A stretch of DNA of 64,000 nucleotides from contig OZ199838.1 in assembly GCA_964304625.1 (NCBI GenBank), positions 16,269,731 through 16,333,730 on the forward strand, written 5' to 3'. Both the position numbers and the translations under genes were made by a program. Below, one piece after another: positions 1-64,000 of this stretch. Position 1 is the first letter of the stretch. Each line of letters starts with the position of its first letter. Source of the stretch: Kudoa neothunni. Its lineage: Eukaryota; Animalia; Cnidaria. The notes beneath the pieces are model-generated. The model saw nothing but the letters and a program-made list of their open reading frames with translations, ran no database searches and was not told the DNA's origin.

Positions 1-1130
1 AAGATGGAATTTCTGTCGGTTATATGACCGAAGGTAATCCTTACAATCCAAAAATAAGCACATACAACGACATAAATCATACTTATTCCTTCTACTCAAA
101 AATTGTACACGGTTTTCAAGAAGATGAAATCATCCCAATTCTAATATTTTATTTGATAGATGTGATTGAAAAATATTTTTGTAACGTAATATAGTGCTGG
201 TTTTATAGATCGGAAAATATGCCACCAATAAGAATGGTGATGCTTATATCGCTTTTCCTTGTTCTACAGTAAGTGCAAATCTAAGGCTTTCAGATAGTAA
301 ATACATCTATCGGCATTTCCAAAGGGAAACTAAAACAACAAAATTTTTTGAATCAATTAAAATTGTCTCCGCTTATAATTTCGATGAATGTGTGAAATTA
401 ATGAAGGATTCATTGTTGAAAAAAGGTGGTAAGTCATATCCGTGGAGTGCAATAACCGACCAAATGCTTAAAACTGATTTTCCACCAAAAAAGGGAAGCA
501 GACAATTCGATGTAAAAATCCCTTTGATATTATCCAAATAGTTTATTTATATCTTGGTTAATTGTAGATATACAACTATAAACACAGTTTTGAAATTGAT
601 AATTACTACCGCCCCTTGGAATCCATTAGATCTTTAACCTCTATATTCAACAGGGAGCCAACTTATGTCAAACCCTTATCGTCGATTTCACCAGATGAAG
701 CCATTCAAATTCTGAATTACGTGGTTAAAAGGACGTTTGCCTATGTTATCGCCGCCTTCTTTTCTGAATCAGAGTCAATATATGGCAATGATTACGTCTT
801 TAAGACTCATGTATACAGACAACTTTATAGGAAATACTTAATAATTTTTATTATAGGAAAATAAAATTGGTTGGCAATCACAATTTATTAGTAATCAAAC
901 CAGTATACGATACTATTTCCATAGTAGATATAATTTCTCCTTAATGCATTGTTAAAAATCTGATAGACCGTAATAAAAACTTCGGCCCCCAAAGCGATAA
1001 TTTGGGAGAAAAAAAAGGATCAGATATAAGGGAAAATAGGGGCTACACAGATTTCATTGAAGATTTCCAAAGGTCTTCACAAGATAGGAAACAGAGATTG
1101 AGATACAGTGACAAAATAACAGACGAATAA
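1..1130 (+). CDS. Paralog A (5' end outside window) of the tandem surface-protein family (putative GDA1/CD39-like pseudoenzyme); no TM in last exon
   Basis: Exons <3-161, 209-511, 568-810, 857-~923, 967-1130, with GT..AG introns at the same positions as in B-G. Motifs ISVGYMTE, IAFPCS, AYNFDECV, YPWS, FPPKKGSRQFD, NKIGWQSQFISNQT. The last exon reads NRNKNFGPQ...SDKITDE* and is hydrophilic. Confidence 0.8.
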
Positions 1131-1417
1131 TCGTATTACATTAATATCATAATTCTTAGGTAATTAATTTTAGAAATAAGAATCAATAACGGTTCTCAGT
1201 GCCCACGTTCTATCTCATCATTTACAGTAATAAAAATTTCGTATAAATTGTAAAATTTTGATTATTTTAGCAGAAAAATCTTAATGATCGTCTATTTAAA
1301 CTAACGTTACTTTACGATACCTTCAATAAAATATCTATTCATTCGCCTATAATATTAATTACTTCGATTATATTATACATGGTATCAATCACTGGTATCT
1401 CTGCGTATAATCCATTA

Positions 1418-3787
1418 TCTACTATCTTCAAATATATAATAGCTGAAGTGTTCGTATGTGTGTTGGTAGTAACGCATATGTATCAAAAATTTTTTCTTAT
1501 AGAGAGACATTTATGAAATTTTTTAAAATTGAAATGTTTCAAAAAATATATAAATTATTATAAGCACGTAAAATGTTCCAAGGATTGTTTAGAATATAGC
1601 GATTTTGTCAATTCAAGATTTGTTAAGCGGATTACATCAGTTCAACTGTAGGATTAAAACATGCTTATTTCATGGTGACGATCGGTTGAAGTTAACTTTC
1701 TCCTTTATAAGAATTATCAAAGGTAAAACTACACGATGAGATCCATCTTAACGTATAAACTTGGCGGGCTAAAAATGTTTTTAGGACATTTTTCTGTACC
1801 AGTCGGATATGTTCGTGAATTGGTCGGAAATATGAATTTGACTTCGTTATTTATTTGCGATTGGGTTATAGAAGTTATTTTTATATTTAAAAATTGTAAA
1901 AAAAAATTATTGAATTTTAAAACATGTTGAGATGATTCCTAAAACGAGGGATTGTGGCAAATGTCATCAAGTATTGGCATTGAAACAGGTCGTAATATTC
2001 AGGTAGGTATAATTAAATACAGGAGATTCTAAAAATATAAACTTTATAAATCAACTAATAATAGGAGTTAATGGGATTGAAAATTAGTAACGCGCAAGCG
2101 TTGTTGCCATTTTGGATTAAAAATTTACGTGGCAAAAGCGAGTGCGTTGAAACAATTTATCATTAAATGGAAGATCGTGTGTTTCGATCTTATCAATGAA
2201 AGAAACGAGTTTAAATTAAGATAAGATCCTTTTTTTATGGTGCTAAATTTTCATTATGGGAAATTTTTTTTATGATGTATTTGAAATTAATGGCATATTA
2301 ATGAAACAAAGAAAAATATCGTTGCGAGAAATCATATATGGATGGAAAAATTATATAGGAAAAGTTTACATGGAATATTTCATTATTCATGGGTATCCTA
2401 TTGATGGTGTTATTGTGATTGAGAAAATAAACGAATCTCAGTTTTATACACGAAAATATCATCGTGGATGGTTCCTCACAAGACAGAATATTAGGATCGT
2501 GTTCAGGATTAATTTTAGTGTCATTTTTTTTTCATGTCCTTGCTGAGAAACGTATCTAAGCTATTATTTAAGAAATAATAACTCAAAATTGTAGTAGAGA
2601 TTAACTATGTGGACGGACAAATGACCTTCTTATTATAATTTATCCCATTTATTTTATGTTATAGACTGCGTGAAATATAGTACTAACTTTGAGGCTATCA
2701 AATTTATGCATATAAATCGAATAGATGCCATTTAAGATGCAATCAAACGCAACTTCAGATGAGTCACCAATACAAAATCGGAATTTTTTACCTTCAATTT
2801 TGTAAATTATTATTCCAAAAAAATGTCCTCTTAAAATATTTTGTCAATTCTCTTTAGTATAATTAATGAAGTCAATTTACATTGTCGTATTTTTTGCCTT
2901 TTATTTTAGGTCCGATATATCGTGTCAAATACCGAAAAGTGTCCTAACACCATACTTTACCCAGGTTTTTGGGGCTTTTTGGATTTTTTCGCAGATACAT
3001 TACTTAAGTGGGGAGTTTTAATGTATTTAACTTGATAAGCATACATTGAAAGTTCTATAAATGGTTTTAGATTGAAAAAAGATTATATTTTTTTTTATTA
3101 GTAACGAATTGATAGAGTACGATATAATCAGATAGATTAAAGCTATATAATACAAGAACTGTGTCCTTAGACTACATTGAAAACGTCAGCCATGTTGAAC
3201 TTTCAGTGATTACATCCAATGTAGATAGTTATAATTTTACTTCACCCCATTATTTGAATTATTTATGTTGATATTAACGAGATTTATGGATGTTTCTGGG
3301 AAAAAGTGCATTAAAATTTATGTCGGGCCAAAGGATATTAATTGGAGAAATAAAAATTAATTTAATTATGTTTTTTTCTCTATATATTCTTTCATTTTTA
3401 TCTCCCTTGAGCAGTTGCGCGGAAGATTTTAAGCCGGGCCAGAATTCGACTTTGTAAAATCCAACGATCAAAGAACGTTTTAAATAGCATTTTAAGGGAA
3501 TTTAAATAATTCAGAGGTGCAAAATAAATACGGCACCGACGTTAAATTATTTATTTATGGTGCAGGACACGAAAATGTTAACTTAACGCTGGGGTTGGTG
3601 CATCCCTGCACAGAAATGATCGTGATTCCAATTTGGTTAATTGTTATCGTAAAATGTATGATGCTTAAATATTTTAAGTTATACTGCTTCTATGGGTTAA
3701 TTCAAAACTCCAACACACTTTTAAATGTTATTAAGAAGCTTCTCTATTTGAAATCTTCCCCAAGGAACACTGGGCGGTTTCCCCTAA
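1418..3787 (+). mobile_element. Non-autonomous Helitron-like element, family 1 (interrupted by a Merlin element)
   Basis: 5' a^tctactatc...atataatagctgaagtg and 3' ccccaaggaacactggg...ctaa. Segments 1480-1710, 3190-3550 and 3600-3790 match the copies at 11870 and 23971. Confidence 0.6.
1765..2963 (+). mobile_element. Decayed Merlin (IS1595/ISXO2-type DDE) transposon
   Basis: ORF 2256-2546 has IEKINESQFYTRKYHRG (Merlin consensus V(E/Q)IDESxFxxRKYxRG). MHINRIDAI*DAIKR near 2706-2750 resembles HTNxIEGxW. Imperfect inverted ends taggacatttttctgta / taccgaaaagtgtccta. Boundaries approximate. Confidence 0.7.
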
Positions 3788-3826
3788 GATATATAAAGGA
3801 AGACTGTCGGTATGTCGCGTGTGTGT

Positions 3827-5256
3827 CAGGCACGTGCCGTCCGTGTATGCAATGCATACCCTGGAATATGTGGGGAGGGGGAATTTTTGTACTTGCATTA
3901 CCGAGTGTAACTTGAGAATTAATAGGGTAAGACCAATCGAAAAATAAATATGTGCATTAAAGAAGTACGCAAATAGAAAAATGATTTGCATTTATCTCAG
4001 TATTAGTTTAAATATATAAATATTTCTCAAATAATTAGGTCACAGCTGCCTCCGACCTCATATAAAACACACGTAGACGTGAGTAGGGGTACGTACGGAC
4101 GATTCCGCGCGTCTCTATTTTTGTACTAGCCAGGGTATGCAGAATTTAGTTTGCATACCCTGTGCAGTCGCATGATAATATGCCGTAACGGGAGCCGATT
4201 TGTATCTCTCGTACATGAAATTCTAGTTATTTTTTATAAATTATTAAATATTTTGATCTTAATCAATGTCTCCGATGTTCTAACATTAGGTAATATCTCA
4301 GAAAAATTGCGAGTTACACATAAATTATTCCTAATCTCTGTTTTGATTATCTGTTGAAGTGTTTTGGTTTTATCACTTTACTATATAACATGAATAGTCA
4401 TTATCTCAAACAATTTTCAAAATTTCCCCATAAAAAAAACTTGAGAATCATAACAAATAGTAGACCAACACATTATGAACTTAAACATCAGAAAGGAGAG
4501 AAAATTATTTGTACCTTCCAGAGTGTATGGTACGGGAGCTAATGTAGATTGTGTGGATGTACTACGACGTAAAAACTTTTTTGTTTCCCATCCTATTATT
4601 TTCGACACCTAATGAAAATATCTGGGTGAAAGAAGGATATTCTAATTGGATTAACTTTCCTAACGCTTTGAATAAACATGAGCGATCTGCAAAATATTAT
4701 CACAACCAAATTGTATTGAAAACGTTTGAAATTATCAGAATTGATTTGATATTTGACTCACGGAAGAATTTAAACCTTGGAATCCATAATAAAAATGTCA
4801 AAGACAACCGGGAAATATTGAAAATTTTTTTCCATATGGTCGTGGTTTTTTAAATTTTATTAAACGCGGTCACAGGGTTCAATTAAATTAATTGATAAAA
4901 TAAAAATAAGCATCTTAATTAACACACAAATGATAGCTATAAATAATTGGATTTATAATAAAAATATCTCGCAAATAATTTTGAACTTTGAAATATAAGT
5001 TGCTTATTTAACATAACGAAATTTTGTTGATTAATGCATGTCCTATTTAAAAAAAAATATTTCTATTGTTTATGAATCAATTATGTCTCTAGGTAATCAT
5101 ATTAAATATAAAATATTCACCCCTATTTACTTATTTAATGATAAAAGTACATTTCGACCTTTTTTTGTTGAAAAAAAAATTGAAATTTCTGAAACCCCTT
5201 CTATATTATAATCCATTCCCTGCATACTCAGAGCAATTGACCACCGCACGTGCCTG
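3827..5256 (+). mobile_element. Internally deleted hAT transposon (ZMYM1-like/TTF-type zinc-finger N-terminal remnant)
   Basis: Perfect 11-bp TIR caggcacgtgc (3827-3837) / gcacgtgcctg (5246-5256), with gcgtgt on both flanks. Frameshifted 4480-4850 reads FQSVWY..WMYY..IWVKEGYSNW..LNKHERS..HNKNVKDNREIL. Confidence 0.7.
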
Positions 5257-7177
5257 GCGTGTTCTAGGGCGTCCAATGAGATTATCTGAAAAAACCCAAG
5301 GTCTCAATGAAAACAAAATAGTATTATTAAATAACAAAAATTTTAATTTTAAACACTTTTTCTAATTTCTGAACTTCAATTGAATCGTCTTCTTCACCTT
5401 CACATCCCTCAGTTAGGAAGGTTGATCTATTTATCAAGCCCTCAAGGTACCGTCGGCTCACAACACCGCTGCTCACATCATGTATTAGTTATTTGTTGGT
5501 TGCGATGTCAAACATGTAGTATTATTTCTTCTGATCAACTTTTTTGCAATAAGTTAATATTTTAGAGTTTCAGCCCTTAATGATTTAGTTTGTTTAGTTT
5601 TAACTGTGTTAAATAACAAATAAATTCGTTCAACATTTGAAGTAGCCGGAATTTCTGTTCTAAGCATATTGATCAAGCTAATATTTAAAATCTATTTTTA
5701 ACCAATATTGATTGGAAAACATATTATCTCATGTATATTTTTGTTTTCTGTTTGAAATTGAACGCATACTTAAAAATAATATACGCCAATAACTTTAAAT
5801 ATGCTATTCAAAAAATTAGCAAATTTTAAAACAACGTTGAAATATCAAAATACAATCACAGAATAATAACAATTGATTACATAACAATTATCCAAGAGTC
5901 GAAAAGCAGTGCGTTGCCGACGACCGTGATATTTTTTAAAATTTCGAATAATTTTAATTCTCTCCCTTGCTAAAACAATAAATATGATTATCCTACCTAA
6001 TTTTAGAGCTTATTATTCATAAACTGATCTCAAAGAATTCAACAATCTAAAAGTTTTATAAATACGCGAAAAAATCCCAAGATCTTTGCACCCAACGTTT
6101 GGACACCCGTGTGTGTGCCCTATGTATGCATGTGCAATTAAGTTTTTTTTATAGATATATCTTCTTGTAACTTCTAATAGTTTAAGATATCTTTACAATT
6201 CATTTATTCGTTATGCCATAGAATCAAATTCTAAAATAATGTAAAAAAATGTGTTGTTATCGAAGTTGAGATTGTTAATCGGATTACGTGCTTTCAAGAA
6301 TGAGAATACATTAGTTTCATCATGGCAGCATTTATCCACGCTGACTTCCTTCAAGTCATTTGGATAGTTATTAGTAATTCAATCATACGCCCAATATCAA
6401 CAATTTCTAGATACATCTTATATCGTGTATTTATCTGTATATATATATATATATAAATGCTTGTAACATTTAAAAAAAAATCTTTTGAATTGATATAGTT
6501 ATGAAAAATTCTTTTAAAATATGGCAAATTTACTATATCTTTCCATTAATTGAAAGAAACATCCTTGAAGTCCAAAATCCTAAGAGTTCGACTTTATCTA
6601 TTCTGCTATAACTCAGCATATCATATAAATGAACATTATTTTTAAGATTTGAATGTTTTTATGGAAAATTGATAAGAAATCCGCTATTGCTTGTTTTAGA
6701 TGTACGAAACTGTCGAAAAATACATTCTGAGTGTTTGCGAATCTTATTCTAATTAAATATTCTATTTTGAAGCGCAAATAATAATTAAAATATTTATTGT
6801 ATTATATAAATTTGAAATTTACTCAAACCTTAAGCTTTAATTAATAATTTTCAGTGCGGATTTTAACGAATATAGTTATCGTAGGATTATGAGGATTACT
6901 GGTCGGATGTTAGTTGTTTTACAGCCGAATCTAGCTATGGAATTATGTTTGTTTTTATCTTCTGAAATCAAATATTTTTTATGGTTTGAATGGAGAAATA
7001 AAATATTGGGGTAATTTTTTACCCCATAATTCATCGAAGTGCAGTCGATTTTTAGTACATTGTATATTAGAGGGTTCATTTTCGAATAATTTCTTTAAGC
7101 GATAATCGTTCATTCTATAGACAGATCACAAATTGAACTCATATTTAGATTCACTTTATAAAATCGAAATGTATTAA

Positions 7178-7560
7178 CTTTTTGAACCTCATTGTTGCCG
7201 GATGGCATTATTGTAATTTTGTGAGTGTTTTAACTAATTAATTACATTTTTTAATTCCACCTTTATTATAATAATATAGTTAATGCTCATATAATTTTAA
7301 AAAAATGAATAATGGAATTTATTCCTTTGTATCAAGAGCAATACAGATGAATATCTAACTCCACGACAAATATAAAAAAGGTTAAAAGTATCAAACAAGT
7401 GAACTTAGAATTTTGAGGTATCAGTATAATTGAAAAATATGAACATATACTATTAAATAGGTTTGTTCTAAAAATGAGTTTAAGAAGAAAATATGTTTTG
7501 ACATATATTCTGTAGGGACGGATTAATCCATGTTGCCATTTGGTAACATTGGGCCAGGGG
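7178..7560. mobile_element. Degenerate piggyBac-type MITE (its second copy hosts the MULE insertion)
   Basis: ttaa at 7174-7177 is followed by cattgttgccggatggca. The right end tgttgccatttggtaacattgggccagggg is an imperfect inverted match. Confidence 0.35.
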
Positions 7561-8089
7561 GTATAGCGAGCGTTGTCACATGACAACGTTTAGCCCTCGT
7601 TAAAGTGTGTTTTTATTTTTTAGAATGGGTTCTGACTAGATTGGAGAAAGATATAAAAAGAACAGAATTTTAATAAATCATCTTATTACAAGGTGAGGAC
7701 AAATCAAGCTTTGGATTCCATATCGTATAGTAAATATGATGATATTGTCTCCGAATTCAGTTCTAATGATGAGATGGAAGATAACTATCGTCAAAAGTAA
7801 AAAATGAACGCAAAAAATTAAATAAACAACTGATATTTTTGAACATGTTGAAGATATTACACTTGAATGTTCCGTCTATTTCAACCGATTCTCCAATGAT
7901 ACATTATTTTAACATCTTTGCATTAAGTGTAATGTTCATTTTACCTCAATAAAACAGGAATTGCTTTTTGATCTATCGAAATTATAATAAATAATTGAAT
8001 ATTACGTTTCTGACGATGGAAGAGTAATTTCTTGGTTAAAAACAAAGTAACATAAAAGCAAGCAAATGCACACTCCCGCTTATTGATAT

Positions 8090-8630
8090 AAACGGTGCCC
8101 CAATGTTGCCATTTGGCATCATTTAAGTATCTTTTTATTATTTAAAATAACTGCTCCAATTTTTGTATATTCTATAGAATATTATTTTAAATTAATCTTA
8201 ATGAGAAAATAAGTTTTTTCAGTCACCGAATTAAATCCGAGGTTCAAGGATTAACAAAAAAGACAGCAGCTGGTTATATTAACGGATCATTGGTAAGCAT
8301 TAAATCGAGTAATTCTATATGCTCTGAAAAGATATGACAAATGTAAAATTAAGTTTGGTTTTTATACATATTCTTTTAAGTTGTTAGGAGGATCATCTTA
8401 AATTTTTGAGCTAAAACATCACGTACAATTAAATTATATTACTGATTAAAATTTAATTGTATTTGAATTAAATTTAATTAATATTAATTATCAAATTCTA
8501 ATATTATTTAAATAATTAATTCAGTTAAAGTGATTATATCTTTATTTTATATTATTCGAAAATTTTTATTGAGATTGTCGTATTATTGTCTTGGTGTCAA
8601 GTTCCTCAGTAACAACTACCCTGACAGGGG
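8090..8630. mobile_element. Possible second degenerate piggyBac-type MITE
   Basis: Left end gccccaatgttgccatttggca; right end caggggttaa (ttaa at about 8631-8634). Confidence 0.3.
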
Positions 8631-8902
8631 TTAATTCAGAACAAAATTTAAAGTAAATTTAATAATTTATAATCTTTTCCAAATGATTTTTAAATAAAAT
8701 AAATTCTTAATCCTTTATACCTTTATATTTAATGATTAAATAGAATTATTAGATTATGACAATAAATAGATTATAATGATTAACAATAACTAAATTATAT
8801 TTTTTATATGATTAAATATGAAATGATCTAAATACAAGTTGTCATTTGTAAAATAAATTCGGTTTCAATCTTAAAGAAGACCATAGTTAAGATTGTTACA
8901 AT

Positions 8903-9062
8903 TAATATTCATAACACTATGAGTATGATACGACAAGTAATCTACTTAGAGATAACATTAGTTTTTATATATAGGAAATAATTAATTACTATTTTAGGGA
9001 TTCTAACGAGTGATAATTAAAGGCCATTAATTCATCTCAATAGAACCCCTCAGGTATTCTAA
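8903..9062 (+). promoter_or_regulatory. Conserved upstream non-coding block shared by paralogs B, C and D
   Basis: taatattcata..ctatga..taatctacttaga..gggattctaacRagtgataa..cattaatt..ccctcagRtattctaa is colinear with 21174-21333 and 31869-32029. Confidence 0.55.
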
Positions 9063-9215
9063 AAACCATAATTGCAGTGATTTTGTTACCTCACCTAATA
9101 TATAAATAGAACAAAAAATGATCTTTATTTGTTGATAATATAATAGATATATTATATAAATAATGAATAACATTTTTATTAACCGACGTAAATTAAAAAT
9201 CAATATTTTAGGAAT

Positions 9216-11761
9216 ATGTTGATTTTTTTGGTGTTTTCATTATTGATTTTCTCAGTACATATTATTCTATCATTCGAATTTAATGGTAAAACGGTAAGGT
9301 TACTGTTTTTAAATTAGTATACAAATTAATTTTATTAAAGGAGTTAATGTTTTATGTTGGAATGAACAGAATGCAAATATATCACTATACATGTAATTCA
9401 GACTCTTCAAAATTTTATGGGGTGGATTGTAGGGAACAAAATAAGGGTTGGTGCCATGGTATCTCCTCAATAAATCTCAGCTTGTTTTTATAACCATTAT
9501 AGTATGGAATGGAGGTCTATTACCAAGAATTGTTCTTGAAAACTACTGTATAAATAATTTTGTCGAAACAAATGGTTTATCTAGCGCGAACGTTACTTTT
9601 TTTGTATCGGCAAACAATTTAGAATTCAGGCAATAGTCTGTTGAAAATCTGTTAGATTTTATTTAATATATCTAGGATGCAGGCAATATTGTATGACGTT
9701 TCCTCAATGAATCAAATGATGGATCGACATATAACTATCGATGGCAATATTTATTTTATACATTATTCCAAATTAACGTCCTCAGATATAATATTTAATT
9801 TCAACGTGGAAACAAATGAGGGGTCAATTCCGAATAGAAGAGTAAAAAAATCAATATATATATATATATATATAAGAGAACAATATTAATAATCAATCTA
9901 ATTTTAGCATTTAAACATTAAAAAATTATTTATATTAATTCTGCTACATTAATATATTGGAATTTAGATAAATGAAGGAAATGGAGTTATATATTTGAGT
10001 GAGGAGTTGTTTTCGTTGGGTTATGTGACAGAAAAAGATCCTCAAAATGAAAATATCGTCACTTATCGAGTTGGACAAAACGAATATCCATTTTTTTCGA
10101 TATATATAACCGAGATCGGATTCATACACATAATACCTACCATAATATTTAAATATATACTAGTAATTTTAAAATAATATTGATGTTTAAATTAATGTTA
10201 TGAGTGTCCATTAGCTCGAAAAATATATTGATAGGAATGGTGAAATTATTATTGAATTTCCCTGTACAATAATAAATTCAAAAGTTCCAATAAATAGCAA
10301 TAAATTCGAAGGTTGGTTGTCGCAACTTGAAATTGATAAGGAGAAATTTTTGAAACCAATCACATTTATTGCAAAATATAACTTTCACGAGTGTGTCGAC
10401 ACAATAAAAAATGCTCTACTTGTTCCGAACTCGGACCACCCATGGAATAGTAAAACATTACAGTTGATTAATGCTAAATTTCCAACAAAATCTGGGAGTA
10501 AATACTTTGACGTATGTCGTTAGTTTAACTTGTCTAATGATGAGGTGGTCAATAATTACTTGCTTATTTATATTATAATATTACAGGTGTATGGTTTTTA
10601 CGCCAAGTCAACAACCCAAAGCAATCATCAACTTCTGCAAGATTTACAACCATTAGTAAACCAATCCAATTTATATACAACAAGTGGTGAGGATGCTTTA
10701 ACTTTGACACCCGCCGAGTCTATACCTTACGTGTACCATGTTGTTACGAGGATGTATTATTACACTCTTATTTCACATTTTACCAACACGACACTTCCTG
10801 AAAGCTACATCTATAAGTTTGACGTATAACGACTTATCATTATATTAATAATATAAATATATATTTTAAATGTAGTCCAATAGAATCGGATGGCAAAAAC
10901 AACTTATTAATAATCAAACTATGACAAGATACCTAAATGGTAAATATCGTGAAAATCTAAACACCTTTTTGAACCTTTTTAGATGTTAGTGAAACTGAGT
11001 CTCAAGATAATTTAGAAGACAACAACGAAGACCTGCCACCCAGCGAAAAATCCACTAAAAATTCTGATACTGATTCTTCTAACAAAAATGAGGAGGACAT
11101 TAAGGTCCCAAAAGCTGATGGTGATATTGATGATTCTTCAGGAAAAAGTAGGGTAGTCACAGAACCTACTCAAAATGATGATGACGATGATCTTGATGAT
11201 TCTCCAGGAAAAAGTAGTGTAGTCACAGAACCTACTCAAAATGATGATGACGAAGATCCTGATGATTCTCCAGGACAAAGTAGGGTAGTCACAGAACCTA
11301 CTCAAAATGATGATGACGAAGATCTTGATGATTCTCCAGGACAAAGTAGCGTAGTCACAGAACCTACTCAAAATGATGATGACGAAGATCTTGATGATTC
11401 TCCAGGAAAAAGTAGCGTAGTCACAGAACCTCAGCGAAATAATGACGATCCGGATGTTTCCACTGAAAAAAGTAAAATTATTATCGAATCTACAAAAAAT
11501 GATGTTGAACCTAAAGAATCTCGACAGAATGGCGATAAAAGTTCCGAAGAGCACGAAAATGACACCACTAATGTAGTAGACATTTCTAATAATAGTGATT
11601 CTGATAGGAATTCAGGTCCTCCTATTAAAGTAAGGGGACCAAAATCTTCTTTAATGGCCAAGATAATTATTCCAACATTACTAGTTATAATTCTCATATC
11701 TATTGGGCTTTTTATATTTATGTTACGAACAAAATCGAAGAAAAAAATATTGGATTTATAA
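9216..11761 (+). CDS. Paralog B: 686-aa type I membrane protein with putative GDA1/CD39-like inactive ectodomain and acidic repeat stalk
   Basis: Nine exons (9216-9293, 9341-9458, 9503-9629, 9676-9841, 9968-10162, 10215-10511, 10587-10823, 10876-10939, 10983-11761) sum to 2061 nt of open frame. Signal peptide MLIFLVFSLLIFSVHIILS, TM IIIPTLLVIILISIGLFIFML, tail RTKSKKKILDL*. Intron 3 has a GC donor. Confidence 0.9.
11129..11431 (+). repeat. Coding 66-bp tandem repeat, about 4.6 units (DDSPGKSSVVTEPTQNDDDEDL)
   Basis: Units start at 11129, 11195, 11261, 11327 and 11393, in frame within the last exon of B. Confidence 0.95.
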
Positions 11762-11869
11762 TTTTATCCAAAACCTTCTCATCATATATAAACTATTACA
11801 TAATTATGAATTAAAATTTTATTTTTCAGTTTTTGAATTATAAAACCTTTTTCACATATCTACGATCTA

Positions 11870-12775
11870 TCTACTATCTACTGTATATATAAAGATGAAA
11901 TGTACGTGTGTGTGTGTGTCAATTTTTTCCTTATAGAGAGACATATATAAAATTTTTAAAAAATTATAATGTTTCCAAAAATCGTAAAGTTATTTTTAAA
12001 GTGACAAGTATTCCCAAGAATGTTTAGAAATGGTGATTTTGTCAATTCTACGTTAATTTATCTGATTACTTGAGTTTAACACCTGCTTATGACCCGCTGA
12101 TTATTGGTTGAAGTTTATTTTCCCCATTATATGCTATTTCAAATGATGATTAACTTCTGATATCTGACTTTGTATATAAATTTAGTGTGTAAATTTAGGT
12201 ATTCATGCAGATATACTCCTTATTTGAAGAGTTTTACGTATTTGAATTGATAAATATACTTTTAAGTTTCTATTACTGGTTTTCAATACAACAAAAGTCT
12301 ACATTTATTTCATTAATAGCGAATTAGTTGTGTATGCGATTATCAGACAGATTGAAGCTTTATAGTACAAGCACGATGTCCGTGGATTTCATTGAAATCG
12401 TCCGCTATATCGGACTTTCAGTGATTAAATTCAATGCAGATGGTTATAATTTTACTTCACCCCATTATTTGAATTATTTATGTTGATATTAACGAGATTT
12501 GTGGTTGTTTCTGGGAAAAAGTGCATTAAAATTTATGTCGGGCCAAAGGATATTAATTGGAGAAATAAAAATTAATTTAATTATGTTTTCTTCTATCTCT
12601 ATTACTTTTCCTATTTTTTATACCTTAAAAAGTTAGTGGCGTACGGAGTTCCTGAGCCGGGCCAGAATTCGACTTTGTAAAATCCAACGATCAAAGAACG
12701 TTTTAAATAGCATTTTAAGGGAATTTATATAATTCAGAGATGCAAATTAAATATGACACTGACGTTAAATCATTC
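11870..12775 (+). mobile_element. Helitron-like family 1 copy, 3'-truncated
   Basis: 5' tctactatctactgtatatataaagatgaaatgtacgtgtgtgtg. Matches the 1418 and 23971 copies and joins the hAT remnant at gttaaat. Confidence 0.6.
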
Positions 12776-15007
12776 ATGCTTAATGTTGCCAATGAACTTA
12801 TTGACGATTTACGGACAAATAAAAAATAATCCAAGGAATAAAAGGTATGCCTCTGTCGGCTAGAACTGTTCATGACCGTACCATCATTATATCAAATCAA
12901 ATTCAGGCGACATAAACAGACATAAATGCGGCGCCGTTTTTCTCTCAAGCTTTGGATGAGTCAACAGACGTGAGTAATATGCCACAGTTTAGCGTGATTG
13001 CAAGGTATATTCTCGGTGACACATTGCAATATGAGAGCCTTGTTGTTTTGTCCATGAAAGGAAATACAAGAGGGGAGGACTTATTAAAGTAGTTTACCGA
13101 TTTCACCAAAGAAAAAAATTTACCAACGGATAAACTTATTTTAATGTGTGCTTATAGTGCGCCGTGTACGGTTGGTAAAAACAGAGGATTCGTAGCGCTT
13201 CTTTGTGAGCATGAAAAGAGAAACATTTTAAGAATAAAATGTATCATACATATGTAGGCGTTTGTGCTTCATGATGTTTAGCGAACAGTTAGGTGAGATA
13301 ATGTCGCTGGTCATCCTGGTGATCAACTTTATTGTTTCCCGAGAATTAAATGATTGCCAATTTAAGAATCTGCTGACAGAAATTTTCGTAAAGCAATGTG
13401 CGTTGGCTGACAAGGGGAAGGTGCTTAGTCGTTTCGCGGCTTGTCTGAGCCATATTGTGACTTTTCTTAAAATGAAAAATGTCGAGTATCCGGAGTTAGT
13501 TGACACTTAATGGCTCCTGATGTTTGACTATCTAGTAGAAATGACTGAACATCAAAACCAGCTTGACGTAAAAATGCAAGGCGTTGAAAATATAATCCTA
13601 TCCCTGCAACAAGCTGTGTTTGCATTCGAAAAAAAACTAGAATTCACCATCGCTGGCAGTAAAACAGGTCGTTTTTTACACTTTGAAAGACTGGGAGAGT
13701 TCATATATGCATGCTCAAGAATTGGCTCAACTCAGCATTTTGATCTTCAGCAGCTAGTAAGCTTTACATCTAATCTTCTTCAATCATTCAAAGAGTAATT
13801 TGGAGAATTTAGTGAGCACTGACGGCTTTTTAAGTATATAAACCATCCACATGAGTGCGAAGTAGATGGTGTTGATTTGAGTTATATCCCTGTTGTCTCC
13901 ATCAGAGATTTTGAATTCCAAGTTATTGGCCTGAAGGCCCCACACATGTGGGTAAATAAGTTCAACTTAATGCATGACGATTTGGATTTTTTTGTTTACA
14001 AGGTCAAACCTTTGGCGCAACCTCTTCGTTTGTGAACTTCAGGGTGGTTAGGCCTTCTCCATTTACGCTTTAGACATCGCAGCGTCATATTAAGGCGACT
14101 TACGTGTATGTTGTAGGGTGGGATTTTAAACCACTAAACATCCTCGTTTCGGGGCAACCACCATCCAAACCATACGCTGAACTAATCTAGAATTAGTCAA
14201 GGAATGTCGTCTGAATGTGGATGTTACCTCTAAGGAAACCAACTACTAGGTTGTATTTCGTCCCTGTACCCCGACGTTTATAAGCGCCCTAGATCTACCC
14301 TTCTATCAGGGTCCCCTCCCAACTGCAAGCAAGACCATGATAAATCGTGGACTTTTACGATTACTATGGCCTTCCTACTTAATTTCGGATTAGGAGTACA
14401 TACATGAACGCCCGCATTAAACTTGGAACTCGCAGCCTCATTGTATGCGATCTCGACATAACACCACTATGCCATGTTGTCCAGGCGACATTTGGAAAGA
14501 ATTGAATGGTGGCGAGCAGAGTTGGCGAGTCAACACAAGTGGGCAGAAATTAGGAGGCTTCAATCCGCTTTCTGCACATATTACACACTGCAGTGTATGA
14601 GTATTGCTGGACTAACAATGTTTGGCTCTTCATATTCATGTAAGCAGCCCTCCTTCACATCTAAACAGCATAAAGACCTACCTACGATAACGTTTAAAGA
14701 CTAAAGTCTCAACGCCTTCATGAAGATCAACCTAACCAATAACTATTCTGACTACAAACCATCTCGAAAATGATGCAAAAACAAATATCACATTAATTAC
14801 TACAAATATTTTGTTTTATTAGAACATAAAAAATATTATTTAGTAAATATAATTTGGAGATTTTTGTGCTTTTAAGGGTTGTAATCGTATAACACTTATA
14901 TGCATTAGTGTTTTTTGCTTCAAGCATAGCATGTGGCTTTCATGGAGCTGAATTTAAAAATATATTACATTTGCGGATCTTTGGGCCGAAAAAGTTCACG
15001 ACCCCTG
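12776..15007 (+). mobile_element. Decayed, 5'-truncated hAT transposon (SPIN/GTF2IRD2-like), interrupted by a SINE
   Basis: MPLS-ARTV, ALDESTDVSNMPQFSVIARY (near 12950), GKVLSRF, NQLDVKMQG, TMFGSSYSCKQ. The right end aagttcacgacccctg is the reverse complement of a CAGGGGTC..AAC hAT TIR. Confidence 0.85.
13987..14489 (-). mobile_element. tRNA-derived SINE, copy 2
   Basis: Reverse complement aligns end to end with 48225-48723. 7-bp TSD atttgga at 13980-13986 and 14490-14496. Removing it restores the hAT frame (..MHDDLE/RIEWWRAEL). Confidence 0.85.
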
Positions 15008-16500
15008 CTCCAATGAATTTTGGTAATTATTCACCTTAACGAGGAGTTAATGGCTTTATAAGTGATTTGTTTGTTCTTCGTAAAATACGAGTTTTTTTAA
15101 TTCTCTAAAATGTTAGTAATATACGATTTTGAAATACTATGACTAAAAATATAAAATCTGGAAAATTATATCAAGTTTACACTCCAATGAATTGTTGGGG
15201 TTAAAAATTACTCCAGATTATTTTTCCAACGACTGTTAGATAAAATAATCATTATTTTATCATTTAAATGTTAGGTTTATTTGGCGGCTCAATCTGAAGT
15301 TATATGGTTATTACCTATGGTAATGATCCCGTGACTTCCTTATTTATTTCCACCATTACGATAATTGAGATAGATCTCACCAGTAATAATTAAATTGGTG
15401 AAAAAAATTCTTTTAAAGTATTTATGAATACTTTAGAACTGATATATCGTAAGGATCTGACGAGATTGAAAGTTTTGAGAATTTGGGTCAATTCATAATC
15501 CCACAATCAATAATGTTGGCCTATTGTGGTGTTTTTTCCGTTTAATAGATTTATTCTTTATAATTGCTTGTAACATTTACAAAAAAAATCTTTTGAATTG
15601 ATATGGTTATGAAAAATTCTGTTAAAATATGGCAAATTTACTATATCTTTCCATTAATTGAAAGAAACATCCTTGAAGTCCAAAATCCTAAGAGTTCGAC
15701 TTTATCTATTCTGCTATAACTCAGCATATCATATAAATGAACATTATTTTTAAGATTTGAATATTTTTATGGAAAATTGATAAGAAATCCGCTATTGCTT
15801 GTTTTAGATGTACGAAACTGTCGAAAAATACATTCTGAGTGTTTGCGAATCTTATTCTAATTCAATATTCTATTTTGTAGCGCAAATAATAATTAAAATA
15901 TTTATTGTATGATATAAATTTGAAATTTACTCAAACCTTAAGCTTTAATTAATAATTTTCAGTGCGGATTTTAACGAATATAGTTATCGTAGGATTATGA
16001 GGATTACTGGTCGGATGTTAGTTGTTTTACAGCTGAATCTAGCTATGGAATTATGTTTGTTTTTATCTTCTGAAATCAAATATTTTTTATGGTTTGAATG
16101 GAGAAATAAAATATTGGGGTTATTTTTTACCCCATAATTCATCGAAATGCAGTCGATTTTTAGTACATTGTATATTAGAGGGTTCATTTTCGAATAATTT
16201 CTTTAAGCGATAATCGTTCATTCTATAGACAGATCACAAATTGAACTCATATTTAGATTCACTTTATAAAATTGAAATGTATTAACTTTTTGAACCCCAT
16301 TGTTGCCGGATGGCATTATTGTAATTTTGTGAGTGTTTTAACTATTTAATTACATTTTTTAATTCCACCTTTATTATAATAATATATTTAATGTTCATAT
16401 AATTTTAAAAAAATGAATAATGGAATTTTTTCCTTTGTATCAAGAGCAATACAGATGAATATCTAATTCCACGACAAATACAAAAAAAGGTTAAAAGTAT

Positions 16501-19500
16501 GGCAGTGTCTATTTTACCGGAGCCGGCAAATTAGCCCATGCGCGTAGGACTAGCTATTTTGCCGGACGCGCTTTTTCTCTTAAAATAATAATTCAATCGC
16601 TACAATTTTTTCCTAAAAATATCTTTTATAAATGCGGAATATAAATTTAGTTTCATTAATGCAGTGACGAATTTTAACATAGCTAATTTTTATCCATAAT
16701 ATCCAAATGAAAATACAGTAAAGTAAAACTATTTGGCCAATTCGTATTTAAAATTTTTATAATTAGGTAAATGTTTTTATCAGATGATTGATACACCACT
16801 AAAATTTAATAAAATGTTGAGTATTCTACTTTAAATAATAAATGTTTGAAATTAGCTTGTATTGCAACGCCAAATAATTGTGACTGTTTAACTTCCACAT
16901 AAAATTATATTTGAATATAATATATCGATATTGGTGTTGTTATTATTACTACTATCATCATTACCATAATCATAATTTTCTTTTTTTTCTTAAACCAATA
17001 ACTGTTTGAAATACACCTTTTGGTCTACCTCTCAATTTCACTACTGTTGGCAGCTTAATTCCTATAATTTTATGAATTTAGCAAAATGGACAAAAGATAC
17101 ACACCCTTCAAAGATGGATTTTTAGTTGTGGTATCATCTACAATATTCGGGATCTCCATATCAATTATTGATGATGGAACATTATCATTAACTGCTTCTA
17201 GTACATCCTCATTCTCTAATCGTGATTCCTCAGTAACTAAACACGAAATAAAAATTCTACTAAAGACAATATCATTAATTACATGTTGGGATTGAAATCT
17301 CTTGATTGTTTATGATGACAGATTCAGACATTAAATTGAACTAAATTAAGTTGATATATGAATAGTGGAAAAAATAGTCACCTTATCCAGAGAATCCCCA
17401 TTGGAAATAAGAGAGATTAATTCACCTAAAATCTTTTTTAATGAATCATATTGACTTTTTGTTTTTTCTGACCCTAGCAAAGCTATTTTCTTAAAAAGAA
17501 TTTCTAGCTCCCTGTATCGCTTAAAAGCTGAATTCGGAACATAGCACTGACTCGAAATTTCTGTAATACTTGGTTGCACACAACACGAAGGATTTTGAAG
17601 ATATAAATTTTTTGTCATTTGAATAAATGACAGGTAATATTCTTTTTGCTATCTCTTATTACAAATTTTCTCTTCATATAAATTCACATTCATTATTTTT
17701 CTAGCGTAAATAATATGCCTACATGGTATCTCCATACTTACGTAGAAACAACATGTACAACTATTGGGATCAGGATTGGCATAGGATTCGATATGATTAT
17801 TTATTTCATCCTGCATAATATTATACGCATATGAAGTCAACAATGTTTTATATTGTTCGTTAATGTCTGAATTTAATTTCTCAACAGTTTGGGTTGTCCA
17901 CTCTCTAACTGCTTTACTCTCACGCTCAGTCCTCATACTTGATAAATAAATAAATAAATAAGCAGTTCGCTGAAAAAGACTTCAATTGTTGATAATTTTT
18001 TTAATTTTGGAATTTATGCATTCTAATCGATTATTTGTTCTATTTAAAAAAGTACCCTTTAGGTTCATGTATGCAGGGCACCATTCATGTTTGATTGGAT
18101 CCCAAGATTTATTATAATAAGTAATGATTTTTGTTACATGTAATATTTAACAATTCATGGTAAATTTCATAAATTTTTGGATCATTGGTATAGCAAAGCT
18201 TTTGAATCAACTCTAAGGCAGTTTTCCTTTCGGCTTTGTTTATTCCCATTCTTAATGTAGAGATTTCTCTCCCAAGTGTTCTTAAGACATGGTACATGCA
18301 TAAGTTTGTACTTACGTTAGGAAATATAGATCTTATAGAGTTTCTTTCAATCATGTCTTTATCCGTAATGAAACAAACTGTTTTGGTTGACATTTCCTCA
18401 TTATGTTTAAGTAGAGATTGACATAACCAGGTAACAGTCACGGTACTCTCCTCAGATAAAAGAGCAATAGCTCCTGTTTGACTTTGTCCGAAGTCAAATA
18501 AATAAACAGGCGCATATACAATGACATACGATTATTGATTAATTTATAAGTGGCATCCATAAATACTAGTTCGGGAAATTTTATAATAGCGTTTTTCATG
18601 TAAAGGTCTTGGAAAAATATTCCAGTCATTCCATTTGAATTATTGTGCAATATTTCGATAGTTGCAATTGGGTGAGAATTTTTTATTGAATTAAACAACT
18701 CCGAAATATCTGACGAAACATTTTTTTTAGTGTTTGGATATAATTATGGATTTGCTTCAACGAAACCTTTTTTTGTGATTGGTTCATGATTTCTACTCGT
18801 ACTCTTTTTAAATTTCCATCATAAAAATTTATCAATTTTTATAAGATTCTTGCTTTCTTCATCTAATTTTGTATTCATTGGTAAAAAATCCCTAAAATGC
18901 TCATTTCTGTTGCAGCTGTGAGTAAGATCCAATTTTCTTATAACTAACATATTCATGTTTTTAGGAACTCGCAGAGTAATGAAGAAATTGCAACCACTTT
19001 TATCGCTGTTGATTTTTCTCTTCCCAGCACTTTTAGATTGTATCTGAATTCAAATTAATTACATCAATTTTTATATAGATAATTACATTTTTACCACCAT
19101 GAACACAACAAAAAGTGGCTTCATAATAAACAAGATCAGAGTTCATGTCTCTATCAAATTTTTTTAGGGCAGTTGAGATTTTTCTAGAGTCTCGGATCCA
19201 GTAACAAAAGTTGTTCCGCTTTGAGTACTTATCCATGAATTCTTTAGCCTTTTAAAAGTTTGTAAATGCATTTCCGACCATAGGTTCAGATGTAATATCC
19301 TGAATTAGTAGTGTTTGATCAGACTCTCCTTCCATAGTGATTCTACTCGCGACTATCAAAATTACAACCGCACGCTAGAGGGTATTTTACCCGTTTATGC
19401 TGTTATAACACATAAAATTAGATTAATTATATAAATAATACAGATTTATAAAAATTAAATGTCATTTATAATGAAACTTATGAATGAGTTTCAAATATCC

Positions 19501-19650
19501 TCAATGTATTTTGATACCTAATTATTAATTAAAATATAAATGAAACTAAATTTATATTCTGCATTTATAAAAGATATTTTTAGGAAAAAATTGTAGCGAT
19601 TGAATTATTATTTTAAGAGAAAAAGCGCGTCCGCCAAAATAGACACAGCC
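16501..19650 (-). mobile_element. Full-length Mutator/MULE transposon with disrupted transposase (MULE DDE plus SWIM finger)
   Basis: 9-bp TSD taaaagtat at 16492-16500 and 19651-19659, single at the empty site 7383-7391. TIRs over 100 bp (ggcagtgtctatttt.../...aaaatagacacagcc). Motifs FPELVFMDATYK, FITDKD, LCMYHVLR, SWIM CTCCFYVSMEIPCRH and AT-hook RGRPK. Stops and frameshifts present. Confidence 0.95.
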
Positions 19651-21173
19651 TAAAAGTATCAAACAAGTGAACTTAGAATTTTGAGGTACCAGTATAATTG
19701 AAAAATATGAACATATACTATTAAATAGGTTTGTTCTAAAAATGAGTTTAAGAAGAAAATATGTTTTGACATATATTCTGTAGGGACGGATTAATCCATG
19801 TTGCCATTTGGTAACATTGGGCCAGGGGGTATAGCGAGCGTTGTCACATGACAACGTTTAGCCCTCGTTATAAGTGTGTTTTTATTTTTTAGAATAGGTT
19901 CTGACTAGATTGGAGAAAGATATAAAAAGAACAGAATTTTAATAAATCATCTTATTACAAGGTGAGGACAAATCAAGCTTTGGATTCCATATCGTATAGT
20001 AAATATGATGATATTGTCTCCGAATTCAGTTCTAATGATGAGATGGAAGATAACTATCGTCAAAAGTAAAAAATGAACGCAAAAAATTAAATAAACAACT
20101 GATATTTTTGAACATGTTGAAGATATTACACTTGAATGTTCCGTCTATTTCAACCGATTCTCCAATGATACATTATTTTAACATCTTTGCATTAAGTGTA
20201 ATGTTCATTTTACCTCAATAAAACAGGAATTGCTTTTTGATCTATCGAAATTATAATAAATAATTGAATATTACGTTTCTGACGATGGAAGAGTAATTTC
20301 TTGGTTAAAAACAAAGTAACATAAAAACAAGCAAATGCACACTCCCGCTTATTGATATAAACGGTGCCCCAATGTTGCCATTTGGCATCATTTAAGTATC
20401 TTTTTATTATTTAAAATAACTGCTCCAATTTTTGTATATTCTATAGAATATTATTTTAAATTAATCTTAATGAGAAAATAAGTTTTTTCAGTCACCGAAT
20501 TAAATCCGAGGTTCAAGGATTAACAAAAAAGACAGCAGCTGGTTATATTAACGGATCATTGGTAAGCATTAAATCGAGTAATTCTATATGCTCTGAAAAG
20601 ATATGACAAATGTAAAATTAAGTTTGGTTTTTATACATATTCTTTTAAGTTGTTAGGAGGATCATCTTAAATTTTTGAGCTAAAAACATCACGTACAATT
20701 AAATTATATTACTGATTAAAATTTAATTGTATTTGAATTAAATTTAATTAATATTAATTATCAAATTCTAATATTATTTGAATAATTAATTCAGTTAAAG
20801 TGATTATATCTTTATTTTATATTATTCGAAAATTTTTATTGAGATTGTCGTATTATTGTCTTGGTGTCAAGTTCCTCAGTAACAACTACCCTGACAGGGG
20901 GTTAATTCAGAACAAAATTTAAAGTAAATTTAATAATTTATAATCTTTTCCAAATGATTTTTAAATAAAATAAATTCTTAATCCTTTATACTTTTATATT
21001 TAATGATTAAATAGAATTATTAGATTACGACAATAAATAGATTATAATGATTAACAATAATTAAATTATATTTTTTATATGATTAAATATGAAATGATCT
21101 AAATACAAGTTGTCATTTGTAAAATAAATTCGGTTTCAATCTTAAAGAAGACCATAGTTAAGATTGTTACAAT

Positions 21174-21333
21174 TAATATTCATAACACTATGAGTATGAT
21201 ACGACAAGTAATCTACTTAGAGATAACATTAGTTTTTATATATAGGAAATAATTAATTACTATTTTAGGGATTCTAACGAGTGATAATTAAAGGCCATTA
21301 ATTCATCTCAATAGAACCCCTCAGGTATTCTAA
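21174..21333 (+). promoter_or_regulatory. Conserved upstream block (copy before C)
   Basis: Duplicate of 8903-9062 and homologous to 31869-32029. Confidence 0.5.
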
Positions 21334-21487
21334 AAAACCATTATTGCAGTGATTTTGTTACCTCACCTAATATATAAATAGAACAAAAAATGATCTTTAT
21401 TTGTTGATAATATAATAGATATATTATATAAATACTGAATCTCATTTTTATTAACCGATGTAAATTAAACGTCAATATTTTAGGAAT

Positions 21488-23862
21488 ATGTTGAATTTTT
21501 TGGTGTTTTCATTATTGATTTTCTCAGTTCATACTATTCTATCATTCGAATTTAATGGTAAAACGGTAAGGTTACTGTTTTTAAATTAGTATACAAATTA
21601 ATTTTATTAAAGGAATTAATGTTTTATGTTGGAATGAACAGAATGCAAATATATCACTATACATGTAATTCAGACTCTTCAAAATTTTATGGGGTGGATT
21701 GTAGGGAACAAAATAAGGGTTGGTGCCATGGTATCTCCTCAATAAATCTCAGCTTGTTTTTATAACCATTATAGTAAGGAGTCAAAATCCAAAACCAAGA
21801 ATTGATAATGAAAACTACTGTATAAATAATTTTGTCGAAACAAATGGTTTATCTAGCGCGAACGTTACTTTTTTTGTATCGGCAAACAATTTAGAATTCA
21901 GGCAATAGTCTGTTGAAAATCTGTTAGATTTTATTTAATATATCTAGGATGCAGGCAATATTGTATGACGTTTCCTCAATGAATCAAATGATGGATCGAC
22001 ATATAACTATCGATGGCAATATTTATTTTATACATTATTCCAAATTAACGTCCTCAGATATAATATTTAATTTCAACGTGGAAACAAATGAGGGGTCAAT
22101 TCCGAATAGAAGAGTAAAAAAATCAATATATATATATATATATAAGAGAACAATATTAATAATAAATCTAATTTTAGCATTTAAACATTAAAAAATTATT
22201 TATATTAATTCTGCTACATTAATATATTGGAATTTAGATAAATGAAGGAAATGGAGTTATATATTTGAGTGAGGAGTTGTTTTCGTTGGGTTATGTGACA
22301 GAAAAAGATCCTCAAAATGAAAATATCGTCACTTATCGAGTTGGACAAAACGAATATCCATTTTTTTCGATATATATAACCGAGATCGGATTCATACACA
22401 TAATACCTACCATAATATTTAAATATATACTAGTAATTTTAAAATAATATTGATGTTTAAATTAATGTTATGAGTATCCATTAGCTCGAAAAATATATTG
22501 ATAGGAATGGTGAAATTATTATTGAATTTCCCTGTACAATAATAAATTCAAAAGTTCCAATAAATAGCAAAAAATTCGAAGGTTGGTTGTCGCAACTTGA
22601 AATTGATAAGGAGAAATTTTTGAAACCAATCACATTTATTGCAAAATATAACTTTCACGAGTGTGTCGACACAATAAAAAATGCTCTACTTGTTCCGAAC
22701 TCGGACCACCCATGGAATAGTAAAACATTACAGTTGATTAATGCTAAATTTCCAACAAAATCTGGGAGTAAATACTTTGACGTATGTCGTTAGTTTAACT
22801 TGTCTAATGATGAGGTGGTCAATAATTACTTGCTTATTTATATTATAATATTACAGGTGTATGGTTTTTACGCCAAGTCAACAACCCAAAGCAATCATCA
22901 ACCTCTGCAATATTTACAACCGTTAGTAAATCAATCCAATTTATATTCAACAAATGGTAAAGACGCTTTAACTTTGACACCCGACGAGTCTATATCTTAC
23001 GTGTACCATGTTGTTACGAGGATGTATTATTACACTCTTATTTCACATTTTACCAACACGACACTTCCTGAAAGCTACATCTATAAGTTTGACGTATAAC
23101 GACTTATCATTATATTAATAATATAAATATATATTTTAAATGTAGTCCAATAGAATCGGATGGCAAAAACAACTTATTAATAATCAAACTATGACAAGAT
23201 ACCTAAATGGTAAATATCGTGAAAATCTAAACACCTTTTTGAACCTTTTTAGATGTTAGTGAAACTGAGTCTCAAGATAATTTAGAAGACAACAACGAAG
23301 AAATACCACCCAGCGAAAAATCCACTAAAAATTCTGATACTGATTCTTCTAACAAAAATGAGGAGAACATTAAGGTCCCAAAAGCTGATGGTGATATTGA
23401 TGATTCTTCAGGAAAAAGTAGCGTAGGCACAGAACCTACTCAAAATGATGATGACGATGATCTTGATGATTCTCCAGGAAAAAGTAGCGTAGTCACAGAA
23501 CCTCAGCGAAATGATGACGATCCGGATGATTCCACTGAAAAAAGCAAAATTGTTATCGAATCTACAAAAAATGATGTAGGCAGAAGTTATTCTCCAAAAA
23601 TGATGTTGAACCTAAAGAATCTCAACAGAATGTCGATAAAAGTTCCGAAGAGCATGAAAATGACTCCACTAATGTATTCGACACTTCTAATAATAGCGAT
23701 TCTGATAGGAATCCAGTTCCTCCTATTATAGAAAAGGAATCAAAATCTTCTTTAATGGCCAAGATAATTATTCCAACATTACTAGTTATAATTCTCATAT
23801 CTATTGGGCTTTTTATATTTATGTTACGAACAAAATCGAAGAAAAAAATATTGGATTTATAA
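21488..23862 (+). CDS. Paralog C: recent duplicate of B with a 29-bp insertion in the last exon (spliced TM form stops at 23862; unspliced shifted form stops at 23731)
   Basis: Exons 21488-21565, 21613-21730, 21775-21901, 21948-22113, 22238-22432, 22485-22781, 22857-23093, 23146-23209, 23253 onward. About 1.6 stalk repeat units (23399-23503). Candidate new intron 23576-23628. Confidence 0.8.
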
Positions 23863-23970
23863 TTTTATCCAAAACCTTCTCATCATATATAAACTATTAC
23901 ATAATTATGAATTAAAATTTTATTTTTCAGTTTTTGAATTATAAAACCTTTTTCACATATCTACGATCTA

Positions 23971-25108
23971 TCTACTATCTACTGTATATATAAAGCTGAA
24001 ATGTACGTGTGTGTGTGTCAATTTTTTCCTTATAGAGAGACATATATAAAATTTTTAAAAAATTATAATGTTTCCAAAAATCGTAAAGTTATTTTTAAAG
24101 TGACAAGTATTCCCAAGAATGTTTAGAAATGGTGATTTTGTCAATTCTACGTTAATTTATCTGATTACTTGAGTTTAACACCTGCTTATGACCCGCTGAT
24201 TATTGGTTGAAGTTTATTTTCCCCATTATATGCTATTTCAAATGATGATTAACTTCTGATATCTGACTTTGTATATAAATTTAGTGTGTAAATTTAGGTA
24301 TTCATGCAGATATACTCCTTATTTGTGGAGTTTTACGTATTTGAATTCATAAATATACTTTTAAGTTTCTATTACTGGTTTTCAATACAACAAAAGTCTA
24401 CATTTATTTCATTAATAGCGAATTAGTTGTGTATGCGATTATCAGACAGATTGAAGCTTTATAGTACAAGCACGATGTCCGTGGATTTCACTGAAAGTCC
24501 GCTATATCGGACTTTCAGTGATTAAGTTCAATGCAGATGGTTATAATTTTACTTCATCTAATTATTATTATTATTATTTATGTTGATATTGACGAGATTT
24601 GTGGTTGTTTCTGGGGAAAAGTGCATTAAAATTTATGTCGGGCCAAAGGATATTAATTGGAGAAATAAAAATTAATTTAATTATGTTTTCTTCTATCTCT
24701 ATTACTTTTCCTATTTTTTATACCTTAAAAAGTTAGTGGCGTACGGAGTTCCTGAGCCGGGCCAGAATTCGATTTTTAAGAATCCGCCGGGACAAAAATA
24801 ACGTTTTAGATAACACTTTAATGAAATTTAAATAATTCGGGAATGATAATTATAATAATGATCTTAAGTTATTTAGCGTTAGTGCTAAGCCACGAAATTT
24901 TTAAATGAACCTCGGGATTGGATCACTCCTTCAAAGAAATGATCATAATTTAAATTGCATTTTCCAAATCGTTTAAGTATGCCGCTTAAAAATTTTTAGT
25001 GATTTTGTTTCTATGGGTTAATTCAAATTTTCAGTATATTTTTTGAATGCATTTAAAAACGTTTCTAGGCGAAATCTTCCCCAAGCAACGCGGGGCAGTT
25101 CGCGCTAA
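23971..25108 (+). mobile_element. Helitron-like family 1 copy, apparently complete
   Basis: 5' a^tctactatc...tatataaagctgaaatg. 3' ccccaagcaacgcgggg hairpin followed by ctaa^t at 25105-25109. Confidence 0.7.
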
Positions 25109-25137
25109 TATATATAAATAGTTCTTACGTCTATTGT

Positions 25138-26687
25138 GGGCGTGATGAATTTTCGCCGCACTTTCCGCGAGCGCGGTGAGAGGACAATGAATCGAGAAGA
25201 AATTGAAAATAAAAATTTTGTACTCCTTAAATCCAACAGAGAGCAACCATAATTTTATATATAACAAGTTTTAATATGTACAAGATAAAAAAACATCAAA
25301 AAATCAACTCTGGAAATGTACTGTACGAACCTATAAAGGGCGTGTAAAAACAAATATTTCAGATGATATAACGTTCATAAAAGAGTCAGGATTACATAAT
25401 AACGTTATGTCAGAAAAGAAAATTGAAAATATTAAGTTTAATTCTAAAATTATAGAAATTGCGCAGTCAACACAATATTCTACCCGTATAATTTTTACCT
25501 CGACTACAGTAAGTGAAAGCCTAAATAATTTACCGATAATAAACAAAAAAAATATTTATAAAAATATACAAAATTAATTATAAAAAAAGGGGGATATTAC
25601 ATTATCAAATATTTTAAATCTTTGTGAAAACTAGGTAAGAACGTTAAGGGGTTAAAATTTCTGCTTTTATTTCTCTGACCCGAATGAGAGTCAGCGCATT
25701 GTAAATTTTACAACAACAGAGAACATTTAAATAATTCAACGTTAATTGTAGCAGATGGAATATTTGTTGTCGTTCCTAAAGAGTTTTTACAGCTCTACAC
25801 TCTTAATTGAAGTATCTTCGGCAAATTTTTCCCTCTGGTTTTTGTTTTAATGAAAAACAAAAATCTAGAATCTAACAATATATTAATAAACACATTAATC
25901 AATCAAATTAATATAAAAATTCCGCATAATATAATTATGGATTTTGAATATGCATCTTTTGATACTTTTATAAATGCATCAAAATTTTCAACTATCTACT
26001 TTGTACTTTTCATCCAGGACAATGTTTGGAGGAAATTATGAAAACTTGGTATGGTAACAGTCTACAAAGGTAATGTGGAATTTAGACTTTTAATCAAATC
26101 TTTTACTTCATTAACATACGTTCCTGAGGAAAATGTTATAGAAGAATATGAAAAACTGAAGATAGAATATAGGAAAATAACTGAAATATCATTAACGCCA
26201 CATCTAGATAATTTCGAAAAAGATTTCCTATATGAAGATAAGTATCCCATACCGGCTTGGAAATCTTACAAAAGAGTAATGGAGAATTTACTTTTAACCT
26301 CGAATAATGTAGAAATCTTTTATAAATGTTTTAAAGTGTTGTTCGAACAGTCGTATTCTGGACTGAATAATTTGGTAGAAAAGCTGCAAGAATGTCAAAG
26401 CGTCAACGAGCAAGCAATAGAATTTCCAATGGCTAATCCATTGAATAGTTCTACTACAAATTAAAACCATGACAAAATGAAAAAAAAAGAGTGGTGTGCG
26501 AAAATTATAAGCGCTTCTACGGAATATTTTATGTAAATCATTAGCCAAACTTTATAATTGGTGTATAGATTAGAATTATGATTTTATGTAATTTTTTCGG
26601 TTTTACGCAAAAAATTGTTTTTTCTATGTTATTCCAACCTATCATGGTCAACGAGGAACGTCCGGCAAATTTTCACCTCACGCTGCC
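25138..26687 (+). mobile_element. Decayed MULE transposon (FLYWCH-type lineage)
   Basis: IVADGIFVVVPKEFLQLYTL..FPLVFVLMKNK, IIMDFE, LTYVPEENV, TSNNVEIFY. Imperfect TIRs gcgtgatgaattttcgccgcactttcc / ggaacgtccggcaaattttcacctcacgc. Confidence 0.8.
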
Positions 26688-28603
26688 AGTGTGTGTTTAC
26701 GACAGTACCCATGTGTCATGGATAAACTTTTTTTAAATACAGATTTTAGTATACATTTAAGAGGATGATAATATTACAAAAAACTCGCTAATTCGCTTAT
26801 AATTGTTTACATAAAAAATATCGGTATCAGAAATAAGGAATTTTCTGGTTGTCTGTATCAATAAAGAATTTAATAGGTCCTGTATAATATTGATATTTGT
26901 TTACTTCTGAATGATAGCCAATTAAAATGAACTTTTTACTCATTTTATAGAAAAAGAATTTCTTAATTATGGTATAGTATGTTCCACAAATTTTACATAT
27001 TCCTGTTCGGAGTAATTTTAAGAAAAATAAAACTATTAACGTCACATTTAAAAGAGATGTAGCATTTCCCTTAAAAGTTGAAGTATAAACAAGTTATTTG
27101 GTGTGTGTTTTCTCTTTTCGAACGTTTTGGATATAATTAAGAGAAATAGATTATGATCACTTTAAATAAAACACATAATTTAAGATTATAAGTTGTTGTA
27201 ATGTTGGGTTAATTTGGGCCTCTATACACATTCTAAAAACTATGTAGGATGTGTGTAGAGCTTTTAAATATTAAAATTTTGGTGATATTTATATGAAAAT
27301 TATACTCCAGTGGAATTCCTGAGATGTGAATATTTCTTTTTATCAAATATGTCGATTGAGATTGAAACTATATTCGTCTTTTCGATAAGTTTTTAATTAT
27401 TTTTTGGTTTGCCGAAACTTTCTTGAAAAATAGCCGGAATCACTAATTCGATAAGTTTCAATATTTGATGAGATAATTTTTTAAATAATGTTTAATTCTC
27501 AGTAACCTAATTATTCTTTAACCCCAGCCAAACTTTAAGGTTAATATTCAAATCAATATGTAATTTTCTTTCCGCTAAAACTAATTCATTATGATATAAA
27601 AGCTGCATGAAAATACGCAACACCGCATTCTATACGTAGTTTAAGAGTTTATATTCACGATTACTTTTGCACAAAATACAGTCCCTTCTCAATCTCAGTA
27701 CGTGTCATGCAAGTTAATAAGAAATTATTGGTCTATTCGATCTAACCGAGATTTTCACAAAGTTTTTGTTAACTTATGAATGGTTCAATATGAAGAAATT
27801 TTTTAGGAAAATCAAACAATAGGTTAATTTTTAAAAGGCTGCATTCCTTCAAGAAATTCACCCGTTGATGTTTAAACATTATTGTAATTTTTCAAACCAA
27901 GAACACCTTTAAATTTTTGATTTAATCGTATTTTGTTAATTAATTATGTATATTTTTGAACCACTAAATATTCTTGATAAAAAGCAAGATTGGATTAATT
28001 CATGAATCGAGAAATTATATTACAATAATGAATACGTAAGTTATCGCACAAAGTTTCTTAAAACATCATCAGCATCCTTTATAAAAATGCAAAAATAGGA
28101 GTAACAATTAATATTTCTATTTCTGATGCACCTTAGGTCGATTTTATTTTTTTATCCTTTGTAGACTAATAACAAATTCTATAACTAGGAGTAATTTTTA
28201 TTACAAAATTTTGAAAACAACTGAAAGTCCTATTTAAGTTACTTAATGATTTTTTTGCATAAATAGATGAACTTAAATCGCTAACTACATATCTCTTAAA
28301 ATTAAGGTCATCACAGCTTTGGTCTATAATTTGTAAAATAAACTTAAAATTATTCATTAATTTCCCACATTACCTCTATTTATATTTGAATGGAAAGTAT
28401 GCGCATAATTTCGTATATCTAAATCATCACATAGCAAAAATAATGACAAGTTTTAATATGCATAAAATAAAACATAAAAAATATAATATACAGGGTTTCA
28501 TGTGCTGATTAGAATAACTGTTTCGTAAAATTTCTCCATTCAAAAAATAAAATTTAAAACTTTCCATCACACTTTACCAGGCCAAACTGGGCAATAGCGC
28601 TAT
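26688..28603 (+). mobile_element. Non-autonomous Helitron-like family 2 copy (its 5' tip 25109-25137 is split off by the MULE)
   Basis: Colinear with the reverse complement of 41132-43001 (e.g. cgtcacatttaaaagagatgtagcattt). 3' ccaggccaaactggg...gcgctat. Confidence 0.65.
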
Positions 28604-29229
28604 TTACTTAAAAATCAAAAAGATTTTAGCTTACTTGGTTGGGCATGCAAGCATTCGCGAAGCGGGGCTTTTGCGATAATACAAAACGATAAAAAATATG
28701 GCCGCATAATAAGTTCTGTATTTAAAGGTGAAAATTATATAAGCCAAATAAAAATAGTCAATTCGTATAGTTCTCAAGAAAAATTATTTCAAAATCAATT
28801 GTTATTTAGTATTTATTTGATCTGGCGGCTCTCTTGCTCTCGCCGGTTTTAATAAGTAACTCAAAGCAATACATTTTATTGGGTTATGAAACATAAAAGT
28901 CGTTTTCGGGGTTTAATGAATTCCATTACAAATTATTTGTATATATTGAAGTCGATAAGCTTGTTCCATATGCTATTATTTGCTAAATAAATCTAGCGAT
29001 TTCTTATTCTATATTTAGTCATATTGTTAACTTAAATATGGAAGTTGTGGATTAATAAAACTTCAATAAGTTAAAAAAATTTCTCTTCTAAATATATTTG
29101 AATAAAATAACTAATATATATCGTTAAAATTGGCATTAATTCATTTATTTTGTGTATAAATAAATGCTCGGATTTAGGTTGTACCAGTATTTTTCAAGAA
29201 AATTAAGCTAAAATTCTTATTAAATGCCA

Positions 29230-30720
29230 GGTATAAATTTGAGCATAAAAATTATTATGTAACATGATGAATCATATACAATTAAATGATGGATCTCGAA
29301 TTTAGACAGAAGACAATGCCAAAATTACATCGTGGTTTTATTTTTATGGATATAGATTATTTCTAAGTAGATAAATATGCTGAAAATCTAATTACAGCTT
29401 AAAACTATAAATATGTTATTTTGAAAGAAAACAAAATTACGATTTTACATGAAAATAGCGATGATTCGATTTTGTAAGTTGAACAGGCTTAATATAAACT
29501 ATTAACTTACTGTGGTATTCGTAGAATCAAACAGAGTAAATTATAATTTATCAAATACCATTATTGAATCACAATTGAATATTATCATAACAACCAGAAA
29601 TATTATTGTACGCATTACGTCCTTACATGATTTAAACGGGGTCTAACGAAAATTACGAAATGAATAAACTAAGATTAATTTTTATATTTATTCTTGAATG
29701 ACTCCCGCACCCCCTATAAAGAAAAAAATTGCATTCCAGGGTCCAAAACATGCTAGAATTTCAATGAAGAGTTATACAAGCTTTCTCGATGTATAATACA
29801 ACGAAATGACAAAATTTTGTTTTATAGGAAATCATCATTAACTTAGCCATTCATCAGTTTTATTAGCCCAGAGTGTTTTCCCACGAGTGAAGGCGCTTTG
29901 TCAGTAGTGACATTGAAGAGTTTGTCCAAGCTTAAACCAGAACTGTTCCAACTATTCATAACGATATACAAAAAATCATGACAATTTTTGGTAATCTTCA
30001 AGGATTCAAGTGATAAGAGCTCCTTGGTAATTTCAAAATTATGGTTAATTCGTTTTATAAAAATGAGTAATTGTGCGGTATCGATAGTATCCATCATTTC
30101 GACCAAAGCATTGGATAATACTCAAAGTTGGCAACTTTTTCGAACAATGTTTCATGTCCATTTTGAGAAACATTTTCAATTCGTTGAACAATTGTTTTTC
30201 GTAATAGTGAAATCACTACAATTTTCGAGATGACTTTAGGGAACACTACATTAACCACATTATTAAACGCTTTTTAATAAACTCCCCATCCAAAAATGTC
30301 TTGTTATGTTTTACAAGTTTGAGAGAAAGTATATATCTAGTCAGCGTATCATCTCTTTGTATGGATGTTGCTTTTCCAAATGAATCATGCTGACGTTTTA
30401 AATTTTGTACTATTTCAGATGCCTTCTTTTTCAATTTTTCCTGTGACAAACTTAATCCAAAATTGGAATGTTTGGTTTGATAATGACGTTTTAAATTGTA
30501 CTTTTTGTACACAGCGATTGTATAACGGAAAATCAAACATACAGATTTATTATTGAAACTGTTAAGAAAGTTCTTTTTAGTCCACACATGATTTAAACTT
30601 GTACATTTGTCTTCAATTTTTTTAAGATATATGGAAACTAACCATCTCAACAAACTTTGTATATTGACGAAATTTTCGGCATATTTTTCAATTTTTTTTG
30701 AAAGCGGTATGTTTTATTAG
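29230..30720 (-). mobile_element. Decayed hAT transposase (SPIN/GTF2IRD2-like)
   Basis: VCLI..IAVYKKYNLKRHYQTKH (BED-like), KTFLDGEFIK, DTAQLLIFI..ITKELLSL, VTTDKAPSLVGK, FRCIIHRE. Element ends not resolved. Confidence 0.8.
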
Positions 30721-31868
30721 TTTACATCACTTAATAATGGTAAAAAAATTTATTTTTGTATATATAAAATGATAAATAATTCAAATAGAAAAATGCTCAT
30801 CGAATATTGTATCCATGTATCCCGGTTGAACGAAGTATACATTAGGATTTTAAAAGTTGGTAGAAAATAATTTATGGTGAGTTTATTATATTACAATTAA
30901 TCGGCTCCTAAGGTCAATTCAGAGTGATTTTCTAATTTTTATGACTGATGTTATCTATTAGATATATATAGTTCTTTTTTCTATGACCCCTTTATAGACC
31001 AGACGTAATAGTTAATATATAGAAATTATATCATGATACGAAACGATTAATAATGAAATTATTGCTTATTTTTTTAGCTGTATACTCTCTTAGAACGATT
31101 TTTTGTATCAATATTAGAATTTTAATATTCAATTCATTTAGGCATGACGCTTGTCATGAATAAATTTAAACTATTAAATACAATGCATATTAAAGTTCTC
31201 GAAGCTAAAACCAGCATTTTAATTATGAGAATTATGAATATAAATTTAAATTTACCAGAAAAAAAGATTTTGACCACTGGTGTTGGAACCTCTCGCAGGT
31301 CGTAGTTTTCCCACCTATTCTGTATATCTTCTAGTTTTCACAGCGTAATAAGGTACAAAAATAAGTAAATATAGCTTAGAAAATAATCCAATAAAGCATA
31401 TAAATAAATTTTGGTGTGCTCGTCGAGCCCAAGGTCATCTAAATCGGGAGCGGTGGATAATTACCTATCTGGGATTAATATAGCCCTTCATCGTTATTAT
31501 TAAATTATATAATTATTTAAACTTCGACATGATGAATTTTATTCTTTTTTTAAAGTATATTCGTTAAATAAGCTTCAAAAAATACTATTTTAATAATAAA
31601 GTGGATATAATATTTTATATGAAAATATTCCAATATAATAAGTTGGATAATTTAAATATTCTTAATTATATTATATCAAATTATTATTATGAATTAAAAT
31701 TCTAATACTGTTTTCAATCGCTAAGTTAACACGTAGCAATATTAAATAATGACAATTAATACTCTATCAAAAGAATATTAATAACAAAATTGTCGATATT
31801 CAAAATAAAACGTTTTTCTGTTATTTTAAAATATTAATTATATATATTTTTGTCAAGGTATTTGCATC

Positions 31869-32029
31869 TAATATTCATAGAACTATGAATAAAATATAAA
31901 AAATAATCTACTTAGAAATATAAATGATTTATATACATAAAGATGTAACTTGCGATTATCTTGGGGATTCTAACAAGTGATAACTGTAAGTCATTAATTT
32001 ATTTAATTATTATCCCTCAGATATTCTAA
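31869..32029 (+). promoter_or_regulatory. Conserved upstream block (copy before D)
   Basis: Colinear similarity to 8903-9062, 330-490 bp upstream of the D start codon. Confidence 0.5.
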
Positions 32030-32361
32030 TAATTATTATATTCATAAATGCTGAATTAGAATTAGATATTATTTAAAATATTCAGATGTGATAGAAATGT
32101 TATAATTTAATCCTTAACTAAATTTACGCATGTGCTGCGAAAAATTTTTAATCTTAAAAATTTACTCATAGGAGGTTTCTAAATTTAACATTGTAGAGTG
32201 TGATATAATTAATTATTTATAACCCAACCATTCACTTTAAAAAGTCAGGAACAATTAAATACTGCCAACACTAACGACATACGAATATTATTTAACGTTT
32301 TAATAGTTACTTCTCTTAAAATAAGTATCAATAATTAAATGTTAATATCGTTGGAGAGAGG

Positions 32362-34575
32362 ATGCTGATTATATATTTTTGTTTGATCGCGAGTGGAAAT
32401 TTTTATAGTATTGCAAATGCAGACATTTACGGCACAAACGTAAATTTTATTAGATTAGCACTAATCAGAATATTATTAAAGGAGGTGTCGATTTATATCC
32501 GGTCAAACCAATTTCTCGTTTCGTACTATGTATGTAATTGGATGCAAGAAAAATTTTTTGGGGTGAATTGCAAACAACAATGGGAATATCGGTGTCATTG
32601 TAACTTATTGAAAAATACTTGTACATTCATTATAAAAAAATACAGTGTTAGGAACACACATAAAATCGATTGTCGAACAAGAGAACGATTGTCTCGAAAT
32701 GCTTGCCTCGCATAAAGATCTTACTAACGCTAACGTTACCTTTGTTGTACCTGATAAAAATTTAAACCATAAGTTAATACTTGCTTGAATTTATGTTTTA
32801 ATACATTATCAAGGTATCAACATAGGTATTATGATGATTTCTTAACAAATGATACACTATATCGAAATCTAACTATTCATAATTACAATTTCTCAATATA
32901 TTATTCTAGACTGACACCATCAGAAATGATATTTTATCAATATTTGATATATAATTATGAAAATACCAACAAAATAATAGTAATTTAGTCTTATACATAA
33001 ATCAAATTAATTATCACTTTAATTTTTTCCAAATTGATACATCAACAATCTCTAAAGGGCTAAATAAATCAAATTCAATATATGATAAATATTATTCGTT
33101 TTAATTATAATAAAGAATAAATATTATTTTTAATTTCAATTCAGCCATTACATTAGATTTTAGTTGTCTGACGACATTGGTGTTATATTTTTGGACGAGG
33201 ATGCTTTTTCGTTGGGATATACGACGGAAAAAAATGATCAAAATGGAAACATTATCACATATAAAGGCGCTTCAGAAGTCGTTGAATTCTTTTCCATTCA
33301 TATAAACGGCCTTGGTCGTTTTGATATATTCCATATTCTGTTATACGAATATTTAACGGTAATTCAAATTATGTTTTTTTCGATAATAGGTAATTGGCAA
33401 TTTATTAGCTCGGAAAATATTCCTATACGAATGGTCAAGTTTTCATTGATTTTCCTTGCTCAATAGCCAACAGATCTTTTAATATTACTTCAAATGAATT
33501 TATAAATTTATTAACTCAACGAGAAACAGGAATTGAGCTATTACTTCTCCGGGTTAACTTTATTGCTAAATATAATTTCATGGAATGTGTCGAAAAAATT
33601 AAAAATGCGGTATTGGTTCCAAATCTGAACCACACGTGGAATAATAAAACTCTGAAGTTGATCGAAACAAAATTTCCAAAGAAGGCTGGAAATAAATATT
33701 TTGATGTATGGCAAAAATTCTTTTATCGATGATCAGCTACACAAAATTTTATATTTATTTTTATTATTTTATTTTAGGTGTATCTTTTTTTTGCATACTT
33801 AGCACAAAAAAAGAATCACTATGCCTTGAGTGATCTACAAGAATTAGTGAATCTATCAAACTTTCCACCAAGTCGTATCAAAGATATATCCTCATTAAAC
33901 CCCCCAAAGAATTATATATATTTTTACCGTGTGTTTGAAACCATGTATTATTATACGCTTGTTTCATTCTTTTCCAATGTGACCATAAATGAAAATTACC
34001 TCTTTAAATTTATCGTACATGTTTTTTGTCAATACATTAAATGTGTAAAGTTCGATTTTAGAGTATGGAATCCTCATGGAAAACAGAATTTATTTGTCAT
34101 CGTACTATGTTAAGATATAGGAATGGTATGAGTTTTGTTTCATTAGGATATTTTGTTTAAAAAATTTTTAGAGATAAATATTAGTTTATTTCAAGAATAT
34201 ATAAATGAAAACAACAGAAACGAACAAAACAGCGAAAAAAGCACCACGCCAAATACTCGAATGCATTCTACCGAGTCTTCTACAATAGATTTGGAACCTT
34301 CAGAATCCCCATTAAATAGACATGACACACAAAATACACATAGTAATAGTGATAATAACGAGGACAGCTCTAATGAACAACAAAACAATGTAAGTGATGT
34401 CGAATCTACACAAAATAATACTTCAGTAACAAAAGTAACATACGCTATCAGCAATAATAAATCAAACTCTTCTTTACTGCTCAAGATCATTATTCCAATC
34501 GTGGCAGTGATAATCATCATATCAATTGTAATTGTTGTCATTGTGTTAAAAATGAGATTGGGCAAAACCAAATGA
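32362..34575 (+). CDS. Paralog D: type I membrane protein, same family
   Basis: Same nine-exon layout. MLIIYFCLIASGNFYSIANA signal, FFGVNC, NANVTFVVPD, LTPSEMIF, GVIFLDEDAFSLGYTTE, DFPCS, AKYNFMECV, HTWN, SSWKTEFI. S/T/N-rich stalk, TM IIIPIVAVIIIISIVIVVIVL, tail KMRLGKTK*. Confidence 0.88.
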
Positions 34576-37326
34576 CATATTAATGTATCAGAATGTCTTA
34601 TTCCATAAAACTATACCATTAGATTAACTGCCTCATTCGAACAAATTTTTATTGGGTTTGTTTTAGACTAAATATTCTTACGCTTAAGCTAATCCATGTT
34701 TCTTAGAACAACCGAAATATTATATAATTTCGCTGATTAATTTTTAATCAATCATAAAAATTTTATCGAGTCATTTTTTAATTAAAAATGAATAATGAGT
34801 TGTTTATTTAATATTTTTTGTATATTTACTTGATTGAATAAAATAATTCAATATATTTAAGTATTTAGGAAATATTATTAATAATATATTTTAAGTGATG
34901 GTTAAAATAATGTTGGGATTTCCAGAAATTAACCTTCTATCTAATGCACTTTCAGCGTTCTATGTAGAAGTGGCTTGTTATTTGAAACTACGCCTATAGT
35001 AATGTAATGTATAACCATTTTGAATAATTTTATCGCTGATATTTATAATTTAATTTTTTTTAATTACTTTTAATATATTATTCATTTTTTATTTCATGAA
35101 ATATATTATTAAGAGATAAATTTGTCATTGATTCATTGAATTTATGATAAAAGTTTAATACTTAAAAATATCGTTCTTTTTGTTGATCGTGCTTTAAATC
35201 TATAAACTACTTATGAAATTAAAAATAAGGTCAATTAATATTATGAATTTCTGGGAGACCGAAACTATAATCCGTATCTTAAAATATGATTATATCTTCA
35301 GCCAATGTATACCTTCAGCATATAAAAGATGTCCATTTAGTTGGTATTACAAGAATGTTGTTACGTAAAATCATTATTAGAAAAAATTACCAGTTAAACA
35401 TTAATTATATATGTTTCTACAAAACTATATGTACTATTTAATATGTTTTGAAACGATAAACTAATGAAAATAATATTATAAAATGTTGCAAATAGTTCCT
35501 TAAAAAATAAGATTGCTACTAAAGATGATAATTTTAATATAATATTTTACATTATATATAGAACAATAATTTTATATACCCATTATCTACATTGCCTATA
35601 TCCAGGGTGACCTAATTTCGTTTCGTGCATCAAATATCAGTAGATGCATAATTATATTTATTATGAGATTTTTACTAAAACCTCCCATCTAAATTTTTAA
35701 TCAGTAAGACAAGATATATAAAACCATTATATAATTTTAAAAAATCCGAATAAATTAAACTGATCAAAAGCTTTATTAAATTACTCTTTATAACATATTT
35801 ATAATTAAATTATGGTGGAATCTTTTGGATGAAATCCTCTTTAAATAATAATCATCAAATGATCTATGTGAGATGTACACATACATCAATTATTTATATT
35901 ACAAAATTAATTTTTTATAGCATAGACATGGTATATAAGAATGTCGCCAATTGAAGTGATAGAAAAATACTTTTTCCTTTACAACAGTGTTTCCCTATTA
36001 ATTTTCGATTACGTAATTCATATCACTAATGAAAATAATGCCTCACTCGTTTTCAAAAAAAGAAATTATAAAGTGGGATTATTTTTTGTGGAAAAAAAGT
36101 CTTTAATTAATATAACCGAAAATGAAAAAAAACAGCAATATTCTTTAAAGGGTAAATAAAATAAATACAACAGGTAATAAATTAAATGTTATGACCTTTT
36201 TCTTTTCTTGTTGGGAAATAATTAATCCAAAAATGAGGATCGATATATATTGATATGGCATAGTTTGTAAATGAACTACGTATTTAATATTTCAGTGAAA
36301 ACTCGCACTTGCGTGGAATGTTTAATTTTTCACTTTATCAACTTAATTATAAATTTAAAAATTAAATGGAGTACATAAAAATAGTACTAAATTGTTAAAT
36401 TAAAATTTTAGTTTATATAATTTTTTATTTCAATTTGATTTTTCCATGATGTGTTTAAATACCCACGAATTCAACTAAAAACTTCATCTTGACGCTTATG
36501 TTTAGTTATAATTTTCCTCATAGTTTACGATAAGAAATAGAACCATTTAACTCATTTAAAATTTGTTTAACATCTACATCAAAAAGAAAATAATTGAAAT
36601 TATTTACTTTCAGCTTTAAAATATTTTTAATGAATAAAATTGGAACAAATAATCATTTGTTCGTCTATTAACAAGAAAAATACAGCAAATCGAAAACGTA
36701 TAATAATTTTCACTAAAATTCATCAAATGTCTATTGTCTACAAAACTTCATTCTATTTCGAATTCGCTCGAATCGAACATGATACATTTGTGAGAGAGAT
36801 TGTGATGAAGTAGAATCAGTATATTACGTACAACGAATGCTTGGTCGTAGATTTTTTTCGTTGAATTAGTGGATAAATCATGACCACCCCTCCCCGTGGG
36901 TATCCCACAGACACCCAATGAGTAAGCCCTTTCTTAAAAGGTTAAGTCATATGAAGGGATTCAAAAATATGAATAATAAATGATATTTAATATTATTTAA
37001 TTTAAAATATTTCAAAAATCATAGAGAATGAATTATTCACATGATAACATTCTATTTTGTTAGCTTTATTTCCTGTTGATACTCATTATATATGTAGGAT
37101 TGATAAAATTAATAAACCTTTGGTTGGTTATTCCTTAGGTTTTCATTAAGGAATTAAAAATAGGTTGAGAAATTTTAAGAAATAAAATTCATAATCTCAC
37201 AATACTTTGAATAATTCTAATACATTGTATTTATTGACGTATCAAATCCTATTGTTATGCTCATATGAATATCAACGGTTAAATGGAAACATGAGGTATA
37301 AGCTGATTTACTCTTTGTACCACAAG

Positions 37327-40266
37327 ATGAAAACTCAATTAGTCACAACTAGTTTATTAATTTTGTTTACATGTAATTAATTTATATTGATTATTTTATT
37401 AATTTCTTTAAGATATTAATATATATTCTGCTGTTGAAGATAAACCAGTGGTCCAAGCACCTACAAAAATACTTTCCTACAGCATTGTAGAAAGGAAAGT
37501 TCAGTTGGTTTTAACTGGGTCAGACTATGAAGTAGCTACGAAAAAATGTCTCATAAGAAAAGTGAACAATGATGGAAATGGATTTGAGAAGATAAATGCT
37601 TGTGAAGCTAACGCAAATGACGTAACAGACAGATGCGTACGTGATTGTGTAGGAATCGACAACAAATTAGCGTTTAATGTCTTGTCACCAAGAACAAAAT
37701 TTATCTATATATATTCCGGATTGCAAGCATCAGCTATCAAAGAAAAAGATACAGGTGGAGAGGTTTTTGGACTTGCTATTCGTAATCCATATTAAAAGTA
37801 TTTATTTTTTTACTTAAAATTAGCGCTCTTGGTGAATCCAACAATCACAATATCCATAGATGCTACCTCGAATAAATTAAAGCTTGCAGCTAAAACATGT
37901 AAACAAGTTGCCTGCCCAATTTTTTACAAAGATGTTCAATACGTGGCTGGTACAATGGGAGGAAACTGTGATTCTGATAACAGCAACAACTTGGTTGATT
38001 TTGACCTTATGATTCCTCACTATGAGATGATATGTGAAAATTACCCAAGCTTTTTCTATCAGATGCCGAATTCTTACATGAAAAAAAATATTGACATATA
38101 TAAACCCCAATATTACGTTACTCACAAAAATGTTGACATTAAGAAAAATTATATCCTAAAATTCACCAATTCATTTCCTTCTGAAATATGTTTATTCAGT
38201 ATTAAAGATGCTTCAACAGCTGCAACAGGAACAACGAGGAATTACGCATCAGTGTGTGGAGGAGAAGCCGATAAAAAATGTCATGCACCCTGCGATACTG
38301 TTGAATTAACACTTTCTGAATTCAAACAGATTGTAAAAATATTAATTCAGACTAGACATCATAATTTAGAAGAAAGAAATGGAGTATTTGAGGGTTATGA
38401 GGAGACAAAATATGGTATGATTTTTATTATGAACATTTAGCTTTTCATTCATTATAGCTATCGAAGAGTCTGACGCTGCGAATACACTTTTTAGTGCGCA
38501 AACGGATGTTGGGATTACACTTAGCCCTTCTCCATACAATAAACAAGGCACATCCCCACAGTTCACTACTTGTTCGTTAAAACATTTTCCTGCCGACAAA
38601 CTCAGGCCAGTCGAAGGAGGAAATACGCAGTGTGTAAGTAATGCTGCATGTGGAAGTGAATGTGCAACCCCTTCTGCTATAAATGGGCTGACGGCGGGGA
38701 AAGCATACATAATTGAGATCACTCCGACAACCATATCTGGTCACGCAAGTTTTAAAGAATACCTGTTTTTTAGAACGAGTAAGAGAAATATTCATAACTG
38801 TCATTAAATTATTTTTAGAAGAATCTGGTACATTAAATTTCGCCGCCACAATACCTACAGCAACCGACGTGACTGCTACAATTAAAGCGGTTGATGGTGA
38901 CGTGGTAAAAACAGACGCAGCTGAACCAACGTGCTCATATTACGTCAGTATACAAGATAAAAACACATTCGTAGAAGCAGAATGTGAAGACAGCAATCCA
39001 TGTAGAGGATTCTGTAAAGACACCAAGAAGTTGATAAATCTGAACCCTAAAACAAACTACGATATTAAGGTTGTTTCGCACAAAGGCTATGGAATCAAAA
39101 TATTTAAAAATATTCCAACTAGTAAAAAATATTTAATTTGAACAAATATAAATTATATTCGCTAGTTTGGTCAACCATGACTCTTTCTAAGAAATTCCTA
39201 GATAAAGGATTTCAAGTAGTTGGAACCTTGACATCTGCCTACCCACAAGCGGTATGTCATTATAAAATAAGAGAAAAAAATGGAGAGACTCTAGAAGATG
39301 TTTATTCCTGTCCGATAGTTGTCCCTCCGCCGCTGCCGGTTAGTCCACCTACCGAAAATATTTCTGATCCTCCTACGTCTCCTGAAACTCCACAAACGAA
39401 CCAGCCTACGCCGATTAACGGTTCAAATTTGTCAGGAATAAGAATAGCAAGAGCTGGTAATGTAGAAGCAACTAATGCCATATCCACCGAACCCATTACT
39501 ACTCAGTCTAGGTTTCCACCTTGCAATATACCGCCACTCTGCAGAAATATAGTAATTAGTGATGGTTATGAGGCTAATAAAGAATACCAAGTTCTGGTGA
39601 CGGCTGTAGGTCGATCAGAAGAAGTGTCAATTAACATTCCTAAAAGTACCATATAAAGTCACTAATACAAATATTTCTTAAATTGTCATATAAATATAGA
39701 TTCACTCCCAGAACTCTCTCAGGATACAAAAAAACAAATTACAGTAGTTATTGAGAGAGTGGGAAATGCGTTAAAAATCACTTCATTTCTTCCAAAAGGA
39801 AAGGATGATAATTCAGTATGTCGATGGATACTAAGAGACGTCACTGATGTTTCCCAACGAATAGTGAAAAAATGTGAACCGAATAGAAGTAAAGGTTGCA
39901 AACTTCCAACTTGCAAATCATTTACCATCGAGGACGTAAGTGATACCAATGATTATCACCTAACATTGATTCACTCCCGAGATCACAGTGTTAAAGGAAT
40001 TGGAATAATAAAACGAGGTAACTAACAATTAATGATAATAATTATGATAATTAATAATATAGGAGAGACTTCGAATCAATCCAGGTAAGATAAATCCTAT
40101 AATGTTTAGTGTAATGTATTTTTAGGGCAAGAACCTCAATGTATTAAATTTTGAGTTGATATGTCGGAATAAGTTTTTATTTAGGATTGTTGGCATCATT
40201 GTTCCAGTCGCTATTATTTTCGTGGGGGTTGGGTTTTACTTTGGTTATTGGAAGAATAGAGGATAA
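37327..40266 (+). CDS. Gene E: type I membrane protein with about 6-7 Cys-rich fibronectin-III-like modules
   Basis: Signal MKTQLVTTSLLILFTY. Phase-1 introns between most modules. GLTAGKAYIIEIT and NLNPKTNYDIKVVS resemble the FN3 L-x-P-x-T-x-Y motif. Micro-exons 40063-40084 and 40126-40140. TM IVGIIVPVAIIFVGVGFYFGYW, tail KNRG*. Confidence 0.85.
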
Positions 40267-40589
40267 CTTTGATTAACTCACTTAAACATTTGGAACATAT
40301 TACATTATTTCTTATTAGTTTATAATTTTATAATTGAATATATTATAAATATTTGTAAATTTATTTACCAATAATTATCCATTATATTTGATATTTAGTT
40401 TGTTTAATATTCGAATGAATTAAGGAAAGCAATAAAATATATATTTTTTAATCTTTAAATATTATTTCGTATGTACTATTTAATGTCTTTTTTTAAACGG
40501 TAAACGAAATTATCAACTGTCTGGTTACCTCAGTTTCATCGAATTAGACGACACCATTTAATCATGGGATTTCTTATCGTTCGTAATTA

Positions 40590-41125
40590 TCTCCATTGTG
40601 ATAATGCTTAGCAAAATTTCATTCCAATCAGATATTGTTCTTGAATAAATAATTCCGACTTGATTTTGTATTTCGTTTTAGGAAATCTAAACAAATTTAA
40701 TTTCTAGTAGAACATTATAAATAATTTCCACAAAGTTGACTCAGAATAAGAAATAATTTAAGCCTCTCAGTCTTTTCTTGTTAAATAAGTGATGGCACTG
40801 AATATGCATCAGATCCCGATAGTTTTCTTTATGAGATACATTAATTTGCCATTTGTACACTTTTTTTGATTAAATCGAAAAACGAATATGATATTTTGTA
40901 ATATTATAAACTATGGCTATCATTTGAATGCACAAAAAGTCAAATTGGTTGAACCAATACTCTGAATAAAAATTTCTCTTATAATTTTCGATCTACCAAC
41001 GGCGCGACGAATGTTTATGACCGGACTCCTTTATTGTAAATAATATTCAAATAATATGTTTTCTTTCGTTTTGCAATACTAAAGTTTACCAGCTTTTCCA
41101 ATGAGTTCGGAAGCATCAATTATAT
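40590..41125 (-). mobile_element. Possible decayed non-LTR retrotransposon (LINE ORF2 C-terminal remnant)
   Basis: RVLVQPI* and SRTISDWNE resemble the LVRPILEY and FxxRxIxxWN motifs of LINE ORF2 ends. Many lesions. Confidence 0.35.
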
Positions 41126-41131
41126 TTGTAA

Positions 41132-43001
41132 CTAGCGCTAATGCCTAGCATTGCCTGGTACTATATGACAGAAAATTTTAACTTTTAGTTTTATTTTGGA
41201 ATGAAGATATTCTACGGAAGATTTAAACTAATTAACACGTTAAACGCTGTAAATTTTATTTTTCAATTTTAATTGGTGTATTTTAAAGCTTGACATTATT
41301 TTTATTACGTGATGTTTTAGATAAACAAAATTATGCACACACATTCAAATCAAATATAAATAGAGGTAATGAGAGAAATTAATGAGTATTTTTAAGTTTA
41401 TTTTACGAATTATTGACCAAAATTACAACGACCTTAATTTTGTGCGCAATTTAATTAACGATCAAAATTCATTTTATTGATTAAACAAAATCATTAAGTA
41501 ACTTAAATAGGACTTTAAGTTCTTTTCAAAATTTTGTGATAAAAATTCATCCTTCTAGTTATAAAATTTATCATTAGTCTACAAACGATAAAAAAATAAG
41601 ATCAGCCAAAGATGCGTTGGAAATAAAAATATCAATTGTTACTCCTTTTTTCAACTTTATAAAGAATGTTAATGATGTTCTAAAATGCTGTGAGCGGTAA
41701 TTTACGTATTCACTATTTTAACGTAATTTCCCCAATTTATAAATAAATCCGACCTTGCTTTTTATCAAGAATACTTACTGATTCAAAAATATGCACAGTT
41801 AATTAACAAAATCCGATTAATTCTAAAGTGTAATGGTGTTTTTCGTTTGAAAAATTACAGTAATCCTCAAATATCAACTGATTTTCTCGAAGGAGTGCGC
41901 CCTTTTAAAAATAACCGTATTGTTTGATTGCACAAAAAAAATTTCTTCGCATAGAATTATTCTTAGATTAACAAAAAATTGTTAAAATATCAAGTAGATC
42001 GAATAGATCAATAATTTCTTATTATTTTACGTGGCATAAATTGAGAGTGGATTATATTTTGAGCAAAAATAATCGTGAATATAAATTCTTAAATTACGTA
42101 TTGAATGAGGTGTCGCATATCTTCATGCAGAATTTATATCATAATGAATTATTTTTAGCTAAAAAAATGATATATTGATTTGAATATTAACCTTAAGTTC
42201 TGGGGGTAAGGAATATGTAGGTTATTAAGAATTTAAACATTCTTTAAAAAATAATCTCATCAAATATAGAAAATTATCGAAAAGAAGAATATAGTTTCAA
42301 TCTCAATCGATATATTGGATAAAAAGAAGTTTTCATATCTCAGGAATTTCAATGGAACATAATTTACATTTAAGAAATTTTCATAAATATTTAATTATTT
42401 GAAAACTATACATATATCTTACATGATTTTTAGAATACGTATAGAGATCAAATTATTACAACGTGGAAACAACTTAAAATCTCAAATTATGTGTTTTATT
42501 AAAAAGGATCATGTCTTTTTTTAAAATGTAACTATAATGCTTGAAAAGTGAAAATACATCCTAAATAATTTGATTGTGCTTCAAATTTTAAGGAAAATGC
42601 AACAACTCTTGTAAATGTGACGTTAATAATTTTATTTGTCTTAAAATTACTCCAAGCGACATATATAACCTTCATAGAAACGTTTATACCATAATTCAAA
42701 GATTCACTTTGTATGTAATGAGTGAAAGTTCATTTTAATTGACTATCACTCTGAAATAAACAAACAAACATCAATATTATTATTATTCAGGTACTTTTTA
42801 ATTGGCTATTTGAGTAGACAACCAGAAAATTCCTTATTTATAGCTGAGATATTAATTATATTCATACATTTAAGTAAATGAATGATTTTTATTAATGGTA
42901 CCATTTATTCAAAAGCGAACTAAAAATTGTATTTTAAAGTTTCTCTGTTGCGCACGCGCACTTGGAGACACACACAGACACTACTACTTTATATATTAGG
43001 A
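41132..43001 (-). mobile_element. Complete non-autonomous Helitron-like family 2 copy
   Basis: On the minus strand it starts A^TCctaatatataaag..gtctgtgtgtgtc and ends ccaggcaatgctagg..gcgCTAG^T. These are canonical TC/CTRR termini in an AT target with no TSD. Confidence 0.8.
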
Positions 43002-45772
43002 TATATATATAAATTTGAATAGGGATTTCGTGATTCCAAGTTTTGTGGTTGTTGCTAGTATTTACAAACATTTTGATTGATAATACATCTCAGTAAAATA
43101 ATTCTGTTAGTTAAAAACACTTGAAACATTTAATCACAAAATATATTGAAGTGGCTTATAAAATATGACGTATTATTCCATTTTAAATTCCAAAACTTGG
43201 TAATAAATGTTTATTTTTAGTTTTTACATAATTTTTATATTTTTGAGATAAGTAATAAAATAATTTATTTGATATATTAACATACTTAATTATTTCATTT
43301 AAAATGCTTAAAAATCGTGTATTTTGATTTGTGACGATTACACTATATTAAAGTTAATTATAATTACAAAATTATTATTTAGTATTTTTGTTTTTAGTTA
43401 TTTAATAGATATAAATAAAAAGATGACTTAATAAGATAAATTAAAATTTTTCATGTTTGAATTTGGGAGAAAATATTGTTATAACTTTTTTTTAAATCAT
43501 GAATAAACTAAGAAAAAAAATTTATAAACTTAAAACCACGTTGATTTATATCATAGTTAAGTTGAAACATCTTTATTCTAATTTTTAATAGAATAAATCA
43601 GAAAGTTCTGTTTTTAAAATAAGAAATCAAGATTGAACATTTACTAACTTATTACTAACAGATACAAATTTTAAAAAAATTCAGTGAACAATTAACGACT
43701 TGGAATTTGTTAAAATTACAGAGAAATAATAATTTTTTAATATATTTTTCAACAACATAGAGATTCCACGTACATCCGAATGTGCTATACTTAAGATTTA
43801 TTTTCAATTTATAGTTTATTTGTTTTGAAGGGAATTTAACTACATATTGTAATTTTTTGTAATAAGAACAAAAATGAAAAAACGTTGAAAAAAGAAATGA
43901 ACTAACAGTCCGAATTGTAGGGAACGACTTTATTTCCGATTTTGTATGCGACACCGCCCGATGTTCCACACAGATAATGTAGTGTTGTAGTTTAGCTGAT
44001 ATCTTAAAAAAAATAAAATATTTTATTCCAAAAAATATTGCATTGGTGACTTTTGATAAGAAAGTTACTCCTAACATTTATTACAAAAATCCACTGTTAA
44101 CGAATCACACAATCTTGTAAATACATTAACTCAATCTCTTCAAACTAGAGCATAATCCCTATATTCTCGATTTTTAGAAGCCTTAGTTACAACCCTTATA
44201 ATCCACAAGTTACATAGGATAAAAAAATTTTTTGTCGTCATACGATAGATTATAAAGGGTTTTCTTTTGATGACGTTTGCGAAATTTGATTGAGCGAATC
44301 TCCTTCTAGAATTTTTTTTCTTCTCTGTTTTTTGCCCCGACTGGATTTGTTCTGAATACCCTTTCTATGTGTTCGAATTCGAAAGTGTTTCCGACTCAAA
44401 ATTTTTGGTCGAATTCCGAGGTTGCGCTGTAAATGTATGCTCAATAATTTAGTTATTAGTTTTTTTTAATAATGAGTTTTCAACTATCTCGGAAGTAAAA
44501 TTAAATTCTTTAACTCGTGTTATAATTATAATATATTTGAAAAATATATCCAGAATAAATATATATTTTTTATTTATCTTAAACTTCTTATACTAAAAAA
44601 ATACAAAATTACAGTTTTTATTTTTTATTATATTTTAATTGATAAATAATACTTTTTTTATTTTAAATAATGTATTCAATTTTGTTTAACAGATTATATG
44701 AGGAGACTTACAAATTATATATTAATGTTAGAATAATCTATTATATTCATATTCACGACCGAACTAATATTTTAGTTTTTAAAAACTTTTTTGAGTCATA
44801 TTTTATTTTTAATTTAGAAAATGTATGAAAATAATTGAAAAATTAATAGATGGTACATGAATAAAAACATTAAAAGATGTAAGTGAATTATTTGTAGTAA
44901 ATAATATTATTTATTCCAATTCATAAAATTACAAAAAAAGAACAAATAATAAGCTTAGTAATATTAAATTCTATAATGAATTAACTTATAATCAAATGAC
45001 AATGCATTATTAGGTCAATTATTTGTGATAAAATATTATTGTCAATTTTGTCTCTATTAAACATAAATCATTGAGGAATAATTATCATCCAATATAATTT
45101 TTTCCTATTGTGAACTACATTGAAAAATATTGATAAACTTGAGATAATAAGGACGCCCACTTCCATAAAACAAAAATAGAATATTAAGTACACTCAAGGT
45201 ATCAAGCGAAATTCGTAATCCTCTGTATAGTTACGCCTCCCTTTGAGATTGAAACAACCCTCAATTAATAAGAACATACCTTATCGACTTATACAAGTAG
45301 TTTGTATTTATATAATTTAAGGAGTTCCCATATAGTATTATAACATTTGATTTAATTATTTGTTTTAATTATAATATTAATTTTTTCAAGAAAAATGATC
45401 AATAAAACTTTTTATATTTAAATATATATAATTATTTAAAAAAATTTTTTTTTATTAATAGTTATCTATTAAGAAATATGTATAAACTTTATGCTGTAAA
45501 TAATTACTTAAGAATATATTGAATATTAATGAAACTAATATTATTTTTTAATACTATCAACAGTTAATGCCTTGGGTGTGACTAAATACGATATCATACA
45601 GCTAATATTTCCTATATATTCAATTATAAATATATCAAAAGGTAACAATTTTTCTTTTTTTATTACAAATAGACTTATAATTATTAAATTTTATTAGAAA
45701 AAAATCTAGAATCCTATGTTTTAAATTTATGTTTGTGAATATGAATGAATATATTTTTTTTAATAGAATCGA

Positions 45773-47785
45773 ATGCTTATTTATTGGGTGTATCCGTTGT
45801 TAATTTTCATTATTCCTATATTACCTACAGAAATAGAAAATAAAACTGTATGAATCGTTGGCTATTACCTACAAATGATAACATTTATTTTACACAGAAA
45901 GTATTGTTATATGTGGAATATGGCGTTCTGCACGCCACACATTATTCGTGTGTAACTGATCAGACTCAATTTTTTGGAGTAAAATGTAACGAAGAATACG
46001 AGGAAAGATGCTATTGTACAATAATTGTTGATAATTATTTATTCTAAAACCAATATTAAGATGTAAACACTTTGGATGCTAATCATGTCGACATCGAAAA
46101 TGATTGTTTAGAATACTTCAATAATTATGTCGATCTCACCAACGCTAGTGTTACCGTGGTAGTACCTGATAAAACATTAGAGCATCGGTAGTGAATTTCA
46201 TTATTCTTAATAATGGAATGAGATTTCGATCAATAATTAATATTTTTAGATTTCAAAGTAAATTTTTCAACAACTGGCCAGAAAACGAAAATAAATTTCG
46301 AAATCTTACAATTAATAAAAAGTTTATGGAAATACGTTATTATGAACTGACTGCATCTGAAAAAACGTTTTATCATTATGTTTCCTCGAACGAAGAAACA
46401 ATTGACACGAACACTGTAAGCATAATAATTAATTTAATTTTTTTCAATCACCTTATTAAGGGAGAGGGACAAAAATATGAAACACAGGTATATGAAAAAT
46501 ATATTCTCTAATAAAAAAACTTAATACGGATTTATTTGAAAAATATATACACATTAATATCAACATATATATATATATATATAACAATTAAGGTTTACAG
46601 ACAATATGGTCACATATCCTTGAGTGATGTGTTGAGTATTGGATACATTACAGAAAAAAATTCAAAAAATAAAGATACATTTGATTACTCCATCAATTCA
46701 TTGATATATTCATTTTATGCCAAATATATACCAAAAATGGGTCTCAACGATATCATTCCTAAACTATTATTCAAACTTATTTTAGTATATGAACTTTTAT
46801 AAAATAAAATGTTTTATTTTTTAGGATGGAAAATATAATTATGATCAAGAAAATGAAATCATCATCATTGATTTCTCCTGTTCATTGATAAATACTATAA
46901 CGTCATTTTCCAAAGATAAATACACTAGTTGGTTTGCCAATATGAATGGTGATAGTGGAAAATATTTTAAACCTATCAATATTAAAGCAGCCTTTAATAT
47001 TTTTAAATGTTTGGACCTAATAAATGAAGTGACATTTGTTTCAAACCAAGCACATCCTTGGAATAATAGTACTATTAAACTGATTTCAGATGGATTTCCT
47101 AAAAAGACTGGAATCAGATACTTTCGAGTAATCAAAATATGTATTAATAATTTTATTCATGAAAAATTAATAATAATAATAATAAATAATAATGCTAAAC
47201 TTTTAGGTATATGGGTTTTATTCTAGTTTATTGGACCAAAATAACAACTATTCACTAGCGAATTTCGAAAATATAATACAAAAAATTATGGAATCACCTA
47301 AACCACACTTTGAAGTACCTACATTCATATTTACTCATTTAAAAATAATTTAGAGTATGGTTCATGCTATGTACTTTTATTCCCTTCTTTCTTATATGGA
47401 CAAAAATATAATAACAGAAGATAACAATAAACTTTATAAATTCGAAGTACATAAGCATAATAAATATAATCGAAGGATACATCTTAATATAGTCGTCTTA
47501 TTCGGATTGGAAAAAAGAACTTATCAGTGGCGCTGCGATATTAAAGCTCACACCAAGTGACTTTTATGTTTATATGTATTAACTATAGAAAATGCTCCTT
47601 GAAAAATAGATTTCAATGAAACCGACAAGAAAAATAGTAGCCTGGCTGTAACGTATAAGCAAAACGAATCTAACAAGTCAAAAACTGTATTGGTGGTTGT
47701 AGTTGTTATTACACTTATTGTAATAATAACAGTCGCATTATCAATTGGAATTTATTACTATGTCTCCAAAAGAAACCAAAAATGA
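45773..47785 (+). CDS. Paralog F: type I membrane protein with very short stalk; needs an extra 39-nt intron (47315-47353), otherwise a pseudogene
   Basis: MLIYWVYPLLIFIIPILP signal, FFGVKC, NASVTVVVPD, LTASEKTF, micro-exon 46461-46487, LSIGYITE, DFSCS, HPWN, FPKKTG, SDWKKELI. TM VLVVVVVITLIVIITVALSIGIYYYV, tail SKRNQK*. Confidence 0.8.
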
Positions 47786-48224
47786 TTTATCTAAATATAT
47801 TATACACCATTCGGAGAATATTAATTAATATATTTAGTATTTATTGATATTATTTTATTATTAAATTAATACTGAGTGTTCTATTCTTCTGTTACTTTTA
47901 TTTTATCTGCCATTCAAATATTCAATATTCTGTGGTCTGCTTTGCAAATATTTATAGGAATAAAATAAATTATAGGGTTAAGCCGATTAAATAACTTTAT
48001 AGAAAAATTACCAGCAACACATCATGCATTTTTTTCATGTATTCCCCTAATAAGAAATGATAATACATGATCTTTGTATGGAAATATTACCATACCATAT
48101 TTCACCATCAAGATCAAAATAAGCCTAATTAAGGTCAAATATAATTTTGCATTTATAATTTAATAATATTCATTTAAATACTCTGAGTCATCGAGGAAAT
48201 TTTAGGATCAGTGAATGTAAATCA

Positions 48225-48723
48225 GCCTGGGCAATGTGGCATAGTGGCGTTAGGTCGAGATCGAACATCGTGAGGTTGCATGTTCGAAGCCTAGTCCAGG
48301 CATATCTGTATTCCTAATCCGAAATTAATTAGAAGGGCTGTAGTAATCGCAAGGATCTACGATTTTTCGTAGCTATGCATGAAGCTGGGAGGGGAACCTG
48401 GCGGAAGGGTAGATCTCGGGAGCTCATAAACGCCGGGGTACAGAAACGAAATACAACCCAGCAGGGGGTTTCCGTAGAACCGACGCCCGTATTCAGACGA
48501 CTTTTCCAGACTAATTCTAGGTTAGTCTAGGGTATGGTTGGGTGGTGGTTGCTCCGAAACGAGGATTTTTAGTGGGTTAAAATCCCACACAACCGCATAA
48601 ACGTAAATCGCCTGAATATGACGCTACGGTGCCTAAACCGTAAATGCAGAAGGCCTAACCATCCCGAACATCACAACCTAACAATTTGAGCCTGGAATTT
48701 GACCTTGTAAACAAAAAACAAAG
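48225..48723 (+). mobile_element. tRNA-derived SINE, copy 1
   Basis: Pol III A box tggcatagtgg (48237-48247), B box gttcgaagc (48282-48290), 7-bp acceptor-like stem gcctggg/tccaggc, A-rich tail. Second copy at 13987-14489. Confidence 0.85.
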
Positions 48724-48953
48724 TAAAAATAAATATAGCTCCTTAATTTAATAATATGGAAAAATATTCTTGAAATTGAGATTTTAACGTATAATAAAGT
48801 TATTATAATTAGGAGGAACTTTTTTGAGATTTCTTATTCTAAATATTTCCGATTATACGATAAGTAATATGGATAAGATTATAAATCACAAATATAAAGC
48901 GCGGATAATAATTGACAAGCGTTTCGAATAACTTAAGACATCTCTAATATTAA

Positions 48954-49192
48954 CCCATTCGATGTTTTCGTTTCGTTTTCGCAAAAAAATATGTTTCATT
49001 ATAAAAAAATATAAAATTAATATTTTAATGTTATTCTGTTATTTTAAATTCTCAAATATAAAAATTTATGGAAACAAATATTATTGGAATTAATTTATAT
49101 ATATGATAATAAAAGCTCCAAAAGAGAGATGAATAAATATTGAATTGTAAAAAACACGTGTTGTGAAAACGCAACGAAACCCTCGGATTGGG
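48954..49192. mobile_element. piggyBac-type MITE, about 240 bp
   Basis: ttaa^cccattcgatgttttcgtttcgttttcgcaa versus ttgtgaaaacgcaacgaaaccctcggattggg (imperfect TIR). Confidence 0.55.
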
Positions 49193-49211
49193 TAATTGTG
49201 TGCTCTTTTTT

Positions 49212-49690
49212 TAATAACGCTGCGTAATTGAGCCAAAGTCGTCCATGAATCTTTTTGATGCTGTCAAAGAGTGTGAAGATAACGAAAAACTAGAGTCGAT
49301 TAATTTTGTGTTATTACCTCCTGAAAAAGTCGACGATCTTACAGATACCGAGGATAATTTTGAATCCAATTTTAATGGCATATGTGACATCAATTTAATT
49401 CATGAGACATGTGTAGAAATTGAAATATTTTCTGAACCGTTAGAATCATTTATAAACGATGATACGTTGATGTGGACTGATAAAATTGATATCGTTTGTA
49501 TTCAAGAAAAACCAGAATTTTTATGTCAGAATGAGACTATCTTAATCAATTGGAATGTGGTTGATGTTTCAACTATACTTGAAAGGAACCTAAATTCTTA
49601 TGGAACAAACTAATTTGTATACGAGCTAGAATAACAACCATGACCTTCATGTTACGATTAATGAAATAAAATCTTTTATTGACACGCCAG
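49212..49690 (+). pseudogene. piggyBac (PGBD2/3-like) transposase N-terminal fragment
   Basis: NFVLLPPEKVDDLTDTED acidic N-terminal motif, then TNLY..VTINEIKSFI. Broken by the hAT at 49702. A piggyBac-like right end lies at about 52700-52765. Confidence 0.55.
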
Positions 49691-49701
49691 TCTATGTATA
49701 G

Positions 49702-51621
49702 CAGGGCTTCCCTATTCGTTTTGAGTTTGACACCCCTATAGCTTTATCGGTAATTTCCACACCACTATTTTTAAGATTAGTTGAAATTCGGGTTATATGA
49801 TTAACGTGCACATATTTCCTGTTAACCGCGATACATTTGTATACAATAGCATGTATATACATTTTTTAATCATTTAATGTGAAAAAATACAATTGTAAAA
49901 TAAACAATTAAAACAATTTAGTTATATTTGGACTTTTTTTGTTTTTTGTTAACAATTAAAACATCGAAACGAGGACTTTTTTGGATAGTGCTATTCGTAA
50001 GTCATTTTCTGGTTTTAACGTGCTTCGTTACTTGTTTTTTATGTATAAAATGGGGAAATCTCCGATTCTTATAACCAAGTATTGGCAAATTTAATTAAAA
50101 TCCTCAGCGCTTTTTTTCGCTAAATTGGGATAACTATTAAGATAGTGACACTAGAGGTGCTCAAGTAAACTTGACTCAAACAGCAGTTTCATTGATTGAC
50201 ACGATTTTAATTCGAGCAAATTTTCTCTCTCGTCATTATTGTCCTCCATTTTTTCCATATTGAAGGCGAATATATTGACCATCCAGTTATCAGATTCATT
50301 TAAGTTGCCAGTAGAAAAATAGTCGTCAAATAAATCGTTCAATTTGCAAAATTTCGTAATTCACATTTTTATTTTTTATTCTGACAATCCATAAGGTTAG
50401 CTTTTCGCGAAATACTCATAACTTGTCAGAAGCACTTATAATATTTATACCTTTGCCTTGATGCAAATAATTTACTTCGTTAAAATGTTGGAAGATATCC
50501 ATGAGATGTGTCAATATTATTGTGAAATTATGGAACTTGAAAACAGTAAGATCCGACTTTTGATCCAATAAAAATTGCTCGATTTCATATTTTAAGTCAA
50601 AAACCCGACTTAAAACACTTCCTTGAGACAAGCATCTTACTTCTGCGTTAATTTCATTTAAAAAGCTTTAAAAAGTCCATGATTCAAAGCTTTTCCGTGT
50701 ATGAAATTTATTATTTTGATACAATAATCCATTGTTGATTTTAGATCAATCGGCAAAGTTTTTGACATTAGAGCTTGGCGATGCAAAATACAGTGGGTGA
50801 TTACCATGTCCGGAACATGGCATTTTATGAGTAACAAATCCCGATTTATTTCCTAACATGACGGATGCCCCATCGGTACTAATAGATCCAATAGTTGTGA
50901 TTGGAATTCCGTAGGCGTCAAAGAATTCTTTAACTATTTCGAAAATATCCACTGTAGTAGTTGTTGTTGTATTCAACGCCTCGCAAAATAAAAGTCTTCC
51001 TCAATAGAAGTCGATTTCACATATCTTACGAAGGCGATGAGCTAACTACAATTATCGACATCCGTTGACTCATCCAGCTGGAGCGAACTTTGCATTGGAG
51101 ATTCTTTGATAACTGAAACTATTTGATCAAGAATATCAGCGTTTATCTCATCAATATTATTGCGGATAACATTGTTGGATAGTGGTATTCCTTTTAGTTT
51201 TTGTGCTGCTTCTTCATTCAAAATAATCTTTGCTGCCTCCAAAATGCATAGTTTTACCAACGTCTCTTCAATATTGTGTATTGTGGGGGATTTTTCCTTT
51301 TGTCATTTCATAAGCTATTTTGAATGAAGCGAGAAACAAGGATTTATCTAGGGAAATGAATCCTAATTTAGGAATTGTCCGCTTTAATTCATTGGGCGTT
51401 CTTTTCACTTTTAATGACTGGATATCGTTTCTTATACGTTTTTTACCATCATGATTATTCTTAAAATGTTGAAGTAAATTACACGGTTTCAAGTTGGAAT
51501 TTTAATAAACGACATTACAACGAACGCATTGTGGTTTTTCAACACCATCGACGATTTTTTTAGTAAACCCCTATTTGGCATGTTCTTCCTTCCATTTTAA
51601 ATCAAGATAGTGGCTTGCCAT
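49702..51621 (-). mobile_element. Decayed hAT transposon (Charlie/Buster, ZBED5/ZBED8-like)
   Basis: ATG at 51621, then KPQCVRC..LKP..LQHF (BED), IPLSNNVI, SLQLDESTD, STDGASVMLG, EVRCLSQGSVLSRVF, DLRIALS. End cagggcttccc at 49702; the other TIR was not identified. Confidence 0.85.
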
Positions 51622-52911
51622 ATTGAAATAAATTTTAGGATTAAAAATAGGCAGGGCTAGAGTTAGTATTTATCCTTCATTTGAAAATATGTTTATACTA
51701 AATATTTTATCCTTCATGACTCGGTTATCCCACTTACGATTTAGGGAAATGTACAAATTATCCAAAGTTAGTTCAAAATCTATTAACTATTTAATTATGA
51801 TTGTTAACTTCATTCATTATTTGGGGTTTTATTATGGGATTTGTTTATTGTTTAGTTATTTGTGGGCGACAATACTCAGCTAACGATACTTCAGTAATAA
51901 ATTTTTAATATCTTTAAACATTCAATGAAATTTTATTCCCTGATTGACAGTGTAATGATGAAGATTGTAGCATCTAATGGACACCTTCACTGATCAAAAT
52001 TTTCTGTTTTTTCATATTTTTTTTAAAATCAATAAATTATGGACTCTAAAGTAGCATCACAAAAGTCACTTAAAATTTTTAAATTGTATCAACAGTATCA
52101 ACATAGAGGTTTTTTAGCACGTGTTATCTCAATTATGTTCGTCCTTCGAAGTTTTGTTTATTTTTCTTACATTCCCATTTATTTATTTTTAATGTTCCAT
52201 TATAATTTTTTTTATTAGTTAAATGCTTAAATGAACTATCAGAACTCATATTTTGAAATTTTCATATATTATGGAGAAAAATGTCTCTTTTAATATTCAT
52301 ATTTAATGAAATATCATTTGTAAGTTGAAACATTTTTTCTAGTTTATAAATATTTTTGATGGTGTTTTGTTTTAGACAAAAAAATTTTACGTTTTTCCGA
52401 AAATTTTTTTACAATTATTATTTTAACATTATATTATAAATTATTTGTATGCTGATTAATTTTACACATTTTGGGAAAAAATGAAGCTACATTTTCTAAC
52501 CTTTTCAGATTTGACGCTGTAAGTAATAATTCCAATATAAAATAAACGCTAAATATTTTACATATCAAAATAACGTATATAGAAACAATCAATTTTTTTA
52601 TTGTTTTAATACATGAAGTTGTATCATGAATTGAATTTTATTTAATTTTCTCAATGATAACATAATTATTTATTGAATTCAATTATGCAATAAAAATCTG
52701 GGGTTAATTTGACCCCAAAAAGCACCAAGTGTATAGCCGATTTTGAGGCGCTCCGAAGGTCAAATACACATTTTCATATCAGACTATGTTGATTTAGTTA
52801 AGTAATGCCAATTATAATCTTATAGAGTTCGGTTCCATTGTCACATTATATTAACACATATAACATTTGCAATTCGATCCGCCTCACTTGCAATTTAATG
52901 ATGAAATATTA

Positions 52912-53094
52912 TATATAATTACGAAATTTGATACCACCACGATATATTGCCAGGAAATCTGATATCATAAAGATATATAATTACGAAATTTGATACCACC
53001 ATGATATATTGTCAGGAAATCTGATATCATAAAGGTATATAATTACGAAATTTAATACCACCATGATATATTTTCAGGAAATCTGATATCATAA
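52912..53094. repeat. 62-bp tandem repeat, 3 units, non-coding
   Basis: tataattacgaaatttRataccaccaYgatatatt..caggaaatctgatatcataa at 52914, 52976 and 53038. Confidence 0.95.
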
Positions 53095-55023
53095 CGGTAA
53101 ATAGTCGCGAAATAAAGTTTAATTATATCCCCATGTGACGAATGATCTCCTTCATTCTATTATCACGTGATACATTAAAATTACGTTTTCTAATGACCAT
53201 AAATAATATAAAAGGTGGCTTCTAAGTTGGACAGCTTATACCTAGCATAATTATTCTTTTTCATCCATATATTTCATGTTTAAGAATATTATTTTTTGCA
53301 AACTTTAATTTTAACATTTGCCGATAAAATCGATTTATTCAACAATGTAATAAGTATAGAAGCTTAATTTAACCTAGATCATCTTACTTTTGCGACAGTT
53401 AAAAAGCGACATTTCTATCAGCGCTAAGTATATTCGACAGCACTATTTTATTTTATGAGATGCTCTCTGATGTTTCATCAAAACATTAAATTAACCAATA
53501 GTTTTATTTAAAAGATATGTAGACAGAATAACACATAAAAATTAATAATTTTGTTGGGAAATATAGCAGATAGAATGGCGCTACTGCGTGGGACTCACAG
53601 ATGGACAAGTAACGAGTTCGGATCCGATCCCATTATGATGTGTGATCGTAATTAACCTATTGTGCAGAAGGAAATGTGTGTAGGAATTAGTAGATGATAT
53701 TAGAATGGTTTATATTTTTATTCAAATATTATATACGCTTGCGCATTATGATATTTGAGATTATAATAACGTTCCTAAATTTATAATTAGTATATTCGCT
53801 ATTAAACATTAGTTCTCGTCATAATAATAACAACGGAGGATAACTTTAGTTAATGTTTTTAGAATGTTATCATATTTTCTCTGTGATCTTATGGCTATAA
53901 AATTAACATAAAATCTATATAATTGATTTTTTTTTGAAATTATCATTAAAAATATATATTTAAGATAAAAAAGTAAAAATATTTTTTATAAATTCTTTGA
54001 TCATAAAAATACCTTCATAATAACAGGTGATAATATTTATTAATTAATAGTTACAATTATTCGATCCTTAGTAAACTTCATAATGACAACAAATCATATT
54101 TATTAAGAAATAATTAAAATTAATAATCTTAAAAATATTTTCAAATTAGGTGATGATAATATTTAATAAGTAATAATTCGATTAAATTAGCTCATTCGTG
54201 AGTGTGATTAAGGTTGTTATTAAAAATTAATGATTTTCATCTGAACGTTAAAATTTTTAAAATTTTGTACACATCAATGACTCATGATGATGTTTTCGAC
54301 TTTATTCGATATTTAAAATTATAAAATCTAATAACAGAAATATTGAGGATGTGTAGTATTCAAGAGATGAGATCAAAACGAGTTTTCTAAAAATAGGTAA
54401 AATGAAAATTAAATATAGTTTCCGATTTCTAAAACTTACAATTCTCTTTAATATAATTTTTTTATGATTACTATATTTATATTAATAACCTTGTAACATT
54501 TACTTTGTATGAATCACACCCGGATTAATTCTAATAGATTAATTACAATATATTAATTATATTTCATTAATGGCTTGGTAACGACCAAATTTATTAACTT
54601 TTTAGTACACAAAAAAAAATTTATTCCAATTTTTATTGGATGGCCAAATTATAATTTATACTATTAGATCAGATGTTAAGTTAATAAAATGTAAAATTCT
54701 ATATAAATTCAAAAACCGATTAATAAAGTATACTCATTAAAGTAAATGTGCATTATTAATCCTTATGTGACTAAAAAAATTAAATTTAATTAATATAATA
54801 TTATTAATTCGCTAATTTGCGTCGAATAAACTGAAACAAAGTAGTGACGAATAATATCAATAGACTTTCAAACTAAAGGAGATACTTATAGTAAACCTCA
54901 CATTTACAGATTGATTGTGAAATCAATGGAAATATTAGTTAATCATTTATTTAGACATAAATTATTATTAGAGAATACACTATATCTATTGAAGTTATTA
55001 TTTATCAATATTATTGAAACAAG

Positions 55024-57328
55024 ATGTGGAATTTTTTGATTTATTCTGTTTTTCTCGGCTGTTTCCATAATGTGTTCAATGAAGGAGATTTGAAAACAAC
55101 AGTATAATATATTATTCCACTAACAACACTAATAATCCAAACTATAGGAATTATTATTATACTTCGACGACAGCAACTTTATTGTTGAAAATTATGAATG
55201 TCCTCTCCGACAGGAGTATTTCTGGGGCGTCCAATGTATTAAACCAAATAAAATTGATTGTCCTGGTAACATATTTGTGAATCACATATTTTTCCTAATA
55301 TAATTAAAAAGAACTTGGAGAGAAAGAAGAAACAAGAATTGATTATGAAGACGAATGTCTAAATAAAGCTTTCACTGAGCAGTCCCTAACAGAAGCTAAT
55401 GTTACTATTTTACTACCTCACAAAATTTTACAACCAGGGTAGTAGGCCATTATTTTTTACAAAAGTGTTAGTTTTATATTTGGCACAGATTGATGGTTGA
55501 ATATGATGCTTGGTACAGTAATTTGCTTAATCGCAGTATAACTGTTGATACACACGAGAATCCCATCTACTATAAAAGCTTGGCATTATCCGAAAGGACT
55601 TTCTTCGAATATTTGGCCTCAAATGTCGGATTAAATCCAGAAGGCTCGGTAATTTTACCAATGGAATAGAATTGAGTATTGTTTAAATATTTATTTGTTT
55701 AGTCAACTGAACCAGAAAGTTTTATATGGGTAATTGGATATTATGGTCACCTTACTTTATTTTATAAACTATGTTTATTTCGATATTTAACTATGATATC
55801 AAATAACAATTATATTATTTAATATCGCCTATGATAAAATATTATTTTTTAGGAATATGGAGATCATGGTTATATCATCATAGATGAAAATAGAATATCA
55901 ATTGGATATTTAACTGAAATGAATCCTCAAAATCCCGATATAAAAATATATAGATCCATAAATGAAGAGTTAGCATACTTTTCAAAGTCTATACTCGGTC
56001 TCGGTAACAATAATATCCTACCCATTCTAATATATCATATGATAAATGTAATATTTAAATTATACTTTGAATTATTTATATTATTTTGAATATTATTTAG
56101 GCTAGAAAGTTTTTAATAAATCAGGATAAAAATCCTGAATTCGAATTTCCTTGTGCAAAGAGAGATGCAACTATCACGATTACTGATCCAAACTTTCTAA
56201 GTTGGCCACAGGTAGCAGAAAAATTCTCCGGAGAATTAAAGATTGTTACCGCATATACTTTCGACGGTTGTACACAACTGATAAAAGATGCACTTTATAC
56301 CTTAAATGATGATCATCCATGGAATGATATAAAAAAGAAATTGCTTGAAATTGAATTTCCAGTAAAAACTGGAAGCAATGAATTCGATGTACGTAATACT
56401 TTATAAAAAAAATTTAGAAAATAATAAAATATTTCTTATAATAGCTATATAACTACAAAACAAATAATCATGCTGGTTACTACCGCTCATTGGATTCTAT
56501 GCGATCATTAACTTCTATTAATAATCAGCGAAAACTTGGTACCGAATATGGTGAGACGTGGGATATAGCAGATTCACCGATATACTTAAATGAAGTTGTC
56601 CAAAGAACGTTTTATTATACGTTACTTTCCATGCTTTCAACTACAGAAAGTCAGCGTGGCAATGAATACGTCTATAAGAATAATGTATATTGGTTACATC
56701 CATATTGAATTATTTATCTTTTTAGGACAATGAATTATTGTGGATCGATCAATTTATCACTTACCAAACTATGCTAAGAATGGCGGAAGGTAAATGAAAT
56801 TTGTTTCTTCAATAATTATCAAAATAATCTGTAATCAAATAAAAAATAGAAAAACAAAAGGAAAAGGAAAATGAAAAAAGCGAAGAACCTGAAATATCTG
56901 AAGAATCCATAACTCCTGACAAGACCTCTGAGGATGTAGTTGAACCCAGTGGTAATGAAGGAGAATCTGAGTCACAATCAACTGATGAAAAAGAGAGTGG
57001 TTCTCAAGATAATAGTGACAAGTCAAGCGAGTCATCGAAAGATAATGAAGGTGACGGCGAATCTCAGGAAACTACTGAAGAAGAAAAGGAGTCTTCGAGT
57101 GATGATTCGGAAAAATCAGAAGATCAACAAAGTGAGAGCAGTGATGATCAATCTTCCGAAGATGGCAGTTCCGACGGTTCGACCACAGTTGCCAGTCGAA
57201 AAAGTGAATCAAACTCTAAATTGGTAGCCAAAATCGTAGTTCCAATCGTGATAATAGTTATCCTCCTATCAATTGGAATATACATCTTCATGGTCAAAAG
57301 AAAATCCAAAAGAAATGAAGGTGTTTGA
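55024..57328 (+). CDS. Paralog G: type I membrane protein, same family, Ser/Glu/Asp-rich stalk
   Basis: MWNFLIYSVFLGCF signal, FWGVQC, EANVTILLP, LALSERTFFEYLASN, micro-exon 55703-55729, ISIGYLTE, YFSKSILGLGNN, EFPCA, HPWN, FPVKTGS, LLWIDQFI. TM IVVPIVIIVILLSIGIYIFMV, tail KRKSKRNEGV*. Confidence 0.88.
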
Positions 57329-59876
57329 ACCAATGCTATTATATCAGGATGCCATAAATTAACTATCGATTAACTTATTCCATTAATTATTATTACTACT
57401 TATTAATACATGTGGCATCATATTCGTTTTTCTTCTTGGAACATAGCGTTGTTCATTTGTATATGCTAGGTGATATTTCGAGCTCCTCTATCAATCAATC
57501 CGTGTAATAAGAAGTGTTTCTGAAATATTAAATTATCTCATATAATTTGTAATTAATTTAAAAAAAAGTGTTATTTTATTCATCGTTAATAATTTGAGAT
57601 TATGTTTATTTGATGAAGTAATTGGGAATCAATCTAGATTAATTATAGCTATCCAAAATAATATATTTTAATGATTATTTTACTCAATTTATGTAAAATA
57701 TAAATATATTTAAATTAATTTAAAAAACAGAAAACAAATATATTAGGCCAAAATAATAATCATTACAGAATATTAATTCTTTCATGTTCAAATTTTTTGG
57801 TTGCGGATTGAAGATAACATGTTGCGTAAAAATGGTTAGTTATAACGATTTTAAAAATAAATTTTTATCCATTATCATCATCATATTAAATGAAAAACGA
57901 ATAAAAAAATCCTATTATTATGATTATTATGTGTCGTAATAATTTAATGATTTCTAGCCGTCTTTAAAATGCATTGAAAATTTGTTTTGTATTAAATCTT
58001 TAAATTTAAATAATGGCTAAACATAATCATTATGGTAATTTCTATCAATTTATTTGTGCATGCAGGCCGATCTTGGTGTCAGCTTCTTATTTTCAAAATT
58101 ATTCTATATCCAAAAATACATGGCGTTGAAGGATTAAAATATTATTTACAACAGATTGATTCTTAGCAGATATATTATATAATTAAATAATTGTCAATAA
58201 TTATTCATTAGATGATACGCAACAATTATTAATGAAGAACTTTTTTTAATAAAAAAAACTTTTCATATATTTGTATGAATATTCTTAAAACGTGATAGAA
58301 TATTTTACTATTATGCATATAATATAATTAAGTCTCTGTAATGGCGATATTCCAAATTTTTAAATGTGTATTCTAATCTTATAATTTATTTTGAATAAAA
58401 TTATAAAATCGTAAACTATTTAAGAAAAATTCAAAATGGAGTGACAAGGGATTAACAGTTTTTCTCTTTTTCATTTAATTATTAAATATACATTGGGAAA
58501 AAAATATTTAAATATTATATAGTACGGGAAAATTGGGATTAAGTAATTTTGTCTGAAGCGCTTCTTTTTTTAAGAAAAGATTAATTTTAACCAACATTCG
58601 AACCTGTATATGACGAGTTTTTTGAGACCAGAATAAATTTCCTAAATGAATTAGCTGCATTCAATGCTCAATGTTATTCGTAATGATTCAAATGCAAAAT
58701 CTTATTATTTAAGGATGGGGTGCATTTCCGTGATACCTATGCATGTACAGAGGATTATAATATTAATTTTTACCGTATAGTTTATTATTGTTTAAAACAA
58801 ATAATTAAATGTTATTAAGTTAAATTATCTTTTTATATTTTATTTTGTAGTAAAAACAATGTATATGATTAATTCTCATGTATAAAAATAATTGCAGATA
58901 ATTGGGCGAATTTAACCTCCTTTATATGTAGTTTTTAAGTTAACTTTTAAAATAAAAATATTCTATGCTCTATCATTAATTTTTTTGTAGTTGGAACATT
59001 TTTAAATAAGTACTTTATCAGAGCTCATATAAACTAGCAATTCATTGTTTTGCAACTTAATGGATGTAAAGATTTTTACTCTTTTAAGTCTAATTTTCGT
59101 TCAAAATTTTAATGGAGAAGAGAATATATTGCATCTTCATGGCGTCCTATTTAGAATAATTTTAACATATTTCATAAAAAATAATTATAATACTAGAATA
59201 GGCATTCAAAGATGAAAAATTAAGGCATTTTAAATAATGTGATTTACTTTTATGCATAATCGTAATATGGTTTTTATTAAATTTTTGTAAAAACTTAATT
59301 AATCATGATTCGAAAATATTCATATAAATTTGATAAGATGCGAGATTAATTTACAATACGGCTCGATATTGCGTAACTTATTAAACTAACCGAAAAGTTG
59401 TTGGAAAATAATGTATGCGCATGCGCGAATACAAAATTTATTTCTCAATAATTTATTTTAATTTAGAATAACTATTTCTCTTCTTTAATTTTATTATTAC
59501 ATTGAATCCTTAACAATAAAAATTAAGTACTTTCGTATGTGTCTTGTTTCAGCAACATATTTATAATTTTAATAAAAACATTATTTTACTTAGAATTTTA
59601 CAATGTTTCTTTAATCACCTAAAATTTACTATCAAATTTTAATTTTTAAACTTACGCTTGTCTATTTTCTAAACAAAAATTACATAAGTTTTATCTTAAT
59701 CTTGTTTTCTTACGCTATAGTAAAGCTCTCAGTTTAGTCGTCTAATAGAATGTTCAATAAGGATAACTCCCAAAATTACCTTTAATTGTATAGTTTATTG
59801 AGATTCATCTCAAAAAATATTTAAGCTAAACTTAATCAAATATTAAAAAACTAAATACAGATTTGTATATTTTTAA

Positions 59877-62800
59877 CCCTCCTTAGACCGAGCTTGAGTC
59901 CGAGCCCGAGCCCAAGCTCATGAAAAAAACGAGTGTTCCCCACGGGGACTTTTTTGAACCCAGTGATTTTATATTTATTATTATAATTTTTTGATAAATT
60001 AAATAATTTTTATAATTAATGCATTCAATATTATTGGATTAACCTGTTCGAACTTTATACAGCGAATACATTATCAATAAAAGTCATAATAATTACTCAT
60101 CGGAAAATCACAAAGATTTTCATTAATATATACCAGACAACACAACATACTTATATTTTTAACGTTATTCACAAGGAACCCCGACATTAAAACAATTTTT
60201 AAACAGAAGATCATGCTTCTCCATTAAACACCTTATCCGGAGAACTTTGAGGAGCTTAACACTATTCTGAGATTAATGTGATTGTAATATCCTCCCAAAA
60301 TAAAGAGTTTCCTTCATTGAAATTTAAGGTGGGGCGTAATAATGATTATTTGGTTTAAAATTATATATTATAACTCTTATTTTATCGGTATGATTTCCGT
60401 ATTTTAGAGATTTGAATACTAAGATTAATTTAAACGATGTTTTCGTAATAAAACCAAAGAAGAAAATCCTCGAAAAAAAATTTTATTGTAATAAAAATAG
60501 ATTATTATTTAGATGAGTTAATAATCTAATAAGAAAATCTCGATACAACTAGAGCAATATTTAATAATTTTGTTAGCATTCACTTATTTTGATCACAGAA
60601 ACATAAATATTTTGTTTAAACTAGGAATAAACTATATCATAGATATAAATTAAGTATAGTTTATAGGATTATACAAATTTAACTCTATACGAATTAAACA
60701 TGCTAATAAACGACATCATTTTTAAGTAATTTTATTAGAAAATTTCCTTAATCAAGGAGGTAATATATGAGCTTAATTAACTTAATTATTTAGACAGTTA
60801 CTCAAAATTATTGTTAAAATTTTGTGGGATAATAAGGTAGTTCAATTTATGCGCAAAAAAATCGGCAACATTCTTTTTAAATCTGTGTGGTGAGCAGATA
60901 GGTCTTTTACAATTATGACACTTCACGTTGGTTTTTCGATCAGTATATCTCGAGCAAACACACACCTTGATCTTTTATATACAGGACTCAACCCTATCGA
61001 ATCGGATATATCATTGTTATTTGTGTACTTTTTAAACAGTTCTAAACTGTATTTTATGTGCGATTGATAGTTGGATCCCACAGTTCGACGAAGTAACACA
61101 TCCGATTGTACTAAATCGATACACAGATCTTTTAAGAAATGTTGTCTGCGACTTCAATCGTTAGTTCTCCAATCAGAAAAGTTGAATGTCCATATGATAT
61201 AAGAATTGAGAGCTGATATATCCACCAAATCCATGAACATTTGTAAAGGCCACTTTCTAGTTGATCTTGAACAACTGTACAACTCGGTCATTCTGTCACC
61301 GTTATCAACCACTCCTTTACTTTTATTGTAGTATGAGAATAATTGTTGGTCTCATTCTCACACCCGATTCTATATTTCACCATCATTTATTTCATTGGAC
61401 AATAAATAAACAACCCAATTCTTTTTCGGGATATATGACATCAATGTTGTGTCATTATAGAAACAAAAAATGGAAGAAAGCTCAGGTTGATTTTTGAAGT
61501 TCAGTAAATGCTGAGCAATTTACGTGTTATTGCGTCTAACAGTACCCGTTAATGTAATTTTGTTTTGTAGCAAGAAAGTAGCTAGCGGAACCGTTGTAAA
61601 TAGTTATCAGTGGTGACACCACGACCTAATCCATAAAATGGTTCAATTAGTTCCTTGACAAACTTTTCCCCTGTTTTTTAATCTCACTCGCATCCAATCT
61701 TTCCTGTGCAGGGTTTAATATTTAGTAAATACGACGTCTCGACATCCGCGACTATCCCATAACTTTATACCGTAGCGAGCGGGTTTATTTTTTATGTACA
61801 CTCCAAATGGGCATCTTCCGCGAAATGCCACCATTCTTTCATCGACGGTTAGGTTATGTGAGAACTAGGAGAATAGTTTTTTTGGAAGGAATCATTTATT
61901 TCTTTAAAAATTTTCCGAATGGTTTCGAATTTATTAGATAATTAAATCTAAATTGTCTGGTTTGTCTATCATCAAACCCTATTACTCTATATATATATAT
62001 ATATATATGAGAAAAACGATTTCTTGGCATGGCTACAGAAAAAAATATTGTTTAAATAGCGGGTATGTATCCCAAATACTTTTTCATGATAATTTTGAAC
62101 CATTGTATCGTCCAGATGTGATATCCCAATAAAAGATTTTAATTCTTCAATGGTTATTTTTTTTCATTTCTGTATCAGCTATTGGAATCACAAAAATTAT
62201 TCTTGTAATTTAGAATCTTTTCTAGAATGGAGTCAGACATAAAAAGTTGAAAGCAATCAGAAATGTTGTTCACATTTTTAGCATCATCTAAAAGTCCCGA
62301 GTTACTTGTGGCTATATTGTGAACTCTAGTTCACGTTCTTGTTTGATTTGTAATATCCCATAGAATTCCTGATTTCGACATTGATTCATTGATTTATTGT
62401 TATCAGTCTGATATTTATTATCATTTTGAGAATCAGAACATGGGTCTGAATCTTCCACAATATCCTCATAATATGAGGCATCTGATAGGTCCCCTTCAAA
62501 TTCAAACTCGCTATCGGTACTTTGATCAGTCTCCGCACTATCATCAATTAGTTTATTCGGATCTTTGCTATACGACATGACTAAATACAAATTTAATTTC
62601 AACTAACCCACATAATGTTACTTATCTATTCCAAATGTTTACTTCTCGCGATAAATTGTCCCCCAACTAATCCCTTAAGTTTTTCAGCATCACTCAAAAG
62701 TGAGTGGTAAAATCAAAATGTTTCCTCCCATACTTGGTTTCATAAATTTACAATATTTCAGTTAAATTTTATTTAATTTCATCATCTAAATTCTACAAAT

Positions 62801-62991
62801 AAAATTATTATGTCTACGTTTGACCAAGGTTTACCAATGTGGGGTGATTTAAAATCATTATATCTCATATCATCTTGATAGTTTTTAAATTATAACTTAA
62901 AAATAAAATTGAACATTACATTTTTTTAAAATGAAAAATTAAAAAATAATAAAAATGGGTTCACGAATAACCCCGGTTGGTCCTGGTAGGG
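59877..62991 (-). mobile_element. Full-length decayed piggyBac (PGBD4-like) transposon
   Basis: TTAA at 59873-59876 and 62992-62995. Ends ccctccttagacc / ccctaccaggacc plus an internal IR cgggg..tgaaccca. Minus-strand HNLTVDERMVAFRGRCPFGVYIKNKPARYGIKLW and GRGVTTDNY, with an acidic N-terminus at 62312-62602. Confidence 0.9.
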
Positions 62992-63702
62992 TTAAAGGCA
63001 ACGTGGGAAATGGTGACAAGCTCAACTATTGGAAATTACTTCGAGAAATATCCGATCGGATATTCAGAAAACGTGAGATTAATTTAAGAACAAATTTTTA
63101 AACATATATTATGACAAATCTAACGTAAATATTGGTCATACAGAAAAAGCAATAGTTGGTGGCTTGTAATTGAATTAGTTCATTTTTAATCTATTGCTGC
63201 ATAACAACATGAATAAGATAGCTTAATTTTAACAAGAAAAAGTTATACACTAATATACCAACAGTAAACCTTATATAGATACTTAGGATCAACCAAATGC
63301 AACGTTGATACTGATTATTATTGGGAAAATCAAATAGTTTCGATATTTGACTTAAAAACCGTCATAAATACTGTTGGATAATCATTTATGTTTGAAAATT
63401 CATCTTCATTATTTCACACGTATTCTATTTGAATGCCCTATATAGAATGTATACGGCCTGAACAAAGATGAATAATTGATTATTTCTTCCGTGAAAATAA
63501 TATAGTAGTGAGCATGATAATACCCTCAATTTTGGATGGGGTCTTGCTACTGCATGGTAAATTGTTGTTCTTAAAATACCTCTCTATATCAAGACCTTAC
63601 TGTAACTATTTTGCCGTGCCCTAAAGTTTTAATCTAATTAATTATATATGAAATAATTGATAACAAAATATTTTGTAAAAATTTATTTAACAAGCATATA
63701 TA

Positions 63703-63912
63703 ACCCTTAACATTATTCGGGGTGAATCGCAAAACTTTGCCATACATGTTTTTTGCCAATATTATGCGATTTTATCGATAGAGTTTTTTATTTTTGCATG
63801 ATGAAGTTTTAACAATTATTTAAATCCATAATATTAAACAAAAAAGTGGGATCTAAATACAACCCAAAATTGCTAAGTGTATAGTCGATTATGAAGTGCT
63901 CGGAAGGTTAAA
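63703..63912. mobile_element. Short piggyBac-type remnant/MITE
   Basis: Right end aagtgtatagtcgattatgaagtgctcggaaggttaa resembles 52727-52763; left end aacccttaacattattcgggg. Confidence 0.4.
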
Positions 63913-64000
63913 CGCATTTTTAATTATTATATATTATATGATAAATTGTCCAGAAAATTTTATTATAATATTATGGGAGTAATTAAAATTGAGTTTGATT

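What the first reader, a model, noticed from the sequence alone, without database searches (positions are those of the whole stretch)
1..57328. Tandem array of six diverged surface proteins that look like catalytically dead CD39/GDA1 ecto-NTPDases
Seen: six co-oriented paralogs about 10 kb apart, with shared intron positions, six conserved Cys, and a signal peptide, stalk and anchor. Established: E-NTPDases have five apyrase conserved regions (human CD39, recalled: YGIVLDAGSSHT, TPVYLGATAGMR, IITGQEEGAYGWITIN, FGALDLGGASTQVTF, then YTHSFLCYG, DPC, GNYQQC, and GWTLGYM). Inference by eye: these map in order to ELMFYVGMNRMQIYHY, ANVTFFVSA, LTPSEMIF/LALSERTFFEYLASN, GVIYLSEELFSLGY, YFSKSILGLG, EFPC, KYNFHEC and RIGWQKQL. 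ACR spacings in B are about 70/44/27/240 aa, against about 77/42/40/237 in CD39. Both DxG phosphate loops, ATAG and the catalytic second Glu of ACR3 are replaced in every paralog where the segment is visible. This suggests an enzyme fold repurposed as an expanded, fast-evolving surface family (variant antigen, decoy or host-binding receptor).
Basis: partly seen in the sequence, partly recalled or inferred. Interest (0 to 1): 0.92.

Follow-up and report, generated by a model that had tools for sequence, protein, structure and literature searches.

The report
Dead apyrase-derived surface protein gene array
A fish-muscle parasite (very probably the myxozoan Kudoa neothunni) carries a long tandem array of membrane-anchored surface proteins whose outer domain appears to descend from the ATP-degrading enzyme CD39/apyrase but has lost its phosphate-binding loops, so an enzyme fold seems to have been recycled into a fast-diversifying surface coat.

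Summary
The six co-oriented, intron-rich paralogs are real, but B and C are 98% identical twins of a 12.27-kb duplication. The array belongs to a family of at least 33 copies, about 25 of them in this cluster.

Each complete copy has a signal peptide, a ~400-aa ectodomain, a low-complexity stalk, one transmembrane helix and a short basic tail. Intron positions are shared by ~25 members.

Direct tests (Pfam, PDB and 1.84 billion proteins, exon by exon) find no NTPDase. Profile-profile comparison does. Exon 5 aligns without gaps to the ACR4 region (P=6e-5, z≈10 against shuffles). Exon 6 aligns to the adjacent Cys motifs (P=3e-4). A chained alignment runs in order from ACR3/ACR4 to the ACR5 Trp.

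The N-terminal half (ACR1-3) gives no statistical signal; only motif spacing fits. No member keeps the ACR1 or ACR4 glycine loops. A conserved acidic residue may still match the ACR3 Glu.

I count five conserved Cys, not six. No RNA data exist. The spliced protein could not be folded here.

Verdict: NTPDase descent and loss of catalysis are likely (~0.7); the biological role is unknown. This scan reached the same reading for other copies in this genome (s1-701620).

The parts
1..1127 (+). Paralog A, 5' end cut by the window edge. Exon 5 core 3-161, exon 6 212-511, exon 7 568-810, exon 8 857-919. Stalk and anchor not resolved.
   Evidence: Exon HMM hits; ORF pieces after exon 8 show no clear transmembrane exon.
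9216..11761 (+). Paralog B, complete nine-exon gene. Exons: 9216-9293 (signal peptide), 9341-9446, 9503-9629 (followed by a GC-AG intron), 9676-9841, 9968-10162, 10215-10511, 10587-10823, 10876-10939, 10983-11761 (stalk, transmembrane helix, tail, stop).
   Evidence: Splice sites and the open 681-aa reading frame. The 66-nt repeat has 4.7 copies at 11123-11431.
9968..10162 (+). Exon 5 of B. It corresponds to NTPDase ACR4 plus the following strand and helix (Y.VFSKSFLGLG region). The DxGG loop is replaced.
   Evidence: hhalign against 119 bacterial NTPDases: P=6.4e-5, score 32.9, against 12.5±2.0 for 60 column shuffles. Tool hhalign: P=0.0048.
10215..10511 (+). Exon 6 of B. FPC and YNF..C correspond to the NTPDase PC and GNF..C cysteine motifs and the helix after them.
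   Evidence: hhalign against eukaryotic NTPDases: P=3.1e-4. Tool hhalign: P=5.9e-4. The AlphaFold helix 57-69 of exon 6 lies on helix 250-263 of a modelled bacterial NTPDase.
21488..23862 (+). Paralog C, the near-identical twin of B. Exons 1-8 at 21488-21565, 21613-21718, 21775-21901, 21948-22113, 22238-22432, 22485-22781, 22857-23093, 23146-23209. The stalk has only 1.9 repeat copies. The last exon is interrupted by a frame change before the transmembrane segment (23575-23859).
32362..34575 (+). Paralog D. Signal peptide from 32362. Exon cores 32482-32586, 32648-32770, 32815-32976, 33167-33358, 33409-33705, 33778-34014, 34068-34124. Ser/Thr/Asn-rich stalk and transmembrane helix in the last exon, ending at 34575.
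45773..47785 (+). Paralog E. Signal peptide from 45773. Exon cores 45898-46002, 46063-46185, 46251-46412, 46596-46784, 46831-47127. Exon 7 is split (47207-47284 and 47354-47446). Short stalk and transmembrane exon at 47603-47785.
55024..57328 (+). Paralog F. Signal peptide from 55024. Exon cores 55148-55252, 55314-55436, 55496-55642, 55856-56047, 56104-56388, 56445-56684, 56726-56788. Acidic Ser-rich stalk, transmembrane helix and basic tail at 56843-57328.
7364..24800 (.). Two copies of a ~12.27-kb segmental duplication that carries B and C together with their flanks.
   Evidence: Direct repeats with 12268-12272 nt spacing and 88-100% identity.

Best explanation
**What it is.** The window holds six members (five distinct) of a tandem birth-and-death array of type I membrane glycoproteins. 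The genome is very probably that of the myxozoan fish parasite Kudoa neothunni.

**Architecture.** Each protein has a signal peptide, an ectodomain of about 400 aa, a low-complexity stalk, one transmembrane helix and a short basic tail. The stalk varies between copies: acidic 22-aa repeats in B and C, Ser/Thr-rich in D, Ser/acid-rich in F.

**Origin (partly shown).** The ectodomain descends from a GDA1/CD39 nucleoside triphosphate diphosphohydrolase. This is shown for the C-terminal lobe. For the N-terminal lobe it is inferred from size and motif spacing only.

**Loss of catalysis (shown at sequence level).** The two glycine-rich phosphate-binding hairpins are gone in every member. ACR4 is clearly replaced. 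ACR1 is replaced under the by-eye mapping. The proteins most likely neither hydrolyse nor clamp nucleotides.

**Role (inferred).** The stalk holds the non-catalytic fold away from the parasite membrane, where it serves as a binding or coat module at the parasite-host interface. It diversifies by tandem duplication, by change in stalk repeat number and by local replacement of short patches.
For: **Anatomy and family size**
- Exon 6 has at least 33 matches in the genome. About 25 lie in C1:16.157-16.528 Mb and 30 of the 33 are free of stops.

**Similarity to NTPDases**
- Exon 5 profile against 119 bacterial NTPDases: hhalign P=6.4e-5, gapless over all 64 columns in global mode. Sixty column shuffles gave 12.5±2.0 (maximum 16.7) against an observed 32.9. 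The reversed query scored 10.9.
- Exon 6 profile against about 90 eukaryotic NTPDases: P=3.1e-4, placed directly downstream of the exon 5 match.
- The scan's own hhalign tool gave P=0.0048 and P=5.9e-4 at template columns 211-254 and 284-308.
- An independent gapless profile score of my own gave z≈5 for both exons.
- A chained profile alignment of exons 5-8 gave z=5.2-8.3, with 0 of 150 shuffles reaching the observed score. Its path is collinear through ACR4, FSKSFLGLG, PC, GNF..C, QP.L..F, CF.A.Y..LL and the ACR5 Trp. With the bacterial profile it extends back into ACR3.
- Motif spacing in B matches real NTPDases.
- The invariant Cys of exon 6 fall on Cys that are invariant in NTPDases.

**Loss of catalytic loops**
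- At the ACR4 columns, 0 of 22 members have the Asp or the Gly-Gly.
- The same genome keeps a canonical NTPDase with all five ACRs on chromosome 2. The enzymatic job is therefore covered elsewhere.

**Selection and organism**
- dN/dS is 0.25-0.47 between older paralogs, so the genes are functional.
- The assembly statistics match the published K. neothunni genome: 40.26 Mb, N50 12.04 Mb, three chromosome-scale contigs plus one small contig, and short introns (46-126 nt in B; published median 49 bp) (PMC12239612).
Against: - No Pfam GDA1_CD39 hit on any exon.
- The PF01150 model run over the whole genome hits only the canonical gene.
- Exon profiles against PDB sequences find no NTPDase.
- Exons 2, 3, 4 and 7 show no significant similarity, even when restricted to the expected band.
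- hhalign probabilities are modest (64% and 39%), because each query is a single short exon without secondary-structure information.
- An AlphaFold model of exon 6 alone (pLDDT 78) finds no NTPDase by Foldseek or VIA-align. A fragment taken out of context is a poor test, though.
- No RNA evidence: 0 reads in three metatranscriptome runs, which is no test.
- No fold test of the whole ectodomain was possible.
Confidence: 0.7

Rival explanations
1. Chimeric origin. Only the C-terminal lobe (exons 5-8) derives from an NTPDase. The N-terminal ~140 aa (exons 2-4, with three conserved Cys) is an unrelated module.
For: Exons 2-4 give no signal against any NTPDase profile: chained z ranges from -1.5 to 0.7 and banded z is about 0.
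Against: The ACR2-ACR3 and ACR3-ACR4 spacings (41 and 30 aa) match real NTPDases (39-44 and 29-30 aa). With the bacterial profile the chained alignment extends from ACR4 back into exon 4 at ACR3, adding about 5 bits. The total ectodomain size equals a complete NTPDase domain. A half ASKHA fold is unlikely to be stable on its own.
Confidence: 0.12
2. Orphan surface family with no NTPDase ancestry. The similarity in exons 5 and 6 is chance or convergence.
For: Every sequence-to-profile search was blank. The hypothesis was targeted, since I compared against NTPDases only and could not run a library-wide profile-profile search.
Against: Two separate exons each beat all shuffles (z about 5-10) under two scoring schemes. 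They land next to each other, in the right order and in the register predicted beforehand. Invariant Cys fall on invariant Cys.
Confidence: 0.13
3. Still an active, extremely divergent ecto-nucleotidase or a nucleotide sensor. It would use the conserved acidic cluster (l-D-E-D) at the former ACR4 and the T-x-S-E of exon 4.
For: An acidic residue is conserved in 15 of 19 members at the place that may match the ACR3 catalytic Glu, and Asp/Glu are enriched in the ACR4 hairpin.
Against: Both glycine-rich phosphate-clamp loops that define the ASKHA nucleotide site are absent in all members. ATAGMR is also absent. A canonical NTPDase exists elsewhere in the genome.
Confidence: 0.05

Closest known systems
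GDA1/CD39 ecto-NTPDases (Pfam PF01150), such as vertebrate NTPDase1-3/8, cnidarian ENTPD1-like proteins and the Legionella-type bacterial NTPDases
   Same: Ectodomain size. Collinear profile similarity over the ACR4 hairpin, the following strand-helix (Y.FSKS.LG.G), the PC and GNF..C cysteines, the P...G..F strand and the ACR5 Trp. Extracellular display on a membrane anchor.
   Different: No Pfam hit. The ACR1, ACR2 and ACR4 signatures are erased in all members. Five rather than ten (or four) conserved Cys. Topology is signal peptide plus a C-terminal transmembrane helix with a repeat stalk, not N- and C-terminal transmembrane helices. There are at least 33 copies in tandem arrays, against one to a few enzymes per genome.
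Tandemly repeated NTPases of Toxoplasma and Neospora (PMC4915099)
   Same: Parasite NTPDase-family genes amplified in tandem, with altered activity in some copies.
   Different: Those keep the apyrase conserved regions and are secreted dense-granule enzymes. Here the motifs are gone and the proteins are membrane-anchored.
Pseudoenzyme surface or secreted expansions in other parasites, for example the inactive trans-sialidase-like proteins of Trypanosoma cruzi (from my own knowledge, not tested here)
   Same: An enzyme fold that has lost catalysis, expanded into a large, fast-evolving surface family at the host interface.
   Different: A different fold and lineage. No expression, localisation or binding data exist for the family described here.
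Lineage-specific expanded membrane protein families reported in the myxozoan Sphaerospora molnari (bioRxiv 10.64898/2026.02.11.705288)
   Same: A myxozoan with duplicated membrane protein families proposed to serve immune evasion or attachment, together with MULE transposon expansion. A MULE relic lies in this window at 18112-18441.
   Different: Those families are VSP-, RIFIN/STEVOR- and ETRAMP-like. That paper mentions no apyrase, NTPDase or CD39.

Membership tests
GDA1/CD39 NTPDase (PF01150) | Pfam GDA1_CD39 model matched above the gathering score | tested here: not met
   Tested exon by exon only. No hit on B exons at E<=10. The model run on the whole genome hits only C2:7278507-7279569 and weakly C1:885630, not the array. 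The joined protein was not submitted.
GDA1/CD39 NTPDase (PF01150) | ACR1 phosphate loop (h-h-h-D-A-G-S-S/T-G-T) | tested here: not met
   The exon 2 consensus is .LL.Y..........Y.C. None of 21 members has a DxGS loop. The homology of this segment rests on mapping by eye only.
GDA1/CD39 NTPDase (PF01150) | ACR2 (ATAGMR) | tested here: not met
   Exon 3 ends in aNVT..V.d..le. There is no ATAG and no profile signal.
GDA1/CD39 NTPDase (PF01150) | ACR3 (G-x-x-E-G ... W ... N) with the catalytic Glu | tested here: inconclusive
   Exon 4 keeps T.S(E/D)..F..Y..SN, acidic in 15 of 19 members. The chained alignment with the bacterial profile puts this Glu on the ACR3 Glu, but the segment is not significant on its own.
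GDA1/CD39 NTPDase (PF01150) | ACR4 phosphate loop (D-x-G-G-A-S-T-Q) | tested here: not met
   The region is homologous by profile alignment (P=6.4e-5), but the Asp and the Gly-Gly columns hold other residues in 22 of 22 members.
GDA1/CD39 NTPDase (PF01150) | ACR5 (G-W-x-L-G) | tested here: inconclusive
   Exon 8 consensus is igWq.eF. Its best hhalign placement in all three profiles is on the ACR5 Trp, but P is about 0.25-0.4.
GDA1/CD39 NTPDase (PF01150) | Significant profile-profile similarity to the family | tested here: met
   Exon 5 P=6.4e-5 and exon 6 P=3.1e-4. The matches are collinear. Shuffle controls and two scoring schemes agree. This covers only the C-terminal half.
GDA1/CD39 NTPDase (PF01150) | Two-lobed ASKHA three-dimensional fold | not testable with these tools
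   The spliced protein has no reference and was not submitted. Exon 6 folded alone (pLDDT 78) gave no informative structural match.

The most novel reading that the evidence does not exclude
The array is a diversity-generating surface-antigen system of a myxozoan, built on a dead ecto-NTPDase fold. Tandem birth-and-death, changes in stalk repeat number and short hypervariable patches would supply antigenic or ligand-binding variation at the interface with fish muscle. The patches are illustrated by B against C: 12 substitutions in about 30 nt in otherwise 98-100% identical twins, with 18 nonsynonymous against 5 synonymous codon changes overall. Expression might be variant or mutually exclusive.
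Probability: 0.2. Interest if true: 0.8.

Novelty: new variant of a known kind. Interest (0 to 1): 0.62.

Why it matters
Ecto-NTPDases are known parasite virulence factors because they degrade host danger signals (PMC8630654). A large family that keeps the fold but drops the chemistry would be a new use of it. I found no report of an expanded catalytically dead GDA1/CD39 family, nor any mention of apyrases in myxozoan genome papers.

Myxozoans are economically important fish parasites. Their surface biology is almost unknown and their genomes are full of unannotated fast-evolving genes. This family was missed by every sequence database searched. It offers candidate surface markers and a concrete, testable model for how these reduced cnidarians meet the host.

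Tried and rejected
**Direct searches, all blank**
- Pfam on the eight B exon pieces.
- PF01150 over the genome: only a canonical NTPDase was found.
- Exon 6 profile against 1.84 billion proteins: one 82-aa metagenome fragment (P0001) plus bacterial repeat-protein false positives.
- Exon 4 and exon 5 profiles against PDB sequences.
- ESM Atlas feature search with exon 6.

**Structure**

**N-terminal exons**
- hhalign, banded hhalign, gapless profile scoring and the chained alignment were all non-significant.

**RNA**
- Three metatranscriptome runs under the same species label held no reads of gene D. That is no test of expression.

**Organism**
- Nematode origin was considered and dropped: no cuticle collagen N-domain and no SL1.

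**Donor for the B/C hypervariable patches**
- None was found among the roughly 25 members I hold.

**Limits of the work**
- No intron-free paralog exists among those examined, so no reference spanning several exons was available.
- The joined (spliced) protein was not sent to any search, family or fold tool; all such calls were made exon by exon by reference. Joining happened only inside my own scripts, to check that the B model reads open and to chain exon profiles in a dynamic-programming alignment.


Full report
**Observation**

The window is AT-rich (about 28% GC) and has no long ORFs.

A self-comparison of stop-to-stop pieces, followed by iterated exon HMMs, shows six collinear copies:
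- A: 1 to about 1000, with its 5' end cut by the window edge
- B: 9216-11761
- C: 21488-23862
- D: 32362-34575
- E: 45773-47785
- F: 55024-57328

B and C are near-identical twins of a 12.27-kb segmental duplication. They differ at 28 of 1270 coding nucleotides.

By reading splice sites I built a nine-exon model for B. It has introns of 46-126 nt, one of them GC-AG, and it reads open for 681 aa. The protein has these parts:
- a signal peptide
- an ectodomain of about 400 aa
- 4.7 copies of a 66-nt acidic repeat
- a transmembrane helix
- a basic tail

C, D, E and F have the same layout with different stalks. The tail of A is unresolved.

Exon order, exon sizes and intron places are the same in about 25 members that I could fetch. 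I count five conserved ectodomain Cys, not six.

**Family size and organism**

Exon 6 has 33 matches in the genome. About 25 lie between C1:16.157 and 16.528 Mb, so the window shows only part of the array.

The genome has 40.26 Mb in four contigs: 17.15, 12.04 and 11.05 Mb plus one small one. It lacks nematode markers.

These figures match the published Kudoa neothunni assembly, which was recovered from yellowfin tuna data (PMC12239612):
- 40.2 Mb total
- N50 of 12.0 Mb
- three chromosomes plus a circular mitochondrial genome
- median intron length of 49 bp

Earlier notes of this scan name the same species. The sequencing runs that hold the DNA carry a label shared with very large WGS and RAD-seq runs, which fits a host label.

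**Direct homology tests are blank**

- Pfam on single exons gives nothing.
- PF01150 over the whole genome finds a canonical NTPDase on chromosome 2 with all five ACRs, but not the array.
- An exon 6 profile against 1.84 billion proteins finds only an 82-aa metagenome fragment.
- Exon profiles against PDB sequences find no NTPDase.

By ordinary criteria the family is an orphan.

**Profile-profile tests**

I collected 119 bacterial and about 90 eukaryotic NTPDases. Each exon alignment (20-25 members) was then compared with these profiles.

| Test | Result |
|---|---|
| Exon 5 vs bacterial profile (hhalign) | P=6.4e-5, score 32.9; global mode gapless over all 64 columns |
| Exon 5, 60 column shuffles | 12.5±2.0, maximum 16.7 |
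| Exon 5, reversed query | 10.9 |
| Exon 6 vs eukaryotic profile (hhalign) | P=3.1e-4, immediately downstream of the exon 5 match |
| Scan's hhalign tool, 60-sequence mixed alignment | P=0.0048 (exon 5) and P=5.9e-4 (exon 6), columns 211-254 and 284-308 |
| My own gapless profile score | same diagonals, z about 5 |

In the global exon 5 alignment the family hairpin lies on the ACR4 hairpin, and the family Y.FFSK....G lies on Y.VFSKSFLGLG. In the exon 6 alignment YNF..C plus its helix lies on GNF..C plus its helix.

I also ran a chained alignment of the exon profiles, in which profiles rather than a protein are chained:
- Exons 5-8 give z=5.2-8.3, with 0 of 150 shuffles reaching the observed score.
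- The path is collinear through ACR4, FSKSFLGLG, PC, GNF..C, QP.L..F, CF.A.Y..LL and the ACR5 Trp.
- With the bacterial profile the path reaches back into ACR3.

**What is not shown**

- Exons 2, 3, 4 and 7 alone give no signal, even within the expected band.
- For the N-terminal lobe only spacing speaks for homology. B has 66/41/30/240 aa between the mapped motifs. Four real NTPDases have 75-89/39-44/29-30/192-254 aa.
- AlphaFold on exon 6 alone gave pLDDT 78 but no structural match.
- The helix of that model at 57-69 does coincide with helix 250-263 of a modelled bacterial NTPDase under the hhalign register. This is only a consistency check.
- The whole spliced ectodomain could not be folded or searched, because it has no reference. 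That step was left out.

**Catalytic state**

At the columns aligned to the ACR4 D-x-G-G, none of the 22 members has the Asp or either Gly. The consensus there is x-l-D-E-D. No member has a DxGS loop in exon 2 or an ATAG in exon 3.

Exon 4 keeps T.S(E/D)..F..Y..SN. Its acidic residue may be the ACR3 Glu.

With both phosphate clamps gone, hydrolysis is unlikely. A canonical enzyme exists elsewhere in the genome.

**Evolution**

- Older paralog pairs have dN/dS of 0.25-0.47, so the genes are constrained but fast-evolving.
- B and C differ by 18 nonsynonymous and 5 synonymous codon changes. These cluster at residues 63-73 and 339-370, while their introns differ by 2.2%.
- No donor for these patches was found among the copies I hold.
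- Stalks differ in repeat number (4.7 copies in B, 1.9 in C) and in composition between copies.
- Transposon relics (MULE, a hAT-type zinc finger) lie between the genes.

**Interpretation**

Most likely (about 0.7) this is an NTPDase-derived, non-catalytic ectodomain displayed on a stalk, expanded as a surface family of a muscle-dwelling myxozoan. Its ligand and role are unknown. A binding or coat function at the host interface is my inference.

The rivals are a chimeric origin, a true orphan family with chance similarity, and residual enzymatic activity.

No paper I could search describes such a family. This scan reached the same reading for other copies in this genome (s1-701620), which is not independent evidence.

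- Read laying was given 3001 letters.
- No toxin, effector or virus is involved.

Noticed in passing
window 9503-9540 against 21775-21812, and 10626-10735 against 22896-23005: B and C are 98-100% identical elsewhere, yet they differ by 12 substitutions in about 30 nt at the start of exon 3 and by 11 in 110 nt of exon 7. Nearly all are amino-acid changing. No donor sequence was found among the ~25 family members I hold.
   Followed up: partly
window 9630-9675: Intron 3 of B uses a GC donor (GC-AG). The reading frame closes only with this choice.
   Followed up: partly
window 23243-23862: The last exon of C changes frame relative to B before the transmembrane segment. It needs either an extra intron or an alternative C-terminus. 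C also has 1.9 instead of 4.7 copies of the 66-nt stalk repeat.
   Followed up: partly
window 32440-32481: Intron 1 of paralog D is 42 nt long, in frame and free of stops. Retaining it would insert 14 residues after the signal peptide instead of breaking the protein.
   Followed up: no
window 18112-18441 (-), 30246-30653 (-), 12952-13092 (+): Transposon relics lie between the paralogs: a MULE transposase domain (E=8e-9), a Spin-doc/hAT-type zinc finger (E=4e-6) and a hAT-like fragment.
   Followed up: partly
window 37448-39656 (+): An unrelated multi-exon gene is embedded in the array, with long ORFs (up to 203 aa) and one weak fibronectin type III match (E=0.009).
   Followed up: partly
window 52911-53103: An intergenic tandem repeat with a 31/62-nt period and about 3-5 copies.
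   Followed up: no
L003 (G000:C2:7277500-7281000): A canonical NTPDase gene with all five apyrase conserved regions intact (DAGSTGSR, ATAGMR, GVLEG, ELGGAS and the ACR5 Trp motif). It is the likely functional enzyme of this genome. A run of N follows it.
   Followed up: partly
L004 (G000:C1:884500-887500, - strand): A second, divergent ASKHA-like gene with a DIGGSSLQ hairpin and a weak PF01150 ACR1 match (E=0.02). It could be another NTPDase relative or an intermediate form.
   Followed up: no
L020 (G000:C1:10920001-10930000), 8244-8705: A distant family member has the same ectodomain exons but a quite different stalk made of NIPTVST-type repeats. Stalks seem to be exchanged or to evolve independently of the ectodomain.
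   Followed up: no
exon 5 alignment against the two NTPDase profiles: Exon 5 resembles the Legionella-type bacterial NTPDases (FSKSFLGLG) more than the eukaryotic ones (P=6e-5 against 0.02). Exon 6 shows the reverse. No inference about origin was drawn.
   Followed up: no
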